A stretch of DNA of 64,000 nt from Aestuariivita boseongensis. Its GTDB lineage: Bacteria > Pseudomonadota > Alphaproteobacteria > Rhodobacterales > Rhodobacteraceae. How positions within the stretch are numbered: the first letter of the stretch is position 1; each line of letters opens with the position of its first letter. Below, in pieces: positions 1-64,000 of this stretch. Below the pieces are notes generated by a model. It was given only the letters and a program-made list of their open reading frames with translations, was not told where the DNA came from and made no database searches. The translations under genes were made by a program, and so were the position numbers. Location: the NCBI RefSeq assembly GCF_001262635.1, contig NZ_JXYH01000005.1, positions 62,070 through 126,069 on the forward strand, in the 5' to 3' direction.

Positions 1-2787
1 GGCCCCGACCCGGTGCAGGGCACCTATGGCACCTTCACGATCTCGGCCTCGGGGGAATGGACCTACACACTCACGGAAAGCCTTGAAGGTCTGAATGCGC
101 CCGAGGCCGAAGGTGGTGCTTCGGCGATCGAGACCTTCACGGTTCAGGTCTCTGACGGGAATGGCGGGGTCGACCAGCAGGTGATCACGATCAACCTGGT
201 CGGCGACAATGACCTGCCTGTCTTTGACACCGAACTCAGCACCGATACCGGTGAGGTGACGGAAGATTCCGATGACATCGCCGCGACCGGCACGATGATC
301 GCCACCGATGTCGACAGCGCCGATCCGGTCTGGAGCAACCTGACCGGTGGCGACACGATCCAGGGTACGTATGGCGCGCTGCAGATCCAGGCAAACGGCT
401 CGTGGACCTATGAGCTGGATCCCGAACTGTCCGACAGTCTGGGCGATAGCGATGTGGAGACCGACAGCTTTACCGTGAGAGCCAGCGATGGCGACGGCGG
501 AGAAATCCAGCGCACCATCCAGATCACCGTGAATGGATCGAATGATGCGCCGGTCATCACCTCCGGACCCGAGGCCGCGACGGGTTCGGTCACCGAAGAT
601 GATCAGGTGAACACAGCTTCAGGCCAGCTGACGGCCTTTGATGCCGAAAACAGTCCGCTCACCTGGGGCATGGTGGGCAGCATCGAAGGCACCTATGGCA
701 CGCTGACCATCGACGATGACGGCAACTGGCTATACACGCTTGACAACATTCAGGCCAACAGCCTCGGCGAGGGTGACAGTGACACCGATACCTTCACCGT
801 CTTCGCCTCGGATGGCAGCCTGCAATCGGGCAACCAGCAGATCACGATTACGGTGAACGGTGCCAATGACGCACCCGAACTGCCCGAAGACAACGTCTTT
901 GAAACCACACAGGCCACGGCGGTTACAGATACCATTCTGGCCACTGACCCCGATGGCGACACGCTGACCTATACCCTGGTCACCGGCGAAGGGTTCGACG
1001 CGGAAAACGGCACCGTGTCGCTGACCAGCGGCGGGTCTTTCACCTATACCCCCAATGAAGGCTTTGTGGGCTTCGACAGCTTCACCTACGAGGTCAGCGA
1101 CGGGCTGGGCGGCGTGACCCAGGGCGAGGTGATCATCGCGGTTGAAACGGGTGAGGGCGGCGACAACAGCGTTGATGTGATCGTCAATTTCGATCCGGCA
1201 ACGGATGCTCCGGCCGGTAGTGTCGTACTGGATGCCAATGAGGTCACGTCATCCGAGGTCAATCTAATCTTTGCGCTGGATGGGTCCGGCAGTATCTCCA
1301 ATGACGACTGGAATGCGATGATCACGTCGATCGATGGGGCGCTTGACACACTGCAGACCCGGTTTGAAGGTTCAGAATTAACGGTTACCGTTGGATTTAC
1401 CGTCTTTTCCAGCGATGCGACTGAGGTTGTGTCTTTTGACCTGTTCAACGCCACCGGCACTGCCGAAGATCCTCGCGACGGCTGGGCGGAGGAGCTGGAA
1501 GCTCTGCGCGACGAACAGCCCAGCAGCCTGACCAACTGGGGCGCCGCACTGGACAGCACCGATACCTATCTTGACGGAACGGATCCCAACGCGCAGAACT
1601 TCCTGTTCTTCATCACCGATGGTGTGCCGTCGGGCAATGACTCGGTCTGGCAGGTCGAGCGAGATGAGCTTCTGGCCAACCACAACATCGACATCGAAGC
1701 CTTTGGGCTTGGTCCTGCCTTTGATAGCACCAGCGGCAATCCCTCTGCCAATGCGGTCGAAAGCCTGAACGGGCTGGACAGCGACGGTGCCTATACCGCG
1801 CTCTCAGGCCCTGAGGATTTGGAGCAGGCGTTGATCACGACCCCAGCTTTCAACCCAACGCTTGTGTCTTTGTCGGTGTCCTTGTCCGTCGAAGGTGGAC
1901 CCTCGACCGTGGTTGCCACAGAAGACACCCGGGCCCTGGCCAAGGAGGGAATTGACTACGAATTGGCGCTGGCCGAGATCGAAGACCTCTCTGACGCTCT
2001 GGGAGTGGAAAACCGGTTTTCGGTTACAGCCACTTATGACCTGGATGGTGATGGCGTCGCGGATCTGACCGTTTTCGCTACAGAAGTCTTTGGTAAGTCT
2101 GAAACGGAGGTGACGATCCCCAATGCCACCGACAGCCCCGCGTCCGAGCTGACGGGCAGCGATCTTCTGTTCGGGAGCGATCTTGCCGATGATATCTCAA
2201 GTGGGTCGGGCAATGATCTGGTGATGGGCTATGACGGTGCGGACAGCCTGAATGCCGGCACCGGGATCGATACAGTGCTTGCAGGGGCAGGCGACGATCT
2301 GCTGACTATGGAAGATGCTGGAGTGACCCGTCTGCCCGAAGACGGCGGCGACGGGGATTTGATGGATGGTGGCACGGGCCAGGATACGCTGGTCTTCGAT
2401 TTCACCAACGACATTCTGACCAACCTGCTGGACGATGTGACGATCCGCGACATCGAAACACTGGATATGGATAACGGCTTGCAGAACTCCATGATGCTGA
2501 CGCTAAGCGATGTAGTCGATTTGTCGACGGACTCGAACGCGCTGCTTGATGGGCAGGGCGTGGGAGCCGTGTCGGACAGCGCATTGATCCTGGGTGACAC
2601 TCAGGATGTCCTGTTCCTGGAAGACGGCGCAGACGGAAATTGGGTGCTGGCTTCACAGGATGAAGATATCGGTGGAGGTCAGTTGGTGGATATATGGCAA
2701 TACCAAAGCAACACTGATCCGGTCGGCGTATTTTCGGCAACATTGGGTGTTGATGCAGAAATCGAAGTGAACCCGCCCGTCGCTTAA
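1..2787 (+). CDS. Large secreted adhesin, 5'-truncated at the window edge. Repeated VCBS/cadherin-like Ig domains are followed by a vWA domain and RTX (hemolysin-type Ca-binding) repeats, making it a likely T1SS substrate.
   Basis: Open frame from base 1. ~100-aa repeats (TFTVxxSDGxGG...ITINLVGxNDxPV) recur four times. vWA metal-site motif LIFALDGSGSIS....FITDG is present. C-terminal GSGNDLVMGYDGADSLNAGTGIDTVLAGAGDDLL glycine/aspartate nonapeptide repeats are followed by an acidic C-terminal tail. Confidence 0.8.
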   Translation, partial: GPDPVQGTYGTFTISASGEWTYTLTESLEGLNAPEAEGGASAIETFTVQVSDGNGGVDQQVITINLVGDNDLPVFDTELSTDTGEVTEDSDDIAATGTMIATDVDSADPVWSNLTGGDTIQGTYGALQIQANGSWTYELDPELSDSLGDSDVETDSFTVRASDGDGGEIQRTIQITVNGSNDAPVITSGPEAATGSVTEDDQVNTASGQLTAFDAENSPLTWGMVGSIEGTYGTLTIDDDGNWLYTLDNIQANSLGEGDSDTDTFTVFASDGSLQSGNQQITITVNGANDAPELPEDNVFETTQATAVTDTILATDPDGDTLTYTLVTGEGFDAENGTVSLTSGGSFTYTPNEGFVGFDSFTYEVSDGLGGVTQGEVIIAVETGEGGDNSVDVIVNFDPATDAPAGSVVLDANEVTSSEVNLIFALDGSGSISNDDWNAMITSIDGALDTLQTRFEGSELTVTVGFTVFSSDATEVVSFDLFNATGTAEDPRDGWAEELEALRDEQPSSLTNWGAALDSTDTYLDGTDPNAQNFLFFITDGVPSGNDSVWQVERDELLANHNIDIEAFGLGPAFDSTSGNPSANAVESLNGLDSDGAYTALSGPEDLEQALITTPAFNPTLVSLSVSLSVEGGPSTVVATEDTRALAKEGIDYELALAEIEDLSDALGVENRFSVTATYDLDGDGVADLTVFATEVFGKSETEVTIPNATDSPASELTGSDLLFGSDLADDISSGSGNDLVMGYDGADSLNAGTGIDTVLAGAGDDLLTMEDAGVTRLPEDGGDGDLMDGGTGQDTLVFDFTNDILTNLLDDVTIRDIETLDMDNGLQNSMMLTLSDVVDLSTDSNALLDGQGVGAVSDSALILGDTQDVLFLEDGADGNWVLASQDEDIGGGQLVDIWQYQSNTDPVGVFSATLGVDAEIEVNPPVA

Positions 2788-2802
2788 GAAGATCTCGTGC
2801 CG

Positions 2803-3195
2803 CTATCTTGCCGCAAAGACCAGCCATGCCCAGATCATGGCAACATAAGTCATCTGGTGTAGGAACTGGTCAAAGCCTGCGGCACGCCAGAAACCTGCGT
2901 CGGCGGGCCCATGGCCTTTGGTGGCGGTATAGGCTGCTTTGGCCCAGTCGATGTGGAAGTGCACCACCCATTCTAGCAAGATCAGCACCAGGATCACTCC
3001 TATCGGCGCGCCAACAATCAGAAGGCAGATCAGCGATCCGACCGCGTGCACCAACGCGTGCTGCGCACGACCCATATGAAAATAGGTCCCGCGCCCTTCC
3101 AGCATCCTAGAAGTCTGGAGGAAGTAATCCGAAAACATATGCTTGATTTGAAGCAGGGAAAGCAGGATCAGAATCTGTAACGCCAGCTCGGTCAC
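2803..3195 (-). CDS. Small polytopic inner-membrane protein of unknown function
   Basis: 130-aa ORF with 3-4 hydrophobic helices. GC3-rich codon usage typical of the genome. No recognisable catalytic motif. Confidence 0.45.
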   Translation of the reverse strand: MTELALQILILLSLLQIKHMFSDYFLQTSRMLEGRGTYFHMGRAQHALVHAVGSLICLLIVGAPIGVILVLILLEWVVHFHIDWAKAAYTATKGHGPADAGFWRAAGFDQFLHQMTYVAMIWAWLVFAAR

Positions 3196-3425
3196 GTGGT
3201 TAACATCCTTTACGACACGCCGGCCGATACGTTGAGTGTAATGCCGAATATTTGGGCAAAAGCAATTGATTGCAAGAGCCTAAGACGTTTACCTTGGGTC
3301 CCATGTGCTTGAAGCTGGAATAAGCAACACGCGGCAACCGCTTTGCGGCAGATTGGAACAAGGCCATAGAACGCACACTTTTCAAATTCATTTGGAAATA
3401 CTCCAAGCGCGACCAACTGGTTCTT

Positions 3426-6368
3426 TTGGCCGTGACAACCTGCTTGTTCCCGCTTCTGTATCTGACGCTGGAATTGCCCAAGCGGATCATCAACGACGCC
3501 ATAGGTGCGGGATCCTCCCCGGTGCAGTTCATGGGCTATTCCGTCGAACAGGTGGTCTTGCTCAGTATCCTCTGCGGGGCCTTTCTGCTGTCGGTTCTGG
3601 CCCACGGCCTTCTGAAGATGCGCATCAACACGATGAAGGGCATTCTGTCGGAACGCATGCTGCGGCGGTTCCGCTATACACTGATTGCGCGCGTCACGCG
3701 GTTCCCGCAGCCCTATTTCGAACGCACCAGCCAGGGCGAGCTTGTCTCGATGATCACGTCCGAGGCCGAACCGATGGGCGGTCTGATGGGCGACGCGATC
3801 AGCCAGCCGGTGCTGCAGGCGGGCCAGATGCTGACGATCCTCAGCTTCCTGTTCCTGCAATCCTTCTGGTTCGGGCTGGCCGCCATTGCGCTGATCCCGC
3901 TGCAGGCCTGGCTGATCCCGATGCTGCAGCGCCAGATCAACCAGCTGAACAAAAAGCGCATTGTGCAGGTCCGCGCCTTTGCCGCCGAAATCGGGGAAAC
4001 GGCCCAGGGCGCCTCGACCCTGCGGGCCAATGGCGGCTGGCGTTTCCGGCTGTCGATGATCACCGACCGGCTGGCGCGGCTGTTCACGATCCGGTTCGAG
4101 ATCTACCAGAAGAAATTCTTCATGAAGTTCCTCAACAACTTCATCAACCAGCTCACGCCCTTCTTCTTTTATCTGGTGGGCGGTCTTCTGGTGATCCAGG
4201 GAGAGATTACCGTGGGCGCGCTGGTCGCGGCGCTGGCGGCCTACAAGGATATCGCCAGCCCCTGGAAAGAGCTTCTGGCCTATTACAACCAGGTGCAGGA
4301 CATGTCCCTGCGCTGGGAGATCATCACCGAACGCTTTGCCCCCGAAGGCATGACGGACGAGGCGCTGTTCACCGGCCAGCCCGAGGGCGAACCCGATCTG
4401 AAAGGCCCGATCACGCTGAAACATGTCAATGTGCGCGATGCCGATGGCAACAGCGTGCTGGAAGACCTCAATGTGACCCTGAACGAGGGCGCGATGATCG
4501 GCGTCACGGCCCCCAGCGAAGAGGACCGCCGCGCCTTTTCAGAAGTGCTGGTGCGCGAGGTGCAGCCTGCGGGCGGCAGCGTGACCATTGCCGACCAGCC
4601 GCTGGCGGGGCTGCATCAGGCAGTTGTGGCGCGCCAGATCGGCCATGCCTCGGCCCGGCCCGTTCTGTTTCAGGGCACTTTCCTGGAAAACGTGCTGATG
4701 CCGCTGAAGTACCAGCCCCTGTCGAAAGAGGGGATGGAGGCCGCGATCCTCGATGCCGAACGTTCGGGAAACAGCGGCGATCCGCTTCTGGCAGATTGGC
4801 TGGACCCGTCGCTTGCCGGGCTTGAAGACGAAGCCGCGCTGCGTGGCTGGATGCTGAAACTGGTCGACGCACTTGGCAGCGCGCCCACCTTCTTCCGCAG
4901 GGGCCTTGATATGCGCGCCGACGCGGTTCAGACGCCCGAGTTGACCCAGGCCATCATCGACGCCCGCACCAGCCTGAAGGAAGAGCTGCGCGCCACCGGG
5001 CTTGACCGCGCGGTGCATTGGCTGAACCCCGTGGCCTATAACCCCGCGCTGCCCGTGGGCGACAACCTGCTTTATGCCTCCCCGCTCAAACCCATCACGC
5101 AAGAGGCGCTGGCGCAGGAAACCGAATTCCTTGCCTTCCTGCGCGAACAGAAGATCGACGCGGGCCTGATCGCGCTCAGCCGCGATGTGATCGACATGCT
5201 GCGCCAGATCTTCGGCATGGACGGCACCGACCACCCGCTGTTTCACAAGCTGGGGCTTGAGGAAGGCACCTATGCCAAGGCGGCCGAATTGGTCAGCGCC
5301 CATGACGACAGCGGCGAACTCAGCGACGATGATCTGGCGCTTCTGATGACCATTCCCTTTGGCATTTCCGCCGAACAGATCGGCCCGGCCTTCCCCGAAG
5401 CCATGCAGGAGCAGATCCTGGAACTGCGCGCCACCCATGGCCAGGACATGCGCGAAAAGCTGAAAAGCCTTTACGTGCCGCTTTCCAGCAGCGCCTGGGC
5501 TCCGGGGATGAGCGTTCTGGAAAACGCGCTTTACGGGAAAGTGTCGGATACCGCCGGCGCCCGCGCGGACGAGGTGCGCCGCAAAGCCGCCGAATATCTG
5601 GAACGCGCCGGTCTGCGCGATCTGGTGGTGGCGCTGGTCTTTGACTGCCCGGTTCCTCTGGGCGGTGCCAACATGCCCTCGATTCTGGCCGAACCGCTGG
5701 CGGTGATGCGCGCCGCGATCAAGCGACCCAATGTGCTGGTTCTGGACAACGTGCTGGCCAGCCGCGAACGCGACGAGCGGCAGGAAGCCTATGAGAAACT
5801 GCACGAGCTTCTGCCCGGCACCACCATGGTTGTTCTGTCCGACAGCTTTCCCGCCGGTGCCGTCTTTGAACAGCAGCTTGACCTGCAACAGGGCCGGCTT
5901 GTCGCCCATGGCGAAACCGTGGCCGCCGAACAGGATGGCGCGGCCAGCGCGGACCTCACGCGCAAGCTGCGCGCGCTGGAACAGACGCATCTCTTTTCCG
6001 GTCTGGGCCGCCGCCAGCTGCGCCTGCTGGCCTTCGGCGCGCGCTGGTATGACGCGCAGGCGGGCGAATATGTCTTCTACAAGGGCGACCCGCCGATTGA
6101 CGGGGCCTATATGGTCATCGAAGGCGAAGCGGGGCTTTATCTTCCCAAGGACGGCGAAGACGATCAGCTGATCACCACCGTGGGTCCCGGCACGCTGGTG
6201 GGTGAACTGGGACTGATCCGCAACGTGCCGCGCGCGCTGGACATGAAGGCCGAAACCGATTTGAGATGCCTGCGCATCGGGGCCGAGGAATTCCTCGCCG
6301 TTGTGGAAAATGACGCCCAGACGGCCTTCAAGCTGTTGCAGGTCGTGGCGGGCTATGTCTCGAACTGA
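3426..6368 (+). CDS. ABC-exporter-like protein with a transmembrane domain, degenerate nucleotide-binding domain and C-terminal cyclic-nucleotide-binding (cNMP) domain. The true start is probably upstream of the TTG at 3426.
   Basis: N-terminal type-I ABC exporter TMD (6 predicted TM helices). The NBD-like region lacks Walker A (GAMIGVTAPSEEDRRA instead of GxxGxGKST). Walker B is VLVLDN (catalytic Glu replaced by Asn), the signature is degenerate (PLGGANMPS), and there is a large insertion inside the NBD. C-terminal ~130 aa match the cNMP-binding fold (FSGLGRRQLRLLAFGARWYDAQAGEYVFYKGDPPIDGAYMVIEGEAGLY...GELGLI). Confidence 0.8.
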   Translation: MAVTTCLFPLLYLTLELPKRIINDAIGAGSSPVQFMGYSVEQVVLLSILCGAFLLSVLAHGLLKMRINTMKGILSERMLRRFRYTLIARVTRFPQPYFERTSQGELVSMITSEAEPMGGLMGDAISQPVLQAGQMLTILSFLFLQSFWFGLAAIALIPLQAWLIPMLQRQINQLNKKRIVQVRAFAAEIGETAQGASTLRANGGWRFRLSMITDRLARLFTIRFEIYQKKFFMKFLNNFINQLTPFFFYLVGGLLVIQGEITVGALVAALAAYKDIASPWKELLAYYNQVQDMSLRWEIITERFAPEGMTDEALFTGQPEGEPDLKGPITLKHVNVRDADGNSVLEDLNVTLNEGAMIGVTAPSEEDRRAFSEVLVREVQPAGGSVTIADQPLAGLHQAVVARQIGHASARPVLFQGTFLENVLMPLKYQPLSKEGMEAAILDAERSGNSGDPLLADWLDPSLAGLEDEAALRGWMLKLVDALGSAPTFFRRGLDMRADAVQTPELTQAIIDARTSLKEELRATGLDRAVHWLNPVAYNPALPVGDNLLYASPLKPITQEALAQETEFLAFLREQKIDAGLIALSRDVIDMLRQIFGMDGTDHPLFHKLGLEEGTYAKAAELVSAHDDSGELSDDDLALLMTIPFGISAEQIGPAFPEAMQEQILELRATHGQDMREKLKSLYVPLSSSAWAPGMSVLENALYGKVSDTAGARADEVRRKAAEYLERAGLRDLVVALVFDCPVPLGGANMPSILAEPLAVMRAAIKRPNVLVLDNVLASRERDERQEAYEKLHELLPGTTMVVLSDSFPAGAVFEQQLDLQQGRLVAHGETVAAEQDGAASADLTRKLRALEQTHLFSGLGRRQLRLLAFGARWYDAQAGEYVFYKGDPPIDGAYMVIEGEAGLYLPKDGEDDQLITTVGPGTLVGELGLIRNVPRALDMKAETDLRCLRIGAEEFLAVVENDAQTAFKLLQVVAGYVSN

Positions 6369-6389
6369 TCACTGCGCAAGAGGACAGGA

Positions 6390-7238
6390 ATGAAGCTGAA
6401 GAGAGTTGCCAGGGGCGACGCCATCCGCAACGCTGCCGAGGATCCGTCAGGGACCTGGCGCGACGTGACCGACGTGACCGGCGATCTCAGCGCCAAATGT
6501 CTGGCCAACGACGGGTTGGCCGCGCTGCATGGGGCCGACCTGACCGCGCTGCCGGAACTGGGCGCCTATGACCGGCTGCTGCCTTGTGTGGGCAGCGTGG
6601 GCAAATTCATGTGCATCGGCCTGAATTACTCTGACCACGCGGAAGAGGCGGGCATGGCCATCCCCGACCATCCGATCCTGTTTCTGAAAGCCAATTCCGC
6701 CATTGCGGGGGCGCAGGACGATCTGCTGATGCCGCGCGGATCCAAAGCGCTGGATTGGGAGGTCGAACTGGGCGTGATCATCGGCAAGCCTGCGAAATAC
6801 GTGGACGAAGCGCGGGCACTGGACCACGTGGCGGGCTATTGCGTGGTCAATGACGTGTCCGAACGCGATTTTCAGCTGCACCTGACCGGCCAGTGGACCA
6901 AGGGCAAATCCTGCGACACGTTCGGCCCCATCGGCCCGTGGTTCGTGACCGCCGACGCGGTGCCCGATCCGCAGGCCCTGTCGCTCTGGGCCGAGGTGAA
7001 CGGGCAGCGGATGCAGGCGGGCCACAGCTCGACCATGATCTTTACCGTGGCCCAGATCATCGCGCATCTGTCGCAACTGATGACGCTGCATCCCGGCGAT
7101 GTGATCGCCACGGGTACACCTCCGGGTGTGGGCATGGGGATGAAACCGCCGCGATACCTCAAGCCGGGCGATGAGGTGAAGGCCGGGATCGAAGGTCTGG
7201 GCGAACAGGTCCAGCGCGTTATCGAAGATCAGAGCTGA
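6390..7238 (+). CDS. Fumarylacetoacetate hydrolase (FAH) family hydratase/isomerase
   Basis: GKFMCIGLNYSDHAEE...LDWEVELGVIIGK...GDVIATGTPPGVG motifs typical of the FAH/HpcE family. RBS GAGGACAGGA lies upstream of the ATG. Confidence 0.85.
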   Translation: MKLKRVARGDAIRNAAEDPSGTWRDVTDVTGDLSAKCLANDGLAALHGADLTALPELGAYDRLLPCVGSVGKFMCIGLNYSDHAEEAGMAIPDHPILFLKANSAIAGAQDDLLMPRGSKALDWEVELGVIIGKPAKYVDEARALDHVAGYCVVNDVSERDFQLHLTGQWTKGKSCDTFGPIGPWFVTADAVPDPQALSLWAEVNGQRMQAGHSSTMIFTVAQIIAHLSQLMTLHPGDVIATGTPPGVGMGMKPPRYLKPGDEVKAGIEGLGEQVQRVIEDQS

Positions 7239-7250
7239 TCGGGGCAGGGC

Positions 7251-8642
7251 ATGTTGGGTCTCAGACGGGTTCTATTGGCAGCAGCGCTGGGCGTGTCGGC
7301 CTGCAGCGGTGTCACCACCATTCACAACCCTGCGGCAGATACCGTCTGGCCCCCTCAGGAAAAGTCCGCGCCTTATAGTCAGGGCACGAAAACCACCGCG
7401 CGCAAGAATATCGCGATCTTCTTTGATGGCACGGGCAATGATTTCAACGCGGCGACCAATGTGGGCCGTCTGTATCAGTTGACGATCAACTAGAACCGCG
7501 ACGACATCGCGGCCTTTTACTCCTCGGGCGTGGGGGTTGATCGCGAGGTGCCTGTCGGGCTCGCCACTGGCCTTGGCTTTCGCGAGGATGTGCAGAATGC
7601 CTATCGCTTTCTGTCCGAAAACTATGCGGGCAGCCATGACCAGATCCATCTTTACGGCTATTCGTGCGGGGTGTTTGCCGTCCGTGCTCTGGGGGGGGGC
7701 GTGCATACGGTGGGGCTTGTGGATCTTCCCGATGACTATGACGCCGATCGCCGCGATTAGATCATTCACGAGCTCTTCACGGCCTATAAATTCGCCCACA
7801 ACAGGGCCGTGCCGCAAGGCTGCCCGGTCAGATGGGGCCAGCCGCAGGAAGCCATCGACCGCCGTCGCTGCGCAACGGGACGCGTGCTGGCCAAACACGG
7901 GCTGAGCGTGTCACGTTACCATGACGAGGTGCGCTTTGCCATGGTCGGCCTGTGGGACACGGTCGAAACGCTGGGATGGACCAATGGCCGTGACGATATC
8001 GACGATGTGAACTGGCGCTATGCCGATCAGATCTGCAACATGGACCGGGTCGCCCATGCCGCGTCGCTGCATGACAATCGCGCGGGGCCCTATACGCCCA
8101 TCCTGATGACCCGCCGCCGTATTGTAGACGATTGCGACCATCCCGATAGGGTGCTTTTCAAACGTGTGAACGAAGTCTGGTTTGCAGGCGATCACGGCCA
8201 GATCGGCGGGACCGAACCTTTGGGATATCTCTCGGGCGTGTCGCTGAACTGGATGCTGGATCAGGTGCGGCAGGTTCGCGTGAACGGACCGATCTTTCCC
8301 AAACATGCTGCCGTCCATGAAGACCGCCTCGATGTGGTCAAGGATGCCGAGCGCCAACGCCTGGGCTTCCGAGTGCTGTTTGACCGGCAGATGCGCGGTA
8401 TCCGCTGTTACTTCAAACCGGGCAATGATCGGCTATGGCAAAACGGATCCGCCGTCAGCAGGATCAAACTCCATGTGTCGGTGAAAGAACGTCTCGCGGC
8501 CGATGTCAGGCAGGTCCGGCGCGACCGGACCGGTGAGCCCCTGAAAGCGCTTTCCATCGAAGGGCAGGAGGCCCAGGTCGCCCGGATCAAAGCGTCAGAT
8601 GCCGCCTGTAACCCCGTTAAGCTGGTCTACGTCGGCGGCTGA
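7251..8642 (+). pseudogene. DUF2235 / Tle1-like alpha/beta-hydrolase (phospholipase-type) lipoprotein gene interrupted by two in-frame TAG codons
   Basis: Signal peptide with lipobox LGVSAC. IAIFFDGTGN, the GxSxG nucleophile (YGYSCG) and GLWDTV motifs of the DUF2235/Tle1 catalytic domain all lie in one reading frame. That frame is broken only by TAG at 7491-7493 and TAG at 7758-7760. Similarity continues across both stops. A G9 homopolymer lies at 7691-7699. Confidence 0.7.
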
Positions 8643-8986
8643 TCCGCTGCATGCGCATCGTCTGCGCCGCAATAGATCTTGTGCAGCATCCCGATCACCT
8701 GCGTGGTGGTCTCGTTGGCCAGCTGGTAAAACACTGTCCTTCCAGATCGCCTTGCGCTGACAACCCCATCTTCGCGCAGCCGCGCCAGCAATTGGGATAC
8801 GGCGGCCTGGCGCATGTTCAGCAGATCCTCAAGCTCTCCCACGGATCGTTCGCCGGTGGCCAGATGGCACAGGATCATCAGACGGCCCTCATGGGCAAGG
8901 GTCTTGAGGAAGGCCGCGGCCTCGGCCGCGCGTGCCGCCATGTCCGAAGGCGCATCTGACGGCAATAGGGTATCAACTGTGGTCAT
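8627..8986 (-). CDS. ArsR/SmtB-family transcriptional regulator
   Basis: Winged-HTH signature LAHEGRLMILCHLATGERSVGELEDLL...VSQLLARLREDGVV. Its 3' end overlaps the convergent DUF2235 gene by 16 bp. Confidence 0.85.
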   Translation of the reverse strand: MTTVDTLLPSDAPSDMAARAAEAAAFLKTLAHEGRLMILCHLATGERSVGELEDLLNMRQAAVSQLLARLREDGVVSARRSGRTVFYQLANETTTQVIGMLHKIYCGADDAHAADQPPT

Positions 8987-9033
8987 ATCTGCCGCAAGTG
9001 TCGTAGTAATTGCCCGCCACTATGCCCGCTTCG

Positions 9034-10287
9034 TCAATCCGTGTCACCTGTTCCGTCAGGCTCGGACGCAGGGGCCCCACCTTCGAAGGCGTTGCCATTG
9101 ACGTAATCGCAGGGCGCTTCCTGCATTTCCAGATGCAGGCCCGTGCCGGTATAGGGATGGGCGCGGGCCAGATCTTCGTCCACCTCGATGCCCAGACCGG
9201 GGGCGGTGGGGGGCGTTATGAACCCGTCCTCCACCCGGATTGCGCCCTTGATCAGACGATCATGGAAATCGGTCTCAATCGTTTCGCACATCAGGATATT
9301 GGGGATCGACGCGGCCAGGTGAATATTCGCCGCCCATTCTACCGGCCCTGCATAGAGATGCGGCGCCATCTGCGCGTTATAGACCTCGGCGATGGCGGCC
9401 ACTTTCTTCATCTCCCAGATACCGCCCGCGCGCCCCAGCGCTGGCTGTAGGATCGTCGCCGCGCCCGCACGCAGGATCTGGGCGAATTCGGCTTTGGTCG
9501 TAATCCGCTCTCCGGTGGCCACCGGGATGCGCACGGCGCGCGCGACCTTGGCCATCTCCTCCACCGCGTCGGGGGGAATGGGTTCTTCGAACCACAGCGG
9601 CGAATAGGGCTCCAGCGCCTGGCCCAGACGGATCGCGCCTGCGGTGGTGAACTGGCCATGGGTGCCGAACAGCAAATCGGCCTTGTCGCCCACAGCCTCC
9701 CGGATCGCTTTGCAGAAGGCTACCGATTGGCTGATATCCGACATCGCCGGCATATGCCCACCGCGCAGCGTGTAGGGGCCTGCGGGGTCGAATTTCACCG
9801 CCGTGAAACCGCGCGCCACGCAATCCGCCGCAGCCTCGGCCGCCATCTCGGGCGAGGTCCAGAAGTCTTTCATCCGGTGATGCGCCAAAGGGTAAAGATA
9901 GGTATAGGCGCGGATCCGGTCATTCATCTTCCCGCCGATCAGCGCATGAACGGGGCGGTCCCGATCCTTGCCCAGAATGTCCCAGCAGGCGATCTCAAGC
10001 CCGGAAAACGCGCCCATCACCGTCAGGTCGGGCCGTTGCGTAAACCCGCTGGAATAGGCGCGGCGGAACATCAGTTCGATGTTTTCGGGGTTCTCGCCCG
10101 CCATATGCCGTTCGAAAACATCGCGGATCACATGGGTCATCGCCTCGGGCCCGATGGACGAGGCATAGCATTCCCCCCAGCCCGTAACCCCGGTATCGGT
10201 GGAGAGCTTCACCAGGATCCAATACCGCCCACCCCAGCCAGGAGCAGGGGGCGCGGTCACGATCAAGTCCAGATCGGTCAGTTTCAT
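9034..10287 (-). CDS. Mandelate racemase / muconate-lactonizing enzyme family (enolase superfamily) dehydratase or cycloisomerase
   Basis: N-terminal capping domain (ILVKLSTDTGVTGWGE). Barrel-domain metal-ligand context (WFEEP, FGTHGQ). GGGAGG RBS before the ATG on the minus strand. Confidence 0.85.
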   Translation of the reverse strand: MKLTDLDLIVTAPPAPGWGGRYWILVKLSTDTGVTGWGECYASSIGPEAMTHVIRDVFERHMAGENPENIELMFRRAYSSGFTQRPDLTVMGAFSGLEIACWDILGKDRDRPVHALIGGKMNDRIRAYTYLYPLAHHRMKDFWTSPEMAAEAAADCVARGFTAVKFDPAGPYTLRGGHMPAMSDISQSVAFCKAIREAVGDKADLLFGTHGQFTTAGAIRLGQALEPYSPLWFEEPIPPDAVEEMAKVARAVRIPVATGERITTKAEFAQILRAGAATILQPALGRAGGIWEMKKVAAIAEVYNAQMAPHLYAGPVEWAANIHLAASIPNILMCETIETDFHDRLIKGAIRVEDGFITPPTAPGLGIEVDEDLARAHPYTGTGLHLEMQEAPCDYVNGNAFEGGAPASEPDGTGDTD

Positions 10288-10464
10288 CAGTCCCTCCCAT
10301 TTTTGCTGACCCTGCAGCCCGTTGTCCTACGGCGCAAGCGCGAAAACAGCATCGAGCGCAGGTCGCCAGATGCAAATCAGCGATCATGTCCCGACCCAGT
10401 CCGGAATTGCGGCAGACCGGGCCGGTCTGCTAGCCTGCTGCGCACCGTCATCGGGGAGGCCCAA

Positions 10465-11673
10465 ATGACCACTGCTTTCGAAAAACCAGACCTCGGCAGG
10501 TTGATCGCCAGCCAGGTGCCCGGCCGATCTCTGGATCAGGCGTTCTACCTGTCGCCCGGGGTTTTCGCCGCCGACACGGCGCGGATTTTCCATCAGGACT
10601 GGCATCTGGCGGGCCATATCTCGGAATTGCCAGAGCCTGGCAATTACCTTTTGTTCGACATGCTGGGCGAAAGCGTCATTGTCGTGCGCGGGCAGGATGG
10701 CGCGCTGCATGCCCATGCCAATGTCTGCCGTCACCGGGGGTCGCGCCTGTGCCTTGAGCCGCGCGGATCGGTCAAACGGTTTACCTGCCCCTATCACGCC
10801 TGGTCCTATGAGGTGGACGGGCAGCTGTTCAATGCGCGCCAGCTGGACGCGGGCGAAGACCGGGACGCGCTGTCGCTGAAACCTGTCGCGGTGGAGCTGT
10901 TCGAGGGGTTGATCTATGTCTCCCTCTCCGACCAGCCCGCCAGCTTTGCCGCCCTGAGGGAGGAACTCACACCCCATGTCCGGCCCTTTGGCATGGCGCG
11001 CACAAAGATCGCGCATCGGCGAACATATCCGGTCAAAGCCAACTGGAAGCTGCTGGTCGAAAATTACAACGAATGTTACCACTGCTCCGGCGCGCATCCG
11101 GAATTTTCGCGCTCGCACTCCATCCATATGACCTCCGACCGGGTGGCCCCGCTCAATGACGATTTGCAGGCGCGTGCGGCGGCAATCGGGGCCTCTGCGG
11201 TCACGCTGGACCGCTCGACAACGCATGCGCCGGACGGATCGCCGGATTATTCCTATAACCGTTATGCGCTGTTTGACGGCTTTCAGACCGGCAGCGAGGA
11301 TGGTCAGCCGGTGGCCCCTCTGCTGGGCGATCTGACTGGTTATGATGGCGGCGCATCAGATGTCTATGTGGGTATTCTGAACCCGATGCTGGTCTATTGC
11401 GACCATGCGGTGCTCTATCGGTTTGTCCCTGTCGATCTGCACCATTCCGTGCAGGAAATCATCTGGCTGGTGCACGAAGACGCGGAAGAGGGGCGCGATT
11501 ACGATCTGGGACGTCTCACCTGGCTCTGGGACGTGACGACCGAGGCCGACAAACGCATCATCGAGGCCAATCAGGAGGGCATCGGCTCGCGCTATTACGA
11601 GCCGGGACCGCTGGTGGAGATGGAGCAATATACCCGCCGGTTCCTGGAAACCTATCTGGCGCGGCTGGCCTGA
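10465..11673 (+). CDS. Rieske [2Fe-2S] non-heme-iron aromatic ring-hydroxylating oxygenase, alpha subunit
   Basis: Rieske motif CRHRG...CPYHAW. Catalytic-domain EYHCSGAHPE. ATG start assigned from the ORF frame (MTTAFEK). Confidence 0.85.
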   Translation: MTTAFEKPDLGRLIASQVPGRSLDQAFYLSPGVFAADTARIFHQDWHLAGHISELPEPGNYLLFDMLGESVIVVRGQDGALHAHANVCRHRGSRLCLEPRGSVKRFTCPYHAWSYEVDGQLFNARQLDAGEDRDALSLKPVAVELFEGLIYVSLSDQPASFAALREELTPHVRPFGMARTKIAHRRTYPVKANWKLLVENYNECYHCSGAHPEFSRSHSIHMTSDRVAPLNDDLQARAAAIGASAVTLDRSTTHAPDGSPDYSYNRYALFDGFQTGSEDGQPVAPLLGDLTGYDGGASDVYVGILNPMLVYCDHAVLYRFVPVDLHHSVQEIIWLVHEDAEEGRDYDLGRLTWLWDVTTEADKRIIEANQEGIGSRYYEPGPLVEMEQYTRRFLETYLARLA

Positions 11674-11676
11674 TGC

Positions 11677-12765
11677 CTACCGGTCAAACACGATCACGTT
11701 GCGCTTGGCCGACCCGGTCTTGGTATCGGCAATCGCTTCGTTGATCTGCTCAAGCGACCAGCGGTTCGAAATCAGCTCATCCAGCTTCAACCGCCCTTGC
11801 TTGTAGAGATCCACCATCCACGGGATATCCCGCTGGATCACCACATCGCCCATCTTCGATCCGATCATGCCCTGACCGGTAAAAGACAGGATCACCGGCT
11901 CATAGCTCGACATGGCACCGGAATGGGGCATGCCCACCATGATCACCTTGCCGCCCCGCGCCAGATAAAGCGGCGCCTGGTCATAGGCCGGGATCGCACC
12001 CACGGTGACGATCACCGCATCCGCCCCGCGCCCGATGGCCCGCTGCGCAGCTTTCCATGGCGCTTTGTGGGTGGCCAGTACGCCATCGGTGGCCCCAAAG
12101 CTTTTGGCGATCTCCAGCTTTTCTTCGGTCATGTCCACCGCCACGATCCGCCGGGCGCCGGCAATCCGCGCGCCCTGAATGGCGTTCAGGCCCACGCCGC
12201 CTGCGCCGATCACGACCACGTCCTGACCTGCGCGAATGCCCGCTGCGTTCACCACGGCGCCCACGCCGGTGATCACGCCGCAGGCGATCAGGCTGGCGGC
12301 TTCCTTCGGGATGTCATCGCCGATGGCCACGACCTGGCTTTGATCCACGACGACCTTTTCGGCAAATGCGCCCGAGGCCATGGCCTGATGCAGCTTGCCG
12401 CCCTCTGCCGTCTTGATCGGCCCGTGATCGCCATCATAGGGCGTTTCGCAAATCGTGGGCTTTCCGCCCGCGCAGGAGGGACAGGTGCCACAGGCGCGGA
12501 TCAGGGTCACGACGACGCTGTCGCCCACCTTCACCGTGCCCACACCATCCCCCACCGCGGTTACGACACCGGCGGCTTCGTGCCCGTAGACCGCGGGCAG
12601 GGATCCGCCCCATGCCCCGTCGGCATAAGAGATATCCGAATGGCAGATCGCGACGGCGTCCAACGTAACCTCAACCTCTCCCATACCGGGCGGCGCGATC
12701 TGGATCTCTTCGATGCTCAGGGGTTTGCCGAATTCATGGCAGACGGCGGCTTTGATCGTTTGCAT
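11677..12765 (-). CDS. Zinc-dependent alcohol dehydrogenase (MDR superfamily)
   Basis: GHEAAGVV catalytic-zinc motif. Structural-zinc Cys cluster CGTCPSC. Rossmann motif GAGGVG. GGGAGG RBS before MQTIKAAV. Confidence 0.85.
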   Translation of the reverse strand: MQTIKAAVCHEFGKPLSIEEIQIAPPGMGEVEVTLDAVAICHSDISYADGAWGGSLPAVYGHEAAGVVTAVGDGVGTVKVGDSVVVTLIRACGTCPSCAGGKPTICETPYDGDHGPIKTAEGGKLHQAMASGAFAEKVVVDQSQVVAIGDDIPKEAASLIACGVITGVGAVVNAAGIRAGQDVVVIGAGGVGLNAIQGARIAGARRIVAVDMTEEKLEIAKSFGATDGVLATHKAPWKAAQRAIGRGADAVIVTVGAIPAYDQAPLYLARGGKVIMVGMPHSGAMSSYEPVILSFTGQGMIGSKMGDVVIQRDIPWMVDLYKQGRLKLDELISNRWSLEQINEAIADTKTGSAKRNVIVFDR

Positions 12766-12850
12766 GGAACCTCCCACGTCCCTCGTTTTGTCAGACCGTG
12801 ACCTGAGTTGGCCCTTGCCGCAAGCGGGAAACCGTCAGGGGAACGCGCAA

Positions 12851-14074
12851 TTACGCCACGGTATCGGATGCAGGTTGGTCCGCCGCCCGCGCGCGCCCCA
12901 GAAACACCGCCAGGCTGATGGCCATCAACACCAGCGACAGCACGAAAGGCGCGCCGGGCAGATAGATCGGCGCTGTTTCATGCGTGAAGGCGGCAAAGAT
13001 CCCGGTCATCACAAGCGGAGAAAGGATCATCGACAGCGCATGGAGCGAAGCCAGAACGCCCTGCAGCTCTCCTTGTGCATCATCGCCCACGGCGCGTGAC
13101 ATCATCGCGCTGAGCGCCGGGGTGATCACCGCACCAAGGGCGGCCAGCGGCGTCAGGATCAGCGCGAGCGTGCCACTGGTGACGACGGCCATGGCGGCAA
13201 AGGCCGCCATGTCAAAAACGTGGCCATAGATCACCGTGTTGCGCTCCCCGAACCAGCGCAGGAAGATGCGGATTAGCCCGCCTTGGGTGACAGCCATCAT
13301 GATGCCGAAAAGCCCAAGCGACAGGCCGATCATCTGGGGCGACCAGCCGAAACGCTCCTGCGTGAAATAGGACCAGACCGCCGGATAGACATAGAAGGCG
13401 ATGGAGTAGAGCAGGTAGATCACCAGCAGCCTGCCGATGCCGGGCAGGCGGGCGACATGGCGGAAGGCTCCGAACGGGTTGGCGCGTTTCCAGCTGAAGG
13501 GGCGGCGGATCCGGTCGGTGACGGTTTCCGTCAGAACCACATAGCCCAGCACGGCGTTCAGTGCGGCCAGCACGGCTGCGGCATAGAACGGCGCGCGGGT
13601 GCCGAATTCGGCCAGCAAACCACCCACCATCGGACCAAGGACAAAGCCCGCCCCGAAGGCAGCCCCGATCAGACCGAAATTCGCGGCCTTTTCATGGGGG
13701 GCCGAGATGTCGGCCATATAGGCCGACGCGGTGGGACCGGTGGCCGCAGTGATCCCGCCCACCACGCGGCCCAGAAGCAAGAGCCATATCGTGCCGGCAA
13801 CGGCCATGACGAGGTAATCGAGGCTCATCACCACGAGCGACACGAGCAGGATGGGACGCCGACCGTACCGGTCGGAAAGCGCGCCGACAATTGGGCCGAA
13901 CAGAAATTGCATCACGGCGAAAACGGTCGAGAGGACCCCACCCCACAAAGCCGCCGAGGCCAGCGTGCCGCCCTGCACCTCGAGGATCAGGTCGGGCATG
14001 ACCGGCATGATCAGGCCAATGCCCATCGCGTCCAGCATGACAGTGATCAGAATGAAAAGGATGGGCAGGCGCAA
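12851..14074 (-). CDS. MFS efflux transporter, TCR/tetracycline-resistance-like (12 TMS)
   Basis: [27 protein letters not shown]...[13 protein letters not shown] signature of the TCR/Bcr MFS family. Confidence 0.85.
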
Positions 14075-14223
14075 AGGGGGTCTCGGGTTAGGGTTTTGCG
14101 TGTCAATCTAGGTGGACATGCGCCTGAAAGGAACCCTTGCCGTGGGTGTCGCTTTTTTCGGCAAACGGCGCGCCAGCGGCGGGCGGAAGGTTGGGTATTT
14201 TTAGCCAGAAAGAAGCAGCAGGG

Positions 14224-15558
14224 TCAGCTTTTGATCGCCACCACGGCGGCGGCGAAGCGGTGCGCGTCTTGCGGGGCGAGGCCCATTTGCTGTGCGGGAT
14301 CGAAAAGGGTTTGTGCGTCCAGATCCGGGTGATCCCGCGCCACCAGTTTTGAAAGCGGGGTCTGGCTCTCCTGTGCTTCGCGGCACAGCGCCTTCGTGGC
14401 GGCCTGCGCGTCGGGGTGGGGGAGTTTTTTGGCGAGCGCGAAACTGAGCGCTTCGGCATGGATCATGTCCAGTTGGGAGGCGAGGGTATCGGCCATCACG
14501 CCCGCGTTCGGCACGATTGTGGGGGCGAGGGTCCGCGCGATGTTCAGCGCGGCGGCAGTGCCCAGCACGATCTGAGGCAGGGCGGTCCATTCGGCAAACC
14601 ACGCCGCGCCGTCGCGCTGATAGCGGTGGGAGGCGGCGTTCAGAAGCACGCCCTGCTGGCCCTGAACCTGCGCGCAGAGCGCGGTCAGAGCCGAGGGCGC
14701 CACCGGGTTTTGCTTTTGCGGCATGGTGGAGGAGGCGCCCGTCGCTCCAAGCCCGATTTCCCCAATGCCCGTCTGGGTGAGGGCGGTCAGGTCTTCGCCC
14801 ATCTTGGCCAGCGCAATGCTTACCCGCCCCATCCAGTTTGCAATCCGCAGGATCGGGCCGCGATCGGTATGCCAGCTGCGGCCCGGATCATTCAGGCCGA
14901 GGGCCGCGGCCAGATCGGCGCGGGTCTGTGCCGCATCCGGGCCGAGGGCCGAGGAGGTGCCCGCAGCGCCAGACAGTGACACCCACAGGCTGCTTGCTCG
15001 CAGTGCGTCGAGTTCGTGCAGCAGATCCAGAAGCGGCCAGCCCCAGCCGGCCACCAACGCGCCGAACGAGGTGGGCGTGGCGTGCTGCCCATAGGTGCGC
15101 GCGGCCATGGGCAGATCGGCATGGGTGTCGGCCAGCGTGCCCATCTTGGCCAGAACCTCGCGCAGATGGGTTTCGAATTGCCCCAGCGTCTGGCGCAGGC
15201 GCAGCATCAGCCCGGTGTCGATGATGTCCTGCGAGGTGGCGCCCCAATGCAGATATTGCGCATGTTCCGGCGCGTTCATGGCGGACCGGAAGGCGGCCAG
15301 CAATCCCGGCACGCTCACGCCGTTTTCGCCCGTGGGTGCGGCCAGGGCGGCGGGGTCGATCTGCAGCTCCATCGTGGCGCGGTGAATGGCCTGCGCGCTG
15401 ATTTCGGGGATGATCCCTTGCGCGCCCTGCACCTTGGCCAGCGCGCCTTCGACCAGAAGCATCGCGCGCACCTCGGCCGTGTCGGAGAAGAGCCGCGCGG
15501 TCTCTCCTGTCGGGAAGAGGCGGGTGTAGATCAGGCTGTCGAAAACGGACGCGGCCAT
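14224..15558 (-). CDS. pcaB: 3-carboxy-cis,cis-muconate cycloisomerase (fumarate-lyase superfamily)
   Basis: GATSQDIIDT lyase signature. Overall length and architecture fit PcaB. Directly downstream of an enol-lactonase. Confidence 0.75.
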   Translation of the reverse strand: MAASVFDSLIYTRLFPTGETARLFSDTAEVRAMLLVEGALAKVQGAQGIIPEISAQAIHRATMELQIDPAALAAPTGENGVSVPGLLAAFRSAMNAPEHAQYLHWGATSQDIIDTGLMLRLRQTLGQFETHLREVLAKMGTLADTHADLPMAARTYGQHATPTSFGALVAGWGWPLLDLLHELDALRASSLWVSLSGAAGTSSALGPDAAQTRADLAAALGLNDPGRSWHTDRGPILRIANWMGRVSIALAKMGEDLTALTQTGIGEIGLGATGASSTMPQKQNPVAPSALTALCAQVQGQQGVLLNAASHRYQRDGAAWFAEWTALPQIVLGTAAALNIARTLAPTIVPNAGVMADTLASQLDMIHAEALSFALAKKLPHPDAQAATKALCREAQESQTPLSKLVARDHPDLDAQTLFDPAQQMGLAPQDAHRFAAAVVAIKS

Positions 15559-15571
15559 GGCGGGTTCCCCT

Positions 15572-16360
15572 TCAGATATGCCCCGTGTCGCGCATGAATT
15601 GCGTCAGCACCTGCGCATATTCTTCGGGCTTTTCCACGCAGGGCAGATGGCCCGCGCCGCGGATCAGGTGGAACTTGGACCCCGGCACCAGATCGACGGT
15701 TTCGCGCACCAGATCGGGCGGGGTGGATCCATCTTCACTGCCCGCGATGCCCAGAACCGGCAGGCGCAAGCCACTGGTGGGCGTATAGAAATCCGTGCCT
15801 GAAATCGCCGCCGAACAGCCCGCGTAACCGGCGGCGGGTTGGCGCACCAGCATATTGCGCCACAGCTGCAATTCGGGCGTGGCGCGGAAGGCCTTTGAGA
15901 ACCACCGCTCCATCACCGGATCGGCCAGCGCCTCGATCCCGCCTGCGTTCACGGCGGCGATGCGGTCATCCCACATGTCCTTGGTGCCGATCTTGGCGCC
16001 GGTGTTCGACAGGACGGCCGCGCGCACGATATCCAGCCGTTTGACGGCGAGGCCTTGCGCGATCATCCCGCCGATCGACAGGCCGACGAACAGGCAATCG
16101 CGCACCTTCAGCATGTCCAGCAGGCGTTCGGTATCCGACACAAGCGCGCCCATGGAATAGGGCGCGGCCGGGCAGGACGACAGCCCGTGCCCGCGCTTGT
16201 CAAAGCGGATCAGGCGCAGGCCGTCGGGCAGGTAGGGCAGGATCGGATCCCACAGGCGGAAATCGGTGCCCAGCGAATTGGCGAAGACCACAGGCGCGCC
16301 ATCTTCGGGTCCATCCACGCGATAGTGAAGCTGAACATCTCCCAAATCGGCAAGCTGCAT
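15572..16360 (-). CDS. pcaD: 3-oxoadipate enol-lactonase (alpha/beta hydrolase)
   Basis: VVFANSLGTD...GLSIGG nucleophile elbow. 262 aa, typical PcaD size. Confidence 0.75.
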   Translation of the reverse strand: MQLADLGDVQLHYRVDGPEDGAPVVFANSLGTDFRLWDPILPYLPDGLRLIRFDKRGHGLSSCPAAPYSMGALVSDTERLLDMLKVRDCLFVGLSIGGMIAQGLAVKRLDIVRAAVLSNTGAKIGTKDMWDDRIAAVNAGGIEALADPVMERWFSKAFRATPELQLWRNMLVRQPAAGYAGCSAAISGTDFYTPTSGLRLPVLGIAGSEDGSTPPDLVRETVDLVPGSKFHLIRGAGHLPCVEKPEEYAQVLTQFMRDTGHI

Positions 16361-16446
16361 GGATGGGTCCTTTCGCTGGTCTTGTGTTGTCCCGTGTTAG
16401 CGCAGCTTCGGGCGATGCGCCATGGCTGTTGGGCAGGGTCAGACCG

Positions 16447-17445
16447 TCAGGTCTGCCCCCCGAAGCGGGTCAGCGCCTGCACAAAGACCGACGCATCCAC
16501 ATTGCCGCCCGATATGGTGACGATCACGTCGTCGCCCTCGATCTGATCGGCATGATAAAGCGCCGCCGCCAACGCCACCGCGCCACCGGGTTCGGCCACA
16601 ACCTTCAGCCGTTCGAAGGCGGCGGCCATGGCCTGCAGTGCCTCATCTTCGCTGACGACCATGCCGGGGCCACACAGCCGGTGCATGATGGGAAAGGTAA
16701 TCTGGCCGGGCGACGGGGTGATGATCGCGTCGCACAAACTGCCCGAGCTGCGGTTGTTCACCTCGATCCCGCCCGAGCGGAGCGAGCGCGCCACATCGTC
16801 GAACCCTTCCGGTTCCACCGGGCGCACGCGCAATTCGGGCGCTTTGGCCTCCAACGCCAGCGCGATGCCCGAGGTCAGGCCGCCCCCGCCGCAGCAGACC
16901 AGCACATCGGCCTGACTGATGCCTGCCTCGGCGGCCTGTTCGGCAATCTCCAGCCCCGTCGTGCCCTGACCGGCGATCACTTGCGGCTCATCATAGGGTT
17001 TGATCAGGGTCAGCCCGCGTTCTTCGGCCAATGCCGCACCGATGGCGGCGCGATCCTCGCCCGCGCGGTCGTAAAGGATCACCTCGGCCCCCAGCGCGCG
17101 GGTATTGTCGATCTTCATCTGCGGGGCGTCCGACGGCATGATGATGACCGCGGGTACCCCATGCAGTTTTGCCGCCAGCGCCACGCCTTGCGCATGGTTG
17201 CCGCTGGAAAAGGCGATGACACCGCGGGCGCGCACGTCCGGATCCAGGGCCGAGACCGCCGACCAGCCGCCGCGAAACTTGAAGCTGCCAGTGTGCTGCA
17301 GGCATTCCGGTTTCACCCAGACGCGCCGCCCGGCGATGTCGTCCAGAAAGGGTGAATTCAGCAGCGGCGTGCGCCGCGCATGGCCCTTCAGCCGTTCGGC
17401 GGCGGCCTCGATCATGTCGATATTCATTTGATTTTCCCGATCCAT
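16447..17445 (-). CDS. PLP-dependent threonine/serine dehydratase (fold type II)
   Basis: PLP-lysine region ECLQHTGSFKFRGG. Glycine loop SSGNHAQG. Confidence 0.8.
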   Translation of the reverse strand: MDRENQMNIDMIEAAAERLKGHARRTPLLNSPFLDDIAGRRVWVKPECLQHTGSFKFRGGWSAVSALDPDVRARGVIAFSSGNHAQGVALAAKLHGVPAVIIMPSDAPQMKIDNTRALGAEVILYDRAGEDRAAIGAALAEERGLTLIKPYDEPQVIAGQGTTGLEIAEQAAEAGISQADVLVCCGGGGLTSGIALALEAKAPELRVRPVEPEGFDDVARSLRSGGIEVNNRSSGSLCDAIITPSPGQITFPIMHRLCGPGMVVSEDEALQAMAAAFERLKVVAEPGGAVALAAALYHADQIEGDDVIVTISGGNVDASVFVQALTRFGGQT

Positions 17446-18251
17446 TCCTGCAGCGCGGCCACGGCAGGCGGCTCATCCAGGAAGGGGATATGCCCGCGAT
17501 CGGGCACCTCGGCCACGATCAGGCCGGGGGCGCGGCGGGCCATCTCGGCCACGGTCTCTTCCGACAAAAGGTTGGAATTCGCCCCCCGGATCACGGCCAT
17601 GGGTTTGCCCGCAAGCCCGTCGAAAAGCGGCCAGAGGTCAGGCGCAGGTTGCGCGCCCGCCTCAAGCACCGCGTCGCGCAGGCGCGGGTCATAGGTGATT
17701 TCCAAACCATCATCAGTTTGATTGTAAAGCTTGCGGACCTCGGCCTCCCACCGGCTTTCGGGGATGTTGTCGAAGCCCGTCATCACCTTGGGCAGTTCGC
17801 GCGCGGCTTCCTCGTGGGTTTTCCAGACCGGGTTGCGCCCGATGTAATTCTTGATGAATTCGATCCCCACCGGTTCGATCACCGGGCCGATATCGTTGAA
17901 GGCCACGCCCATGATCCGGTCGGGTGCTGCGACCCCCATACCCATCGCCACCAGCCCCCCACGCGAGGTGCCAAGGATCGCGGCCTTCTCTAGACCCAGG
18001 TGATCCATCAGGGCCAGCACGTCGCCCACTTCCACCGGGATGGTATAGGTCATGTGATCCTTGGCCCAATCCGATTGCCCGCGCCCGCGATAATCGGTCT
18101 TGATCAGGCGGTGGCCCGACAGATGCGGTGTGACATAGTCGAAATCAGCCGTGTTGCGCGTCAGCCCCGACAGGCAGAGGATCGGAAGGCCTTCACCTTC
18201 ATCAGTATAGTACAGCGAAAGCCCGTCAGGGGCGGTATAGTGGGGCATCAA
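17424..18251 (-). CDS. Alpha/beta-fold hydrolase
   Basis: GTSRGG nucleophile elbow. Overall alpha/beta hydrolase topology. Start overlaps the upstream gene. Confidence 0.75.
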   Translation of the reverse strand: MMPHYTAPDGLSLYYTDEGEGLPILCLSGLTRNTADFDYVTPHLSGHRLIKTDYRGRGQSDWAKDHMTYTIPVEVGDVLALMDHLGLEKAAILGTSRGGLVAMGMGVAAPDRIMGVAFNDIGPVIEPVGIEFIKNYIGRNPVWKTHEEAARELPKVMTGFDNIPESRWEAEVRKLYNQTDDGLEITYDPRLRDAVLEAGAQPAPDLWPLFDGLAGKPMAVIRGANSNLLSEETVAEMARRAPGLIVAEVPDRGHIPFLDEPPAVAALQEWIGKIK

Positions 18252-18934
18252 ACACCTGCAACATTGGGGATGGTTGTGAGATCGGGCAGGATCGTGCCGG
18301 GCACCCAGGGCAGGCGATCCACAGGTTCACCGGCGCGATTGACCCAGGCGGTGTCAAACCCGTACCCGGTCGCGCAGGCCGCGTCCCAGCCGTTGGAGGA
18401 GACGAACAGAACCTGGTCCTTGCCGCAGCCAAACCGTTGGCCTACCAGGTCATACACCCGCGCGTCCGGCTTGAAGATACCGACGCTTTCCACCGACAGC
18501 ACATCATCCAGCACGTCGCCGATGCCTGCCGATTGCACCGCGCCGTTCAGCATGTCGGGCGATCCGTTCGACAGGATCGCGGTGTTCATCCCCGCCTTTT
18601 TCAGCGCGGCCAGCATCGCAGGCACTTCCGGATAGGCCTGAAGTTCCCAATAGAGATCCAGAAGCCGCTGGCGCAGCGCGTCGTCACCTGCAAGCCCGGT
18701 GGCCTCCAGCGCCCAGTCCAGACCGTTCTGCGTGACCTCCCAGAAATCGGTATGCGCCCCCGCCACGGCCCGCAGCCAGGTATATTGCAGCTGTTTCAGG
18801 CGCCATTGGCCGGCCAGATCCATCCATGTGTTTTGCAGCGCCGGGAAGGCGGGTTCGGTTGCGGCCTGGCGTGCGGCGGCGGCGACGTCGAACAGCGTGC
18901 CATAGGCGTCGAAGATACAGGTGGTGATTGGCAT
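18248..18934 (-). CDS. L-2-haloacid dehalogenase (HAD superfamily, type II)
   Basis: CIFDAYGTLFDV HAD motif I. SNG motif. Start taken at the internal Met (MPITTC), as for family members. Confidence 0.8.
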   Translation of the reverse strand: MPITTCIFDAYGTLFDVAAAARQAATEPAFPALQNTWMDLAGQWRLKQLQYTWLRAVAGAHTDFWEVTQNGLDWALEATGLAGDDALRQRLLDLYWELQAYPEVPAMLAALKKAGMNTAILSNGSPDMLNGAVQSAGIGDVLDDVLSVESVGIFKPDARVYDLVGQRFGCGKDQVLFVSSNGWDAACATGYGFDTAWVNRAGEPVDRLPWVPGTILPDLTTIPNVAGV

Positions 18935-19124
18935 GGCTCTCCCCTTCGCGGTTGGGGGCAATCTGGCACAGCCGCCTCGCAGGGGAAAGCCGGGTTACGC
19001 CTGAAATTGCGCCCTTTTGACGCCCCGGTTTACATCGGGGGTCAGTGCTTTAGGCTGCGCCCCGAACCAGAGCACCCGCGAGAGACGCGGCCTCTCCCTT
19101 TCTCCCAGACAACAGGATTTTGCG

Positions 19125-19553
19125 ATGACCGAGGTCAAAACCGGCGATACCGTCGCCATTCACTATACCGGAACTCTGAAAGACGGCACCACGTTCGACA
19201 GTTCGGAAGGGCGCGATCCGCTGTCGTTCCAGGTGGGCAGCGGCCAGATCATTCCCGGGCTGGACAGCGCGCTGCCGGGCATGACCGTGGGTGAGAAGAA
19301 AACCGTCGAGGTGGATTGCCAGGACGCCTATGGCCCGATGAACCCTGCAATGCGCCAGGCGGTGCCGCGTGAAGGTATCCCGGCGGAGATTCCGCTGGAT
19401 CTGGGCACCCAGCTGCAGATGCAGACGCCCGAAGGCCAGGCCGTTCCCGTCACCGTCGTCGAAGTGACCGAAACCGAGGTGACGCTAGACGCCAACCACC
19501 CGCTGGCCGGCCAGGACCTGACCTTTGATATCGAACTGGTGTCGATCGGCTGA
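19125..19553 (+). CDS. FKBP-type peptidyl-prolyl cis-trans isomerase (SlyD/FkpB-like)
   Basis: VAIHYTGTLKDGTTFDSS...FQVGSGQIIPGLD...MTVGEKK FKBP domain, then an insert-in-flap (IF) chaperone domain. Confidence 0.85.
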   Translation: MTEVKTGDTVAIHYTGTLKDGTTFDSSEGRDPLSFQVGSGQIIPGLDSALPGMTVGEKKTVEVDCQDAYGPMNPAMRQAVPREGIPAEIPLDLGTQLQMQTPEGQAVPVTVVEVTETEVTLDANHPLAGQDLTFDIELVSIG

Positions 19554-19708
19554 CACAAGCCGCAAAGCCCCGGGGCCCGTGCCTGCCGCATGAGGTCCCG
19601 GCGCGGGGGCCGGGACGGCCCAAGGCGGTGCATACGCGCCCACCCAGTGCGCCACGCGCGCGCCCCGGACGTGATCCGGGGTCTCTGAGCCGCACAGCTG
19701 ATCAGTGT

Positions 19709-20023
19709 TCAGGGTTTCAGAAGGGACGTTTCCGCCTGCGCGACCGCCATATCCGCAAGGGGCAGGACGGTCACATCGGGGTTCAGGGCAATCTTCAGCT
19801 CTGATTCCAGGAAAATGGGCAGATTGGTGCCCACATATTCATACATCGTGCTGATGCCCGAACGTGCCGCGCCCACCATCGACGGTTCCATGATCAGCGC
19901 CGCGCCCACCAGCCCGGCCAGCACCACCCGGAAAAATCGCGATAGTCTGCGCGCGGCCTCTGCCCGCAGCTGACATCGCGTTTTCTGCGGCCCGGTCGTA
20001 TGTGTCGTAAAGTCCAGCATCAT
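19709..20023 (-). CDS. Small hypothetical protein, possibly shorter than the ORF
   Basis: GC3-biased ORF with one hydrophobic segment. No recognisable domain. Confidence 0.3.
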   Translation of the reverse strand: MMLDFTTHTTGPQKTRCQLRAEAARRLSRFFRVVLAGLVGAALIMEPSMVGAARSGISTMYEYVGTNLPIFLESELKIALNPDVTVLPLADMAVAQAETSLLKP

Positions 20024-20119
20024 CCGGCACAGTTAAGCCCGAATCTGTCATCATCCGGTAAATACCAAGGAATTCTCGCGTCAGCCGCCCCATTTCCGGC
20101 GCAACTGGCAAACGGTTGG

Positions 20120-21055
20120 TTAAAACCACTGCCCCGGCTCCATCAGCCCCAGATCCAGCAATTGCCGTGAATGCCATTCGAAACTGGTGGTGTTGTGCCA
20201 TTTGAACGACTGGATATCGAAGGCCGATCCCGGGTTGGCCTTCAGCGCCTTCGCGGTACGGAAAGAACAGATCGCCGCCGTCAGGTTATTGTGCCAGGGG
20301 CAGGCATAGGTGTTGTATTCCTCGTCATTGAAGGTGTGATCGGACCGCAGTTCAAGCCCTGGCTTGGTCAGGAACAGGCCGATGCGGTCGATCTTGCGGC
20401 TGGCCTCGGGGATGTGTTCCTCGTACCGCCAGCGCAGCCCGCCGAAAAAATCCAGCTGCCGTTCCTTGGGATGGCCCGTTACCGGGTCGGGCCGGGCCAG
20501 CGCGTAATATCCCGTCCGGTCCATATGCGCGCGTTCCAGCGAAACGGCATTTGGCGTCTCGCTCAGGTCATCGGCATAAAGATCAACCACATAGCACAGC
20601 ATCGCATCGCGCCGTTCCTCGGTATGGAAGGCCAGCATCTCTCCGACGCTGCGGGTCTCGCAGAAGGGATAGAACAGGTATTCCCCGTTGAAACAGTAAT
20701 ACATCCACACACCCGGCGCAGATTTGATGATCCGGTTCAGCGCCGCCTGCGCCAGTTCGGGCCGGGTCACCGCGTGATTGACCCGCACCACCTGCCGTGC
20801 CACATCCGCCGGCAGGTCAAAGGCATCGGGCATCACCGCCAGCACCACCTTGAACTTGCAGTCCAGATGATGGCGCAGGGTCGAGGCGACCTCGGTCTCG
20901 TCCTCCACCAGAATGACGGCGACCGGCCCTTTCGCCAGGATCTTCGGCGCCATCTTCAGAAAAGCGTCAAGGGAGGGGTAATGCTGACCTGCCATGGGTT
21001 CCGATGCGATCTTGTGCCCGAGTTCTGGCGCAGAATCGGTTAATTTCGCGTGCAT
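20120..21055 (-). CDS. Conserved hypothetical protein
   Basis: 311-aa ORF with genome-typical codon bias. Rich in W/Y/H and contains a DDxxE element. An internal start at MAGQHYPS is possible. No confident family assignment. Confidence 0.55.
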
Positions 21056-21115
21056 TGCAAGGCGGGCTGCGTTGGTCTAGAAGGCGCGCTGATCCCTCCA
21101 CGACCTGGTGACCTC

Positions 21116-22441
21116 ATGGCCGAGCCGAAGAAGCTTTTTATCAAGACCTATGGCTGTCAGATGAACGTCTATGACAGCGAGCGCATGGCCGAGGCTTTGG
21201 GCTCTCAGGGCTATGTCGAAACGCAGACGCCCGATGACGCGGACATGATCCTGCTGAACACCTGCCATATCCGCGAAAAAGCGGCCGAGAAGGTTTACTC
21301 CGAACTGGGGCGCTTCAAGGGCCTGAAGGCGGAAAAGCCCGATCTGAAAATCGGTGTGGCCGGCTGCGTGGCCCAGGCCGAAGGGGCCGAGATCATGCGC
21401 CGTCAGCCCATGGTCGATCTGGTTGTCGGCCCGCAAAGCTATCACCGCTTGCCGGAGCTTGAGGCCAAGGCGCGCGGCGGAGAAAAGGCGCTCGACACCG
21501 ACTTCCCGGAAGAAGACAAATTCGAACATCTGAAATCCCGCCCCAAGGCGGCGCGTGGGCCGACCGCGTTTCTGACCGTGCAGGAAGGCTGCGACAAGTT
21601 CTGTGCCTTCTGCGTGGTGCCTTATACACGCGGTGCGGAGGTGTCCCGCCCCGTAGACCGTGTGGTGCGCGAGGCGCAGGATCTGGTCGAACGCGGCGTG
21701 CGCGAAATCACCCTGCTGGGTCAGAACGTAAACGCCTATCATGGTGCGGGCCCGGATGGCACGGACTGGTCGCTTGCGCGACTGATCTGGGAACTGGACA
21801 AGGTCGACGGGTTGGAGCGCATTCGCTTCACCACCTCCCACCCCAATGACATGGATGACGACCTGATCGAGGCGCATGGCACCTGCGCCAAGCTGATGCC
21901 TTATCTGCATCTGCCGGTGCAGGCGGGGTCCGACAAGATCCTCAAGCGGATGAACCGCGCACATACCGCCGAAAGCTATATCCGGCTGATCGAACGCATC
22001 CGCGCGGCGCGGCCCGATATCCTGATCTCGGGCGATTTCATCGTGGGTTTCCCCGAAGAGACCGAAGAAGATTTCCAGGCCACGATGGATCTGGTGGAAG
22101 AGGTGAACTACGGCTACGCCTATTCCTTCAAATACTCCACCCGCCCCGGCACACCGGCCGCCGAACGCGCGCAGGTTCCCGAGGATGAAAAGAACGACCG
22201 CCTGCAGCGTCTGCAGGCCCTGCTGACCACCCAGCAACGCGCCGCACAGGACGCGATGGTGGGCAAGACCGTGGGCATTTTGTTCGAACGTGAAGGGCGT
22301 CTGCCGGGCCAGATGGTGGGCAAATCCGACCACCTGCATGCGGTGCATGTGGCCGACTGCCCGGCCCCGGCCGGAACGCTGGCACAGGTCAGAATCATCT
22401 CATCCGGCGCGAACTCTCTCGCGGGGGAGCTTTTGGGCTAA
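21116..22441 (+). CDS. miaB: tRNA-i6A37 methylthiotransferase
   Basis: [19 protein letters not shown]-terminal MTTase domain. Radical-SAM CxxxCxxC (CDKFCAFC). TRAM domain. Confidence 0.9.
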
Positions 22442-22663
22442 CTGCCTGAGATCAAAATGGAGTTTTCAGGCCTTTTCGGACCATTGCGAAACAATGGCGA
22501 AAGGGTGGCGGATTTGTGGCGGGATAAGCTACAATATCTAGTGATTTCTTCTTCCCAAGTAACCAGATATTTTCTAACGTCCTTGCAACGGAGGTGGGGG
22601 CCTCAGCGACCAATCTGTCCTGTGTATGCATCCTTGCCTCATTCGGGGGAATCTAAGTGAAGG

Positions 22664-23242
22664 ATGGTTTCAGTGCGTGAGTTTGGCTTCAGAAAACTGA
22701 TGACCTTTGTGGCCGCTGCAGGCATCGCATGTGCGTCTGTCGTGGTGTCACCGCTGCCCGCATCGGCGCAGAACACGGCCGTGGGCGAGCGTTACATACC
22801 CACGATCTGGGTCGATCCGGATGGCTGCGAGCATTGGGTGATGGATGACGGTGTCGAGGGCTATATGACGCCTCATGTGAACCGCCAGGGCATTCCGGTC
22901 TGCCGCCGGGGCGATGTCTGCGGGGTGATGAATTCCGATCAGTTTTTCGCCACCGACAGCTATCGCATCAGTGCCGCGGGCAAACAGCGCCTGACCGAGT
23001 TCTTCACTCAATCGACCGCCACGGCTTTCATCATCACGGGTCATACCGACAGCCGCGCCTCGGACGCCTATAACATGCGCCTGAGCTATAACCGCGCCAA
23101 TGCCGTGGCCCGTGTCGCGGCCGCCGCCGGTGCGCGTATCTCGGATGTACGCGGGTATGGCGAACGGATGCCTGCGGCGTCGAACGCCACGGCAGCGGGC
23201 ATGGCCAAGAACCGCCGCGTTGAAATCATCTGCATTCGCTAA
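22664..23242 (+). CDS. OmpA-family (peptidoglycan-binding) protein with a novel N-terminal Cys-containing domain
   Basis: OmpA C-terminal motifs ITGHTDSRASDAYNMRLSYNRANAV...NRRVEI. Signal peptide. N-terminal IWVDPDGCEHWVMDDGVEGY....PVC module. Confidence 0.8.
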   Translation: MVSVREFGFRKLMTFVAAAGIACASVVVSPLPASAQNTAVGERYIPTIWVDPDGCEHWVMDDGVEGYMTPHVNRQGIPVCRRGDVCGVMNSDQFFATDSYRISAAGKQRLTEFFTQSTATAFIITGHTDSRASDAYNMRLSYNRANAVARVAAAAGARISDVRGYGERMPAASNATAAGMAKNRRVEIICIR

Positions 23243-23254
23243 GGGACCCGCATC

Positions 23255-23551
23255 ATGAAAATTGCAAAAACAGCCATTCTGTTGCTGGTCGCGGGCACCG
23301 TCGCGGCTTGTGACGACAAGATCGACAAGACTGTGGACCGGGGGTTTGACAGCAAGGACCTGTCCACGCTGAAGGCCGGTATCTGGGTCGATCCCAACGG
23401 CTGCGACCACTGGATCATCGACGATGGCGTCGAAGGATATCTGTCGCAACGGCTGGACAAGTACGGCAAGCCGGTCTGTTCCGGCGTCGCGCCGCCCAAC
23501 ACGGCGACTGGGCCGTTCAAGCAAGGTTCGGAATTCCCGGATCCGATTTGA
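23255..23551 (+). CDS. Small lipoprotein that is a paralogue of the N-terminal domain of the upstream OmpA-family protein
   Basis: Lipobox LVAGTVAAC. Motif IWVDPNGCDHWIIDDGVEGY...PVCSG shared with the adjacent gene. Confidence 0.6.
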   Translation: MKIAKTAILLLVAGTVAACDDKIDKTVDRGFDSKDLSTLKAGIWVDPNGCDHWIIDDGVEGYLSQRLDKYGKPVCSGVAPPNTATGPFKQGSEFPDPI

Positions 23552-23641
23552 TCCTGCCACCATTTGCAATTCCAGGGGCCGTCCGCCGCGTGCGGGCGGC
23601 CTTTTTCTGTGCCGGCGTCAAGCGCCTGAGGAAATACAGGC

Positions 23642-24760
23642 GTGCCGACACCATTTTTGTTTCAACCCCGTGAATTTTATCCCGCGCCGCTTGCCAGATT
23701 GCGCAGGCTTTGGCACCCTGAGATCAGAGCAGATAAGGAGACCAGATTGGCCATCAGCGCCCTGACCCCCGATCAAACCCTTGCAGCCGATCAAGAGCTG
23801 CTGATCGAATTTCCAGACAATCTTCTCATGGCCGCCCTCGTGGGCGAACATTCCCGAAACCTCGTTCCCATCGAACAGCAGCTTCAGGTGCAGATCCTCC
23901 ACAAGGGCAACCAACTTGCGATCCTGGGGGAAGAAGACGCGCAGAAACGCGCCGCCGAAGTGCTGCACGCGCTTTACACGCGGCTGGAGCAGGGCCGCGC
24001 GGTGGAACAGGGCGATATCGACCGTGAATTGCGCATGGGCGGGTCCGAGGACGTGACAGGCGACCGCGCCGGCGACCAGCTTGAGATGTTCCGCGGCGGC
24101 AAGGTCGAGATCAAGACGCGCAAGAAACTGGTCGAACCGCGCACGGACGCGCAGAAGGCCTATGTGACGTCCCTGTTCGAGCATGAACTGGCCTTCGGCA
24201 TCGGCCCGGCCGGCACCGGCAAGACCTATCTGGCGGTGGCGGTGGGCGTGAACATGTTCATCAACGGCCATGTGGACCGGATCATCCTGTCGCGCCCGGC
24301 GGTGGAGGCCGGTGAAAAGCTGGGCTATCTTCCGGGCGACATGAAGGACAAGGTCGATCCCTACATGCAGCCGCTTTACGATGCGCTGAACGATTTCCTG
24401 CCAGGCAAGCAACTGGCCAAACTGATCGAGGAAAAGCGCATCGAGATCGCGCCACTGGCCTTCATGCGCGGCCGCACGCTGGCCAATGCCTTCGTGGTGC
24501 TGGACGAGGCGCAGAATGCCACGACCATGCAGATGAAGATGTTCCTGACCCGCCTGGGTGAGGGAAGCCGCATGGTCATCACCGGCGATCGCAGCCAGGT
24601 CGACCTGCCGCGCGGGGTGCCTTCGGGGCTTGCGGATGCCGAGCGGCTGTTGAAGTCGATCCCCAAGATCAGCTTCAACTATTTCACCGCCAAGGATGTG
24701 GTCCGCCACCCGCTGGTCGCCGCCATTATCGAGGCCTATGACGCCGATACCGCCGGGTAG
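23642..24760 (+). CDS. ybeZ: PhoH-like ATPase (YbeZ). The start may instead be the TTG near 23750.
   Basis: Walker A GPAGTGKTYLAV. PhoH signature LSRPAVEAGEKLGYLPGD...VVLDEAQN. Ends with TAG. Confidence 0.85.
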   Translation: MPTPFLFQPREFYPAPLARLRRLWHPEIRADKETRLAISALTPDQTLAADQELLIEFPDNLLMAALVGEHSRNLVPIEQQLQVQILHKGNQLAILGEEDAQKRAAEVLHALYTRLEQGRAVEQGDIDRELRMGGSEDVTGDRAGDQLEMFRGGKVEIKTRKKLVEPRTDAQKAYVTSLFEHELAFGIGPAGTGKTYLAVAVGVNMFINGHVDRIILSRPAVEAGEKLGYLPGDMKDKVDPYMQPLYDALNDFLPGKQLAKLIEEKRIEIAPLAFMRGRTLANAFVVLDEAQNATTMQMKMFLTRLGEGSRMVITGDRSQVDLPRGVPSGLADAERLLKSIPKISFNYFTAKDVVRHPLVAAIIEAYDADTAG

Positions 24761-24921
24761 GGGTGAACGCCCCTTGACATCGAAGAGCGCGTCCAAGCGC
24801 CTTGGAAGGCGCTTGTCACGCGATTTGGAAATCGCGTATCTCAAGCCCGTTCGAACGGGCTTGCCCCCTCAGACATAGCAAAACGCTTTGCCCCGGTTTC
24901 GCCTCTGCGTTAAGGGACCGC

Positions 24922-25425
24922 ATGACCGCAGAGACCCTCATCGAAGACGACCGCTGGACCCAGATTGACCTGCCCCGGCTGACCGATCAGGCCACCGCCG
25001 CGACACTCACCCATCTGGGCCTTGACCCCGAGGCGTGCGAGCTGACGGTTCTGGCCTGCGATGACTCGCGCATCGCCGTGCTGAACGCCGAATTCCGCGA
25101 CAAGCCCACACCCACCAATGTGCTGAGCTGGCCGTCAGAAGATCTGGCCCCCGAAATCGAGGGCGACACGCCCATGTCACCCAGCCCCGACATCACCGGA
25201 GAGATCGCCCTGGGCGACATCGCCATCGCCTATGACACCTGCGCCCGCGAGGCTGCAGAGGCAGGCAAAACCCTGCGCGATCACGCGACGCATCTGATCA
25301 TTCATGGTCTGTTACACCTTCTGGGCTATGACCATATTCGTGACGGCGATGCCACGTTGATGGAAGAAACTGAGGTCAGGATACTTGGCACATTGGGTAT
25401 TGATGACCCATATAGGGTGGATTGA
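24922..25425 (+). CDS. ybeY: Endoribonuclease YbeY (16S rRNA 3'-end maturation)
   Basis: Zinc-binding HxxxHxxGxxH motif (HLIIHGLLHLLGYDH). Confidence 0.9.
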   Translation: MTAETLIEDDRWTQIDLPRLTDQATAATLTHLGLDPEACELTVLACDDSRIAVLNAEFRDKPTPTNVLSWPSEDLAPEIEGDTPMSPSPDITGEIALGDIAIAYDTCAREAAEAGKTLRDHATHLIIHGLLHLLGYDHIRDGDATLMEETEVRILGTLGIDDPYRVD

Positions 25426-25455
25426 TGGGGGATTTCCCCGTTTCGGACAGGACAA

Positions 25456-26331
25456 ATGGGCGACATAGAAGGCAGTTCTAGCGCAGCGCACAGCGCGCAA
25501 ACGGACGACAGAGACAGCAATTCGGGGCTTTTCGGGCGTATCATCGGCGCCTTCACAGCCACCGGGACCGATGCAGATGACGGCACGGCAGAGGCGACAC
25601 AGGCCGAATTGCCCGCGCATGGCATGATAAACCTGCGCCAGAAAACCATCGAAGATGTGGCGATCCCCAAGGCCGATATCGTGTCGGTTCCGGTCACGAT
25701 CTCCAAGGAGGAGCTGGTGAACGTCTTCCGCGAAAGCGGGCTGACGCGCCTGCCGGTTTATGAAGGCACGCTGGACACGCCCATCGGTTTTGCGCATCTG
25801 AAGGATTTCGCGCTGACCCATGGCTTTAACGGCAAGGGCAAGGATTTCGACCTTCAGGGCATGTTGCGCCCGCTGCTGTTCGTGCCGCCCTCCATGCCTA
25901 TCGGGGTTCTGCTGACCAAGATGCAGGCGGAACGGCGTCACATGGCGCTGGTGATCGACGAATATGGCGGCGTGGACGGTCTTGTGACGATCGAAGACCT
26001 GATCGAACAGGTGATCGGAGAGATCGAGGACGAACACGACATCGGAGAGGACCAGTCATGGGTCAAGGAAAAGGATGGCTGCTATATGGCGCTGGCCAAG
26101 ACCTCCCTGACCGAGTTCGAGGCCGAGATTGGCCAATCCCTGACCGACCATGACGAGGTCGACGAGGAAGAGATCGACACCCTGGGCGGTCTGGTCTTCA
26201 TGCTGGCCGGTCGCATCCCGGCACGGGGGGAGGTGGTGATCCATCCCGAAGGACCGGAATTCGAAGTGGTCGACGCCGACCCGCGCCGGATCAAACGGCT
26301 GCGCGTGCGCGTGCCTGCCCTGGCCGGATGA
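25456..26331 (+). CDS. corC: CBS-pair plus CorC_HlyC domain protein (Mg/Co efflux-associated, TlyC-like)
   Basis: Two CBS modules are followed by the transporter-associated C-terminal domain. Conserved ybeZ-ybeY-corC-lnt order. Confidence 0.85.
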   Translation: MGDIEGSSSAAHSAQTDDRDSNSGLFGRIIGAFTATGTDADDGTAEATQAELPAHGMINLRQKTIEDVAIPKADIVSVPVTISKEELVNVFRESGLTRLPVYEGTLDTPIGFAHLKDFALTHGFNGKGKDFDLQGMLRPLLFVPPSMPIGVLLTKMQAERRHMALVIDEYGGVDGLVTIEDLIEQVIGEIEDEHDIGEDQSWVKEKDGCYMALAKTSLTEFEAEIGQSLTDHDEVDEEEIDTLGGLVFMLAGRIPARGEVVIHPEGPEFEVVDADPRRIKRLRVRVPALAG

Positions 26332-27800
26332 ATTTCCGCCTGAGCGTGCTTTTTGCCCTGCTTGCGGGCGCATTGGGTGCGCTTGGTCTGGCCCCTTATG
26401 GCATTTGGCCTGCGACGCTGGTTTCTCTGGCCGGGGCGTTCATCCTGTTTGACCGTGCAGACAGCCCGCGTCAGGCGGCGCTGACCGGCTGGGCCTTTGG
26501 CACCGGATATTTCGCGCTGGCGCTGCTGTGGATTGTCGAGCCCTTCCTGGTGGAGCCCGAGATCTATGGCTGGATGGCGCCTTTCGCGCTGGTCTTCATG
26601 GCCGCCGGGCTGGCGCTTTTCTGGGCTGTGGGTTTTCTGGTCGCCGCGCGTGCGCGCGAGGGTATGCGGCTGCTCACGCTGATCACCGCCTTGGCGGTGG
26701 CGGAACTGGCGCGTGCCTATGTGCTGACGGGCTTTCCCTGGGCGGGGTTCGCCCAGATCTGGGTGGGCCATGGCCCCGATCTGCTTCTGGCAACCATCGG
26801 CCCGCACGGGCTGGGCCTGATCACGCTGTTTGCAGGCCTTGCCCTTGCCCGCGCCATTGCGGGGCAGGGGGCCTTGCCGGTGCGCCTTCTGGGCCTTCTG
26901 CCGGTGGCGGCGGTTCTGGGCTTTGGCTTTGTTCTGGCCGCCAGCCTGCCGCCCGTGGCGGAGGGGGCAAAGGTGGTCCGTCTGGTTCAGCCCAATGCGC
27001 GGCAGGATCAGAAATGGGATCCCGAGATGATCCCGGTTTTCCTCAACCGCAACCTGACCTTCACCGCCCAGACCCCCCGGCCCGATCTGATCGTGTGGCC
27101 CGAAACATCAGTCCCCACGCTGATGGAGTATGGCGGCCCGATTTTCGAAGAGATGTCCGCCGCAGCCCAGGGCACCCCCGTGATCGCGGGCGTCCAGCGG
27201 CGCGAGGGCGCACGGCTGTACAACTCGGCCTTTCTGCTGGATGGCGCCACGCCCACGCAGATCTATGACAAGCACCATCTCGTGCCCTTCGGCGAATACA
27301 TCCCGCTGGGTGACCTGGCCGCGCGCTTTGGCCTTTTCGGTTTTGCCGCGCGCGACGGGCAGGGTTTCAGCAGCGGCTCCGGCCCCCGGCTGATGGATCT
27401 GGGCGATCTGGGCCGCGCGCTCCCGCTTATCTGTTACGAGGCTGTCTTCCCGCAACTGTCGCGCACCGCCGACCGGCCCGACATGCTGATCCAGATCACC
27501 AATGACGGCTGGTTCGGCCAGCATTCCGGCCCCTATCAGCATCTGGCCCAGGCCCGCATGCGCGCCATCGAACAGGGCCTGCCGATGATCCGGGTGGCCA
27601 ATACCGGCATCTCGGCCATGATCGACCCTTACGGGCGGATCACCCACAGCCTGGGTCTGGGAGAGGCTGGGTATCTTGACGCCCCCTTGCCCCAAGCCCT
27701 GCCCAAAACGCTTTACGCGCGCAGCGGGGATTGGCCGATGCTGGGCCTGCTGATCCTTGCATCGCTGGGTCTTGTCGCGATGCAGCGGCGCAACATCTGA
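26328..27800 (+). CDS. lnt: Apolipoprotein N-acyltransferase
   Basis: N-terminal multi-TM domain. C-N hydrolase domain with catalytic E-K-C context (LICYEAVFP). Start overlaps the corC stop. Confidence 0.9.
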   Translation: MNFRLSVLFALLAGALGALGLAPYGIWPATLVSLAGAFILFDRADSPRQAALTGWAFGTGYFALALLWIVEPFLVEPEIYGWMAPFALVFMAAGLALFWAVGFLVAARAREGMRLLTLITALAVAELARAYVLTGFPWAGFAQIWVGHGPDLLLATIGPHGLGLITLFAGLALARAIAGQGALPVRLLGLLPVAAVLGFGFVLAASLPPVAEGAKVVRLVQPNARQDQKWDPEMIPVFLNRNLTFTAQTPRPDLIVWPETSVPTLMEYGGPIFEEMSAAAQGTPVIAGVQRREGARLYNSAFLLDGATPTQIYDKHHLVPFGEYIPLGDLAARFGLFGFAARDGQGFSSGSGPRLMDLGDLGRALPLICYEAVFPQLSRTADRPDMLIQITNDGWFGQHSGPYQHLAQARMRAIEQGLPMIRVANTGISAMIDPYGRITHSLGLGEAGYLDAPLPQALPKTLYARSGDWPMLGLLILASLGLVAMQRRNI

Positions 27801-27851
27801 TCCAGAATGAGATTGACCCCGCGCCTGCGCCCGCGTAAGCGCTGTCGTCAT

Positions 27852-27900
27852 GGCTCTCGCAACGGCTTCCTGGCGCGGGAGTGGACACATTAATGGAGCA
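27852..27900 (+). promoter_or_regulatory. Probable SAM/SAH riboswitch (Rhodobacterales metK leader). Pseudoknot would sequester the ribosome-binding site.
   Basis: ~49-nt element ending 5 nt before the metK ATG. Stem around CGCAACGGCUUCCUGGCGCG, with loop CUUCC complementary to the downstream GGAG SD inside ...UGGAGCA. The motif class is known to be restricted to Rhodobacterales metK 5'UTRs. Assignment from memory of the consensus. Confidence 0.45.
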
Positions 27901-27905
27901 CCTTC

Positions 27906-29087
27906 ATGGCCCGTCAGAACTATACGTTTACCTCGGAATCCGTTTCCGAGGGCCACCCCGATAAAGTCTGCGACCGCATCTCGGACGCGGTTCTGGATGC
28001 CTTCCTCGCGGAAGAGCCCGAAGCGCGCGTTGCCGCAGAAACCTTCGCCACCACCAACCGCGTCGTGATCGGCGGCGAAGTGGGCCTGTCGGACAAGGAC
28101 AAGCTGCAGACCTATATGGGCAAGATCGACGAGATCGCCCGCGCCTGCATCAAGGACATCGGGTACGAGCAGGAGAAGTTCCACTGGAACACCTGTGAGA
28201 TCACCAACCTGCTGCACGAACAATCCGCCCATATCGCCCAGGGCGTGAATGCTTCGGACAACAAGGACGAAGGCGCCGGCGACCAGGGCATCATGTTCGG
28301 CTATGCCACCACGGAAACGCCCGCGCTGATGCCCGCACCGATCCAGTATTCTCACGCGATCCTGCGCCGCCTGGCCGAAGTGCGCAAGAACGGCACCGAA
28401 CCCGCGTTGGGCCCGGATGCCAAATCGCAGCTGTCGGTTGTTTATGAAAACGGCCAGCCCGTGCGGGTCAGCTCGGTCGTGCTGTCGACCCAGCATCTGG
28501 ACGAGGATCTGACCTCGGACGATATCCGTGCGATTGTGGAGCCATATATCGTGGAAAGCCTGCCCGAAGGGTGGCTGACGGCGGACACCGTCTGGCACGT
28601 GAACCCCACCGGCAAGTTCGTCATTGGCGGGCCTGACGGGGATGCGGGGCTCACCGGCCGCAAGATCATTGTCGACACCTATGGCGGTGCGGCCCCCCAT
28701 GGGGGCGGCGCGTTCTCCGGCAAGGATCCAACCAAGGTGGACCGCTCGGCCGCTTATGCCGCGCGCTATCTGGCGAAAAACGTCGTGGCCGCCGGCATGG
28801 CCGACCGCTGCACGATCCAGTTGAGCTATGCCATCGGTGTGTCGCACCCGCTGTCGGTCTATGCCGACACCCACGGCACGGGCGAGGTTGCGCCCGCCGA
28901 TATCGAAAAGGCCGTGCGCGCCGCGATGGATCTGACCCCGCGCGGCATCCGCGAGCATCTGCAGCTGAACAAACCCATCTATCAGCGCACCGCGGCTTAT
29001 GGCCATTTCGGCCGTGAACCGGATGCGGATGGCGGCTTCTCGTGGGAGAAGACGGACCTTGTCGAGACGCTGAAAAAGGCGATCTGA
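27906..29087 (+). CDS. metK: S-adenosylmethionine synthetase
   Basis: [30 protein letters not shown] and other invariant MAT motifs. Confidence 0.95.
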
Positions 29088-29088
29088 C

Positions 29089-29721
29089 GTGACCCTTGCG
29101 CGCGGCATCGCGTTGGCGCTGGCGTTGATCGCCAGCCCGTCCGCCGCGCGCGACACCACCCCGAAGCTATATGTCAACGGCGACACGCTGGTCTATGACA
29201 CCACCAACGCCACCGGCGACAGTACCGAGATCGAGGCCGAGGATATCGAGGTGCTGCGCGCCCTGCTGAGCGCAAACCCGGAGGTGACCACGCTGCAGCT
29301 GACCTCGTCGGGCGGGTCGGTCTGGGCCTCCCAGGTGATCAGCGATATCGTGATCGACTATGGGCTGGACACGCGGGTCGAGGGCGATTGCGACAGCTCT
29401 TGCGTGACGATCTTTCTGGCCGGCGAAAACCGCACCATGACGCGCGGGTCGCGCCTTGGGTTCCACCAGGTGCAGTGGAGCGCCCAGAACATTCGTGAGT
29501 ATTACGAGCGTGAGACTGAAAACTTCGGCTGGGAAGACGCATGGGATTTCGCTGAATGGATGTATCTGGACACCCAGCAGGAGGTCTACCGCGCGCTGAA
29601 CTACATGGTTGCGCGCGGGGTGGATCCGGCCTTTGCGATCCAGTCGATCCGCCAGCCTGACGGAAACATGTGGCGCCCCTATCGCGCGGTTCTGCGCGCG
29701 GCGGGGGTGCTGACCGAATGA
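29089..29721 (+). CDS. Exported hypothetical protein with weak ClpP/NfeD-like fold resemblance
   Basis: GTG start 1 nt after the metK stop (translational coupling). Signal peptide ALALALIASPSAA. Segment LTSSGGSVWASQVISDIVIDYGL...DSSCVTIFLAG resembles the ClpP/S49-type fold. Confidence 0.5.
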   Translation: MTLARGIALALALIASPSAARDTTPKLYVNGDTLVYDTTNATGDSTEIEAEDIEVLRALLSANPEVTTLQLTSSGGSVWASQVISDIVIDYGLDTRVEGDCDSSCVTIFLAGENRTMTRGSRLGFHQVQWSAQNIREYYERETENFGWEDAWDFAEWMYLDTQQEVYRALNYMVARGVDPAFAIQSIRQPDGNMWRPYRAVLRAAGVLTE

Positions 29722-29734
29722 AAGGACGCTTGCG

Positions 29735-30364
29735 ATGATTTTCTACGATTGCGCCACCGCCCCCAGCCCGCGCCGCGCGCGCATGCTGATTGCCGAAAAA
29801 GGGCTTGAGGTCGAAACCCGCCAGGTCGATCTGCGGTCAGGTGAACATCTGCAGCCCGCCTTTCTTGAGATCAACCCGCGCGGCACGGTGCCGGTCCTGG
29901 TCACAGATGAGGGCACGATTCTGACCGAAAATCTGGGCATCGCGGCCTATCTCGAGGCCGCCTTTCCGGACACCCCCATGACCGGCAGCACGCCCGATGA
30001 GACCGGTCTGGTCTGGAGCTGGACGATGATCTGCGAACAGCAGGGCGGCATGGCCGTGGCCGAGGCGCTGCGCAATGCCTCGCCCGCGATGAAGGACCGC
30101 GCCTTGCCGGGCCCTGTGCCTTATGCGCAGATCCCCGAACTGGCCGAACGCGGCCGGGCGCGGGTGGCGGCATTCTTTGACCTGCTGGAAGACCGGCTGA
30201 CCGACCGCGAATGGCTGGCCACGGATACTTTCACGCTGGCCGATCTGACCGGGTTCGTCTTTGTCGATTTCGCCCGGATCGTGAAGATGCAGATCCCCGA
30301 CACCCATGAGGCGGCCCAGGCCTGGTTCAACCGCATCGCGCATCGCCCCAGCGCGCAGGTATAG
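29735..30364 (+). CDS. Glutathione S-transferase
   Basis: N-terminal thioredoxin-like GST domain (MIFYD...SPRRARMLIAEKGLEVE...GTVPVL), then a C-terminal helical domain. Confidence 0.8.
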   Translation: MIFYDCATAPSPRRARMLIAEKGLEVETRQVDLRSGEHLQPAFLEINPRGTVPVLVTDEGTILTENLGIAAYLEAAFPDTPMTGSTPDETGLVWSWTMICEQQGGMAVAEALRNASPAMKDRALPGPVPYAQIPELAERGRARVAAFFDLLEDRLTDREWLATDTFTLADLTGFVFVDFARIVKMQIPDTHEAAQAWFNRIAHRPSAQV

Positions 30365-30676
30365 GGGGCGGCCAAGCACCACGCACCACCGCGCGCTGCT
30401 GTAACGCGGTTTTCAGGCTTTGGCCCTAAAGCTCTGCCGCGTAGCTACATTGCTGTCGGATTGGCACCCGGCAGTGCGATCAGGTTGATGGTTTTCAACG
30501 CGCTTATCCGTTTGCACCGGTCTTTCAAACCGGGGTGACGGAACCATCTGCAATGTCAGCGGGCCCGCCCCTGACGCCGTTTTTCTTCCAATATCATGCA
30601 GTCCCCCTGCCGGAGAGAGCTTCGAGCGGGGCCATCGGCTTGCCTCACGCCCTGCGCTGGCGTAGAGGGCAGCGCC

Positions 30677-31381
30677 ATGAGCACACCCAATCGCCCCCAC
30701 CGCAATTTCTATGGCCGCCTGAAAGGCAAGGCGCTGAAGAAAAGCCAGAAGGCTTATCTGGACGAGGATCTGGCGAAACTGTCGCCCGGGCCGGTGGATT
30801 GGGACGTGAACCCCGACCGTGTGCCGCTGGATCTGGAGGCGCTGTTCGGCGGGCGCGAGGTCTGGCTGGAAGTGGGCTTTGGCGGCGGTGAACATCTGGT
30901 CCATCAGGCGCGGGAGAACCCGAATATCGGCATCATCGGGGCCGAACCCTATATCAACGGCGTCGCGATGCTTCTGGGCAAGATCCGCCGGGCGGGGGTG
31001 ACGAACCTGGCCGTCTATCCCGGCGATGCGCGCGATCTGATGGATGTGCTGCCCGCGCAGTCGATCGCGAAGGCGTTTCTGCTGTATCCCGATCCCTGGC
31101 CCAAGGCGCGCCACCATCGCCGCCGGTTCGTGACGCAAGAACATCTGGAGCCGCTGGCCCGCTGTCTGAAACCGGGCGCGGAGTTTCGCGTGGCGACCGA
31201 CATTCCCGATTACGTGCGCCAGACCCTGGAAGAGGTGCCCAAGGCCGGGTTCGACTGGCTGGCGGAACGCCCTGCCGATTGGCGGGAGCCTTGGGGCGAC
31301 TGGATCAGTACCCGCTATGAACAGAAGGCCCTGCGCGAAGGGCGCGTGCCGCATTACCTGACCTTTCAGCGTCACGCCTGA
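30677..31381 (+). CDS. trmB: tRNA (guanine46-N7)-methyltransferase
   Basis: EVGFGGGEHL SAM-binding motif. LYPDPWPKARHHRRR signature. Confidence 0.9.
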   Translation: MSTPNRPHRNFYGRLKGKALKKSQKAYLDEDLAKLSPGPVDWDVNPDRVPLDLEALFGGREVWLEVGFGGGEHLVHQARENPNIGIIGAEPYINGVAMLLGKIRRAGVTNLAVYPGDARDLMDVLPAQSIAKAFLLYPDPWPKARHHRRRFVTQEHLEPLARCLKPGAEFRVATDIPDYVRQTLEEVPKAGFDWLAERPADWREPWGDWISTRYEQKALREGRVPHYLTFQRHA

Positions 31382-31500
31382 TCCGGGCGTTGGATTGGGG
31401 TATTTGGAGCCAGAAAGAAGCAGCAGGTCGGTTCTTCTGGACCCGGTCCGGGTGATTGGGTAAGCCCGCAGGACGATTTTTGCCTTTGGAGAGGTCTTTT

Positions 31501-32847
31501 ATGTCTGCGCATGGCGATCCCATTCCCATGATCTCGCGCCCCTGTGGTGCGCTGTCCGGCGTGGCCGAGGTGCCGGGCGACAAGTCGATCTCGCACCGGT
31601 CGCTGATCCTGGGCGCGATGGCGGTGGGCGAGACGCGGATCACCGGGCTGTTGGAAGGCCAGGACGTGCTGGATACGGCGCGGGCCATGCGGTCTTTCGG
31701 GGCGGAGGTGACCGATCACGGCGGCGGGGACTGGAGCGTGCATGGCGTGGGTGTGGGCGGTTTTGCCGAGCCCGATCACGTGATCGATTGCGGCAATTCC
31801 GGCACCGGCGTGCGGCTGATCATGGGGGCGATGGCGACCTCGCCCATCACGGCGACTTTTACCGGCGATGCCAGCCTGAACGGGCGGCCGATGGCGCGGG
31901 TGACGGACCCTCTGGCGCTGTTCGGGGCGCGCTCTGTCGGGCGGGCCGGTGGACGGTTGCCAATGACGATTGTCGGCGCGGCTGATCCGGTGCCCGTGCG
32001 ATACGAGGTGCCCGTGCCCTCGGCCCAGGTGAAATCGGCGGTGCTGCTGGCGGGGCTGAATGCGCCGGGGCAGACCATGGTGATCGAGAAGGAGGCCACC
32101 CGCGATCACACCGAACGGATGCTGGCCGGTTTCGGCGCGGACATCACCGTGGAGGACACCGATGAAGGCCGGGTCATCACCCTGACCGGCCAGCCCGAGC
32201 TGAAACCGCAGGTGATTGCCGTGCCGCGCGATCCGTCCTCGGCCGCGTTTCCGGTCTGTGCCGCGCTGATCGTGCCGGGATCGGATGTGCTGGTTCCCGG
32301 CATCGGTTTGAACCCCACGCGCGCGGGCCTCTTCACCACGCTGCAGGAGATGGGCGCGGATCTGACCTTCGAGAACATGCGCGAAGAGGGCGGGGAGCCC
32401 GTGGCCGATCTGCGCGCGCGCTATTCGCCTGACATGAAAGGGATCGAAGTGCCGCCGGAGCGTGCCGCCAGCATGATCGACGAATACCCGGTGCTGTCGG
32501 TGGTGGCCGCCAATGCGACGGGTGACACGGTCATGCGCGGTGTCAAGGAACTGCGCGTGAAGGAAAGCGACCGGATTGATGCCATGGCCACTGGCCTGCG
32601 CGCCAATGGCGTGACGGTGGAGGATGGCCCGGACTGGTGGACCGTCACCGGGATGGGTGCGGGCCAGGTGCCCGGCGGAGCAGTTTGTGCCAGCCATCTG
32701 GATCACCGGATCGCGATGTCCTTCCTGATCCTTGGGATGGCAGCAAAGGCACCTGTGTCGGTCGATGATGGCGGGCCGATCGCGACATCGTTCCCGATAT
32801 TCGAGCCGCTGATGGCCGGCCTTGGCGCGGATCTGGAGCGGACATGA
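31501..32847 (+). CDS. aroA: 3-phosphoshikimate 1-carboxyvinyltransferase (EPSP synthase)
   Basis: [16 protein letters not shown] motif. GGAGAGG RBS. Stop overlaps the cmk start. Confidence 0.9.
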
Positions 32848-33455
32848 GTTTTGCCGTCGCCATCGACGGCCCGGCAGCGGCTGGCAAGGGCACTGTGTCG
32901 CGCGCGGTGGCGGCGCATTTCGGCTTTGCGCATCTGGATACGGGATTGCTGTATCGCGCTGTTGGCTTTGCGGTGCTGCAGGGCACCAATGCGGTGGAGG
33001 CCGCGCAAAACCTGACGGCCGAGGTTCTCGAGAACCCCGACCTGCGCACGCCCCATGTGGCCGATGCCGCCAGCAAGGTGGCCTTGATCCCCGAAGTGCG
33101 CGCGGCCCTGGTGGATTTCCAGCGCGCCTTTGCCCGGCGCGCAGGCGGCGCGGTGCTGGATGGGCGTGATATCGGCACGGTGATCTGCCCGGATGCCGAG
33201 GCGAAGCTTTTCGTCACCGCCTCAGCGGAGGTGCGGGCGGAACGGCGCTTCAGAGAATTGCAGGAGCGCGGGATTGAGACCAGCCTTGACGAGGTTCTAG
33301 CCGATGTGCGCGCCCGCGATGCCCGCGACATGGAGCGCGCCGAAGCTCCTTTGCGCCCGGCTGATGACGCGGTGCAGATCGACACGTCGGACATGACGAT
33401 TGAACAGGCCGTGGCCACAGCCATCGCCGCCATCGAGGCCCGCCGCGGCGGCTGA
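32844..33455 (+). CDS. cmk: Cytidylate kinase
   Basis: [14 protein letters not shown]-loop. Conserved aroA-cmk-rpsA linkage. Confidence 0.9.
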
Positions 33456-33460
33456 CGGCC

Positions 33461-34372
33461 TTAGTCCTGCCGGGGCGCTTCCAGCGCCTCGACCGCAAAG
33501 CGCCGGGCGGTCTCGAACACATCGGGTTGCGAGAGGTACAGCAGATGCCCCTCGCCCGGAAATCCATAGATCCTGTCCTGCCCCAGCGCGCGCGCAAAGC
33601 GCAGCGTCTGCGCGGTGGAAAAGACCGGATCCTCCAGCCCTGCATAGATGCGCAGCCGCACGTGGCTCAGGTCCAGATCGGGGGGAAGTTCCCAGTTCTG
33701 CAGGGCCTGCCCATGGGATCGGGCCAGCCGGGTTTCGGGTGGGCCCAGGGGGCGCTCTCCACGGTGGGTCTGGGCGGTTTCGATCACCCGGTCGCGGAAA
33801 CCGGGCAGCGGCGGCGCGTTGCGTCCGCGCAGAAGGATCTGCCAATATTCGATCCAGACCTGCAGCGGATCAAGGCTTTGGGCCCGCGCGGCGGCGCGCA
33901 GGATATCGCCCGCCCCGCGCGCCAGGGTGGGCAGACCGCCGCCATGTTCCACCGCAGGCGCAAGGGCCGCGACCGGAACGACGCGGTCCCCGGTGATCCG
34001 GGCCGCGGCCAGAATGGCAATCGGCGCGCCCGAGGAATAGCCCACCAGCGCCACCTGCTTGTCCGGATGGGCATTGGCAAAGCCCGCGACCTGCGCTGCC
34101 GCCCTGTCGATATCCAGCGGGCCGGGTGGCATGCCATCCAGCCCCGGAAACCGGTAATAGGCATCGGCGAAACCGCCCGCCTGCCAGCCCTTCGCGGGGG
34201 TATACATGACCACCGAACTCAGCGCGCCGGGCACGAAGATGACCAGCCTCTCGGCGCGGGCGACTTCGGCCGGATCGTAGAGGATCGGATCGGGCGCGTC
34301 GGGGGCGGGGGCGGGCCCTTGCGCGCAGCCTGCCAGCAGCAGACCCGCCAGAAGGGCCGCGCGCAGCCTCAC
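33461..34372 (-). CDS. Alpha/beta-hydrolase lipoprotein
   Basis: Lipobox LLAGC. GYSSGA nucleophile elbow. Confidence 0.7.
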   Translation of the reverse strand: MRLRAALLAGLLLAGCAQGPAPAPDAPDPILYDPAEVARAERLVIFVPGALSSVVMYTPAKGWQAGGFADAYYRFPGLDGMPPGPLDIDRAAAQVAGFANAHPDKQVALVGYSSGAPIAILAAARITGDRVVPVAALAPAVEHGGGLPTLARGAGDILRAAARAQSLDPLQVWIEYWQILLRGRNAPPLPGFRDRVIETAQTHRGERPLGPPETRLARSHGQALQNWELPPDLDLSHVRLRIYAGLEDPVFSTAQTLRFARALGQDRIYGFPGEGHLLYLSQPDVFETARRFAVEALEAPRQD

Positions 34373-35013
34373 GCGCCCGTGGGCCGCGCGTTCGAGGCCA
34401 GGATTTTCCGCTTCAGATCATGGGCGATGCCCACCTCAAGCGCGGCCATCAGCGGCGAGGCCTCGCGCCGCAGCTTGCGCAGCCGGTCGGTGGGGATCAT
34501 CCAGCAATAGGCCTCCTGCGCGACTTTCGCCGTGGCCGAGGCCGGGCCGCCATCGACCAACGACATCTCGCCCACGAAATTACCCGGCTCGCAGCGGCCC
34601 ACGGTGCGGCCATCGACCTCGATCGTGACCTCGCCCGACAGAAGATAGACAAGGTGGTGCACCGGCTGGCCCTGTTCGGTCAGGTCCGTGCCGGGCAGGG
34701 CGTCGATCCACAGGCCCATATCCAGAAGCCTGCGCGCCTCGCGCGGGGACAGCGTGTTCAGCCGTTCGGCGATCAGGCGGCGTTCATCCTCGTTGAACTG
34801 CACGCGGCGGTTTGTGTACCAGATGATGAAGATCTGCACGACGTTAACGACGATCAGCATGCCTTCCCAGAACACCGTCACCGGATCGTGCAGCCAGATC
34901 GCCCCATAGGCCAGCGCCACGATGGCCGACAGGATGACGAAGATCCGCAGCCAGGTGATCGACCGCATCAGCATCGAGATCACCAGAAGCAGATAGGCGA
35001 AATGGCCTACCAT
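34369..35013 (-). CDS. Membrane-anchored cyclic-nucleotide-binding (Crp-type cNMP domain) protein
   Basis: Two N-terminal TM helices. cNMP-binding beta-roll (GEVTIEVDGRTVGRCEPGNFVGEMSL). No DNA-binding HTH. Confidence 0.7.
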   Translation of the reverse strand: MVGHFAYLLLVISMLMRSITWLRIFVILSAIVALAYGAIWLHDPVTVFWEGMLIVVNVVQIFIIWYTNRRVQFNEDERRLIAERLNTLSPREARRLLDMGLWIDALPGTDLTEQGQPVHHLVYLLSGEVTIEVDGRTVGRCEPGNFVGEMSLVDGGPASATAKVAQEAYCWMIPTDRLRKLRREASPLMAALEVGIAHDLKRKILASNARPTGA

Positions 35014-35147
35014 CGCCCCGGGCGAAAGCGCGGATTCAAGGGTCAGTTCCAATGCGCGGGTCCTTTGCTGACAGGCAGCCTTCACGCCGTTTTATAGCGT
35101 GCGCCATGCGCGATGGTAGAGGCCAGTCAGCCAACGGCAAGCCGCAA

Positions 35148-35987
35148 TCAATGCCTCGCGACCGCGTATGTCCTGTTCAAAGCGTCAGGATCCTGCGCTG
35201 TGGTCAATTCTTCGGTTGAATATCCCAAGCGCTCTGCCAGTGCCATTACGGCGTCTGACAGGGCTGGATGTGCCGTTCCGATTTCGACAGGCAGCTTTTT
35301 CTGTACCTGGTCGACGGGCTTGGCTTTGAAGTCGATATCCGCATCTCCCAGAAGCTTCGGAAGCATCCGGGTAATCTGGTGCTTGTGCGGCGTGTACAGG
35401 TCTTCGAACCGGAAAAGCCCGACAAAGCCGTCGCGGTCATGGTGTTCAATCAGGAACTGGTTCAATTCCAGCCAATGGAACAGGTTTCGGTCAAAGGGAG
35501 AAAACCCAGCGGCATAGGCCTGCAAGCTGCGGTGATGGGTATTGGCATCCTTTGCATGGATCATGGACAGCCGCTGGAACCTGCGTCCAACCTTTGTCGG
35601 TTGCGAAAACAAGCCGTGAGTGGTCAGAGAGGCCGCGGTGTGAAACGGGTTTCGGACCAAATGAGCAAAACGGAAGTTCTCTCCGAACCGATCCGACAGA
35701 TATGGCAGCCACCCAAAGGCTGGCCACCCTGCATCAAGATAGGACCTGCCTTGCGCCATGCCGTCTTCAATGCCGATCAGCTTGCGCTGAATTTGTACCT
35801 GCGCGCCAAGCACCTGATGGAATTTCTCCGGATTTCTGAACACCCGGCGGGAATGGTAATAGGGCCCCAAACCCTCATGTTCGACCGACGCTTTGGGATA
35901 ACTGCGTTTGGCCAATGCGGCTATGTTCTGGGTGGACGTGCGCCCGGTCGAAAAAACAAATGCAATGGGTGGCATCGGTACCGCCAT
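35148..35987 (-). CDS. Sulfotransferase-family-like protein
   Basis: P-loop-like 5'-PSB motif FVFSTGRTSTQ near the N-terminus. Size and Arg/Ser context fit a sulfotransferase fold. Confidence 0.5.
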   Translation of the reverse strand: MAVPMPPIAFVFSTGRTSTQNIAALAKRSYPKASVEHEGLGPYYHSRRVFRNPEKFHQVLGAQVQIQRKLIGIEDGMAQGRSYLDAGWPAFGWLPYLSDRFGENFRFAHLVRNPFHTAASLTTHGLFSQPTKVGRRFQRLSMIHAKDANTHHRSLQAYAAGFSPFDRNLFHWLELNQFLIEHHDRDGFVGLFRFEDLYTPHKHQITRMLPKLLGDADIDFKAKPVDQVQKKLPVEIGTAHPALSDAVMALAERLGYSTEELTTAQDPDALNRTYAVARH

Positions 35988-36107
35988 CCTGTCTGAAGCA
36001 ATTAATCTGAAGGCTGTCTCAAATCGGAGCCTGTCACAACCACGCGGTACTGGCTTCTTTTCGTGTGTGACTTTTGCGCCCTTTTTGGTTTGTTCAAAAA
36101 GTCCGTA

Positions 36108-37277
36108 TCACCGGCCATTCTCGCGATGCGCGCTTGCCCGGCGGATGGCACTCAGGGTTATGGGCGGGCCTGCCAGTTCGAAGGCCACGGTGGTGGCGAT
36201 GACCAGCGCCATGATGGACGGGGCCCATTCGGGAAACGCCTCGCCCGCGACAAGACCCATGCCCACCGCGACGCCCGCCTGCGGCAGAAGCGCGGGGCCG
36301 TACCACGGCGTTTCATGGGCGGGCACTCCGGCGAGCCTTGCCCCCAGATATCCGCCGCCCAGGCGCGACAGGACGCGCAGCACGATAAAGGCCAGACCCG
36401 TCCAGCCCAGCGTCAGCAGCGCATCCAGTTCCAGCGAGGCTCCGGCCAGGATGAAAAACAGGATCATGAAGGGCCATTGGATGTTTTCGATCTCGTGGAA
36501 GGCGTGATCGTGGTGGCGCGCAAAATTGGCGACGATGGCGCCCGCGGTCATGCCGGCCACCAGGAACGACACCTCAAGCCACAAGGCCAGGCCCGCGGTC
36601 AGAAAGACGATGCCGATGGCCTCGGCCTGAAGGGGTTGTCCGGGGCTCAGCCGTCCGGTCAGAAGCGCCGCCGGCACGCCCAGGGCGATCCCCAGGGCGA
36701 TCCCGCCGCCCAGATCGCGGCCCAGCCCCGCCAGCACGCCTGCCATCCCGTCGGACTGGCCCACAAGGATCAGCACAAGGCTGAACACCGCCAGCCCCCA
36801 GGCATCGTCAATGGCCACGATCCCTTTCAGCGTATCGGTAAAGCCGTTCTGCACGCCCGATTGCCGGATCACATCCGTCATCGCCGCCGGGGCCGTGGCC
36901 GTCCCGATCGCCCCCAGCAGAAGCGCCAGCCCGGCGGGCACCCCGATCAGCATGAGCCCGGCTGCGATCACACCCAGTGTCGCGCCCACAATGGTCAGCG
37001 AAATGACGATGATCGCGCGCCCGTGCCGGGCCAGGTTGTCCCTGGTCAGCGCGCCGCCCAGCAGGAAGGCCACCATGGTCAGCGCGGTGACCGACACCGC
37101 GTCGAACCACGCCAGCGCGCCCGGCGGCATCAGACCCACCCCGGCATTGCCCGCCAGCATCCCCAGGATCAGCAGCATCGTGACCCGTGGCAGCCGCGTC
37201 ATCCGGCCCAGCTGATCCGCCGTCAGCCCCGCCAGAAACAAAAGCCCCAGCAAAATGAAGAAATCGGCCTGCTCCAT
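36108..37277 (-). CDS. Cation:proton antiporter (CPA family Na+/H+ or K+/H+ exchanger)
   Basis: ~12 TM helices. Conserved antiporter segments LILGMLAGNAG, GLALWLE. Confidence 0.8.
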   Translation of the reverse strand: MEQADFFILLGLLFLAGLTADQLGRMTRLPRVTMLLILGMLAGNAGVGLMPPGALAWFDAVSVTALTMVAFLLGGALTRDNLARHGRAIIVISLTIVGATLGVIAAGLMLIGVPAGLALLLGAIGTATAPAAMTDVIRQSGVQNGFTDTLKGIVAIDDAWGLAVFSLVLILVGQSDGMAGVLAGLGRDLGGGIALGIALGVPAALLTGRLSPGQPLQAEAIGIVFLTAGLALWLEVSFLVAGMTAGAIVANFARHHDHAFHEIENIQWPFMILFFILAGASLELDALLTLGWTGLAFIVLRVLSRLGGGYLGARLAGVPAHETPWYGPALLPQAGVAVGMGLVAGEAFPEWAPSIMALVIATTVAFELAGPPITLSAIRRASAHRENGR

Positions 37278-37592
37278 AATGCTTAGCTTAGCAAGCTTTC
37301 CGGCCTGCTCACCCCCAAAATGGCGGTTCAATCCCGAAAGGCAGGACAGAATCCGCCGAATGCCGTGCAGAAAGGCCAATGCACGCTTGATCCGCTGTGC
37401 ATAACCCGCTAAGAGCACCCCGTCGAAGCGGCGAGGACAGTCGTGCGACTAGGACTTGAGCAGGGTCGGTGCAAACCGGCCCTTCGTTTTTGTCCCGGTA
37501 CCACGCCAGACCGTCGACCACCCAACCTGAAAGACCGGCGGAGACAACCGCATGGCCCGAAAGATGTAAACGTAAAGGAAACCGAGACCCGC

Positions 37593-39278
37593 ATGGCTCA
37601 GAACGCATCTATGGAGGAATTCGAAGCCCTCCTGAACGAAAGCTTCGAAATGGACACACCCGAAGAAGGGTCTGTCGTCAAAGGCAAAGTCATCGCCATC
37701 GAGGCGGGCCAAGCCATCATCGACGTCGGCTACAAAATGGAAGGCCGTGTCGAACTTAAAGAATTCGCAAATCCCGGTGAAGCACCCGAAATCGCTGTTG
37801 GCGATGAAGTGGAAGTCTACCTGCGCGCGGCTGAAAACGCCCGTGGCGAGGCTGTCATTTCGCGCGAAATGGCGCGTCGTGAGGAAGCCTGGGATCGTCT
37901 GGAAAAAGCCTATGCCGACGACCAGCGTGTCGAAGGCGCGATCTTCTCCCGTGTCAAAGGTGGTTTCACCGTGGATCTGGGCGGCGCGGTCGCGTTCCTG
38001 CCCGGCTCGCAGGTGGATGTGCGCCCCGTGCGCGACGCGGGCCCTCTGATGGGTCTCAAGCAGCCCTTCCAGATCCTGAAAATGGACCGTCGCCGTGGCA
38101 ACATCGTTGTTTCGCGCCGCGCGATCCTGGAAGAAAGCCGCGCCGAACAGCGCGCCGAGGTCATTGGCAACCTGGCCGAAGGTCAGAACGTCGATGGTGT
38201 GGTCAAGAACATCACCGAATACGGTGCGTTTGTTGACCTGGGCGGCGTTGACGGCCTGCTGCACGTCACAGACATGGCATGGCGCCGTGTGAACCACCCG
38301 TCCGAGATCCTGAACATCGGCGAGACCATCAAGGTCCAGGTGATCAAGATCAACAAGGACACGCACCGCATTTCGCTGGGCATGAAGCAGCTGCAGGAAG
38401 ATCCGTGGGATCTGGTGGCCGCGAAGTACCCGCTGGAATCCGTGCACAAGGGCCGCGTGACCAACATCACCGATTACGGCGCATTTGTTGAGCTGGAGCC
38501 CGGTGTCGAAGGTCTGGTCCACGTGTCGGAAATGTCCTGGACCAAGAAGAACGTGCACCCCGGCAAGATCGTTTCGACCAGCCAGGAAGTCGACGTCATG
38601 GTTCTGGAAATCGACGGTGCCAAGCGCCGCGTGTCGCTGGGCCTGAAGCAGACCATGCGCAACCCGTGGGAAGTGTTTGCAGAAACCCACCCCGAGGGCA
38701 CGCAGGTCGAAGGCGAAGTCAAGAACATCACCGAGTTTGGTCTGTTCATCGGCCTCGAAGGCGAGATCGACGGCATGGTTCACCTGTCCGACCTGTCGTG
38801 GGACGAGCGTGGCGAAGATGCGATCCAGAACTACCGCAAAGGCGACATGGTTGAGGCCGTTGTCTCCGAAGTGGACGTGGAGAAAGAGCGTATCTCGCTC
38901 TCGATCAAAGCGCTGGGCGGCGACAAGTTCGCCGAAGCGGTTGGCGGCGTGAAGCGCGGCTCGATCATCACGGTCGAAGTGACCGCGATCGAGGATGGCG
39001 GCATCGAGGTGGAATACGAAGGCATGAAATCCTTCATCCGCCGTTCGGACCTGTCGCGTGACCGTGCCGAACAGCGCCCCGAGCGTTTCTCGGTCGGTGA
39101 CAAGGTCGATGTGCGCGTGACCAACGTGGACAGCAAGACCCGCCGTCTGGGCCTGTCGATCAAGGCACGCGAAATCGCCGAAGAGAAAGAGGCCGTGGAA
39201 CAGTACGGTTCGTCCGACAGCGGTGCATCGCTGGGCGACATCCTGGGCGCGGCGCTGAAAGGCGACGAAGACAAGTAA
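37593..39278 (+). CDS. rpsA: 30S ribosomal protein S1
   Basis: Six S1 domains. AAAGGAA RBS. Confidence 0.95.
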   Translation: MAQNASMEEFEALLNESFEMDTPEEGSVVKGKVIAIEAGQAIIDVGYKMEGRVELKEFANPGEAPEIAVGDEVEVYLRAAENARGEAVISREMARREEAWDRLEKAYADDQRVEGAIFSRVKGGFTVDLGGAVAFLPGSQVDVRPVRDAGPLMGLKQPFQILKMDRRRGNIVVSRRAILEESRAEQRAEVIGNLAEGQNVDGVVKNITEYGAFVDLGGVDGLLHVTDMAWRRVNHPSEILNIGETIKVQVIKINKDTHRISLGMKQLQEDPWDLVAAKYPLESVHKGRVTNITDYGAFVELEPGVEGLVHVSEMSWTKKNVHPGKIVSTSQEVDVMVLEIDGAKRRVSLGLKQTMRNPWEVFAETHPEGTQVEGEVKNITEFGLFIGLEGEIDGMVHLSDLSWDERGEDAIQNYRKGDMVEAVVSEVDVEKERISLSIKALGGDKFAEAVGGVKRGSIITVEVTAIEDGGIEVEYEGMKSFIRRSDLSRDRAEQRPERFSVGDKVDVRVTNVDSKTRRLGLSIKAREIAEEKEAVEQYGSSDSGASLGDILGAALKGDEDK

Positions 39279-39305
39279 TCCTTGCCCATTGTGGCAGGCA
39301 CAGAC

Positions 39306-39338
39306 GGCCCCGCCTTCCCTGGCGGGGCCGTTTTCGTT
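39306..39338 (+). terminator. Rho-independent terminator of rpsA
   Basis: GGCCCCGCC-TTCCCT-GGCGGGGCC hairpin followed by GTTTTCGTT. Confidence 0.6.
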
Positions 39339-39549
39339 CCGAATCAATGGTTTCTCTGCGATGCGGCGGGCGTGACCTTGGCCGTGTCAGGGCCGCTCTG
39401 GCGCTGCATTTGGCATCGCCGCCTCGGCAAAACCCTGCAAAATGCGTGATTTATCGGGCAAGTTCGGGCCAGTTCCCATTTCCGTGTTCCGCGATTGTGC
39501 CTATAGTCATCTGAAGAACACGCGCGGTAACACATGGGGGGAAAGCTCG

Positions 39550-39831
39550 ATGATCCGATCCGAACTGATCCAAAAGATTGCGGAAGAAAATCCACATCTC
39601 TACCAGCGCGATGTCGAGCGGATCGTGAACACCGTTTTCGAAGAGGTCACCAGCGCCATGGCCCGTGGGGACCGTGTCGAGCTGCGCGGTTTCGGCGCGT
39701 TTTCGGTCAAGAAACGCGATCAGCGTATGGGCCGGAATCCGCGAACCGGAGAAACAGTCCATGTCGAAGAAAAGCACGTGCCGTTTTTCAAGACCGGCAA
39801 GCTGCTGCGTGACCGTCTGAACGGAAAGTAA
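39550..39831 (+). CDS. ihfB: Integration host factor beta subunit
   Basis: [11 protein letters not shown]...[10 protein letters not shown]...NPRTGE...K.VPFFK motifs. Confidence 0.9.
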
Positions 39832-39834
39832 CCT

Positions 39835-40188
39835 GTGATGCGATATATTCGCTATGCCTTCCTGGCCGGGCTGGCCGTGATCCTTGTGTCCATCGCGATG
39901 GCAAATCGCGACGATGTGACGTTGAAACTTCTGCCCGAAGGGTTGGAGGATTTCGCCGGCGTGAACTGGCAGATCGACCTGCCGCTGTTCATCGTGGTGT
40001 TCGGCGGCATCATTGCCGGTCTGATCATCGGCTTTGTCTGGGAATGGCTGCGCGAATACAAGCACCGCCGCGAGGCGACGCTGAAAACCAAGGAAGCCAA
40101 GCGGCTTGAACGCGAGGTGACCCGCCTGAAGGGCGAGAAGGCCGAAAACAAGGACGAGGTGCTGGCGCTTCTGGACGAAGCCAGCTAA
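39835..40188 (+). CDS. LapA-like (DUF1049) inner-membrane protein
   Basis: Two TM helices plus a charged coiled C-terminus. Conserved position downstream of ihfB. Confidence 0.65.
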
Positions 40189-40199
40189 TCCTGCGCCTC

Positions 40200-40853
40200 A
40201 TGGCACCCGAGATTTCCGTCAAGATCTGTGGCCTGACCACAGAGGACCAGGTGAGCGCCGCGGCCGAGGCCGGGGCGCGGTTTCTTGGCTTCAACTTCTT
40301 TCCGAAATCCCCCCGCTATGTGACGCCGGCCCGCGCGGCGGAACTGGCGGCGCAGGTTCCCGTCGGCGTGGCCAAAGTGGCGCTGGTGGTGAACGCGTCG
40401 GATGAGGAGCTGGAGCAGATCGTATCCACGGTGCCAATCGACATCCTTCAGTTGCACGGATCGGAACCGCCCGAGCGTGTGGCCCAGCTGAAGGCCCGCT
40501 TTGGCCTGCCGGTCATGAAAGTCATCGGCGTGGCGGACGAGGCAGATCTGGCTGCGATCGACATCTATGAACCGGTGGCCGATATGCTGCTGATCGACGC
40601 GAAGCCCCCCAAGGATGCGGTCTTGCCCGGTGGCAATGGTCTGGCCTTTGACTGGCGATTGTTGGCGGGGCGCAAATACTGGACCCGGCCCTGGATGCTG
40701 GCCGGTGGTCTCACGCCCGAGAACGTGGCCCAGGCGATTGCCATGACGGGGGCCCGCGCGGTCGATGTGGCATCCGGCGTGGAACGCGCGCCTGGGGTGA
40801 AGGACCCGGCCCTGATGGCCGCGTTTGTGCAGGCGGCGTCAACCGGGCGTTAA
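40200..40853 (+). CDS. trpF: N-(5'-phosphoribosyl)anthranilate isomerase
   Basis: KICGLT....GA...GF.F...SPR motifs of TrpF. Confidence 0.9.
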
Positions 40854-40876
40854 CCAGAACCGGGGCAGGGTGGGGT

Positions 40877-41107
40877 ATGGCACAGATACCCGAACACCTG
40901 ACACCCGAGATTTGGATAAACCAGTTTTTTGGCTCGCAGGAGGCGCAGCGCGGCGGCGTCGTGAAACGCAAGGTGCGTGATGTGGAACGGCTTGTCGGCC
41001 ATGAGGCCTTCATTGCCGAGGTTGAACGGCGCGGTTTTCAAGCCGTGCGCAACAATCTGCATTACGTGGTCTTCTGCAATATGTTGCCGATCCGCCGGGT
41101 CCGGTGA
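40877..41107 (+). CDS. Small hypothetical ORF between trpF and trpB
   Basis: 76-aa ORF with genome-like codon bias. No recognisable family. Ends immediately before the palindrome array. Confidence 0.35.
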   Translation: MAQIPEHLTPEIWINQFFGSQEAQRGGVVKRKVRDVERLVGHEAFIAEVERRGFQAVRNNLHYVVFCNMLPIRRVR

Positions 41108-41108
41108 C

Positions 41109-41255
41109 AAGGGCCTTGGAAGGCCCTTGTTCAAGCGGTTTCGAAACCGCTTGAACAAGGCGTTTCGAAACGCCTTCCCCACCTTCGCCAAAGCTGTGAA
41201 GGCGAATTTTCGAAAATTCGCTTCTGCCGGCAAGCGATCCTTCGAAGGATCGCTT
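41109..41255. repeat. Array of five consecutive palindromes, all centred on TTCGAA (TTGGAA in the first)
   Basis: Directly read: AAGGGCC-TTGGAA-GGCCCTT (41109-41128). GTTCAAGCGGTTTCGAAACCGCTTGAAC (41129-41156, perfect 28 bp). GGCGTTTCGAAACGCC (41159-41174). GCGAATTTTCGAAAATTCGC (41202-41221). AAGCGATCCTTCGAAGGATCGCTT (41232-41255). Confidence 0.85.
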
Positions 41256-41308
41256 TACCCTCCTCATACGTCCCGCTAAACCGGGGAAAGCCAATTGGGG
41301 ACACCAAG

Positions 41309-42553
41309 ATGAACGATCTTTTCAACTCTTTCATGACCGGCCCGGATGAAAACGGCCGTTTCGGCAATTTTGGCGGGCGCTTCGTGTCCGAGACGCTGAT
41401 GCCGCTGATCCTGGAGCTGGAAGAGCAGTATGAGCGCGCCAAGACCGACGACAGTTTCTGGGCCGAGATGCACGACCTCTGGACCCATTACGTCGGCCGC
41501 CCCAGCCCGCTGTATTTCGCCGAACGCCTCACCGATCATCTGGGCGGCGCGAAAATCTATATGAAGCGCGATGAGCTGAACCACACCGGCGCGCATAAGA
41601 TCAACAACGTGCTGGGCCAGATCATCCTGGCCCGCCGCATGGGCAAGACCCGCATCATCGCCGAAACCGGCGCGGGCCAGCACGGTGTGGCGACTGCCAC
41701 GGTCTGTGCGAAATTCGGGTTGAAATGCATCGTCTATATGGGCGCGCATGACGTCGAACGTCAGGCCCCCAACGTCTTCCGCATGCGCCTTCTGGGGGCA
41801 GAGGTGATCCCCGTGACCTCGGGCCGTGGCACGCTCAAAGACGCGATGAACGACGCGCTGCGCGATTGGGTGACCAATGTGCGCGACACGTTTTACTGCA
41901 TCGGCACGGTGGCGGGTCCGCACCCGTACCCGGCCATGGTCCGCGATTTCCAGTCGATCATCGGCAAGGAAGCCAAGGAACAGATGCAGGCCGCCGAGGG
42001 CCGTCTGCCCGACACGATCATCGCCGCCATCGGTGGCGGATCGAACGCGATGGGGCTGTTTTACCCGTTCCTCGACGACACCTCGGTGAACATCATCGGC
42101 GTGGAAGCCGGCGGCAAGGGCGTGAATGAGAAGATGGAGCATTGCGCCTCTCTCACCGGCGGCCGGCCCGGCGTGCTGCACGGCAACCGCACCTATCTGC
42201 TGCAGGATGAGGACGGGCAGATCCTGGAAGGCTTCTCGATTTCGGCGGGTCTGGATTACCCCGGCATCGGGCCGGAACATGCCTGGCTTCATGATATCGG
42301 GCGCGCGCAATATGTCTCGATCACCGATGTGGAGGCGCTGGAGGCGTTCAAGTTGTGCTGCGAGCAGGAGGGGATCATTCCCGCGTTGGAGCCCAGCCAC
42401 GCGCTGGCCCATGTGATGAAGATCGCGCCGGAGCTGCCCAAAGATCACATCATCTGCATGAACATGTGCGGACGGGGTGACAAGGATATCTTCACCGTGG
42501 CTCGTGCACTGGGCTTTGACATGTCCGGCCCAGAAGGCCGCAGCGTCGAGTGA
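41309..42553 (+). CDS. trpB: Tryptophan synthase beta chain
   Basis: [14 protein letters not shown]-lysine region [15 protein letters not shown] motif. Confidence 0.95.
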
Positions 42554-42591
42554 AATATTCCATCTGAAGACCTCCGGCAAACGGGGCGGCA

Positions 42592-42623
42592 GGGCGGCCA
42601 GACCGGGGCCGCCCTTTTCATTT
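42592..42623 (+). terminator. Rho-independent terminator after trpB
   Basis: GGGCGGCC-AGACCGG-GGCCGCCC hairpin followed by TTTTCATTTG. Confidence 0.65.
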
Positions 42624-43253
42624 GTTGCGCAACTGCGCAATTTTGTTGCGCGCACACCACAGGCGCTTCCGCCACGTAAATCTTTTTGTTGAGCGAAGCC
42701 GCCGCCGCGCCGTATTCCAGCCCTCCCAATTGGAGGCGATCTTCAAGGTTCAGGGTCCAAACCTGACCGGTGCGGCTGGCGCTGCCTGACCGTATGCCGA
42801 TCGCAGACAAACGGGGGCCGATTCCAAAACTCGGATAGAGCGTGGGCCTCTTCAAAGCCCTGCCGTGAGGCACCTTTTCGGACATTGCCACGTCCGAACA
42901 CCATCCATTCGGTGTTCCTTTCATCGGATCGCCGGGCCCGCGCAGCGTGCGGCCCGGACCGCAACCGGCTTTGCCATTTGCGGGACAAACCAACCGCTGC
43001 TCTGGCCTTGTGCCAGGGACGTGGATGACGGATCCGCCGCCCTTTGGCCCGCCGCTGGCGCGCCTCTGGGTCGCGCCCCTCTCGCCCACGATCCCTCGTC
43101 CGGGGGCATGGCAAAAGGTTCGGCGATCCACCCCGCCCCCCGGCTCAGGGGCATCACACCTGCGGTCCATGACGGGCCCAACCCACCCAACCAGAAAAGG
43201 AGTTCGCGTTTTGCGACGACGATGACACCCGCAGCTAACAAAGGAGATATGTG

Positions 43254-44387
43254 ATGCGGTTTTTTGATTTTTTGACCCCGAAACGACGGGTCGTGGTGGC
43301 CGCCGATGAACGCGCGGTGATCACACGAGACGGCACAGTGGTCGATGTGCTTGGGCCTGGCACCCATTCCATCGTTCACACAGACACCGCCACACGGGTC
43401 CGCCTTGAGGATCCCATAGTTCCTTTGGTTGAAGCGCGGAGGCTTTTCGTCACAAATCCGGACTTGGCGAAGCGCCATTTCCAGTTGGTTGAGATGGGGC
43501 CGCATGAGATCGCGGTTGCCAATCGGCACCAGGCGTTCTCCCACGTGCTTTTGCCGCGTGAGCAAGTGGTGTTCTTGGCGGATGCGCTCGATTTGACGAT
43601 CGACCGGATCGACATCACGGCGTCCCGCATGTTGCCGACGGATGTCCGCGACCGGTTCTTGCAGGGGGCTACCCCGCATGAATTCAGGCGCATCGATGTG
43701 CCTGCCGGTCATGTTGCGGTGGTCTTTGACGGGGATGCCCCGCCGATGGTGATGCAGCCCGGGACGGAGTTCTTCGTCAGAACCGGTGCGATCTTCCACA
43801 TGCGCACCATGACCATGCGCCAGCAGGCGATGGAGGTCACCGGTCAGGAGATCTTGACCCGCGACCGTGTCTCTGTCCGCGTGAACGTCACGGTGGCCTT
43901 CGTGGTCGAAGACCCTGTGCGGGTTGTCACCACGACCGAGGGGGTCAACGAGGTCTTGCGCACCGCCGTGCAATTGGCCGCGCGGGAAACCTTGGGGGCC
44001 GTCACGCTTGACGGGCTTTTGGAAGACAAGGTGGCGATCAACCGCGAGGCCGCCGACAGGGTCCGCGCCGAGATGGCAGAGTTCGGGATCAAGGTCACGA
44101 CTCTTGCCCTCAAGGACGTGATCTTGCCCGGGGAGATGCGGGAGATCCTTACCTCTGTCGTCGCCGCGCAGAAAGAGGCCGAGGCGAACGTCATCCGCCG
44201 GCGCGAGGAAACGAACGCCACGCGGTCCTTGCTTAACACGGCAAAGGTGATGGCGGACAACCCGGTGCTTCTCAGGCTCAAGGAGCTTGAGGCGCTTCAG
44301 GCGATCGCCGACCGGGTCGATACGATCACGGTGCATAACGGGACCGAAGGGTTGATGACCGATTTGGTCCGGTTGCGCGACCGGTAA
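43254..44387 (+). CDS. SPFH/band-7 (stomatin/HflK-C-like) domain protein
   Basis: AAGGAG RBS 7 nt upstream. SPFH core (IFHMRTMTMRQQAMEVTGQEILTRDRVSVRVNVTVAF) and coiled C-terminus (AAQKEAEANVIRRREETNA). Confidence 0.8.
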   Translation: MRFFDFLTPKRRVVVAADERAVITRDGTVVDVLGPGTHSIVHTDTATRVRLEDPIVPLVEARRLFVTNPDLAKRHFQLVEMGPHEIAVANRHQAFSHVLLPREQVVFLADALDLTIDRIDITASRMLPTDVRDRFLQGATPHEFRRIDVPAGHVAVVFDGDAPPMVMQPGTEFFVRTGAIFHMRTMTMRQQAMEVTGQEILTRDRVSVRVNVTVAFVVEDPVRVVTTTEGVNEVLRTAVQLAARETLGAVTLDGLLEDKVAINREAADRVRAEMAEFGIKVTTLALKDVILPGEMREILTSVVAAQKEAEANVIRRREETNATRSLLNTAKVMADNPVLLRLKELEALQAIADRVDTITVHNGTEGLMTDLVRLRDR

Positions 44388-44409
44388 AACACAGCTTGGG
44401 GCGGTCGGG

Positions 44410-44952
44410 TCAGACCCGGTCGCCCCTTGCGTTTTCCACCACAGAAACAGCAGGCGCACGGGCCGTGTCGTCCAGCCCGTCCAACAGATCCTCGATAAAA
44501 TGGCTCAGCAGTTGGGGCCGGCCCGAAACCCCGGCCTTGCGATAGATGGCGGCGGTCTGCGCCTTGACCGTTCCTTCCGAGGTCGAGCGCAGCTGAGCGA
44601 TCTCCTGCGTGGTCAGCCCCTTGATGGCAAACAGCGCCACGTCGCGTTCTGCCGGGGTCAGGCCCCATTCGGTGAAAGACTCCTCCAGCAGGTCCATGAA
44701 CGCGCCCGAGGCGATGCGAAGCTGCGATTTCATCCGCGCTGCGTCGCGCAGGGATCGGCGCAGAACCAGCGCACCGAAACCGACACCGCAGACCAGCCCG
44801 ATGGCCGCGCCTACCTGCATCAATTCGTAAAGCTGCCAGTTGATCGGCGCGACGGGCAGGGCCAGCAATGTGACCAGGATATCGAAGGTGAAGAAGCCTG
44901 CGCAAAGAACCTGAATGATCAGCAACAGCGCAATGGCCCAGCGACGTGTCAT
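44410..44952 (-). CDS. Membrane-anchored LuxR/GerE-family transcriptional regulator
   Basis: Two N-terminal TM helices. C-terminal LuxR HTH (LTPAERDVALFAIKGLTTQEIAQLRSTSEGTVKAQTAAIYRK). Confidence 0.75.
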   Translation of the reverse strand: MTRRWAIALLLIIQVLCAGFFTFDILVTLLALPVAPINWQLYELMQVGAAIGLVCGVGFGALVLRRSLRDAARMKSQLRIASGAFMDLLEESFTEWGLTPAERDVALFAIKGLTTQEIAQLRSTSEGTVKAQTAAIYRKAGVSGRPQLLSHFIEDLLDGLDDTARAPAVSVVENARGDRV

Positions 44953-44961
44953 GCGTCGTCG

Positions 44962-45453
44962 TCAGTCATCGCCGCCTCCGTCGCCGCCATCTCCGTCGCC
45001 GCCATCTCCGCCGTCGCCATCGCCGTCGCCGTCACCGTCACCGCTGCCGGGACCACTGCTGTCGCTGTCGCTGTCGCTGTCACTATCGCCGTCGTCGCCG
45101 CCATAGCCGTCATCCCCGCCATAGCCATCGTCGCCATCATCATCGCCGCCATGGCTTTGATCGCCACCGCCGCGTCCGGGAGAGGCCGCGCCGGGGTCGA
45201 TCAGTTGGATGCGTTCCCGCTGGCGGGCGAAGTCGCGCAGGATGACGCCTGTGACGGGGTTGAAGATGATTTCGCGGTTCAGGCTGTCGTTCTGCGCGGT
45301 GATCCGACCACGGCCCAGAAAGGTGCGGCTGACCTCGATATTCGAATATCCCTGCGCGCGCAGTTGGGACACGATGCTGCGTTCAAACGAGTTTGCGCTG
45401 GCCACGGCGGGTGTCAGCACCAGGGCAAAGATCAGAAGCAGTCTGCGTAGCAT
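44962..45453 (-). CDS. Secreted PepSY-like domain protein with a ~75-aa poly-acidic Asp/Gly/Ser tail
   Basis: Signal peptide MLRRLLLIFALVLTPAVASA. PepSY-like fold segment (LRAQGYSNIEVSRTFLGRGRITAQNDSLNREIIFNPVTGVIL). Tail made of DGDGDG / DSDSDS / GGDD repeats. Confidence 0.65.
   Translation of the reverse strand: MLRRLLLIFALVLTPAVASANSFERSIVSQLRAQGYSNIEVSRTFLGRGRITAQNDSLNREIIFNPVTGVILRDFARQRERIQLIDPGAASPGRGGGDQSHGGDDDGDDGYGGDDGYGGDDGDSDSDSDSDSSGPGSGDGDGDGDGDGGDGGDGDGGDGGGDD
44965..45165. repeat. Tandem hexa/trinucleotide repeats (GTCGCC / GCTGTC units) encoding the acidic tail
   Basis: Runs such as gccgtcgccatcgccgtcgccgtcaccgtcaccg and gctgtcgctgtcgctgtc were read directly. Confidence 0.7.
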
Positions 45454-45537
45454 CGCGTTTTCCCACAAAGAGCCCCCGCGCGGATTGCGCGAGGGCCTGC
45501 TTGTCACACCAACAATAGGGCGTGTTGGTGCCGAGGA

Positions 45538-46176
45538 TCAATCATCGCCGCCGTCACCGTCACCGTCACCATCGCCGCCATCCCCGTCTCCGCCGTCGCC
45601 GTCTCCACCATCGCCGTCACCGTCGCCGCCGTGGCCGCCGTCATCTCCTCCGTGGCCACTGTCATCGCCACCACGACCGCTATTGTCGCTATCGCTATCG
45701 CTATCGCTGTCGCTGTCGCTGTCATCACCGCCACGGCCACTGTCGTCACCGTCGCTGTCGTCACCGCCACCACGGCCATGGTCATCACCGCTGTCGTCGC
45801 CGTCGTCGTCGCCACCGTTGTCGTCATCACCATCGTCGTCGCTGTCATCATAGCCATCATCATCGCTGTCGTCGGGGCTGTTGTCGTCATCGCTGTCGTC
45901 ATCATCCGAGCTGTCATCGTCGTCGGAATCATCATCCGAGCTGTCATCGGATGAGCTGCTGCTGACGCGCCCGTCGCTGTCGTCATCGCCATATGTTTCG
46001 TTGAAATCGTCAATGCCGCGGACCCGTATGACAAGACCGGGAAGATCGCCTGTATCGGGGGCCGAGATAACGGCCAGCGGACCCAGCATATCAGGCTGGC
46101 GCGCAATCCCGACCGAGGCCTGGGCGGTACCGCCCAGCAGGATGGCAAGAGTGGAAAAGGTGATCACGGGTTTCAT
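45538..46176 (-). CDS. Secreted protein with a short N-terminal domain and a ~150-aa poly-acidic (Asp/Ser/Gly) low-complexity tail
   Basis: Signal peptide MKPVITFSTLAILLGGTAQA. ~45 ordered residues, then an uninterrupted D/S/G-rich sequence ending GGDD, like its neighbour. Confidence 0.6.
   Translation of the reverse strand: MKPVITFSTLAILLGGTAQASVGIARQPDMLGPLAVISAPDTGDLPGLVIRVRGIDDFNETYGDDDSDGRVSSSSSDDSSDDDSDDDDSSDDDDSDDDNSPDDSDDDGYDDSDDDGDDDNGGDDDGDDSGDDHGRGGGDDSDGDDSGRGGDDSDSDSDSDSDSDNSGRGGDDSGHGGDDGGHGGDGDGDGGDGDGGDGDGGDGDGDGDGGDD
45541..45960. repeat. Extended tandem hexanucleotide/trinucleotide repeats (GCTATC/GCTGTC/GTCGCC/GTCATC units) encoding the second acidic tail
   Basis: Example: gctatcgctatcgctatcgctgtcgctgtcgctgtc. 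Many GTCGTC/ATCATC runs. Confidence 0.7.
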
Positions 46177-46376
46177 GCTGCGTTCCTTTCGCGTGTGGGG
46201 GACCGGCTTGGGGGGCAGATCCGATGCGAAGTAACAGAGCAGCCAGGCGCCAGCCCCTCCATTGGACTGAGGCTTAGGGGCGCGAATTCTACCTTTGGTT
46301 TATGATTGCCCTGTTCCGGCGGCGCGCGGCGGGGGCAAAACAAACCAAAGTTTATGCGACATGCGCGCGCTGGTGC

Positions 46377-46751
46377 TCAGTGGGCCAGTGCGTGGGCCTT
46401 CAGAACATCCAGCGGAACGATCTCCAGCGCGCGTTGATGGGTGGCGGTCAGCTTCACGCGGGGGGCGCAGCCTTCATCGGCGGCCTGCAGAAAGCGGCTG
46501 GCACACAGGCACCACTGATCTCCCGGCTTGAGGCCGGCAAAACCGAATTCGGGCCGGGGCGTTGACAGGTCGTTGCCCACATATTTCGAAAAGGCCAGGA
46601 ATTCGGCTGTCATCACCGCACAGACGGTGTGGCTGCCGTGATCGGCCGCGCAGGTGTTGCAATGCCCGTCGCGGAAAAAGCCCGTCTTGGGATCGTTCGA
46701 GCACAGCTCAAGCGCCTCACCCAGAACGTTGATGCTGTCTTCCGGTTCCAT
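46377..46751 (-). CDS. DUF2237-family protein
   Basis: MEPEDSINVLGE.LE.CS.DP.TGFFRDG.C.T...D.GSHTVCA.MT.EFL.FS...GNDLSTP pattern characteristic of this conserved family. Confidence 0.7.
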   Translation of the reverse strand: MEPEDSINVLGEALELCSNDPKTGFFRDGHCNTCAADHGSHTVCAVMTAEFLAFSKYVGNDLSTPRPEFGFAGLKPGDQWCLCASRFLQAADEGCAPRVKLTATHQRALEIVPLDVLKAHALAH

Positions 46752-46764
46752 CGGTCGGTGTCCT

Positions 46765-47940
46765 TCAGTTTTGCGCCAGATCGGCGATCTTGCGCATCAT
46801 CTCAACATTCGCAAGGTTCACGCCGGGCTCGCGGAATTGGCGGTCGGCGGCGGTGGTGACGATCACCAAATCGCGCTCCTGATCAATATAGATATATTGC
46901 CCGTAAATTCCGCGCCCCAGGAATTCTTTTTCGCGCGGCTCCACCGGCACCCACCATTGATAGCCATAGCCGATCTGACCCGGCGCAGTGGGCGCACTGG
47001 CTTTCGTGCTTTCGGCGATCCAGTCGGCGGGGACGATCTGCTGGCCGTTCCATTTCCCGTCCTGTTCGATCATCTGGCCAAAGCGCGCGTAATCGCGGGT
47101 GGTCATCAGGATGCCGCCCAGCACGATCGCAACACCGGCCCCGTCGCTGATGAACCGCGGCGCGCCTTCCAGACCCAGCGGCGCGATGATCTTTTCGCTC
47201 ATCAGTTCGGAGACCGGGCGGCCCGTCGCGCCCCGGATCACCATGCCCAGCACATGCGTGTCGAGAGAGACATATTGCCAACGCTCCCCCCGCGTGCCGT
47301 CGGTTTCGGAAAAGCTGGCGGTGAAATCATCCATCAGCCCCCCCAGCGCCAGCACCCGGCCCATGCGCTGAATGTCGGACCGCTGGTCAAGGTAATCCTC
47401 GTCAAAGACCACGGTGCTGGTCATCTGCAATACGTTCCGGATCGTGGCGCCATCATAGGCGGTGCCCGCCAGTTGGGGCACATATTGCGTGACCGGATCG
47501 TCGATGGAGCCAATGGCCCCTTCCTCGAGCAGGATGCCGAAAAGCGAAGACATGAAGCTTTTGGCCAGCGACCACGAGATCCGGTGATCATCGGCTTCGG
47601 TGCCCAGGTAATAGCCTTCATGCACGATCTCGCCCCGGTGCAGCACCAGAAGGGATGTCAGGTCGGCCTCTGCCACCCAGGCGGTCATCTCGGGGGTCGG
47701 CGTCAGGGGGGCGCCTGCGGGCAGGGGTGTGACCGGGCCATCGCCGCGCGGGACGGGCACGGTCAGGAAGGCTTTGTCCATGTTCGAGAAATTCTCGACA
47801 ATCCGGCCTTCGTTGAACAGCGTCACCACGAAATGCAGTCGCTTGATCTGTTCCCACTTCCAGACGCCGACAACCGTTGCGGCCAGAACCAGCATCAGCA
47901 AGATGCGGCCCAGCCATTTCCCGAATGTGCGCATGATCAT
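46765..47940 (-). CDS. Serine hydrolase of the beta-lactamase/transpeptidase family (esterase or class-C-like)
   Basis: SxxK active-site motif (SLAK). YGYQWW-type C-terminal region. N-terminal signal-like segment. Start ambiguous among three closely spaced Met. Confidence 0.75.
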   Translation of the reverse strand: MIMRTFGKWLGRILLMLVLAATVVGVWKWEQIKRLHFVVTLFNEGRIVENFSNMDKAFLTVPVPRGDGPVTPLPAGAPLTPTPEMTAWVAEADLTSLLVLHRGEIVHEGYYLGTEADDHRISWSLAKSFMSSLFGILLEEGAIGSIDDPVTQYVPQLAGTAYDGATIRNVLQMTSTVVFDEDYLDQRSDIQRMGRVLALGGLMDDFTASFSETDGTRGERWQYVSLDTHVLGMVIRGATGRPVSELMSEKIIAPLGLEGAPRFISDGAGVAIVLGGILMTTRDYARFGQMIEQDGKWNGQQIVPADWIAESTKASAPTAPGQIGYGYQWWVPVEPREKEFLGRGIYGQYIYIDQERDLVIVTTAADRQFREPGVNLANVEMMRKIADLAQN

Positions 47941-48025
47941 CCCCCGATATTTGCGGGCCACGTTACGCAAGGCCGGATGGGGTGCAAGCCCGACGTGCCG
48001 TCAGAGAGATCGGCATGTCCCGCGC

Positions 48026-48703
48026 TCAGCGGAACTTGTCCATCAGTTTCTGCATTGCGCTGCGGGTGTCTTCCGGTTCGGGTGCGGGGTCTGCCGGTTT
48101 GCTGTCCGCTTTGGGCTTCGTCGTGCTGGATCGCGGCGGGTTCGTTCGCAGGCTGACGGCGTTCAGAAACTTGCCGCTGTCGCCCTGCGCCAGCATCGGC
48201 GCGCCGTCCGAGACACCGCGCAGAACATCGTCCAGCCACTCCTGATCGGCCTTTCCGAAATCATGCAGCACGTAGTGTGACACCAGATCCTTGCGGCCCG
48301 GATGTCCGATACCCAGTCGCACGCGTTTATAGGCCTCTCCGATATGGCCGTGGATCGACCGCAAGCCGTTATGGCCCGCATGGCCGCCCCCCATCTTCAC
48401 GCGCACCTTGCCGGGGGCCAGATCCAGTTCGTCATGGAAGACGGTGATGTCCGATGGCTCAAGCTTGTAGAACCGCATCGCCTCTCCCACAGACTGGCCG
48501 GAGAGATTCATGAACGTGTCGGGTTTCAGCAACAGCACCTTGGCGCTGCCCAGACGGCCTTCGCTGATCTGGCCCTGAAACTTCGATCGCCACGGCCCGA
48601 ACCCGTGATCGTCGGCGATCCGGTCCAGCGCCATGAAGCCGATATTGTGCCGGTTGCCCGCGTATTTGGGGCCCGGATTGCCGAGGCCAACAAAGATGTG
48701 CAT
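48026..48703 (-). CDS. pth: Peptidyl-tRNA hydrolase, with a basic C-terminal extension
   Basis: VGLGNPG...GNRHNIGF...MNLSGQSV motifs. Confidence 0.9.
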   Translation of the reverse strand: MHIFVGLGNPGPKYAGNRHNIGFMALDRIADDHGFGPWRSKFQGQISEGRLGSAKVLLLKPDTFMNLSGQSVGEAMRFYKLEPSDITVFHDELDLAPGKVRVKMGGGHAGHNGLRSIHGHIGEAYKRVRLGIGHPGRKDLVSHYVLHDFGKADQEWLDDVLRGVSDGAPMLAQGDSGKFLNAVSLRTNPPRSSTTKPKADSKPADPAPEPEDTRSAMQKLMDKFR

Positions 48704-48777
48704 GGTTTGGCTTGAACTCCGTTGTCTTGGGGACAGATATGCCCCGATCAGACAGCAATTTCCAGCAAGAGGCCGCG

Positions 48778-49089
48778 ATGTATCTGACGATGAACCGTTT
48801 CAAGGTCCACCCTGACAAGATCCAGGCGTTCGAGGCGCTTTGGCTTTTGCGCGACAGCCACCTGAAATCGGTGCCGGGCTTCATCGCCTTCCATCTGATG
48901 CGCGGGCCGGAACGGGGTGATCATGTGCTTTATGCCTCCCACACCGCGTGGGAGAGCGAAGAGGCCTTCACCGACTGGACCAAATCCGAGGTGTTCCGTG
49001 CGGCCCACAAGGATGCGGGCGGCAGCCGGGATCTGTATCTGGAGCCGCCCGAGCTGGAGATTTTCGAGACGGTGCAGGAATTGAGCTGA
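48778..49089 (+). CDS. Antibiotic-biosynthesis-monooxygenase (ABM) domain protein
   Basis: ~100-aa ferredoxin-like ABM fold (MYLTMNRFKV...GFIAFHLMRG). Confidence 0.7.
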   Translation: MYLTMNRFKVHPDKIQAFEALWLLRDSHLKSVPGFIAFHLMRGPERGDHVLYASHTAWESEEAFTDWTKSEVFRAAHKDAGGSRDLYLEPPELEIFETVQELS

Positions 49090-49235
49090 GGTTTGAGAGC
49101 GCAGGGTTCGGGACCGGCGCGCGACAGACTGCGTTCAGACCGAAGCGGCCAAACAGAACCGGCACGCGCTTTGTGCGACCTCGCGCCCTGCAGATGTTTC
49201 TTCCGGCCCGGACGAGGCCTTGCCGGGCACCCGGT

Positions 49236-50411
49236 TCAGCCAGTTTCCGCACGCCCCAGCAACGCCCGTGCGATCACTTCGCGCTGGATCTCGCTTGTTC
49301 CTTCGAAGATGCGCATCACGCGGGCGTCCCGGTAAAGCCTCTCGATTTCGTAATCGCGACTGTATCCGTTGCCGCCATGAACCTGCAGCATCTTGTCGAC
49401 AACGCGACCGCACATTTCGGACGCGGCCAGTTTCGCCATCGAGGCTTCGGACCTTATGGCGCCATCGCGATCCAGCAGCCGCGCGCCCCGCAGCATCAAA
49501 AGCCAGGCCTGATCCAGTTCGGTGCGGCAATCCGCTATGGTAAAGCGCGTATTCTGAAAGGTGCTGAGCGGTACGCCGAAAGCTTTACGGTCGGCCGCAT
49601 AGGCCATCCCAAGCTCGAGCGCGCGTTCGGCAATGCCGATGGACTGAGCGGCAATCGCCAGACGGCTTGCGCCGATCCCCGACAGGGCCGCCGCGTATCC
49701 TTTTCCCGGTGCGCCCAGCACCTGAGCGTCAGATACCCGGGCATCGTCAAACTGCAACACCGCCGTGCCTGACGAACAGAGCCCCAGTTTGTCTTCGACC
49801 CGACCCAGCGAAAAGCCGGGGGTATCTTTTTCGACCAGAAAGGCCGTTACGGCGCCGTCACCCAGCTCGGGCGTTCTTGCAAACACCAGGAAAAGCTGCG
49901 CGCCGGCGGCCCCGGTGATCCATTGCTTTGTTCCATTCAGAACCCATCCGTCCCGGTCACGCACCGCTTGTGTCGTGATGCCGCCCGCGTCCGACCCTGC
50001 GCCAGGTTCTGTCAGGGCAAAGGACAGCGCACCAAGTTCGCCGTGGATGGCCGGGGCAAGATAGCGCTGGCGCTGGTCGTCGGTGGCATGCGCGTCGATG
50101 ATCGCCGCAGCAAGGTTGGAGGCAACCATGACAACGCCAACCGACGCATCCATCCGAGAGATCGCCTCGACCGCCAGGACATAAGCGGTTGTATCGGCCA
50201 AAGGCTCTTCACCCTCGGCACGGGCTTTCATGGCCATCCCGCCAAGCGCGGCAAGTTCCGAAATCAGGTCATTGGGGAAGGCGTGGCTTTTGTCGCGCGC
50301 GGCGGCACCTGGCGCCAGACGGTCTTTGGCGAACCGCAGCATGGTGTCGCGGATCTGGATCTGATCGGCCGTGAAATCGAGAGCGAAGCGTTCAAGGTCA
50401 TCAGCACTCAT
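49236..50411 (-). CDS. Acyl-CoA dehydrogenase
   Basis: ACAD N-terminal, middle (FALTEPGAGSD) and C-terminal (GGNGYSRDYEIERLYRDARV) domain signatures. Confidence 0.85.
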   Translation of the reverse strand: MSADDLERFALDFTADQIQIRDTMLRFAKDRLAPGAAARDKSHAFPNDLISELAALGGMAMKARAEGEEPLADTTAYVLAVEAISRMDASVGVVMVASNLAAAIIDAHATDDQRQRYLAPAIHGELGALSFALTEPGAGSDAGGITTQAVRDRDGWVLNGTKQWITGAAGAQLFLVFARTPELGDGAVTAFLVEKDTPGFSLGRVEDKLGLCSSGTAVLQFDDARVSDAQVLGAPGKGYAAALSGIGASRLAIAAQSIGIAERALELGMAYAADRKAFGVPLSTFQNTRFTIADCRTELDQAWLLMLRGARLLDRDGAIRSEASMAKLAASEMCGRVVDKMLQVHGGNGYSRDYEIERLYRDARVMRIFEGTSEIQREVIARALLGRAETG

Positions 50412-50687
50412 CTTTGCGGCCCTTCTTCCGTCCTGTTGCGGGTAAAGGACAACGAAACGCCCATTTTGACAAGTCAGACCATGTGGCGTGACGCTGGCGG
50501 TTGCGATGGAAACGGTGGGGCATCGCATGGCGCATTGGAATCCGGGCGTCATCCGCAAGATCAGACGGGTGACCGCCAGCACCGCCCAACCTTTCGCGCA
50601 AGACACCCACTCGAAAAAGAAAAACGGCCAGCAGATGTCCTGCCGGCCGTTTCCATTCTGACCCAGGCGCCCTGACGGGCGGAGGGT

Positions 50688-51350
50688 TTATTCTTCGCCG
50701 CCTTCGGCTTCGGCTTCTGCGGTGGTGGGCACTTCATCGGCCTCCACCTCTTCCTCGTCCTCGTCTTTCTGCGAGGCCAGACCAGACGGTGCCTGGATGT
50801 TGGCGATCACGAAGTCGCGGTCGATGGTGGGTTTCGCGCCAGAGGGCAGATCCACGGACGAGATGGTGATCGTGTCGCCGATCTCCAGACCCGACAGATC
50901 GACAACTACCTTCTCGGGAATGTCGCCCGCGGTCACGACCAGTTCCACCTCGGGGCGGACAACGGTCAGCACGCCGCCTTTTTTCAGGCCGGGGGCTGCG
51001 CCTTCGTTGGTGAATTCAACCGGGATGAACAGGTTGATTTTCGTGGTGCGGCGCAGGCGCATGAAATCCACGTGAGTGGGCAGGTCTTTGACCACGTCGC
51101 GCTGCACGTCGCGGCAGATGACGCGCACGTCGTCATGGCCATCGACTTTCAGGTTGAACAGGGTCGATTTGAACCGCCCGGCTTTCAGCATTTTCAACAG
51201 TGCGTTGAACGGAATGTTGATCGGAAGCGGATCGTTTTCGCCACCAAACACAATCCCCGGAACCAGCCCGTCGCGGCGGGCCTGACGAGCGGCGCCCTTG
51301 CCTGTCCCCGTCCGTTCCAGGGCGACAAGATCAGGAATCTCACCAGCCAT
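50688..51350 (-). CDS. rplY: 50S ribosomal protein L25 / general stress protein Ctc
   Basis: [21 protein letters not shown]25 signature plus a C-terminal acidic tail. Confidence 0.9.
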
Positions 51351-51432
51351 AGAATATCTCCAAATTGTAAGGGCAGGGTGCCTCCAAGGCTGTCACCCCG
51401 CATGAAGCCGCGGCTTTAGACGGGAATCGCCG

Positions 51433-52872
51433 TTATGACAAGGGCAAAGATGGGGCTGGCCGCGCCTGCGGGCGCACAAGGCCCCAAAGGCCGGGAATGG
51501 CCAAGAGACCCGGCGGGACACAGGCGAGGAAAACAAGGTAGGCCACGTGTCGTGCGTCCGAGGTGGTGGACATGTCGAGAAAGCCCGCCGTGTTGGCCAC
51601 GATCCCGATATAGGCTGCGCCCAAAGCATAGCCGAACCGCTGGATTGTGGGCAGGGCACCGGCGATGCGCTGGGCCTCATCCGCGGGGGCAAGGGCGGTG
51701 GTGCGGCGGAGGATGAAGGTCCAGGCGATGCCGAACCCGCCGCCTTCGACAAGTGCGCAAAGCGCGATCAGCCACAGCGGCCCGTGCGGCACCGCATAGA
51801 GAAAGCCGGGGATGGAGAGGAGAACAAGCGCAATACCCAGCGTGATCAGCTGCGGATCGCGCCGTTCCGGGGCGGAAGAGACGAGGATCGCCGTGATTGT
51901 CCACCCGATGGAGGAGCAGGCCACGATATAGCCCACGGTCAGGGCAGAGGCCCCGTGGATGGCGGTGATCAGAAGCGGGCCGAAAGCGGTGATCGCGATG
52001 GTGGCCAGCGACAGCGCAAGGATCATGGACAGCGTCGCGCCTGCGGCTGTGCGCGGATCGAAGGGCGCGCTGGGCAGCAGGCGGGTGGCGGGCGTGGCGC
52101 GGCTGTCCTGCCAGAGAAACAGGGCGAAGGCTGTCAGGCCAGCACCCACCAGGAGGGAGGTTTGCAGCGGTTGCACGTCGATCCCCGCAATGGCCACAAG
52201 CAGGACGGAGGCCATGAGCAGCGACAGCCGGATTGCGGGGAAGCGTTCAGTGGCGGGGATATCCGATTGGCCGTCCTGCGGTGCCCGCAGAAAGATCCAC
52301 AGCGCCAGCACCAGCGCCTGTGCGGCGAAGAACGCGAAGCCCCAGCGCCAGGTGGCGAATTCCACGAACAGCCCTCCGATCAGCGGGCCGGTGAAGGCCG
52401 ACATGCCCCACAGCGCCGACACCGCCGCCAGGGCCCGCGCGGTATAGCGGGGCGGAAAAAGGACCGACACCGCGACAAAACCCATGGCGACAAGGCCGCC
52501 GCCGCCGATGCCCTGCAGCAAGCGCCCGGTCAGAACGACAGGCATGGAAGGGCTGACCGCGCTGAGCAGGCATCCCGCGCCGAAGATCAGCGCGGCCAGA
52601 CCCATGGGCGCGCGAAAGCCGTGGCGCATCACCAGCAGCGCCGAGGCCGCGCCCGCGATGATCGAGCCGATCTCGTAAAGCGCGACAGACCAGCCCACCA
52701 GCGCCGCCCCGCCGATATCGGCCACGATAGAGGGCAGCATGGTCGACACCACAAGGCTGTCGGCGGCGTGCAGCCAGACCGCAAGGCAGACCAAGAGAAG
52801 GGAGGGCACGTGGATAGCGCCGAGAAACTCGGCCCAGCTGACATGCTCGTTCTGGTTCAATTCCTTTTCCAT
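51433..52872 (-). CDS. MFS transporter (DHA2-like, ~14 TMS)
   Basis: Fourteen hydrophobic segments. MFS motif A context (GRLLQGIGGGG). Confidence 0.8.
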   Translation of the reverse strand: MEKELNQNEHVSWAEFLGAIHVPSLLLVCLAVWLHAADSLVVSTMLPSIVADIGGAALVGWSVALYEIGSIIAGAASALLVMRHGFRAPMGLAALIFGAGCLLSAVSPSMPVVLTGRLLQGIGGGGLVAMGFVAVSVLFPPRYTARALAAVSALWGMSAFTGPLIGGLFVEFATWRWGFAFFAAQALVLALWIFLRAPQDGQSDIPATERFPAIRLSLLMASVLLVAIAGIDVQPLQTSLLVGAGLTAFALFLWQDSRATPATRLLPSAPFDPRTAAGATLSMILALSLATIAITAFGPLLITAIHGASALTVGYIVACSSIGWTITAILVSSAPERRDPQLITLGIALVLLSIPGFLYAVPHGPLWLIALCALVEGGGFGIAWTFILRRTTALAPADEAQRIAGALPTIQRFGYALGAAYIGIVANTAGFLDMSTTSDARHVAYLVFLACVPPGLLAIPGLWGLVRPQARPAPSLPLS

Positions 52873-52967
52873 GACCTCAGTGGTAATTCCTCAAGCCAAC
52901 TTGAGGTCAAGCGGTTTTTTCACCTGCGCGCTTGCCGGGGGTATCGGGGTGTGAGAAGGGCTGTGCC

Positions 52968-54125
52968 ATGCCGTTCCTGACGCCCATACCCGGATTGCGC
53001 GCCCCTGCGCTGGCCTTTGTCGCGCAGGGCATGGTCTGGGCCGCCTTTGCCGCGCAGGTGCCGGTGATCAAGGCGCAGATCGGCGCGTCGGATGCGCAGA
53101 TCGGGACGGTGTTTCTGATCGCGTCGCTGGGGGCGATCGCGTCGGTCTGGATTGCGCCGGTCGCGGACCGCCTGTTGGGGGCGCGGTCTGTGGCGGTGAC
53201 CTCGGCCCTGTTGGGGCTGATCTTTATCGCCTTGTCGCTTTCGCCGAATATCCTGACATTTGTCGTGGTTTTCCTGGTGGTTTCGGCGATCTCGGGCGTG
53301 TCCGACATCGTGATGAACGCGCGCACCTCGGAGGTGGAAAGCGCGCAGAACCGGTCGCTGATGAACCTGAACCATGCGGCCTTTTCCTTTGCCTATGCAG
53401 GCACGGCGCTGATGACGGGTTTCGCGCGGGAGGCCGGGTTTGGCCCGCTGGCGATCTTCGCAGTGGTGGCCGCGATCATTCTGGCGATGTCGGTCTTCAT
53501 GCACGCGCCCCACGGCGCCCACGAAGAAAACGCCCATGACAGCCCGGCCCTGCCCATGGGGCTGGTCTGGGTCGGCGGGTTTGTCGTGATGGCGGGGTTT
53601 TTCACCGAAGTGGCGGTCGAGGGCTGGTCGGCCCTGCATATCGAACGCGAGCTGGGCGGCGATGCTACGGCGGGTGCGCTGGGCCCTGCAATTCTGGGTT
53701 TGACCATGGGGTTCGGGCGGCTGGTCGGGCAGGTGCTGACCCGGTATTTCACCGACACGGCGCTGATCGCCGGGGCCTGCCTGACATCGGCGCTGGGCGC
53801 TGTGATGGCGGCGCTGGCGGGAAGCCCGGCCATGGCGCAGGCCGGGTTCGGCGTGATGGGGCTGGGCGTGTCGCTGGTGGTGCCGCTGGCCATGGGGATC
53901 ATCGGGCGCAGCGTGGCCCCGTCGCAGCGGGTGGCCGCCTTGTCGCGCGCGTCGGCCATCAGCTATGCCGCCTTTGTGGTAGGGCCCTTCACAATGGGGG
54001 CCGTGGCCGAGGCCGTGTCGCTGGCGGCATCCTTCGTGATGGTGGCGGCGATCCTTGTGGCGGTCACGGTGGGGCTGATCCCCATTCTGACGCGGCGGTT
54101 ACGCGCTGTGGGGGGCGAACTCTAG
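52968..54125 (+). CDS. MFS transporter (12 TMS)
   Basis: GAGAAGGG RBS. 12 predicted TM helices. Divergent from the neighbouring MFS gene. Confidence 0.75.
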   Translation: MPFLTPIPGLRAPALAFVAQGMVWAAFAAQVPVIKAQIGASDAQIGTVFLIASLGAIASVWIAPVADRLLGARSVAVTSALLGLIFIALSLSPNILTFVVVFLVVSAISGVSDIVMNARTSEVESAQNRSLMNLNHAAFSFAYAGTALMTGFAREAGFGPLAIFAVVAAIILAMSVFMHAPHGAHEENAHDSPALPMGLVWVGGFVVMAGFFTEVAVEGWSALHIERELGGDATAGALGPAILGLTMGFGRLVGQVLTRYFTDTALIAGACLTSALGAVMAALAGSPAMAQAGFGVMGLGVSLVVPLAMGIIGRSVAPSQRVAALSRASAISYAAFVVGPFTMGAVAEAVSLAASFVMVAAILVAVTVGLIPILTRRLRAVGGEL

Positions 54126-54725
54126 CACGCCGCCCGCATCCATCAGCCTGTCATAAAGCGCAAATTCCTTGGCCCGGGCGGCGCGGAGTTTGGCAAGCGT
54201 TGCAGGCTCAAGCGGGGTTTCGCCCTTGGGAGAGACATTCTGCTTCTTGAACTCAAGCGCTTCGCCGAACCGGTCCTGCAGAAATGCGTGGAACCGGTCG
54301 CGATGGGCATAGGCAAAAAGCCGGTGCACCAGGACGTCGCCACTGGCGGAGGTGAGGAATTTGAACTGGCTGCCCACGGCGGCGTGATCGGGCGGGTCAT
54401 CCGCGATCACATCAAGGATGAACTGGTCAAAGCTGATGCCAGCAGTGCTTTTGGGTGATCCGCGCAGATCGGCATTGGTGCGGTATCGGTACCAGCTGGA
54501 CAGCTGTTCGACCGGATCGCGCATCACGGCCACGCGGTCGGGGCGCAGGTTATAGGCCTGTTCCAGAAAGGGCGCGACGCGGTTATGAAAACCGCGCGCG
54601 GGCATGTGTTTGCGGTGGCGGGCAAAAACGATATCGGCCCGCCGTTTCAGCGCCATTTCCACGGCGGTCGTGCCGGTTTTCGGCTCGGCGAGATAGGCAA
54701 GGTTCTGGCGCGAGAAAATCAGCAT
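54099..54725 (-). CDS. Sulfotransferase-family protein
   Basis: 5'-phosphosulfate-binding loop AEPKTGTTA. 3'-PB-like RxxS context. ~200-aa size typical of Stf0-like sulfotransferases. Confidence 0.6.
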   Translation of the reverse strand: MLIFSRQNLAYLAEPKTGTTAVEMALKRRADIVFARHRKHMPARGFHNRVAPFLEQAYNLRPDRVAVMRDPVEQLSSWYRYRTNADLRGSPKSTAGISFDQFILDVIADDPPDHAAVGSQFKFLTSASGDVLVHRLFAYAHRDRFHAFLQDRFGEALEFKKQNVSPKGETPLEPATLAKLRAARAKEFALYDRLMDAGGVLEFAPHSA

Positions 54726-54749
54726 GACCCGAGCCTTAGCCTGATTGCC

Positions 54750-55916
54750 CTATTGCTGCCAACGGCCTTCGAAATCTTCCGGCACCAGCAGGTTGTGCCG
54801 GCCCAGATTTTCAACCGACCGTTCACCGCAGAGCGCCATGGTGGTGTCGAGTTCCTTGTGGATGACCTCAAGCGCCTTGGTCACGCCTTTCTGGCCCATC
54901 GCGCCCAGCCCATATACGAAGGCGCGCCCGATATAGGTGCCTTTTGCGCCCATCGCGACGGCCTTGAGCACGTCCTGGCCGGATCGGATACCGCTGTCGA
55001 GGTGGACTTCCATCTTGTCGCCGACGGCATCCATGATCTGCGGCAGCATGCGGATCGAGCTGAGTGCGCCGTCGAGTTGGCGGCCGCCGTGGTTCGACAC
55101 GACGATGGCATCTGCGCCCAGCTTAGCGGCCATCTTGGCGTCTTCGGCATCCAGGATACCTTTGAGGATGACCTTGCCGCCCCACATCTCCATCAGTTTT
55201 TCGATCTTCTTCCAGTCGAGCGTGAGGTCGAATTGCTCGGCCGTCCACGCGCCCAGGGAGGAGGCGTCAGAGATGCCCTGCACATGGCCCACGATATTGC
55301 CGAATTCGCGGCGCTTGGCAGAAAGCATTTCGATGCCCCAGGCCCATTTGGTCATCAGGTTGGCGATGGTCTTGGGGGTCAGTTTCGGCGGGGCGGAGAG
55401 GCCGTTTTTGAGGTCTTTATGCCGTTGGCCCAGGATTTGCAGGTCAAGCGTGATCACCAGGGCTGAGCATTTGGCATCCTTCGCGCGCTGGATCAGGCGG
55501 CGGACGTAGTCTTCGTCCTTCATGGTATAAAGCTGGAACCAGAAGGGTTTGGAGGTGTAGCTGGCCACATCTTCGATCGAGTTGATCGACATGGTCGAAA
55601 GCGTGAAGGGCACGCCGAATTTCTCGGCCGCGCGGGCGGCTTTCATTTCGCCATCTGCATGCTGCATGCCGGTCAGGCCGACGGGGGCCAGCGCCACGGG
55701 CATGGCGACGTCTTCGCCGATCATTTGCGTTTTTGTGCTGCGGCCCGACATGTCGACGGCCACGCGCTGGCGCAGGCGGATCTTGTCGAAATCGGAGGTG
55801 TTTTCGCGGAAGGTCTGTTCCGTCCAGCTGCCTGATTCCGCGTAATCGTAGAACATCCGCGGCACGCGACGTTCATAGATGCGGCGCAGGTCTTCGATGT
55901 TGGTGATCACAGGCAT
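54750..55916 (-). CDS. lldD: FMN-dependent L-lactate / alpha-hydroxy-acid dehydrogenase
   Basis: FMN-binding alpha-hydroxy-acid oxidase fold motifs (PFWFQLY, SNHGGRQLD, catalytic His context). Confidence 0.85.
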   Translation of the reverse strand: MPVITNIEDLRRIYERRVPRMFYDYAESGSWTEQTFRENTSDFDKIRLRQRVAVDMSGRSTKTQMIGEDVAMPVALAPVGLTGMQHADGEMKAARAAEKFGVPFTLSTMSINSIEDVASYTSKPFWFQLYTMKDEDYVRRLIQRAKDAKCSALVITLDLQILGQRHKDLKNGLSAPPKLTPKTIANLMTKWAWGIEMLSAKRREFGNIVGHVQGISDASSLGAWTAEQFDLTLDWKKIEKLMEMWGGKVILKGILDAEDAKMAAKLGADAIVVSNHGGRQLDGALSSIRMLPQIMDAVGDKMEVHLDSGIRSGQDVLKAVAMGAKGTYIGRAFVYGLGAMGQKGVTKALEVIHKELDTTMALCGERSVENLGRHNLLVPEDFEGRWQQ

Positions 55917-56050
55917 GACGGTCCCCTTGCAATTGGTCTGATTTTCTTACCGGCGGGCAAAAAGATTCTCAATGCGGCACGATCGCCTTGATTTTGAAGA
56001 TGCGATATGTATCTAAATAGTGCAATATCGTATTAATTGGAGAGATCGCC

Positions 56051-57190
56051 ATGACATTGTCGCGCCGCAAAACCCTTGCCCTGATCGGGGGCGGAACCAT
56101 TTTCGCAGCAAGCTCGGCCGCTGGGTTTGCCGTCACCCGCATGCCCGAAGATGCCGTCGCCCCTTGGGCGGCTGCGGGGGGATATGACGATCCGCGCCTG
56201 CGTGCGCTGAGCTATGCGATCCTGGCGCCCAACCCGCATAACCGGCAGCCGTGGAAGGTGGATGTGTCAGTGCCGGGGGAGGTGACGCTTTATGTCGATA
56301 CGGACCGCCTGCTGCCGCATACCGACCCGTTCAGCCGTCAGATTGTGATTGGCTTGGGCTGTTTTCTGGAAGTGATGCGGATGGCGGCATTGGAGGATGG
56401 ACATTCTGTTGAGACGGTGGTGTTTCCCGACGGCTCGGACCCGGAGGCACTGGATGCGCGCCCGGTTGCGCGCTGTCGGTTCGTGAAGGCGGATGTGGTG
56501 CGGGATCCTTTGTTTGCCCATGTGATGGAGCGGCGGTCTTTGAAGGAGCCGTTTGATGTGGAGCGTCCGGTGGATCAGGCGGTGTTGGACCGGATTTTGG
56601 CGGCGGCGCGGTCTTCGGACGTGGGGGGATCGGTGGCGCCTGAGGATATCGCGGCGTTGCGGGAGTTGAGCCACGAAGCGCTGCGGATCGAGATCGAGAC
56701 GCCGCATACCTATAAGGAAAGCGTGGATCTGTTCCGCATCGGGCGGCGCGAGGTGAATGCGAACCCGGACGGCATCGATTTCTCCGGCCCGATGTTCGAG
56801 GCGATGGCGCTGACCGGTACCTTTACCCGCGAGGCGGCGCTGAACCGGGAAAGCCTGGCCTATACCGAAGGGCTGAAGGCGGTATTTGCCAATACCGATA
56901 CGGCCATGGGCCATTTGTGGCAGGTGACGCGCAGCAATACGCGCGCCGATCAGATCGCGGCGGGGCGCGATTGGGTGCGGCTGAACCTGGCGGCGACGGC
57001 AGAAGGGTTGGGCATTCAGCCGCTGAGCCAGGCCCTGCAGGAGTATCCGGAGATGGCGCAGCTTTATGACGACATTCACGCACGGCTGGCGCCGCAGGGC
57101 GGAACCGTGCAAATGTTTGCGCGGATCGGATATGGCCCCGAGGTTGGAGCAAGCCCGCGCTGGGCGTTGGAGGAGAAGATTGTCGGATAA
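56051..57190 (+). CDS. Tat-exported nitroreductase-family (Acg-like) protein
   Basis: Twin-arginine signal SRRKTLALIGGG. Two nitroreductase-like halves. Confidence 0.65.
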   Translation: MTLSRRKTLALIGGGTIFAASSAAGFAVTRMPEDAVAPWAAAGGYDDPRLRALSYAILAPNPHNRQPWKVDVSVPGEVTLYVDTDRLLPHTDPFSRQIVIGLGCFLEVMRMAALEDGHSVETVVFPDGSDPEALDARPVARCRFVKADVVRDPLFAHVMERRSLKEPFDVERPVDQAVLDRILAAARSSDVGGSVAPEDIAALRELSHEALRIEIETPHTYKESVDLFRIGRREVNANPDGIDFSGPMFEAMALTGTFTREAALNRESLAYTEGLKAVFANTDTAMGHLWQVTRSNTRADQIAAGRDWVRLNLAATAEGLGIQPLSQALQEYPEMAQLYDDIHARLAPQGGTVQMFARIGYGPEVGASPRWALEEKIVG

Positions 57191-57206
57191 GGCAGAGGTG
57201 AACCCG

Positions 57207-57674
57207 ATGGCGTTGTTCCAGCTGTTCAACGAGATCGGGATCATCGAACAACTGAGCCGCACAATCATGGAGGCGCGACTGCCCAAAGGGCTGATCGCGC
57301 CCCATTTCGGTGTGCTGAACCATCTGATCCGGGTCGCTGATGGGCGCACTCTGGTCGAGTTGGCGCGGGCGTTTCAGGTGCCGAAGACCTCGATGACGCA
57401 CACGGTGGCGGGGCTGTCGAAACATGGGCTGGTGATGGTGCGTCCGAACCCCAATGACGGGCGCAGCAAATGTGTGTGGATCACTGATGAGGGCCGTGCG
57501 CTGCGCGATCGGGTGATCACCGATCTGACGCCGGAGTTCCAGGAATTGCTGGACGGGTTCGATGTGGAACGGCTGTTCGCCATCCTGCCGGTGCTGACGG
57601 ATCTGCGTGTCTTCCTTGACGAGCATCGCAATGCCGAGGCCCCGCGCGACCGCGAATTTCGCACGCAGGCGTGA
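57207..57674 (+). CDS. MarR-family transcriptional regulator
   Basis: Winged-helix (LARAFQVPKTSMTHTVAGLSKHGLVMVRPNPNDGRSKCVWITDEG). AGAGG RBS. Confidence 0.85.
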   Translation: MALFQLFNEIGIIEQLSRTIMEARLPKGLIAPHFGVLNHLIRVADGRTLVELARAFQVPKTSMTHTVAGLSKHGLVMVRPNPNDGRSKCVWITDEGRALRDRVITDLTPEFQELLDGFDVERLFAILPVLTDLRVFLDEHRNAEAPRDREFRTQA

Positions 57675-57815
57675 TCCAAAGGTGCGGCTGACGCCGCATT
57701 CTTTTTGTGGATTTGCCGCTTGGGGGTTTTGTTCAGCCTGAATGTGTCGAGTATGGCCCGGTGGCCTCTGTTGGAGTGCCGTATTTGGAAAGAGAAGAAG
57801 AGAGGGCCGCGCGCC

Positions 57816-58259
57816 ATGTATTTCGACGATATGCCGGTTGGGTTTACCTTTGAGACGGGCAGCCGGACGCTGAGCGCGGAGGCGATCAAACGGTTTGCGC
57901 GGGAATGGGACCCGCAGCCCTTTCACCTGGATGAGGATGCGGCGGCGGCCTCGGTTTACGGCGGGCTGATTGCCAGCGGGTTTCACACGGTGCTGACGGC
58001 ATTTACCCTGACGCTGGAGGCAAGCGATTGGTCGGACAGTTCCATGGGATCGCCGGGTATGGAGAATGTGCGCTGGATCAAGCCGGTTTATGCGGGCGAT
58101 ACGCTGCGGGTGAAGGCCGAGGTGACGGCGGCCACGCCGTCGCGGTCAAAGCCCGATCGCGGATTTGTCGAGGTGCAGTATGATATCCTGAACCAGGATG
58201 ACGTTCTGGTCGCGGCCTACCGGGCGAGCCATATGCTGCGCCGCCGTCAGGCGGAGTGA
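57816..58259 (+). CDS. MaoC-like (R)-hydratase/dehydratase (hot-dog fold)
   Basis: [14 protein letters not shown]...[10 protein letters not shown] hot-dog motif. Confidence 0.8.
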
Positions 58260-59038
58260 GCACCGTCAGCCAGAGATTTCACGAAATCCAGCACATCGTC
58301 CACCGGTTTGCCGGCGGCGATCTGACTGACGATGGCTGAGCCCACGACAGCGCCGTCAGAGACGCTGGCGATGGTTTTGGCGCGGTCCGGCGTGTTGATG
58401 CCGAAGCCCACGATCACCGGAAGGTTGGTCTGCGATTTGATGCGTGCCACTTCGGGGCCGACGTCGGAGGCCTGCGCCTCGGCCGAGCCGGTGATACCGG
58501 TGATCGAGACGTAATAGACAAAGCCGGAGGTGTTCTGCAGCACGCGCGGCAGGCGCTTGTCATCGGTGGTGGGCGTGGCAAGGCGGATGAAGTTCAGCCC
58601 GGCCTTTTGCGCGGGGATGCACAGTTCGTCATCTTCTTCGGGCGGCAGATCAACGACGATAAGGCCGTCGATGCCCGCCTCGACCGCTTCGGCCAGGAAC
58701 CGGTCGACGCCGCGCGAATAGATCGGGTTGTAATAGCCCATCAGCACAATGGGGGTGGTGTCATTGGTGCTGCGGAAGTCGCGGACCATCTGCAGGGTCT
58801 TGTCCACGGTCATGCCGCCTTCGAGTGCGCGTTGACCGGCCAGCTGGATCGTGGGGCCATCAGCCATGGGATCTGTAAAGGGCAGGCCCAGTTCGATGAT
58901 ATCGACGCCCGCGCCGGGCAGGCCCTTGACCACCTCAAGCGAGGTGGCGACGTCGGGGTCTCCCGCCATCACATAGGCGACGAAGGCTTTACGACCTTGG
59001 GCTTTGAGGTCGGCGAATGTCTGGTCAATCCGGGTCAT
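58247..59038 (-). CDS. trpA: Tryptophan synthase alpha chain
   Basis: VAYVMAGDP...[17 protein letters not shown]...VDLPPEE...[13 protein letters not shown] motifs. Confidence 0.9.
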
Positions 59039-59108
59039 GGGGCGCCTTTGGCTGAAGGTGTCGGCACCTGTTGCCAAAAGCGGATCAGGAAATCAATGCG
59101 TCTTGCGA

Positions 59109-59600
59109 TCAGAGCGGCGCATGCCAGCGCAGAAGGACCGCATCGGCGCCGGGGTTCACATTGTCCAGACTGGCATTGGATTTATGGGTGATCGCCAGCG
59201 ACAGGCTTTGGCCGCCTGCGAATTGATAGCCCAGGCCCAGAAGCGAGCGGAATTCCAGATCGCTGCCCAGATCATTGCCGGGAACGCCCGCATCGTAATA
59301 GCCCGGCATAACGCTGAGATCGACGAACCATCCGCCGTTCCAGGCCCAGCGCAGCGCGACGCCTGCACCGGCGAAGAGATCGCTTTCCTCGGTCGCAGAG
59401 ATATTGGCGGCGAAGGCAGCCGAAAAGATGCCGCGTTCGAAGAACGGGCTGTGGCGGTATTCAAGGCTGAGAATGCCGCTGTCTGTTCCGGCGCCCGGGT
59501 AATCGGTGCTGCCCAGGCCGATGGCGATCTCCTGCGCCTGGGCGGCTGCGGGCAGCGCCAGGGCGGCCAGCAGCGCTGCGATCTGACTATGTCGTTTCAT
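59109..59600 (-). CDS. Outer-membrane beta-barrel protein of the PagL-like lipid A deacylase / acyloxyacyl hydrolase family
   Basis: Signal peptide. Alternating beta-strand pattern. HKSNAS catalytic-type motif near the C-terminus. Confidence 0.55.
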   Translation of the reverse strand: MKRHSQIAALLAALALPAAAQAQEIAIGLGSTDYPGAGTDSGILSLEYRHSPFFERGIFSAAFAANISATEESDLFAGAGVALRWAWNGGWFVDLSVMPGYYDAGVPGNDLGSDLEFRSLLGLGYQFAGGQSLSLAITHKSNASLDNVNPGADAVLLRWHAPL

Positions 59601-59801
59601 CTGAAATCTCGTCTTTGAATACGTGTTTGTTTGTTCCTAGCCGGAAAGAGGGGCGCGAATAAACAGGCTTTGCGCCCCGAACCGGGAGAAAAAGACGCGG
59701 TGTTACCGATTTGTAGCGTGTTTGACCGTTAAAGGGGAGCTTGCGCCGCTGGGGCAGGGTGATAGAAGCCCCGCCAGACGAGTGGCATGAAAGGGGCTGA
59801 G

Positions 59802-64000: not shown

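What the first reader, a model, noticed from the sequence alone, without database searches (positions are those of the whole stretch)
3324..6368. ABC-exporter-like pseudo-transporter with a dead ATPase domain fused to a cyclic-nucleotide-binding domain
The 980-aa protein has a canonical type-I ABC exporter membrane domain. Its nucleotide-binding domain lacks Walker A entirely. Walker B has D-N instead of D-E, the signature motif is degenerate, and there is a ~300-aa insertion. The C-terminus is a clear cNMP-binding beta-roll. This looks like an ATP-hydrolysis-incompetent ABC scaffold that senses cAMP/cGMP rather than a transporter. It sits immediately downstream of a giant RTX/vWA adhesin that needs a type I secretion system, but no canonical HlyB/HlyD/TolC genes are in the window. 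A regulatory or retention role for the adhesin, analogous to but distinct from c-di-GMP LapD-type control, is an attractive and untested possibility.
Basis: partly seen in the sequence, partly recalled or inferred. Interest (0 to 1): 0.68.

Follow-up and report, generated by a model that had tools for sequence, protein, structure and literature searches.

The report
Dead-ATPase ABC exporter with cNMP sensor
This gene encodes a well-conserved membrane protein built like an ABC export pump, but every ATP-site motif tested has been replaced and a cyclic-nucleotide sensor is fused to its end, so it probably acts as a cAMP/cGMP-controlled membrane switch rather than an ATP-driven pump, and it is not specifically tied to the neighbouring adhesin.

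Summary
The ORF at 3426..6368 (probable true start ATA 3366) encodes three parts: a type-I ABC-exporter membrane domain, an NBD with every ATP-site motif replaced (Walker A GxxGxGK[ST] -> APSEEDRR), and an intact cNMP-binding domain that keeps the phosphate-binding-cassette Glu and Arg. The "insertion" of about 255 aa is a confidently folded helical module. It arose at least partly by internal duplication of the Q-loop/helical-subdomain segment and has no solved structural match.

The protein is not decaying. Against an 86%-identical ortholog, dN/dS is 0.04 for the membrane domain, 0.02 for the cNMP domain and 0.13-0.19 for the NBD parts. Relatives occur in at least 542 species genomes.

The adhesin link is not supported as proposed:
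- Only the Aestuariivita clade has the adhesin next door.
- In the closest relative, a canonical T1SS ABC and membrane-fusion gene lie just beyond the window edge.
- The conserved partner is a divergent DUF3307 membrane protein (84/85 loci).

Cyclic-nucleotide genes do recur beside family members: class III cyclases, an MBL-fold phosphodiesterase-like gene, and a split-off cNMP-binding gene. Distant relatives add a GGDEF domain.

The best reading is an ATP-independent, cNMP-driven conformational switch on an ABC scaffold. The family is uncharacterised.

The parts
3366..6368 (+). Probable true coding sequence of the ABC-exporter-like cNMP-binding protein. It would be 1000 aa starting from a non-canonical ATA. 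The mechanical ORF is 3426..6368, and the NCBI annotation starts at ATT 3390.
   Evidence: Family conservation begins at IERTLF (3366). That codon is ATA in 43 of 54 loci, ATC in 10 and ATG in 1. ATA makes up only 1.9% of Ile codons in 25 window genes.
3378..4334 (+). Transmembrane domain with six long helices, type-I (type IV fold) ABC exporter. It is one of the two most conserved parts of the protein (dN/dS 0.04; cNMP domain 0.024).
   Evidence: Pfam ABC_membrane, E 4.7e-20. AF2 helices H19-H337. Foldseek hits to ABC exporters. dN/dS 0.04 against L002.
4386..4709 (+). N-terminal half of the degenerate NBD: beta-strands, the pseudo-P-loop and the first Q-loop-like segment.
   Evidence: Aligned to BmrA 93-443, MsbA and HlyB models. 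AF2 pLDDT is above 90.
4509..4532 (+). Pseudo-Walker A, APSEEDRR, in place of GxxGxGK[ST]. It is acidic and conserved across the roseobacter clade.
4710..5471 (+). Helical insertion of about 255 aa within the NBD helical subdomain. Its second half is an internal duplicate of the segment that leads to the signature motif.
5472..5918 (+). C-terminal half of the degenerate NBD. It contains the third Q-loop-like segment, the signature-like LGGAN (5658-5672), Walker B VLVLDN (5733-5750), the D-loop remnant LASRE, and an H-loop position with no His.
5940..6365 (+). C-terminal cyclic-nucleotide-binding domain (beta-roll plus helices). The phosphate-binding cassette GELGLIRNVPRA lies at 6201-6236.
   Evidence: Pfam cNMP_binding, E 8.3e-17. 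phmmer hit to PKA RI-alpha, E 4e-12. dN/dS 0.024.
2803..3195 (-). DUF3307 small membrane protein (130 aa), divergently transcribed. It is the conserved genomic partner of the ABC-cNMP gene.
   Evidence: Pfam PF11750, E 2e-10. Present immediately upstream and divergent in 84 of 85 loci.
3196..3365 (.). Divergent intergenic region. It contains a clade-conserved inverted repeat, GCAAT-TG-ATTGC, at about 3262-3273, and a purine-rich stretch upstream of the ATA.
1..2787 (+). C-terminal 924 aa of a large VCBS/cadherin/VWA/RTX adhesin. It is a neighbour but not a conserved partner.

Best explanation
The gene encodes a member of an uncharacterised, widely conserved family derived from ABC exporters. 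In the roseobacter branch the NBD can no longer bind or hydrolyse ATP. It survives as a structured pseudo-NBD with an enlarged, partly duplicated helical subdomain, followed by a functional-looking cNMP-binding domain.

The most likely working model has four parts:
1. The protein forms a homodimer.
2. Binding of cAMP or cGMP to the two C-terminal CNB domains takes over the role of ATP as the ligand that rearranges the paired pseudo-NBDs.
3. That movement passes through the coupling helices to the very highly conserved membrane domain.
4. Because a ligand that is not hydrolysed cannot power uphill transport, the output must be one of two things. Either it gates a passive pathway (channel, facilitator or lipid flip), or it relays a conformational signal in the membrane, probably together with the conserved DUF3307 partner.

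The cNMP would come from membrane-sensor class III cyclases. In this genome's clade one such cyclase is encoded with the adhesin island.

Shown here: domain anatomy, loss of motifs, purifying selection, genomic associations. Inferred: homodimer formation, cNMP binding, and the nature of the output.
For: - All seven ATP-site elements are non-canonical. The replacements (APSEEDRR, LGGxN) are themselves conserved across genera.
- Purifying selection acts on every domain, strongest on the TMD (0.04) and CNB (0.024).
- The full-length AF2 model is confident (pLDDT 86.4) and shows an ABC-exporter fold.
- The CNB keeps the cassette Glu and Arg and matches PKA RI-alpha.
- No second ABC half-transporter gene was seen beside it in the loci whose called genes were listed, apart from the adhesin's T1SS ABC about 9 kb upstream in L002/L003 and an ABC importer operon in L088/L089. 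The other 80 loci were not screened for ABC genes.
- cNMP genes recur beside family members:
  - a dCache-HAMP cyclase in 15 loci and a CHASE2 cyclase in the Aestuariivita island;
  - an MBL-fold Apyc1-like gene in Thalassospira;
  - a separate CNB gene 41 nt downstream of a CNB-less relative.
- Relatives carry a C-terminal GGDEF domain after the CNB, which is a signalling output.
Against: - No experiment exists, and no paper on the family was found.
- The dimer state and the CNB-to-pseudo-NBD contacts could not be modelled, because only monomer prediction was available and no coordinates were returned.
- Distant relatives keep Walker A GK[ST] and lie next to a conserved glycosyltransferase cluster. 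The ancestral job was therefore probably real export, and a transport role may persist here with another energy source.
- Most species (about 80% of loci) have no cyclase nearby.
- The function of DUF3307 is unknown.
Confidence: 0.45

Rival explanations
1. It is still a transporter. The ABC-type membrane domain moves a specific substrate, perhaps a glycolipid or glycoconjugate as the relatives' context suggests. Transport would be driven by the proton-motive force or run down a gradient, as in the NBD-less ABC-fold protein SbmA/BacA. The CNB domain would act only as an on/off regulator.
For: - The TMD is one of the two most conserved parts of the protein (invariant columns).
- Three distant relatives sit beside an orthologous cluster of two GT28-like genes, two GT4 genes and a histidine phosphatase.
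- The closest curated models are the MsbA and HepA-family exporters.
Against: - No glycosyltransferase cluster lies near the gene in the 85 roseobacter loci or in the window.
- No conserved proton-coupling feature was identified.
- The retained and elaborated pseudo-NBD is unnecessary for a purely PMF-driven carrier.
Confidence: 0.25
2. The protein regulates, retains or helps secrete the neighbouring giant RTX/VWA adhesin, analogous to LapD control, possibly standing in for a missing type I secretion system.
For: - The gene is adjacent to the adhesin in this genome and its closest relatives.
- The adhesin island in the relative carries a CHASE2 cyclase that could feed the CNB domain.
- An operon pairing a FecR-domain protein with a CHASE2 sensor has been described in the Burkholderia BiofilmReg operon (PMC5192318).
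- A second, unrelated module of a giant surface protein plus a cyclase occupies the same position in 14-15 other loci.
Against: - The adhesin is absent from 80 of 85 loci, while the ABC-cNMP/DUF3307 pair is kept.
- A canonical T1SS ABC and fusion protein lie upstream of the adhesin in the relative.
- The protein has no C39/CLD domain and scores far below the HlyB, PrtD and LssB model cut-offs.
- It has no HAMP-GGDEF-EAL architecture like LapD.
Confidence: 0.12
3. It is the degenerate half of a heterodimeric ABC exporter. Its partner, a canonical half-transporter, would be encoded elsewhere, and the pair would keep one working ATP site, as in TM287/288, TmrAB or BmrCD.
For: ABC exporters with one degenerate site are common (review PMC7756269, listed). 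Some family members keep Walker A GK[ST].
Against: - Known heterodimer genes are adjacent, and no adjacent half-transporter partner gene was seen in the loci inspected.
- Both this protein's Walker A and its signature are lost. As a result neither composite site could be canonical: the partner's Walker A would face LGGAN, and the partner's signature would face APSEEDRR.
Confidence: 0.06
4. It is a decaying pseudogene or annotation artefact, given the missing start codon and the dead motifs.
For: No canonical start codon lies upstream of TM1, and an in-frame TAA lies at 3321. A neighbouring Tle1-like gene is disrupted by two stops.
Against: - The frame is intact for 1000 codons.
- dN/dS is 0.02-0.19 in all domains.
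- Relatives occur in at least 542 species genomes.
- The AF2 model is confident.
- The start-codon oddity is itself conserved as ATA or ATC, with one ATG.
Confidence: 0.02
5. It is a Pycsar-like anti-phage effector: a cyclase makes a cyclic nucleotide on infection, and a CNB-plus-membrane protein then damages the membrane.
For: The logic of cyclase plus CNB-membrane protein is the same. The neighbouring cyclases hit PycC models through the shared class III fold. In Thalassospira the upstream neighbour is an MBL-fold protein that hits Pfam's Anti-Pycsar_Apyc1 family.
Against: - There is no significant PADLOC effector hit (best E 0.0019, to a cyclase model).
- The gene is syntenic and near-universal across roseobacter genera rather than patchy.
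- The cyclases carry extracytoplasmic sensor domains (CHASE2, dCache-HAMP).
Confidence: 0.03

Closest known systems
Homodimeric type-I (type IV fold) ABC exporters: BmrA, MsbA, Sav1866, PCAT1
   Same: The six-helix membrane domain and overall fold match. BmrA gives phmmer E 5e-20, and Foldseek gives E about 1e-14 with TM-scores of 0.5-0.6 normalised to the target. The order TMD then NBD on one chain is the same.
   Different: All ATP-site motifs are lost. A helical module of about 255 aa sits in the NBD. A CNB domain is fused at the C-terminus. No curated family cut-off is reached (107 bits against 602 for MsbA).
ABC exporters with one degenerate ATP site (TM287/288, TmrAB, BmrCD) and the ABC-derived channel/regulators CFTR and SUR
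   Same: These are precedents for catalytically dead ATP sites used for regulation. They also show ABC exporter folds repurposed as a ligand-gated channel (CFTR, which is under cAMP control through PKA) or as a regulatory subunit (SUR). This point rests on established knowledge and review PMC7756269.
   Different: Those proteins always keep one consensus ATP site. Here no canonical site could be formed even with a partner. Control by cyclic nucleotide would be direct, through a fused CNB domain, rather than through phosphorylation.
SbmA/BacA (ABC-exporter-like membrane domain without an NBD, proton-driven)
   Same: It shows that this kind of membrane fold can work without ATP (established knowledge).
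   Different: SbmA lacks any NBD remnant and any CNB domain. No sequence relationship was tested here.
HetC and NHLM-type peptidase ABC exporters with N-terminal cNMP-binding domains
   Same: An ABC exporter and a cNMP_binding domain sit on one chain (PMC10986499).
   Different: In those proteins the CNB is N-terminal, next to a C39 peptidase, and the NBD is intact. Here the CNB is C-terminal, after a dead NBD. The NHLM models score far below their cut-offs.
Cyclic-nucleotide-gated channels with a C-terminal CNB (MlotiK1, SthK, CNG/HCN)
   Same: A CNB domain C-terminal to a membrane domain, with the cassette Glu and Arg kept, is the arrangement expected if it works like a cNMP-gated device.
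   Different: The membrane domain is unrelated: an ABC exporter fold rather than a tetrameric P-loop channel.
LapD/LapG control of RTX adhesin retention
   Same: Only the genomic theme is shared: a nucleotide second messenger near a giant T1SS adhesin.
   Different: There is no HAMP-GGDEF-EAL receptor and no LapG-type protease in the locus. The adhesin is absent from most loci.

Membership tests
ABC transporter ATPase (functional NBD, PF00005) | Walker A GxxGxGK[ST] | tested here: not met
   APSEEDRR aligns to BmrA GPSGGGKT. It is conserved across the roseobacter clade. Pfam ABC_tran gives no hit.
ABC transporter ATPase (functional NBD, PF00005) | Walker B hhhhD followed by the catalytic Glu | tested here: not met
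   The window has VLVLD-N. The residue after Asp is variable (N, K, Q, R, G, E) in orthologs.
ABC transporter ATPase (functional NBD, PF00005) | Signature LSGGQ, Q-loop Gln, H-loop His and A-loop aromatic residue | tested here: not met
   The signature is LGGAN. The Q-loop position is Ala/Ser. No His is present in the H-loop segment, and there is no aromatic residue at the A-loop.
Type-I ABC exporter membrane domain (PF00664) | Six-helix ABC_membrane domain above the Pfam gathering score, with an exporter fold | tested here: met
   72.8 bits against a cut-off of 28. AF2 model plus Foldseek hits to TM287/288, TmrAB, PCAT1 and Pgp.
cNMP-binding domain (PF00027) | Domain above the gathering score, with the phosphate-binding-cassette Glu and Arg | tested here: met
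   61.4 bits against a cut-off of 27.5. GELGLIRNVPRA is conserved. PKA RI-alpha matches at E 4e-12.
cNMP-binding domain (PF00027) | Actual binding of cAMP or cGMP | not testable with these tools
   This needs ITC, fluorescence or DRaCALA on the purified domain.
Type I secretion ABC (HlyB/PrtD/LssB) | Score at or above the curated cut-off, an N-terminal C39/CLD domain where applicable, and adjacent membrane-fusion and outer-membrane genes | tested here: not met
   Scores of 70, 47 and 71 bits against cut-offs of 726, 510 and 693. The protein starts directly at TM1. There is no fusion-protein homolog in the window, and none was seen in the loci inspected except the adhesin's own upstream system in L002.
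LapD-type c-di-GMP receptor | Periplasmic domain followed by HAMP and degenerate GGDEF-EAL | tested here: not met
   Pfam finds only ABC_membrane and cNMP_binding.
Pycsar effector (CNB plus TM) | Match to a PADLOC effector model, and the patchy distribution typical of defence islands | tested here: not met
   The best PADLOC hit is E 0.0019, to a PycC model. The gene is syntenic across genera.
Heterodimeric ABC exporter with one degenerate site | An adjacent partner gene, and one consensus composite ATP site | tested here: not met
   No adjacent half-transporter partner gene in the inspected loci. Both Walker A and the signature are lost.

The most novel reading that the evidence does not exclude
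A cyclic nucleotide has replaced ATP as the ligand that closes the paired nucleotide-binding-domain remnants of an ABC exporter. This would create a cyclic-nucleotide-gated channel, flippase or transmembrane relay with an ABC fold. Within one family, relatives would span the whole path: from ATP-binding exporters linked to glycosyltransferases, through forms regulated by cNMP and forms that synthesise c-di-GMP, to the fully ATP-independent roseobacter form.
Probability: 0.3. Interest if true: 0.85.

Novelty: new variant of a known kind. Interest (0 to 1): 0.6.

Why it matters
ABC exporters are defined by ATP-driven NBD dimerisation. The proteins known to have degenerate sites still keep one working site. 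This family has lost every ATP-site motif, yet it is under strong purifying selection, is widespread in an ecologically dominant marine group (the roseobacters), and carries a fused second-messenger sensor. It would therefore be a natural experiment in what an ABC scaffold can do without ATP. It would also identify a new membrane target of bacterial cAMP/cGMP signalling beyond Crp-type regulators. The gradient of relatives (Walker A intact, K to R, fully replaced; CNB separate, fused, or fused with GGDEF) gives a ready-made comparative series for structural and biochemical work. Tractable hosts carry the gene, namely Ruegeria pomeroyi and Phaeobacter.

Tried and rejected
- Adhesin co-occurrence. 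I tested it by tblastn over 85 loci and rejected it as a general feature.
- Missing T1SS. I rejected this because the relative's contig shows the ABC and fusion-protein genes upstream of the adhesin. The window itself has no fusion-protein, T1SS-ABC or cyclase homolog. Its other genes are housekeeping or metabolic.
- Curated family assignment. No NCBIfam model reaches its cut-off for the window protein or for three distant relatives.
- Defence-system reading. PADLOC gave nothing significant for the protein or for DUF3307.
- Literature. Six searches found no study of this family or of DUF3307 function.
- Link between CNB presence and loss of the Walker A lysine. Among representatives, 84% of CNB-bearing members and 65% of CNB-less members lack the Lys. 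However, the CNB-bearing Rhodospirillales relatives mostly keep GK, so I draw no clean rule.
- Conserved operator. The exact GCAATTGATTGC repeat is limited to Aestuariivita and one Tateyamaria locus. Ruegeria has a different palindrome, TGAACnnGTTCA. I did not pursue this further.
- Exact look-up of the NCBI protein P0001 found no contig, so this genome's own sequence upstream of the window could not be read.


Full report
**1. What is in the sequence**

The + strand is open from 3324 to the stop at 6366-6368. The mechanical ORF is 3426..6368 (980 aa, TTG start).

Pfam finds ABC_membrane (E 4.7e-20) and cNMP_binding (E 8.3e-17) but no ABC_tran hit. NCBIfam full-length exporter models (MsbA, HlyB, CydC/D, NHLM) align only from the membrane domain to about aa 444 and fall far below their cut-offs. 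For example, MsbA scores 107 bits against a cut-off of 602. Stand-alone NBD models (PhnT) align again at aa 692-836. phmmer against solved structures shows the same split. Query 110-465 (1014-aa numbering from 3324) matches BmrA 93-443, and query 773-863 matches BmrA 468-558.

**2. The NBD is dead at every ATP-site position**

In the BmrA alignment, the P-loop GPSGGGKTT corresponds to APSEEDRRA (aa 396-404, nt 4509-4535). The state of each motif is as follows:

| Motif | Canonical form | Window protein |
|---|---|---|
| Walker A | GxxGxGK[ST] | APSEEDRR |
| A-loop | aromatic residue | none |
| Q-loop | Gln | Ala/Ser |
| Signature | LSGGQ | LGGAN (779-783) |
| Walker B | hhhhD-E | VLVLD-N (804-809) |
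| D-loop | SALD | LASRE |
| H-loop | His | none |

The replacements are themselves conserved. A(P/S)SEEDRRA and LGGxN(L/V)P recur in orthologs that share only 62-68% overall identity. Three acidic residues in the P-loop argue against any phosphate binding. That last point is my inference.

**3. The "insertion"**

The region between the first Q-loop-like segment and the segment that leads to the signature (aa 463-716, about 255 aa) is mostly helical. It is modelled with high confidence: pLDDT is above 90 in the full-length model and 91.7 when predicted alone.

A profile-profile comparison shows that its second half (aa 561-716) is homologous to the following segment (aa 714-800), with probability 97.7% and E 1.6e-12. 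The match to the first copy (aa 436-563) is weaker (probability 54%, E 1.3e-4). All three copies share a motif of the form x-x-N-x-L-(F/Y)-(G/A). The insertion is therefore at least partly an internal duplication of the Q-loop/helical-subdomain entry.

**4. Fold**

The full-length AF2 model has pLDDT 86.4 and pTM 0.77. It shows six long TM helices, an NBD core, the helical module and a C-terminal beta-roll. Foldseek against the PDB returns only type-I ABC exporters: TM287/288, TmrAB, PCAT1, ABCB8, BmrA and P-glycoprotein.

**5. The CNB domain looks functional**

The phosphate-binding cassette GELGLIRNVPRA keeps the ribose-binding Glu and the phosphate-binding Arg. It is nearly invariant in the clade. 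PKA RI-alpha matches at E 4e-12.

**6. The gene is not decaying**

Against the 86%-identical ortholog (L002), dN/dS by domain is as follows:

| Domain | dN/dS |
|---|---|
| Membrane domain | 0.040 |
| CNB | 0.024 |
| NBD, N-terminal half | 0.19 |
| Insert | 0.13 |
| NBD, C-terminal half | 0.16 |

More distant pairs are near saturation in dS and are not used. In typical ABC exporters the NBD is the most conserved part and the membrane domain the least (established knowledge). Here that order is reversed, with the membrane domain far more constrained than the NBD. This points to a specific conserved role for the membrane domain.

**7. Family**

The 100% match is annotated only as "ABC transporter transmembrane domain-containing protein" in Aestuariivita boseongensis. 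The best 120 hits are about 1000-aa proteins with the same two Pfam domains and no PF00005. They come from Ruegeria, Phaeobacter, Falsiruegeria, Thalassococcus, Tropicibacter and other genera.

An exhaustive HMMER search of representatives clustered at 50% identity gave 525 clusters at E of 1e-30 or lower. These fall into forms of about 1000-1060 aa with a CNB and forms of about 840-900 aa without one. All have the split NBD. Among 122 long representatives:
- the Walker A Lys is kept in 36 and replaced by Arg in 61;
- a full GK[ST] is present in only 11;
- a Glu at the catalytic position is present in 23.

A second search with a profile of distant members found relatives in Thalassospira and other Rhodospirillales. 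In these, Pfam does detect ABC_tran, Walker A is G..GSGK(D/G/T/S/N), the signature-like region reads GG.RLS..QRQK, and Walker B is hhhh(N/D)-E. About half of the listed hits carry an extra C-terminal GGDEF domain after the CNB. The window protein therefore sits at the extreme end of a gradient of NBD degeneration, within a family that repeatedly fuses second-messenger modules.

**8. Genomic context**

*The conserved partner.* A DUF3307 gene of about 130 aa lies immediately upstream and divergent in 84 of 85 loci. In the window it is at 2803..3195 on the minus strand, between the adhesin and the ABC gene. Relatives at 47-53% identity lack this pairing.

*The adhesin.* It is present only in the Aestuariivita boseongensis clade (L002-L004, L006, L008). 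It is absent in Aestuariivita sp. FE80 and everywhere else. In the 86% relative, the gene order upstream is:
1. T1SS ABC (ABC_membrane + ABC_tran)
2. AprE/HlyD-type fusion protein
3. CHASE2 class III cyclase (minus strand)
4. FecR-cadherin-VWA-RTX adhesin, 1771 aa
5. DUF3307 (minus strand)
6. ABC-cNMP

The adhesin therefore has its own secretion genes, at a position just left of this window. The window itself has no fusion-protein, T1SS-ABC or cyclase homolog. Its remaining genes are metabolic or housekeeping.

*A second module at the same position.* In 14-15 loci from other genera, the upstream position is taken by an orthologous pair: a 1624-aa secreted PKD-repeat protein and a dCache-HAMP class III cyclase. 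The genera include Seohaeicola, Tropicibacter, Marinibacterium, Antarcticimicrobium, Pseudodonghicola, Lutimaribacter and Tateyamaria. In Ruegeria the position holds an AsnC regulator and an oxidoreductase instead.

*Other cNMP links in the wider family:*
- In Thalassospira an Ion_trans channel gene and an MBL-fold protein that hits Pfam's Anti-Pycsar_Apyc1 family lie directly upstream.
- A CNB-less relative with near-canonical motifs (P0169) is followed 41 nt later by a separate 167-aa CNB gene. That gene is homologous to the fused domains.
- That relative, a GGDEF-bearing one and a third member all flank an orthologous cluster of two GT28-like genes and two GT4 genes at 38-56% identity, with a histidine phosphatase in two of the three.

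**9. How it most likely works**

Shown: the protein has an exporter-type membrane domain, a folded but ATP-incompetent NBD remnant and a canonical-looking CNB. All three are under selection, and cNMP-metabolising genes recur nearby.

Inferred:
1. The protein is a homodimer. No adjacent half-transporter partner gene was seen in the loci inspected. With both Walker A and the signature lost, no canonical composite site could form even with a partner.
2. cNMP binding to the CNB pair substitutes for ATP in rearranging the pseudo-NBD pair. That movement is passed through the coupling helices to the membrane domain.
3. A ligand that is not hydrolysed cannot drive uphill transport. The output is therefore gating of a passive pathway or a conformational relay in the membrane, plausibly involving DUF3307.

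In this genome's clade a reasonable upstream chain runs from the adhesin, through its FecR domain and the CHASE2 cyclase, to cNMP. An operon pairing a FecR-domain protein with a CHASE2 sensor has been described in Burkholderia (PMC5192318). This chain is untested, and it is not the general context of the family.

The main rival is that the membrane domain still transports a specific substrate with another energy source and the CNB merely regulates it. The glycosyltransferase synteny of distant relatives supports that rival.

**10. Comparison with what is known**

By fold the protein is an ABC type-I exporter, but it fails every sequence criterion for a functional ABC ATPase. It also fails the criteria for T1SS ABCs, LapD-type receptors, Pycsar effectors and heterodimeric ABC exporters with one degenerate site.

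Functional analogies rest on established knowledge:
- CFTR is an ABC fold turned into a gated channel under cAMP control.
- SUR is an ABC protein that acts as a regulatory subunit.
- SbmA/BacA has an ABC-like membrane domain that works without an NBD.
- CNG/MlotiK1 channels are gated by a C-terminal CNB.

HetC-type exporters carry an N-terminal CNB but have an intact NBD (PMC10986499). I found no paper on this family or on DUF3307 function.

**11. Verdict**

This is an uncharacterised, widespread and strongly conserved variant of the ABC exporter theme. It is worth experimental follow-up.

Caveats:
- All functional statements are inferences.
- The dimer state and domain contacts were not modelled.
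- The synteny counts are not phylogenetically independent.
- This genome's own sequence upstream of the window could not be read.

Noticed in passing
window 3303-3428: The gene probably starts at a conserved non-canonical codon. Family conservation begins at ATA 3366 (IERTLF). That codon is ATA in 43 of 54 loci, ATC in 10 and ATG in 1. Many loci have an in-frame stop 6-25 codons upstream with no ATG/GTG/TTG in between. ATA makes up only 1.9% of Ile codons in 25 window genes. A purine-rich GGAG/GGGG stretch lies about 8-13 nt upstream. In the window a 6-codon mini-ORF (ATG 3303 ... TAA 3321) ends 42 nt before the ATA. Annotation pipelines pick different downstream starts: NCBI uses ATT 3390, and others use codons inside TM1.
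   Followed up: partly
window 7251-8642 (+): A gene for a T6SS Tle1-like (DUF2235-type) hydrolase is interrupted by two in-frame stop codons (after ...LTIN and ...DRRD). Its 467-aa ortholog in L002 is intact and aligns over its full length at 63% identity. It is a likely pseudogene or a sequencing error.
   Followed up: partly
window 3262-3273; Ruegeria loci about 150 nt upstream of the ATA: The divergent DUF3307/ABC intergenic region carries clade-specific inverted repeats. Aestuariivita and one Tateyamaria locus have GCAAT-TG-ATTGC. Ruegeria has TGAAC-nn-GTTCA(CA), which loosely resembles a Crp/Fnr half-site arrangement. These are possible operators for a shared regulator.
   Followed up: partly
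P0297-P0409; L088 8001-11621: Rhodospirillales relatives have the architecture ABC_membrane, split ABC_tran, cNMP_binding and GGDEF (about 1180 aa). This is an ABC-exporter-like protein with a diguanylate-cyclase output domain. I found no description of it in the literature searched.
   Followed up: partly
L092 6001-9328; L088 2459-7901; L093 33-6906: Three distant family members lie next to an orthologous cluster of two GT28-like genes and two GT4 glycosyltransferases (38-56% identity), with a histidine phosphatase in L088 and L093. In L092 the CNB is a separate 167-aa gene 41 nt downstream of the ABC gene, which is a fission/fusion pair.
   Followed up: partly
L009 2666-9367 and 13-14 other loci: A conserved pair sits immediately upstream of DUF3307 in several genera: a 1624-aa secreted protein with about 15 PKD repeats and a dCache-HAMP class III nucleotide cyclase. 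It is a second kind of module combining a giant surface protein with a sensor cyclase, at the same position as the adhesin/CHASE2-cyclase island of Aestuariivita.
   Followed up: partly
L086/L087 6149-7879: In Thalassospira two genes lie directly upstream of the ABC-cNMP gene on the same strand. One is an Ion_trans (voltage-gated-like) channel gene. The other is an MBL-fold protein that hits Pfam's Anti-Pycsar_Apyc1 family.
   Followed up: no
window 9658-11673 (+) versus 9034-10287 (-): The 671-aa Rieske/ring-hydroxylase ORF is over-extended at its 5' end. It overlaps the MR_MLE gene on the other strand, and the ortholog in L002 is 401 aa. This is an ORF-calling artefact, not a fusion.
   Followed up: no

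What the first reader, a model, noticed from the sequence alone, without database searches (positions are those of the whole stretch)
7251..8642. Tle1/DUF2235-type lipoprotein phospholipase gene interrupted by two in-frame amber (TAG) codons
Catalytic motifs (FFDGTGN, GYSCG nucleophile elbow, GLWDTV) and the lipoprotein signal are all in one frame. The frame is broken only by TAG at 7491-7493 and TAG at 7758-7760, and similarity is uninterrupted on both sides. Both interruptions being TAG is notable. They could be two independent CAG-to-TAG (Gln-to-stop) nonsense mutations in a decaying toxin-like gene, or a gene kept OFF unless amber suppression occurs. TAG also functions as a genuine stop nearby, since ybeZ ends in TAG, so global recoding is unlikely. 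DUF2235 enzymes are typically T6SS lipase effectors, and here the protein is a lipoprotein with no T6SS genes nearby.
Basis: seen in the sequence. Interest (0 to 1): 0.55.

Follow-up and report, generated by a model that had tools for sequence, protein, structure and literature searches.

The report
Recently broken lipase-like lipoprotein gene
This is an ordinary pseudogene: an accessory lipase-like lipoprotein gene of a marine Roseobacter-group bacterium was knocked out by two nonsense mutations, and nothing suggests the stop codons are read through or recoded.

Summary
Window 7251-8642 (+) is one 463-codon frame with a lipoprotein signal and a full-length DUF2235/Tle1-like catalytic domain (Pfam PF09994, E=5.8e-41). 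It is broken only by TAG at 7491-7493 and TAG at 7758-7760.

The best explanation is a recent nonsense-mutation pseudogene of an accessory gene.
- All 16 close homologues are uninterrupted (445-485 aa, 40-67% identical), and three of them sit in the same gene neighbourhood.
- TAG1 replaces a Gln conserved in all 16 (CAA/CAG in the three nearest), so one C-to-T change suffices. TAG2 falls in a variable column.
- TAG is a working stop for at least seven domain-complete genes in the window, and no other coding region carries an in-frame stop.
- Two nonsense hits both giving TAG has a probability of about 0.23-0.32 from this gene's codon content, so the coincidence is not notable.
- Six lineage-specific substitutions cluster in the helix right after the catalytic Ser. 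One is R139C, at an Arg invariant in 38 homologues.
- Ruegeria sp. TM1040 keeps the same neighbourhood but has no such gene.

Amber suppression cannot be excluded, because only one tRNA gene lies in the window. Nothing supports it. Interest is low.

The parts
7251..8642 (+). Whole pseudogene: DUF2235/Tle1-like lipoprotein alpha/beta-hydrolase, 463 codons plus TGA, two internal TAG
7251..7304 (+). Lipoprotein signal peptide with lipobox V-S-A-C (Cys18)
   Evidence: Read from the translation. The lipobox Cys column is shared by 14 of the 16 aligned homologues, and a lipobox pattern matches 33 of 44 homologues.
7419..7439 (+). Motif 1, FFDGTGN (oxyanion-hole block of the DUF2235 domain)
   Evidence: aligns with FFDGTxN of solved Tle1 chains 9j3f and 6sjl
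7491..7493 (+). First in-frame TAG (codon 81). It replaces a Gln present in all 16 homologues; the three nearest orthologues have CAA/CAG.
7656..7670 (+). Nucleophile elbow G-Y-S-C-G. Ser138 is kept, but the family-invariant Arg139 is Cys (CGC to TGC).
7665..7700 (+). Cluster of six lineage-specific substitutions (R139C, A141V, S143A, A144V, A148G, F150G) in the helix after the nucleophile. It includes a G9 run at 7691-7699.
   Evidence: permutation p about 0.02; helix 139-154 in the model of orthologue P0001
7758..7760 (+). Second in-frame TAG (codon 170), in a variable column inside helix 165-180 of the catalytic domain
7947..7964 (+). Motif 3, GLWDTV, with the catalytic Asp236. It lies downstream of both stops.
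8187..8210 (+). Motif 4, GDHGQIGG, with the catalytic His315. It lies downstream of both stops.
6390..7238 (+). Upstream neighbour, FAA-hydrolase family gene. It ends 12 nt before the pseudogene's ATG (probable co-transcription) and is syntenic in L001, L002, L078 and Ruegeria sp. TM1040.
8627..8986 (-). Convergent downstream neighbour, ArsR-family regulator. It ends in TAG at 8627-8629 and overlaps the pseudogene's 3' end by 16 nt. Syntenic in L001, L002 and TM1040; the L078 contig ends before a match could be found.

Best explanation
This is a recently inactivated accessory gene. The ancestral gene encoded an exported lipoprotein with a DUF2235/Tle1-type alpha/beta-hydrolase domain (Ser138-Asp236-His315), presumably a lipase or phospholipase acting in the cell envelope and independent of any T6SS. 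In this lineage two independent single-base changes created TAG stops at codons 81 and 170. Translation should therefore end after 80 residues, before the nucleophile Ser, the Asp and the His, so no active enzyme is made. The helix after the nucleophile has also collected damaging substitutions. Shown here: the stops, the intact orthologues, normal use of TAG as a stop, and the absence of the gene at the same locus in a relative. Inferred: the enzyme activity, the order of the mutations, and the absence of read-through.
For: Anatomy and homology:
- One frame has two TAGs, and the complete Pfam PF09994 profile runs across them.
- All 16 close homologues (445-485 aa) are uninterrupted.
- Three of them are syntenic orthologues in the order ABC-cNMP / FAH / Tle1-like, followed by ArsR and MR_MLE on the opposite strand in L001 and L002 (the L078 contig ends there).

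Origin of the stops:
- TAG1 sits at a Gln present in all 16 homologues, encoded CAA/CAG in the nearest orthologues, so one C-to-T change explains it. TAG2 is one step from several of the codons seen in its column.
- About 48-56% of single-base routes to a stop in this gene give TAG, so P(both TAG) is about 0.23-0.32.

TAG is an ordinary stop here:
- It ends domain-complete Zn-ADH, FMN-dehydrogenase, GST, ArsR, MFS and ankyrin genes, and the PhoH-like gene.
- A codon-usage scan of the window picked up three stops flanked by same-frame coding sequence: TAG1 and two others. The two others proved to be boundaries between separate genes.

Signs of decay:
- The window sequence differs at 8 residue columns that at least 15 of 16 homologues conserve, against 3-4 for its three nearest orthologues.
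- Six lineage-specific changes fall within the 13 residues after Ser138. R139C hits an Arg invariant in 38 homologues, and A141 and A144 are at least 90% conserved.

The gene is dispensable:
- The Ruegeria sp. TM1040 megaplasmid has the same block, with 37 bp between FAH and ArsR and no Tle1-like gene.
- In Litoreibacter and Roseovarius the homologue sits in a different neighbourhood.

Timing and position:
- Identity by codon position to L001 (0.72/0.83/0.42) matches that between intact orthologues, and Tajima relative-rate tests are not significant. The gene was therefore under constraint until recently.
- About 3% of random substitutions in this gene are nonsense, so a second stop is expected after roughly 34 neutral substitutions. 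That roughly fits the modest excess of changes at conserved sites.
- In the AlphaFold model of orthologue P0001 (pLDDT 88.9, best PDB match Tle1 4o5p), both stops lie inside the catalytic domain and upstream of the Asp and the His.
Against: - There are no frameshifts or indels in 1.39 kb, and the catalytic Ser, Asp and His codons and the lipobox are all intact. The decay is slight, and an expressed read-through product is not excluded.
- Both TAGs are followed by A, a context reported to favour suppression in E. coli (my own recollection, not tested here).
- TAG1 sits at a conserved Gln, which a Gln-inserting suppressor would restore exactly.
- No conspecific or near-identical sequence was available. 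The best relative is 67% identical, so neither the timing nor the reality of the two bases could be checked independently.
- The excess of changes at conserved sites and their clustering are statistically modest. One intact orthologue, L078, also shows a cluster of unique changes.
Confidence: 0.85

Rival explanations
1. Sequencing or assembly error: the organism's gene is intact, and the two TAGs are miscalled bases.
For: The source genome and any close relative are missing from every collection searched, so the two bases cannot be cross-checked. The gene also holds a G9 homopolymer at 7691-7699, the kind of sequence that attracts errors.
Against: Both lesions are substitutions, not the indels typical of consensus errors. 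The G9 run is in frame. No other coding region in the 64 kb window has an in-frame stop. The same gene also carries extra non-conservative substitutions at invariant positions, which fits real decay and not two isolated miscalls.
Confidence: 0.06
2. Conditional expression by amber suppression or read-through: the gene is kept OFF, and full-length lipase is made only when a suppressor tRNA (for example a Gln-inserting CUA tRNA) or leaky termination reads both TAGs.
For: TAG1 replaces a conserved Gln, and Gln occurs in the TAG2 column in two homologues. Both stops are followed by A. The rest of the frame, the catalytic triad and the lipobox are intact.
Against: TAG ends at least seven ordinary genes in the window, and nothing looks like read-through extension. 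The only tRNA gene in the window is Ser-GCT. Two stops in series would cut the yield to the product of two suppression efficiencies. No homologue has a stop at either site. The invariant Arg139 and the nucleophile helix are damaged, which is hard to square with selection for a working product. Two TAGs are expected by chance about 25% of the time.
Confidence: 0.04
3. Split gene: the three pieces (aa 1-80, 82-169, 171-463) are translated separately and still work, alone or assembled.
For: In-frame GTG codons follow each stop, at 7530 and 7809.
Against: Neither GTG has a recognisable Shine-Dalgarno sequence upstream (read). Only the first piece would have the export signal, while Ser138 lies in piece 2 and Asp236 and His315 in piece 3. 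No homologue is split. The breaks fall just after a helix and inside another helix of the single catalytic domain.
Confidence: 0.02
4. Genetic-code recoding of TAG, for example to pyrrolysine or to a sense codon throughout the genome.
For: Only the fact that both interruptions are TAG.
Against: TAG is a normal terminator of domain-complete genes. About a fifth of the long ORFs in a rough ORF set end in TAG. No tRNA-Pyl lies in the window. The homologues have ordinary residues at these sites, Gln at one and variable residues at the other.
Confidence: 0.01

Closest known systems
Tle1 T6SS phospholipase effectors (P. aeruginosa PA3290, PDB 4o5p; enteroaggregative E. coli Tle1, PDB 6sjl) / Pfam PF09994 DUF2235
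   Same: Same catalytic domain family: the full-length Pfam match and the four shared motif blocks FFDGTxN, G-x-S-R-G-A, G-L-x-D-T-V and G-x-H-x-x-x-G-G. The model of the intact orthologue finds 4o5p as its best PDB match (E about 1e-5).
   Different: It has a Sec/lipoprotein signal, which T6SS effectors lack. No T6SS or immunity genes were seen at the locus or in the syntenic loci. Sequence similarity to solved Tle1 chains is limited to the motifs (E=2.5e-4). It is 460-485 aa against 560-780 aa, with a different C-terminal part. In this window it is also interrupted and has Cys in place of the invariant Arg.
Uncharacterised DUF2235 lipoproteins of Rhodobacteraceae and other phyla (e.g. Sulfitobacter sp. 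HNIBRBA3233 and Roseovarius sp. A21 'DUF2235 domain-containing protein')
   Same: Direct homologues, 40-67% identical over the full length among the closest 16, with the same lipobox, motifs and conserved C-terminal Cys. The three nearest share the gene neighbourhood.
   Different: All of them are intact. The window copy has two TAGs and a damaged nucleophile helix.
Ordinary bacterial pseudogenes made by nonsense mutation in accessory genes
   Same: In-frame stops in an otherwise alignable gene, intact orthologues, absence of the gene at the same locus in a relative (TM1040), and extra substitutions at conserved sites.
   Different: Nothing substantive. It is simply at an early stage, with no frameshifts or deletions yet.
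Amber alleles carried together with suppressor tRNAs in laboratory E. coli K-12 (e.g. rpoS(Am) with supE; my own recollection, not checked here)
   Same: TAG at a Gln codon that a Gln-inserting suppressor would restore.
   Different: No suppressor tRNA is known or visible here. There are two stops in series, and TAG ends many normal genes in the window.

Membership tests
Pfam PF09994 (DUF2235 / T6SS_Tle1-like catalytic domain) | Profile match above the gathering score over the whole domain | tested here: met
   141.1 bits against a cut-off of 27, E=5.8e-41, aa 52-338 = profile 1-287/287
Pfam PF09994 (DUF2235 / T6SS_Tle1-like catalytic domain) | Catalytic Ser-Asp-His in the motifs GxSxG, GLxDTV and GxHxxxGG | tested here: met
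   Ser138, Asp236 and His315 are present and align with the same motifs in the homologues and in solved Tle1 chains
Pfam PF09994 (DUF2235 / T6SS_Tle1-like catalytic domain) | Invariant Arg after the nucleophile (G-x-S-R-G-A) | tested here: not met
   The window has Cys139 (TGC). Arg is invariant in 38 homologues and present in 9j3f and 6sjl
Pfam PF09994 (DUF2235 / T6SS_Tle1-like catalytic domain) | Uninterrupted open reading frame, i.e. a functional member | tested here: not met
   TAG at codons 81 and 170
T6SS Tle1 effector | Genetic linkage to T6SS genes (vgrG, hcp, PAAR) or a Tli1-type immunity gene | tested here: not met
   The neighbours are an ABC-cNMP protein, FAA hydrolase, ArsR, MR_MLE, a Rieske oxygenase, Zn-ADH, MFS and a lyase. 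The neighbours are the same in L001, L002 and L078. Only part of the 64 kb window was annotated.
T6SS Tle1 effector | No Sec or lipoprotein signal (delivery through the T6SS) | tested here: not met
   N-terminal signal with lipobox VSAC; a lipobox pattern matches 33 of 44 homologues
Nonsense-mutation pseudogene | In-frame stops inside a region homologous to intact orthologues that have sense codons there | tested here: met
   All 16 homologues are uninterrupted. They have Gln at site 1 and various residues at site 2
Nonsense-mutation pseudogene | The stop codon involved is a real terminator in the same genome | tested here: met
   TAG ends Zn-ADH, FMN_dh, GST, ArsR, MFS, ankyrin and PhoH-like genes at the expected domain ends
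Nonsense-mutation pseudogene | Signs of relaxed constraint | tested here: inconclusive
   8 deviations at conserved columns against 3-4 in the nearest orthologues, and a cluster of 6 in 13 residues (p about 0.02). The relative-rate tests are not significant, and dS is saturated at this distance.
Nonsense-mutation pseudogene | No full-length product made (no suppressor tRNA, no read-through) | not testable with these tools
   Only 64 kb of the genome is available, with one tRNA gene, Ser-GCT
TAG recoding (pyrrolysine or reassigned amber) | TAG rare or absent as a terminator; in-frame TAG in several genes; tRNA-Pyl and pyl genes | tested here: not met
   TAG ends about a fifth of the long ORFs in a rough ORF set and seven verified genes. 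No other gene has an in-frame stop. No tRNA-Pyl lies in the window.

The most novel reading that the evidence does not exclude
The gene is kept in a cryptic OFF state and yields full-length envelope lipase only when both amber codons are read, by a Gln-inserting suppressor tRNA or stress-induced read-through elsewhere in the genome. That would be a natural amber-gated switch for a potentially self-damaging phospholipase.
Probability: 0.03. Interest if true: 0.6.

Novelty: already known. Interest (0 to 1): 0.1.

Why it matters
It matters little beyond annotation. The locus should be labelled a pseudogene of a DUF2235 lipoprotein, not three small ORFs or a T6SS effector. Two side points have modest value. 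First, a lipoprotein, T6SS-independent branch of the Tle1/DUF2235 lipase family is widespread in several phyla, and the one literature search made here found no paper on it. Second, this locus shows that branch as an accessory gene: intact in three related metagenomic contigs, broken here, and absent from the same site in Ruegeria sp. TM1040. If the amber codons were read through under some condition it would be an interesting natural switch, but nothing found here points that way.

Tried and rejected
- **GC3 screen for in-frame stops.** It was too noisy at 62% GC, because antisense frames also have high GC3. I replaced it with a codon-usage, six-frame comparison.
- **Greedy longest-ORF gene set.** It included antisense shadow ORFs: four long ORFs had no Pfam hit and near-equal-length ORFs lie on the opposite strand. 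I used it only for rough stop-codon counts.
- **NCBIfam scan of the joined protein.** No family matched.
- **Search for the source genome or a near-identical relative.** None was found. I tried an exact look-up of the neighbouring FAH protein, the protein database (best 67%), genome contigs (best 50%), metagenome contigs (best 53%) and plasmids by megablast (only 74-80% matches to neighbouring genes). The ancestral codon at TAG2 and the age of the mutations therefore could not be pinned down.
- **dN/dS.** I did not attempt it formally, because third-position identity to the nearest orthologue is about 0.42, which is saturated.
- **Mutational signature.** C-to-T is the commonest lineage-specific change (17 of 71), but the intact orthologues show similar spectra, so this is not informative.
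- **Promoter and terminator scan of 3000-9200.** Counts equalled those in shuffled sequence.
- **Rfam.** Nothing lies in or near the gene.
- **A-to-I editing by TadA.** Considered, because it would turn UAG into a Trp-like UIG. Rejected because neither site has the UACG loop motif (both read TAGA), and neither column holds Trp in any homologue.
- **Literature search for DUF2235 plus lipoprotein.** It returned only T6SS papers.

Full report
**1. The observation**

Window 7251-8642 (+) reads as one frame of 463 codons ending in TGA. It has exactly two internal stops, TAG at 7491-7493 (codon 81) and TAG at 7758-7760 (codon 170). The N-terminus MLGLRRVLLAAALGVSAC carries a lipobox, V-S-A-C. The motifs FFDGTGN (7419-7439), GYSCG (7656-7670), GLWDTV (7947-7964) and GDHGQIGG (8187-8210) are all in this frame.

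With the stops masked, Pfam PF09994 (T6SS_Tle1-like_cat, formerly DUF2235) matches as a single stretch. It covers aa 52-338 = profile 1-287 of 287, with E=5.8e-41 and 141 bits against a cut-off of 27. NCBIfam has no model for it.

**2. Relatives**

A search of the large protein database returned 44 homologues. The top 16 are full-length, uninterrupted proteins of 445-485 aa, 40-67% identical over 86-100% of the query.

The three nearest (P0001, P0002, P0003) lie on metagenomic contigs with the same gene order as the window. That order is a large ABC-membrane/cNMP-binding protein, an FAA-hydrolase family protein and the Tle1-like gene. In L001 and L002 a convergent ArsR-family regulator and an MR/MLE enolase-superfamily gene follow; the L078 contig ends before a match to them could be found. 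These three are therefore positional orthologues.

In the 17-sequence alignment similarity continues on both sides of each TAG. The first TAG falls in a column that is Gln in all 16 homologues. The three nearest orthologues encode it as CAA, CAG and CAA, so a single C-to-T change from CAG explains it. The second TAG falls in a variable column (R, A, E, K, Q, D, G; codons AGA, GCA and GAA in the nearest three). Its ancestral codon cannot be recovered, although several of the residues there are one step from TAG. No homologue has a stop at either site.

**3. Is TAG a stop in this genome?**

Yes. TAG ends a Zn-dependent alcohol dehydrogenase (11677-12777, -), an FMN-dependent dehydrogenase (54750-55916, -; profile 2-348 of 350), a glutathione S-transferase (29735-30364), the adjacent ArsR regulator (8627-8986, -), an MFS transporter and an ankyrin-repeat protein. 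All have domain matches that finish close to the C-terminus. The PhoH/ybeZ-like gene 23642-24760 also ends in TAG.

A six-frame codon-usage comparison, trained on Pfam-confirmed genes, looked for stops flanked on both sides by sequence that scores best in the same frame. It gave three candidates: TAG1 of this gene, TAA at 23240 and TAG at 54750. The last two are boundaries between separate genes. The downstream ORF in each case has its own ATG, and at 23255 it has its own lipoprotein signal. TAG2 did not pass the stringent thresholds of this scan, but it is established by homology.

So there is no general read-through or recoding in the window. ARAGORN finds a single tRNA gene in the window, Ser-GCT.

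**4. Is 'both TAG' notable?**

No. I counted every single-base route from this gene's sense codons to a stop. TAG receives 48-56% of them, depending on the transition bias, because CAG, GAG, AAG, TCG, TTG and TGG are common in a GC-rich gene. Given two nonsense hits, both are TAG with probability 0.23-0.32. The three orthologues give similar fractions.

**5. Signs of decay beyond the stops**

In 121 columns at least 15 of the 16 homologues agree. The window sequence deviates at nine of them, the first TAG and eight substitutions. Its three nearest orthologues deviate at 3-4 each in the same leave-one-out test.

Six lineage-specific changes (R139C, A141V, S143A, A144V, A148G, F150G) fall within the 13 residues directly after the nucleophile Ser138. 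In that stretch the three nearest orthologues are identical to one another. A permutation test for such clustering gives p about 0.02, although one intact orthologue (L078) also shows a cluster elsewhere. In a broader 38-sequence alignment spanning several phyla, S138-R139-G140 is invariant and A141 and A144 are at least 90% conserved. The same GFSRGA block is present in solved Tle1 chains. The stretch also contains a G9 run (7691-7699) that reads L-G-G-G where the relatives have L-A-G-F.

An AlphaFold model of the intact orthologue P0001 (mean pLDDT 88.9, pTM 0.91) puts residues 139-154 in the helix that follows the nucleophile elbow. It puts the two stop positions just after helix 70-79 and inside helix 165-180. 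Both stops lie upstream of Asp236 and His315. The best PDB match of the model is P. aeruginosa Tle1 (4o5p, E about 1e-5, probability 1.00), followed by monoacylglycerol lipases and esterases.

**6. How old is the damage?**

Identity by codon position between the window gene and L001 is 0.72/0.83/0.42. This is the same pattern as between intact orthologues. Tajima relative-rate tests show only a small, non-significant excess of changes on the window branch (42-43 against 34-37). The gene therefore evolved under purifying selection for nearly all of its history.

About 3% of random substitutions in this gene would be nonsense. If the first stop was the inactivating event, a second is expected after roughly 34 further neutral substitutions, with wide scatter. 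That is of the same order as the modest excess of changes at conserved sites. No frameshift or deletion has yet occurred. The picture is an early-stage pseudogene.

**7. The gene is dispensable**

A megablast of the neighbourhood against plasmids hit Roseobacter-group replicons (Ruegeria, Tritonibacter, Leisingera). This places the window in that group, possibly on a megaplasmid or chromid.

The Ruegeria sp. TM1040 megaplasmid has the same block: DUF3307, ABC-cNMP, FAH, ArsR, MR/MLE and Zn-ADH. There the FAH gene ends 37 bp from the ArsR gene, and there is no Tle1-like gene or remnant. In Litoreibacter and Roseovarius the homologue lies in a different neighbourhood.

The Tle1-like gene also diverges faster than its neighbours, 62-67% aa identity against 69-93% for the flanking genes in the same contigs. 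One MAG copy (L006) appears frameshifted. All of this fits an accessory gene that is gained, moved and lost.

**8. What the ancestral gene was**

It was an exported lipoprotein with a DUF2235 alpha/beta-hydrolase domain and a Ser-Asp-His triad. A lipase or phospholipase A-type activity is inferred from its relatives. It was not a T6SS effector, for two reasons:
- It has a lipoprotein signal, and a simple lipobox pattern matches 33 of the 44 homologues.
- No T6SS gene is linked to it in the window neighbourhood or in the orthologous contigs.

It starts 12 nt after the FAH gene and is probably co-transcribed with it. A literature search for DUF2235 plus lipoprotein returned only T6SS papers, so this lipoprotein branch appears uncharacterised.

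**9. Rivals**

- **Sequencing error** cannot be excluded without reads. It is unlikely, because both lesions are substitutions, the rest of the window is clean, and the gene shows other decay.
- **Amber suppression** cannot be excluded without the whole genome. The points in its favour are a conserved Gln at site 1, an A after both TAGs and an otherwise intact frame. They are weak and are expected under the pseudogene reading too. Against it stand two stops in series, normal use of TAG as a terminator and the damaged nucleophile motif.
- **A functional split gene** is implausible, because the export signal and the triad residues would end up on different pieces and no relative is split.
- **TAG recoding** is refuted within the window.

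**10. Verdict**

This is an ordinary, recent nonsense pseudogene of an accessory DUF2235 lipoprotein gene. Interest is low.

Noticed in passing
window 61571-64000: GC content drops from about 0.61 to about 0.50 immediately after tRNA-Ser(GCT) (61571-61660). The ORF 62313-63503 (+) in the low-GC stretch is an ankyrin-repeat protein (Pfam Ank_2 E=3e-54) with GC3 of only 0.45. This looks like a horizontally acquired island inserted at a tRNA gene.
   Followed up: partly
window 27851-27900 (+): SAM/SAH riboswitch aptamer (Rfam RF01727, 57 bits against a gathering score of 40), the class typical of Rhodobacterales. The downstream gene was not examined.
   Followed up: no
window 7691-7699: A run of nine G inside the pseudogene, read as L-G-G-G where all close relatives have L-A-G-F. 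It is in frame here, but such a run is prone to slippage or sequencing error.
   Followed up: partly
L006 6001-7303 (MAG Rhodobacteraceae bacterium CSBr16_51, SKIF01000040.1): The homologue of the same lipoprotein family is matched in two different reading frames (6001-6882 and 6878-7303). This is either a frameshifted copy or an assembly error in the MAG.
   Followed up: no
L086 8895-8932 (Ruegeria sp. TM1040 megaplasmid NC_008043.1): The syntenic block DUF3307 / ABC-cNMP / FAH / ArsR / MR_MLE / Zn-ADH is conserved, but the Tle1-like gene is absent. Only 37 bp separate FAH and ArsR.
   Followed up: yes
P0001-P0044 (homologues from Proteobacteria, Bacteroidota and others): A lipobox pattern matches 33 of the 44 DUF2235 homologues found. 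A T6SS-independent, lipoprotein branch of the Tle1-like lipase family is therefore widespread, and it was not described in the papers retrieved.
   Followed up: partly
window 22664-23551 (+): Two adjacent genes in the same frame, both with an N-terminal signal peptide (the second with a clear lipobox). They share an N-terminal motif (WVDP[DN]GC[ED]HW[VI][MI]DDGVEGY) and are separated by TAA plus 12 nt. They look like a tandem duplication, and the first has an OmpA-like C-terminus by eye.
   Followed up: no
window 13-2787 (+): A large ORF with Big_9, cadherin-like and VWA domains, so a putative adhesin, lies upstream of the locus.
   Followed up: no

Follow-up and report, generated by a model that had tools for sequence, protein, structure and literature searches.

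Described systems closest to the locus

In Rhodobacter sphaeroides and other Alphaproteobacteria, the DUF1127 protein CcaF1 is a small RNA-binding protein encoded just upstream of the tandem CcsR1-4 stem-loop RNAs (PMC8034643). These 'cuckoo' RNAs derive from the ccaF1 3′ UTR, their maturation and stability are affected by CcaF1, and each unit is an sRNA of ~80 nt that forms two hairpins and has CCUCCUCCC anti-Shine-Dalgarno loops (PMC8034643). The locus described here resembles this arrangement, as the gene of a ~70-aa protein, termed ORF76, is followed by co-oriented tandem stem-loop units whose copy number varies between taxa, and it was found in the same bacterial order. Unlike CcaF1, however, ORF76 is without the DUF1127 domain, and unlike the CcsR units, those found here are single 20-24-nt perfect palindromes that have loops of 0-5 nt and no CCUCCUCCC motif. 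Whereas RNase E release and protein-RNA binding are described for CcsR, the ORF76 arrays are described here at the level of DNA sequence. When the arrays were compared with Rfam, no family, ar14/CcsR included, matched at the gathering threshold or at E ≤ 10.

A second relevant class is formed by the REPs, short palindromes of 20-40 bp with a terminal GTAG or CGTC tag and a RAYT (Y1/HUH) transposase (PMC3733652). As in the REP/BIME clusters of Enterobacteria and Pseudomonads, short extragenic palindromes form head-to-tail clusters between the genes of an operon, dispersed copies of the same style occur, and a 'home' gene is associated with them; in contrast to REP/BIME, there is no GTAG or CGTC tag, the palindromes are perfect and without orientation, and the copy number in the sequence scanned is very low. 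In addition, the linked gene encodes a 76-aa protein and not a Y1 (HUH) transposase, and the unit order is conserved across genera, both of which differ from RAYT-REP pairs. In the partition-type locus sopB-sopC of the F plasmid, the gene of a DNA-binding protein is followed by the palindromic repeat array that the protein binds. The ORF76 locus shares with it a gene directly followed by regular tandem short inverted repeats, which are candidate binding sites of the product; it differs in having no ParA-type ATPase, in being chromosomal and among trp genes, and in that the middles of its units differ from each other. These variable positions are self-complementary, which, compared with sopC-type sites, points to hairpins rather than duplex sites. 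Intrinsic terminators are likewise stable stem-loops located at gene 3′-ends, but the arrays have no U tract and consist of multiple units at a fixed period. The arrays resemble REP clusters and cuckoo-type loci yet lack the defining sequence features of both, and there is a fair chance that they represent a new protein-hairpin system. We found no description of the ORF76 gene family or of the hairpin arrays in the literature. Roseobacteraceae rank with the most abundant marine heterotrophs and with those studied best, and the hairpin arrays carry no annotation at present.

Five palindromes follow ORF76 at the junction with trpB

In the window, that is, the whole 64-kb stretch of DNA analysed, the gene order is rpsA, ihfB, lapA-like, trpF, ORF76, array and trpB. 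ORF76 (40877..41107, + strand) is a conserved gene for a small basic protein of 76 aa with the stop codon TGA at 41105-41107; its upstream neighbour is trpF (PRA isomerase; 40200..40853, +), and trpB (tryptophan synthase beta) extends over 41309..42553 (+), while trpA lies apart from trpB at 58250-59038 on the minus strand. As reported in the initial annotation, five inverted repeats are present between trpF and trpB. These hairpin-forming repeats were located at 41107-41255, with TTGGAA at the dyad of the first and TTCGAA at the dyads of the other four.

Hairpin 1 (type 'a'; 41107-41130, +) has a stem of 11, ACAAGGGCC-TTGGAA-GGCCCTTGT, and its orthologues (AAGGGCC...) come first in the arrays of Nioella, Ruegeria, Mameliella and Sedimentitalea. 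Hairpin 2 (type 'c'-like; 41125-41160, +) is a 36-bp perfect palindrome with the core CAAGCGGTTTCGAAACCGCTTG; its outer CCTTGT/ACAAGG (6 nt) overlaps hairpins 1 and 3, and the 28-bp core spans 41129-41156. Hairpin 3 (type 'd'; 41157-41176, +; 20 bp, perfect, AAGGCGTTTCGAAACGCCTT) recurs as an identical 20-mer in Nioella L211 and in L190, and inside a 24-mer in Roseicyclus L084. The fourth hairpin (41199-41225, +) has a perfect 20-bp core, GCGAATTTTCGAAAATTCGC, at 41202-41221 and an extension with one bulged G; it is common to the window and the Aestuariivita locus L006, and shows a compensatory T-A to C-G change in L002. The fifth (41232-41255, +; 24 bp, perfect, AAGCGATCCTTCGAAGGATCGCTT) is common to the window, L002 and L006, with one U.G wobble in L006, and its last two bases overlap a −35-like hexamer. 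The lengths of 28, 16, 20 and 24 bp given previously for the perfect repeats were slightly off, as these measure 36 (core 28), 20, 20 and 24 bp. The array does end 53 nt before trpB, with hairpin 5 ending at 41255 and trpB starting at 41309, but it does not begin 1 nt after the stop of the small ORF; instead, the array start coincides with the stop codon, hairpin 1 sharing its last base (41107). The repeats are found only 3′ of ORF76 and not on both sides, and the overlapping six-frame ORFs across the array are, as proposed, artefacts of the palindromes.

Perfect palindromes of at least 20 bp number five in the 64-kb window, and every one is TTCGAA-centred. First-order Markov simulations (200 runs) yielded 0.2 on average and at most 2, and the five window palindromes are far above chance. 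No flank complementarity was found at the other 26 TTCGAA sites of the window.

ORF76 represents a conserved family of small basic proteins

The ORF adjacent to the array had been regarded as unannotatable; it is, however, a conserved gene and the best predictor of where arrays occur. Its product is 100% identical to a 'hypothetical protein' of Aestuariivita boseongensis, and the family comprises >200 homologs and 386 cluster representatives, nearly all of which are stand-alone proteins of 60-130 aa. Homologues are currently annotated as 'hypothetical', or wrongly as 'N-(5′-phosphoribosyl)anthranilate isomerase' or 'aspartate aminotransferase', misannotations that are corrected here. No Pfam family at E ≤ 0.01 (Y1_Tnp and DUF1127 included) and no NCBIfam entry matched ORF76, and profile searches of PDB sequences, PADLOC and PHROGs gave no match. 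The AF2/AlphaFold model, which is confident (pLDDT 90), shows the order helix, helix, strand, helix, helix, strand, strand. The protein is basic and has an invariant K/R-rich segment, GGVVKRxxRDVER, and nucleic-acid binding by ORF76 is plausible. It has just one conserved Trp, and a leader peptide it is not.

The hairpin arrays are linked to ORF76 across loci and contexts

The linkage of array and gene was quantified in an unbiased set of 81 loci, comprising 80 trpB-anchored loci of other Roseobacteraceae and the window. Arrays of 2-5 perfect hairpins were found at −230 to −75 of trpB in 13 of the 80 fetched loci, and these are exactly the 13 that encode an ORF76 homologue (tblastn). With the window included, an array is present at 14/14 ORF76 loci versus 1/67 loci without ORF76 (Fisher p = 8e-15), the single exception being L020, which keeps hairpins without ORF76. 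The comparison with relatives suggested in the initial annotation thus showed that arrays recur in Roseobacter-group loci and are tied to ORF76 homologues. Beyond the trpB-anchored set, further loci were fetched through ORF76 homologues, namely those of Jannaschia, Roseicyclus, Ruegeria and Nioella as well as L205, L207, L208 and L209. In Jannaschia sp. CCS1, Roseicyclus marinus, Ruegeria sp. HKCCD8929 and Nioella, ORF76 is followed by four hairpins and then trpB, while the distant homologues carry two hairpins at the gene end in L205 (between pnp and rpsO), L207 (adjoining a CoA-transferase gene), L208 and L209, the last with ORF76 and hairpins after uvrB on a 116-kb plasmid of Tropicibacter oceani. 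In total, 2-5 hairpins co-oriented with the gene were found at the DNA level at or near the end of ORF76 in 23/23 distinct loci examined, and the contexts include trpF-trpB, MatE-trpB, pnp/rpsO, a CoA-transferase neighbour and a uvrB neighbour on a plasmid.

Gene and array also change together. Two Marivita species differ by a single indel of ~345 bp, which consists of ORF76 plus array and ends in the middle of the last palindrome, and ORF76 subtypes track the hairpin style better than TrpB similarity does. In type I arrays, found in Nioella, Ruegeria, Sedimentitalea, Mameliella, Jannaschia and Roseicyclus, the hairpins come in a recognisable order: a (AAGGGCC), b (AAGCCGC), c (ACGCGGTT), then d (AAGGCGTT). 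A type I ORF76 is also present in the window, where hairpins a, c and d form a 95-nt insertion relative to the congeners L002 and L006 and are followed by hairpins 4 and 5 (both in L002 and L006) and the shared promoter region. Among the distant homologues, the hairpin GATTTTTCTGCGAAAAATC is identical in L205 and L207 despite different neighbours and GC content. The position of the stop codon relative to the hairpins varies, from inside or after them (L081, L084 and L209) to ~20 nt upstream of the first (L030). An ORF76-family gene with its row of hairpins is therefore a conserved, co-transferred unit across marine Roseobacter-group bacteria, and in this bacterial family (Roseobacteraceae) the junction of trpF and trpB is a cassette slot with variable content. 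The strict gene-array linkage persists when the unit is transferred between contexts, which strongly supports a functional partnership.

The hairpins are conserved in structure rather than in sequence

The hairpins are 18-36 nt long, occur 2-5 per array, and are almost purely Watson-Crick paired in stems of 8-12 bp; loops have 0-5 nt (UCGA, UGGA or NNN), and in many units the palindrome continues through the loop. The centres of neighbouring hairpins are 22-26 nt apart in 40/43 intervals across all lineages, giving a period of ~24 nt (24 ± 1). The frame common to the hairpins is CAAG...YTT-NN-AAR...CTTG, in which the central CG varies (GG, CA, TG, CC and AC in orthologous units); units start with CAAG, AAAG, ACGC or CAAA, and in lower-GC genera the apex is TTTC-NNN-GAAA. 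As the central dinucleotide and the apex spacing vary, the conserved features are the fold, the YTT/AAR apex and the CAAR/YTTG base. Compensatory double changes were found at 6/19 consensus pairs among seven lower-GC genera, and structure is kept rather than sequence. The earlier statement that the arms differ holds for the middles, a variable GC-rich block of 3-7 bp, and not for the outer (C)AAG...CTT(G) frame, which is common to the units; its corollary that the array is not a simple tandem duplication of one sequence stands, and the units are stable hairpin-forming elements under constraint. The proposed selection on the TTCGAA hexamer itself was contradicted by orthologous hairpins that have TTGGAA, TTCAAA, TTTGAA, TTCCAA or TTACAA.

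Across ~80 hairpins with roughly 850 stem positions, ~6 internal mismatches were counted, including 4 G.U pairs on the sense strand (G.U pairs about 0.5%) and 0 A.C, a 4:0 bias short of significance (p = 0.06). When pairs were counted with RNAfold on both strands, the counts suggested no sense-strand bias; the stricter per-hairpin census gave the 4 G.U versus 0 A.C, and neither is decisive.

A candidate partnership between ORF76 and folded stem-loops

Our preferred explanation is a partnership in which the units function as folded stem-loops together with the ORF76 protein, a proposal that we regard as having about an even chance of being right. The five palindromes would be the 3′-flanking hairpin array of a two-part unit with the ORF76 gene, in which the units begin at the end of the conserved coding region as 2-5 tightly packed short stem-loops. 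They would work in folded form within the 3′ region of the ORF76 transcript and would provide the ORF76 protein with a platform for binding or processing, paralleling CcaF1-CcsR. In the window, the array would separate the trpF-ORF76 transcript from the own promoter of trpB and is probably a 3′-end barrier, and solo arrays, such as that between phoH and ybeY, would be dispersed copies of the same multi-hairpin element. From sequence comparison we infer a role of the hairpins as folded nucleic acid, their binding by ORF76 and an action at the RNA level. Because the units are true palindromes, the same hairpins would form in either orientation and could also extrude from DNA, and this identity of the hairpins from either strand or orientation may itself be the point.

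Several observations count against the partnership. The symmetric stems, the rarity of G.U pairs and the palindromes that run through the loop fit maintenance at the DNA level, by templated palindrome correction or as cruciforms, at least as well as selection on RNA; solo arrays adjoin genes without ORF76 in cis; and the loops (0-5 nt) are too short for CcsR-like base-pairing functions.

An extended form of the proposal is put forward tentatively, and we consider it somewhat less than probable. ORF76 would be the founding member of a new small-protein family that recognises short perfect hairpins (RNA, or extruded or single-stranded DNA), with the CAAG/CTTG base and the YTT-NN-AAR apex as recognition features. 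Protein and adjacent array of binding sites would co-evolve, the arrays would have seeded satellites at other operon junctions such as phoH-ybeY and nuoN-birA, and the system, in marine Roseobacteraceae, would be regulatory or semi-mobile and unrelated in sequence to RAYT-REP and DUF1127-CcsR. Binding of 22-nt hairpins by a 76-aa protein is a testable hypothesis. If true, the locus would provide a second, unrelated example of small-protein/structured-repeat modules of the CcaF1-CcsR type; alternatively, it would be a REP-like element of a new kind, the partner of which is not a transposase.

Solo arrays and the relation to REP elements

In addition to the repeats first noted, the window contains a second three-hairpin array of the same family at 24794..24863 (+), between phoH (23642-24760) and ybeY (24922-25428). 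Its hairpins lie at 24794-24815 (TTGGAA), 24818-24837 (TTGGAA) and 24842-24863 (TTCGAA). This solo array, hairpins 1-3 of the trp array and the L190 array between nuoN and birA align as one ~70-nt unit, and the element is thus dispersed over different loci. Solo arrays are rare and were found in the window, in L190, in L039 (a second array, after trpA), and in L037, L025 and L020. Within a genome, solo and ORF76-linked arrays match in style, as seen for the two arrays of the window and for both L039 arrays. A candidate promoter directly after the phoH-ybeY array was rejected, as its TTGCCC and CATAGC are just 7 nt apart; a weak candidate, TTTGCC-N17-TTAAGG, is present at this array, and none is as convincing as that of trpB.

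Dispersal of this kind could be explained if the arrays were a low-copy, REP/BIME-like selfish palindromic DNA repeat, spread or homogenised via hairpin intermediates. The ORF76 flank would then be its preferred home, ORF76 itself would be either a DNA-hairpin-binding or mobilising protein (an analogue of RAYT with an unrelated fold) or a mere neighbour, and effects on transcripts would be incidental. We judge this main rival rather unlikely, although the near-absence of mismatches and the palindromic loops fit it well. The palindromes are extragenic, clustered and, at 20-24 bp, of the REP size class (PMC3733652), and the same triple-hairpin unit of ~70 nt is shared by three unrelated loci, phoH-ybeY, ORF76-trpB and nuoN-birA, the L190 copy of which has the units b, c and d in inverted order. 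Array size differs between close relatives, as in the three-hairpin insertion of 95 nt in the window, the near-perfect symmetric pairing with almost no intermediates is what template-switch correction of quasi-palindromes would give, and the style match of solo and ORF76-linked arrays within a genome fits as well.

Copy number, however, argues in the other direction: the 64 kb contained 2 arrays, roughly 1.5 Mb of loci from relatives contained ~5 solo arrays, and over 100 kb of a Tropicibacter replicon the ORF76-linked pair of hairpins was the sole array. This low copy number in the sequence scanned points to a family unlike the classical high-copy REPs. A blastn search of the array against plasmids gave no match, and a metagenome pattern scan for three TTCGAA units returned, among the matches listed, mostly chance hits in low-GC contigs, with L190 alone being informative. 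The missing GTAG or CGTC tag also speaks against a REP-like origin, as does the linked gene, which is not that of a Y1 transposase and, at 76 aa, is too small for any known transposase, and no target-site duplications were seen in the Marivita indel or in the comparison of the window with its congeners. Moreover, hairpin identity and order (a, b, c, d) are kept across genera, which looks like vertical conservation under constraint and not like mobile-repeat turnover.

Stem-loops at the 3′-end and the question of termination

The position of the array also raises the alternative that the units are RNA stem-loops that work independently of any protein, blocking 3′-to-5′ exonucleases or setting the processed 3′-end and insulating the trpB promoter from read-through; abutting the stop codon, the array would also modulate ORF76 termination or translation, as for E. 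coli REPs. Among REPs, stabilisation of the malE-malF mRNA and ribosome stalling by a REP near the stop codon (within about 15 nt, E. coli) are precedents for such roles. The array begins at the stop codon, is flanked by genes of the same direction and directly adjoins the −35 hexamer in the conserved promoter motif of trpB, its predicted fold is very stable (−88 kcal/mol for 207 nt), and the existing mismatches are sense-strand G.U pairs, all of which are consistent with this alternative. It would nevertheless leave unexplained why hairpins of one family accompany genes of one family in at least five contexts, and offers no reason for 2-5 units at a 24-nt period with conserved base and apex, where one GC-rich hairpin would be enough. 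The stop codon is not at a constant position relative to hairpin 1, and the same genomes use ordinary terminators elsewhere. We consider this alternative unlikely; a protein-independent role as a 3′-end barrier or in translation termination may coexist with the ORF76 partnership or with a REP-like origin.

Function as terminators, also considered in the initial annotation, did not hold up. The hairpins have no T tail, and canonical T-tailed terminators are found nearby and even directly after such arrays. In the window, a canonical terminator lies at 39304-39331 and a canonical T-tailed one after trpB at 42591-42615, and a terminator scan detected those of rpsA and trpB but not a single one of hairpins 1-5. 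Downstream of the hairpins in L205 and L208 there is a T-tailed terminator, which indicates that the hairpins are inside the transcript and are not the terminator.

The trpB promoter motif and the operator alternative

Downstream of the array, a promoter-like motif of trpB was identified at 41254..41282 (+), with TTTACC at 41254-41259, a spacer of 17 nt and GCTAAACC at 41275-41282. The motif, GCTTTACC-N16/17-GCTAnnnC, has a fixed distance from trpB in many loci, with or without ORF76. The alphaproteobacterial sigma-70 consensus, as in Caulobacter, is TTGACGS and GCTANAWC; the trpB-upstream motif resembles it and is a putative promoter, which was missed by a promoter scan of the E. coli type. 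As hairpin 5 overlaps the first two bases of the motif, the array fills the space between the ORF76 end and the ancestral trpB promoter.

Palindromes directly upstream of, and overlapping, the −35-like hexamer would also be expected of an operator array, bound as duplex DNA by a dimeric regulator of the trpB promoter, possibly ORF76 itself as a small winged-helix-like repressor. The predicted secondary-structure order of ORF76 (α1-β1-α2-α3-β2-β3) would be compatible with a winged helix, the CAAG, TTCGAA and CTTG blocks, ~9 bp apart, would lie on one face of B-DNA, and the 24-bp period recalls phage operator triplets. Winged-helix matches, however, were not significant. The variable middles of the units are perfectly self-complementary, which duplex recognition does not need, and half-site spacing differs between lineages (TTTC-N0-GAAA versus TTTC-N3-GAAA). 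Arrays follow ORF76 without trpB or a promoter downstream, including before a convergent terminator, and in most genera the promoter motif of trpB is conserved although no array is present. The dimeric regulator of trpB suggested in the initial annotation is thus contradicted from both sides, as arrays follow ORF76 even without trpB and are missing at 66/67 ORF76-less trpB promoters, and we consider this reading most improbable. As primary explanation, operator function at trpB, intrinsic termination and a restriction site are all excluded.

The remaining candidates can be dismissed briefly. A trp-specific cis-regulator (TRAP-like, TrpR-like or an attenuator), first suspected because of the two arrays that flank trpA and of those found in many genera upstream of trpB, was rejected, as arrays occur at 2/22 trpA loci, the L025 array is not beside trpA, distant ORF76 homologues carry arrays in non-trp contexts, and ORF76 does not qualify as a leader peptide. 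CsrA-type GGA-loop decoys were rejected on the loops, with GGA in 3/8 window hairpins and CGA in most, and the restriction or methylation motif, likewise raised initially, on TTCGAA being over-represented in the window (31 sites versus 14.7 expected) and on the variable centre of orthologues.

Two further observations concern the window as a sequence. The array accounts for short-read assembly breaks at this locus, and a SAM/SAH riboswitch is present, which is consistent with the taxonomic order.

Gene content between trpF and trpB varies among Roseobacteraceae

Comparison of the interval between trpF and trpB in the trpB-anchored Roseobacteraceae loci (L001-L080; for example, 9535-10001 in L047, 9495-10001 in L063 and 9543-10001 in L073) found that this junction is a variable slot, the content of which depends on the genus. 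ORF76, the small basic protein gene located at 40877-41107 in the window, is present in some genera, and the slot is empty in others. A DUF3291-like ORF of ~110 aa was found in Ruegeria, a GNAT-like ORF of ~150 aa in Roseicyclus and others, and another 110-aa ORF in Nioella, of which one locus (L211) carries this ORF (111 aa) together with ORF76. In L073, a Nioella locus without ORF76 between the two trp genes, one imperfect TTCGAA-centred hairpin, GGCGTCTTTCGAAACGCC, was observed at about 9895-9925, immediately upstream of the trpB promoter region, and may be an array remnant.

In the window, trpB (41309-42553, +) has a terminator of its own, beyond which lies an SPFH/Band-7 gene (43251-44387), and trpA (58250-59038, −) is not linked to it, the two genes being ~16 kb apart on opposite strands.

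ORF76-family proteins are misnamed in public records: several RefSeq entries are called “N-(5′-phosphoribosyl)anthranilate isomerase”, and the Tropicibacter plasmid copy (L209 3046-3255, that is, NZ_CP124617.1 9654-9863) is called “aspartate aminotransferase”. In some genomes, the annotated ORF76 extends into the hairpins, with a length of 86-87 aa in Jannaschia and Roseicyclus. On the Tropicibacter plasmid (L213 32599-34142), the palindrome GTCCACCGCGGTGGAC was observed three times around the repABC genes; the three copies resemble the parS sites known from RepABC replicons.

The exact ORF76 was found on one short-read contig only, a Logan contig of SRR29904083 (1885 nt), whose end falls 47 nt past ORF76, which suggests that the palindrome array is a point where assemblies break.

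A second hairpin array is located between phoH and ybeY

A three-hairpin array of the same family as the array upstream of trpB was found at 24794-24863 in the window, between phoH and ybeY, with TTGGAA, TTGGAA and TTCGAA as its centres. This array and the triple-hairpin unit inserted in the trp array are paralogous copies. In the whole window, TTCGAA was observed 31 times versus 14.7 expected from dinucleotide-preserving shuffles, an approximately twofold excess; the majority of the sites are intragenic, and these are probably Phe-Glu (TTC GAA) codon pairs. An unrelated metagenome contig (GC 0.62) has, at L108 6450-6515, several tandem copies of the 13-mer CGTTTCGAAACGA, which contains TTCGAA but is a repeat of a different kind.

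Elsewhere in the window, a SAM/SAH riboswitch (27851-27900; Rfam RF01727, 57 bits) is located immediately upstream of metK (27906-29087), which encodes S-AdoMet synthetase domains.

Follow-up and report, generated by a model that had tools for sequence, protein, structure and literature searches.

The trpB-trpA split of Aestuariivita boseongensis is an inherited Rhodobacterales gene order, probably produced by an old inversion

In Rhodobacter (Cereibacter) sphaeroides 2.4.1, trpF-aroR-trpB and a solitary trpA reportedly reside on different chromosomes, II and I, respectively. The canonical alphaproteobacterial operon is trpFBA-accD-folC, as in Sinorhizobium meliloti (PMC6614838) and SAR11 (PMC2395257), and pth and ychF form an operon in E. 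coli as well as in further enterobacteria (PMC8779481). From marine metagenomes, Kagan et al. (2008, PMC2395257) reported that marine bacteria commonly carry a single trpA or trpB among non-trp genes, but this pattern was attributed neither to Rhodobacterales nor to an inversion, and our literature searches found no paper on the split in Rhodobacterales.

The window analyzed here is a 64-kb stretch (64,000 nucleotides) of Aestuariivita boseongensis DNA, in which the genes of the region were mapped by means of the ORF list, codon-position GC, and Pfam. In a homology search, its TrpA proved 100% identical to A. boseongensis TrpA; exact-sequence look-ups of its TrpA, YchF, and P0121 gave no record. 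The features are as follows.

37443-39278, plus strand: rpsA (Pfam), left flank
39442-39831, plus strand: ihfB (Pfam), left flank
39835-40188, plus strand: lapA-domain gene (Pfam), left flank
40200-40853, plus strand: trpF (Pfam), left flank
41309-42553, plus strand: trpB (PALP domain), last gene of a truncated trpFB unit
42591-42625, plus strand: hairpin resembling an intrinsic terminator (9-bp stem with eight G-C pairs, then a T-run)
43251-46176, mixed strands: Band7/SPFH gene (plus), LuxR-type gene (minus), and genes for two secreted proteins (minus) (Pfam, translations)
46377-46751, minus strand: DUF2237 gene (Pfam)
46765-48703, minus strand: beta-lactamase-family gene and pth (Pfam)
48026-48703, minus strand: pth itself, in the interior of the interval
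48712-50606, mixed strands: ABM monooxygenase gene (plus) and acyl-CoA dehydrogenase gene (minus) (Pfam), between pth and rplY
50688-51350, minus strand: rplY (L25/Ctc; Pfam), in the interior
51433-55916, mixed strands: two MFS transporter genes, a conserved 208-aa gene, and an FMN-dependent dehydrogenase gene (Pfam)
56051-58259, plus strand: nitroreductase-like, MarR, and MaoC genes (Pfam), convergent on trpA
58247-59038, minus strand: trpA (Trp_syntA, E = 1.9e-97)
59066-59097, minus strand: conserved element upstream of trpA (alignment of relatives' loci)
59109-59600, minus strand: PagL-like gene (Pfam)
about 59787-60899, plus strand: ychF (Pfam), right flank, divergent from trpA

This map confirmed the layout given in a preliminary description of the region: trpB (plus strand) and trpA (minus strand) lie 15.7 kb apart on opposite strands, with rplY and pth between them on the minus strand and ychF just outside on the plus strand. 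As had also been pointed out, reversing positions 42554-59108 would bring trpA behind trpB on the same strand and line up rplY, pth, and ychF in this order on a single strand. However, rplY and pth are not adjacent, as the acyl-CoA dehydrogenase and ABM monooxygenase genes lie in between, and the re-inversion would leave about 11 kb between pth and ychF, made up of six interval genes, the roughly 700 bp of non-coding DNA that follows trpB (42554-43250), and the PagL-like gene. The left flank, which did not move, is the rpsA-ihfB-lapA-trpF-trpB cluster (37443-42553, plus strand). Its genes are collinear with aroA-cmk-rpsA-ihfB-lapA-trpF-trpB, the order ancestral in Alphaproteobacteria, and the same order was found in collinear relatives and in Rhodobacter sp. 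CZR27. On the other side, ychF is the unmoved right flank.

Both junctions, a divergent ychF-trpA pair and a convergent DUF2237-trpB pair, are found again in dozens of genera of the Rhodobacterales, among them Ruegeria, Sulfitobacter, Shimia, Loktanella, Paracoccus, and Rhodobacter, and the split arrangement is common to more than 40 genera. Among the 63 Rhodobacterales loci with enough sequence upstream, 47 carry ychF divergently beside trpA, within 2.6 kb. Where enough downstream sequence was available (53 loci), rplY and pth were found downstream of trpA in 27 loci, and a convergent trpB, sought within 10 kb, was reached 4.9-9.0 kb past trpA in 14. The ychF-trpA junction was seen in 66 loci in all, 35 of which have a gene-free gap of less than 400 bp (69-390 bp in the tight loci), and the DUF2237-trpB junction was observed in 14 loci reaching that far, with DUF2237 abutting trpB at a distance of 26-108 bp in five of them. 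Close relatives (TrpA 92-94% identical) show an identical right junction in four independent assemblies and match the interior order as far as rplY; trpB matches its counterparts in most split-type relatives at 86-93% identity (lowest full-length value). A complete Tritonibacter mobilis replicon is also split and carries both junctions, which are likewise kept in Paracoccus onubensis (locus L076). As both junctions are conserved across many genera, the gene-order pattern is beyond chance. The split is a fixed rearrangement at the level of the order, inherited by most Rhodobacterales, and so an ordinary trait of this lineage; it did not arise in this genome. The arrangement is almost certainly ancient and shared.

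The ancestral state was deduced from lineages in which the trp genes are collinear. A sister Rhodobacterales lineage that includes Thermohalobaculum has the order trpF-...-trpB-yodC-like-trpA-abhydrolase-accD-folC, followed by trx and addA in reverse orientation, and a collinear trpB-trpA-accD-folC order is also found in S. meliloti and Sphingomonas. Since the sister lineage keeps it as Sinorhizobium and Sphingomonas do, a collinear trpF-trpB-(small gene)-trpA-accD-folC order is ancestral. Similarly, pth and ychF share one orientation in E. coli, S. meliloti, and Sphingomonas. In a neighbour-joining tree built from only two proteins, TrpB and TrpA, with S. meliloti and Sphingomonas as outgroups, the split genomes were monophyletic in 286 of 300 bootstraps (95%) and Rhodobacterales in 300 of 300. 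In the collinear genomes, the small gene that separates trpB from trpA encodes a YodC/DUF2158-like protein whose tail is RGG-rich. Nothing in the window matches it; the PagL-like gene was considered as its homologue and rejected.

The preliminary description had read the locus as a relatively recent inversion. An inversion is the most economical account of the two adjacencies that are restored, both ancestral in the outgroups, but its recent date is contradicted by the presence of the same arrangement in related genomes. Formally, these two adjacencies could be explained by an inversion that took place recently in this genome or species, possibly driven by repeats at both junctions, yet we consider this very improbable. 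The arrangement is carried by dozens of genera and by the four assemblies of close relatives, and the junctions hold two conserved features, a terminator and an element located upstream of trpA. A search for inverted repeats linking the two junctions, which had been suggested, returned only short matches of 20-40 nt (70-100% identity) at chance level, none of which pairs the two junctions; no IS copies were found at the junctions and no transposase among the interval ORFs scanned. Nor did the GC3 skew of the plus strand, a weak test for 16 kb, reveal an island of reversed sign: it ranged from +0.18 to +0.22 inside the interval and from +0.01 to +0.29 in the right flank, and was close to 0 in the left flank, so that interior and right flank agree in sign. 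Still less credible is a chimeric assembly at 42.5-43.3 kb or 59.0-59.2 kb. Nothing but the unusual gene order and an unexplained 600-bp non-coding stretch (42650-43250) would speak for it, whereas the same junctions occur in complete replicons and many independent assemblies, and four metagenomic contigs carry the PagL-trpA gap at 85-86% identity. The recurrence of the junctions in dozens of genera and in four close-relative assemblies excludes, for practical purposes, both a misassembly and a recent event.

A more serious alternative is that several independent old events, instead of one inversion, produced the arrangement; for example, transposition, or duplication followed by loss, may have brought trpA alone to a site upstream of ychF, and the rplY-pth block may have been turned around and linked to trpB in a separate step. 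No fewer than three ancestral adjacencies (trpB-trpA, trpA-accD, and pth-ychF) were broken, which requires more than one operation, and an intermediate genome was not seen among the loci compared. Moreover, the region goes on rearranging in individual lineages (loci L019, L022, L033, L055, and L076, Pseudorhodobacter, and some Paracoccus). The exact pre-inversion order trpB-trpA-...-rplY-pth-ychF was found in 0 of 99 loci, the pth and ychF loci of the collinear genomes lying outside these sequences. Downstream of trpA, the collinear lineage has accD-folC or other genes rather than rplY-pth, and in S. meliloti the trp cluster and the pth-ychF cluster are 1.1 Mb apart. The split genomes carry accD-folC elsewhere, in Ruegeria sp. 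THAF33 on an 811-kb replicon; as accD-folC has also left trpA, at least one event beyond a single inversion took place. Against a series of independent events, one reversal predicts together all four relations of orientation and adjacency: trpA opposite to trpB, rplY-pth opposite to ychF, the 5' end of trpA facing ychF, and the 3' end of pth/DUF2237 facing trpB. The two junctions also have the same taxonomic distribution. Independent events are thus unlikely, and a single inversion, being the most economical explanation, is the probable one.

The breakpoints first proposed do not hold in the light of the relatives' loci. The right one had been placed in the 70-bp gap between trpA and the PagL-like gene (59039-59108), but this gap carries the clade-wide conserved element upstream of trpA, and the PagL-like gene, present in only 11 of the 66 loci with a divergent ychF-trpA junction, is a later insertion between ychF and this element. 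The left one had been placed in the present spacer between trpB and the Band7 gene, but the ancestral left junction is the convergent trpB-DUF2237 pair, with a gap down to 26 bp. The Band7, LuxR-type, and acidic-protein genes are missing from most relatives, in which DUF2237 abuts trpB; the segment 43251-46176, both secreted proteins of which have acidic D/G/S-rich tails, is lineage-specific cargo inserted at the left junction, and the DUF2237 gene is the ancestral convergent neighbour of trpB. The order of pth, the beta-lactamase-family gene, and DUF2237 is kept downstream of trpA in relatives. In a close relative (L085/L086), an NMT1/ABC transporter directly follows rplY in place of the ABM monooxygenase and acyl-CoA dehydrogenase genes, which are an insertion between pth and rplY. 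The block consisting of trpA, the FMN-dependent dehydrogenase gene, the 208-aa gene (in some cases), an MFS gene (in some cases), and rplY is widely conserved, whereas the nitroreductase-like, MarR, and MaoC genes occur in only some relatives and are subclade-specific cargo.

The trpFB unit ends without trpA in a terminator-like hairpin, followed by an unrelated gene. The hairpin begins 38 nt past the trpB stop codon, and a 56-nt stretch with its first half is 82% identical in Ruegeria arenilitoris (L003). Upstream of trpA, the conserved element reads ATTGATTTCC-N8-TTTTGGCAA and starts 59 nt before the ATG. It is carried by 55 of 81 split-type loci, almost all at -55 to -69, compared with a background rate of 0.028 per 120 nt, and is absent from eight collinear loci. 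This element resembles a promoter or an operator, and it may act as the trpA promoter. A simple sigma-70 consensus scan detected no promoter near trpA or ychF and nothing at the element. If trpA is an independent unit, its transcription start is expected about 25-35 nt 3' of ATTGATTT. Rfam matches in the junction regions (RNAI, 24.9 bits; ctRNA, 20.1 bits) were rejected as sub-threshold. The GC3 skew of trpA did not differ clearly between the split and collinear clades (medians -0.13 versus -0.19).

Taken together, these results suggest the following history, to which, as a whole, we assign a probability of roughly 70%: an old order-level reversal, a further event, settling of the units, and later growth of the cargo. 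In the ancestor of the main Rhodobacterales clade (Roseobacteraceae with the Paracoccus and Rhodobacter relatives), a short segment, from trpA to rplY-pth-(DUF2237), would have been reversed, severing trpB from trpA and pth from ychF and creating the convergent trpB-DUF2237 and divergent trpA-ychF junctions. At least one further rearrangement would have taken accD-folC away from the downstream side of trpA. The locus may then have settled, with trpFB terminated intrinsically and trpA transcribed alone from its own conserved upstream element, in which case the translational coupling of TrpA and TrpB would have been lost. Finally, the reversed block, about 5 kb in the most compact relative versus about 16.5 kb in A. 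boseongensis, would have been enlarged by inserted cargo, namely the PagL-like gene, the MaoC/MarR/nitroreductase genes, the second MFS gene, the acyl-CoA dehydrogenase and ABM genes, and the Band7, LuxR, and acidic-protein genes.

For this genome the arrangement is of little weight, since it is inherited gene order. Nevertheless, it offers a worked example of an essential, normally translationally coupled TrpA/TrpB pair that was split by a rearrangement and is still split across a whole order, and it may serve as a gene-order marker to distinguish the main Rhodobacterales clade from the Thermohalobaculum-like lineage. It is also a warning for annotation, as a conserved lineage-specific gene order can be mistaken for a recent event or an assembly error. 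We propose, tentatively, that the paired junctions might represent a single rare genomic change marking the main clade and setting it apart from a basal Thermohalobaculum-like lineage, and that a dedicated element controlling trpA throughout the clade, ATTGATTTCC...TTTGGCAA near -59, might have arisen afterwards. If this were true, the element would take the place of the translational coupling to TrpB and could bind an as yet unnamed regulator.

Compared with the canonical trpFBA-accD-folC operon, the upstream half of the Aestuariivita locus, ihfB-lapA-trpF-trpB, has an identical order, but trpA is reversed and detached, and accD-folC was not found in the 64-kb window. As in the rplY-pth-ychF linkage of other Alphaproteobacteria, all three of these genes are present and close together, but, unlike in that linkage or in the pth-ychF operon, ychF and rplY-pth occupy opposite strands, and ychF faces trpA. 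Rhodobacter sp. CZR27, a strain related to R. sphaeroides 2.4.1, bears out the split organisation: rpsA-ihfB-lapA-trpF-GNAT-trpB, convergent with DUF2237, is located on a secondary replicon of 860 kb, and there is no trpA close by. Aestuariivita differs in having a 76-aa ORF, instead of a GNAT gene, between trpF and trpB. As in R. sphaeroides 2.4.1, the trpFB cluster ends without trpA, which is single and detached, but in Aestuariivita the two halves are still on the same replicon, separated by only 15.7 kb that includes rplY-pth. The Aestuariivita arrangement is thus a less derived form of the R. sphaeroides-type rearrangement.

In the window, whose G+C content of about 62% crowded the raw ORF lists, genes were chosen by codon-position GC and named from Pfam and NCBIfam matches. 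All coordinates of the preliminary description, which had proposed a relatively recent inversion of about 16.5 kb (42554-59108) parting trpB from trpA and ychF from rplY-pth, proved correct.

Genes of the trpB-trpA interval and its flanks (window positions, strand)
Left flank, plus except three genes: trmB, aroA, cmk, those three (minus), rpsA, ihfB, LapA-domain gene, trpF, trpB
37443-39278, plus: rpsA
40200-40853, plus: trpF
41309-42553, plus: trpB
First interval gene after trpB, plus: Band7
After Band7, minus: LuxR-type gene
44962-45507 and 45538-46176, both minus: two acidic-tail secreted proteins
46377-46751, minus: DUF2237
Between DUF2237 and pth, minus: beta-lactamase-family gene
48026-48703, minus: pth
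After pth, plus: ABM monooxygenase
Between ABM and rplY, minus: acyl-CoA dehydrogenase
50688-51350, minus: rplY
After rplY, minus then plus: two MFS genes
54099-54725, minus: 208-aa gene of unknown function (hyp208), no Pfam match
After hyp208 in window order, minus: FMN-dependent dehydrogenase
Before trpA in window order, all plus: nitroreductase-like, MarR, then MaoC (57816-58259)
58247-59038, minus: trpA
59109-59600, minus: PagL-like gene
About 59787-60899, plus: ychF

The acidic-tail genes are in tandem and show very strong codon-position skew. Their products combine a signal-peptide-like N-terminus with repetitive, extremely acidic Asp/Gly/Ser-rich tails containing GDGDGGD and SDDDD runs, and gave no Pfam match. 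The hyp208 gene directly follows that of the FMN-dependent dehydrogenase, a position kept in at least 15 genera. The only RNA genes of the window are a SAM/SAH riboswitch (RF01727, 57 bits, 27851-27900, plus strand) directly 5' of metK (27906-29087), an element typical of Rhodobacterales, and a tRNA-Ser(GCU) at 61571-61660. Beyond the tRNA, G+C falls from 62% to about 50% and a 396-aa ankyrin-repeat gene is found (62313-63503). The corresponding position past ychF is occupied in close relatives by genes for prophage tail proteins and lysozyme (L085, 1-8100) or by an integrase and a large SIR2-domain gene (L087, 1-7300), and the region 61571-64000 looks like a variable integration hotspot.

A scan with one genome per species gave 80 trpA loci, onto which the window proteins were mapped. 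All were labelled Rhodobacterales except a few MAGs that were unplaced or carried odd names. ychF was divergent from trpA at no more than 2.6 kb in 47 of the 63 loci with enough upstream DNA; the divergent arrangement was found in 66 loci overall, with a gap of just 69-390 bp in 35 of them. Of the 53 loci with at least 9 kb downstream of trpA, 27 had rplY and pth there, and a convergent trpB was located 4.9-9.0 kb past trpA in 14 loci, adjoined by DUF2237 (gaps of 26 bp and larger) and followed, wherever the locus was long enough, by trpF-lapA-ihfB-rpsA. The genera represented include Ruegeria, Sulfitobacter, Shimia, Aliiroseovarius, Cognatishimia, Litoreibacter, Loktanella, Halocynthiibacter, Mesobaculum, and Paracoccus. 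In Tritonibacter mobilis, trpB (plus), pth (minus), and trpA (minus) lie inside 13 kb of a large replicon filed as a plasmid. Five loci (L019, L022, L033, L055, and L076) showed further rearrangement in single lineages. Core genes were also observed on large secondary replicons filed as plasmids (L092, Rhodobacter sp. CZR27; L099, Ruegeria sp. THAF33; hits H1-H15), namely the rpsA-trpFB cluster in Rhodobacter, trpB in Thioclava, Paracoccus, Tritonibacter, and Pseudorhodobacter, and accD-folC in five Ruegeria strains.

In three of the 80 loci (L064, L072, and L075), trpB and trpA are co-directional and separated by a small gene, which encodes a YodC/DUF2158-like protein with an RGG-rich (Arg/Gly-rich) tail (L064 8724-8921, L072 9542-9955, L075 9533-9970, L081 10001-10363; also in L082, L083, and L089). 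This protein had 479 homologues at E<=1e-3, mostly from metagenomes, and the trpB-x-trpA context was the same in all seven fetched loci. Longer collinear contigs traced via this gene read aroA-cmk-rpsA-sppA-ihfB-lapA-trpF-(GNAT...)-trpB-yodC-like-trpA-abhydrolase-accD-folC-<trx<addA; one contig of this lineage, from a Thermohalobaculum sp. assembly (Rhodobacterales per NCBI), is collinear as far as trpA. S. meliloti has trpF-trpB-trpA-accD-folC-<trxA<addA, a collinear trp order that matches the literature (PMC6614838; PMC2395257). Since this order is kept both there and in the Thermohalobaculum-like lineage, the collinear arrangement is the ancestral state. As for pth and ychF, the two adjoin each other in the same orientation in E. 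coli, where they form an operon (PMC8779481), and are co-oriented in S. meliloti (rplY-pth-<clpS-ychF) and Sphingomonas. The S. meliloti replicon (CP090106.1; L093 and L096) is labelled 'Sinorhizobium meliloti plasmid pSymB', but at 3.72 Mb, with rplY, pth, ychF, trpFBA, accD, and folC, it looks like a chromosome with the wrong label.

In a neighbour-joining tree of concatenated TrpB+TrpA (outgroups E. coli, Sphingomonas, S. meliloti, and Nitratireductor), Rhodobacterales were monophyletic in 300/300 bootstraps, the split genomes including Paracoccus in 286/300, and the collinear genomes in 230/300. The split had a single origin, deep within Rhodobacterales. Third-codon-position GC skew on the plus strand was +0.18 to +0.22 in the interior, whichever way the genes point; the left flank gave values of about 0 and the right flank positive ones. 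No reversed-skew island was found, and the coding-strand skew of orthologues did not clearly differ between split and collinear clades. Over 52900-59600 this skew is unusually strong (+0.2 to +0.34, genes of both orientations), falling abruptly at ychF (+0.09), and it is near zero across the left 42 kb. TrpA of the window is 100% identical to its counterpart in Aestuariivita boseongensis. Four metagenomic contigs of relatives (TrpA 92-94% identical) have the order of the window, ychF(-), PagL, trpA, MaoC, MarR, nitroreductase-like, FMN dehydrogenase, hyp208, MFS, MFS, rplY, and none of these close relatives was un-inverted. Their 70-bp PagL-trpA spacer is 85-86% identical, and a chimeric assembly is excluded. 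With the same junctions across many genera, a relatively recent date does not hold: the event is ancient and clade-wide, and what the window shows is inherited gene order of an ordinary kind.

As to the kind of event, one reversal of the segment from trpA to pth/DUF2237 would account for all relations observed: it would place trpA opposite trpB and rplY-pth opposite ychF, and turn the 5' end of trpA toward ychF and the 3' end of pth/DUF2237 toward trpB. Because the two junctions also share one taxonomic distribution, inversion is the most economical reading, and to this extent the proposal was reasonable. It cannot, however, be the whole history. accD-folC, ancestrally 3' of trpA, is absent from the window and lies on an 811-kb secondary replicon in Ruegeria sp. 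THAF33; the trp and pth clusters of S. meliloti are 1.1 Mb apart; and the predicted intermediate order was shown by no genome among those fetched, so that at least two events are required. No inverted repeat or IS pairing the two junctions was detected. A MaoC-family dehydratase gene stands close to ychF in the window (57816-58259, plus strand) as in S. meliloti, where two follow ychF (L093, 6887-7809); this may be coincidence, as only some Rhodobacterales have MaoC.

The breakpoints proposed in the trpB-proximal spacer and the 70-bp trpA-PagL gap are blurred by later insertions. Most relatives lack the Band7, LuxR, and acidic-protein genes of the left junction, and also MaoC/MarR/nitroreductase and the acyl-CoA dehydrogenase and ABM genes inside the block. 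The insertions explain how the block grew to 16.5 kb; that of the most compact relative measures about 5 kb. The gap itself carries a conserved element. Alignment of short ychF-trpA spacers from 32 genera revealed a block, cATTGATTTcC...TTT.gGCAA, and in 55/81 split-type loci the 120 nt preceding trpA contain a match to ATTGATTT with at most one mismatch, against a background of 0.028 per 120 nt. Nearly all of these matches lie between -55 and -69 relative to the start codon. The element was absent from all eight collinear loci. In the window it spans 59097-59066 (minus strand), starting at -59. It appears to be a long-standing candidate control element of trpA's own, beyond which the PagL-like gene, present in just 11/66 divergent loci, was inserted. 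Downstream of trpB, a G+C-rich 9-bp hairpin with a T-run (42591-42625) begins 38 nt past the stop codon, and Ruegeria keeps a 56-nt stretch containing its first half. The roughly 600 bp past this terminator (42650-43250) are faintly similar to one relative only (L003), with no convincing ORF or Rfam match. The 455-bp trpF-trpB spacer (40854-41308) holds a 76-aa ORF (40877-41107; conserved in L019, 51% over 76 aa) followed by a 68-nt palindrome (41109-41176); in many other Rhodobacterales the place is taken by a gene for a GNAT acetyltransferase.

Rhodobacter sp. CZR27 carries phoH...metK-trmB-aroA-cmk-rpsA-ihfB-lapA-trpF-GNAT-trpB-><-DUF2237 on a large replicon filed as a plasmid, and trpA was not found near trpB. 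The trp map of R. sphaeroides reportedly agrees with this arrangement, and in Rhodobacter trpA is already known to be detached from trpFB.
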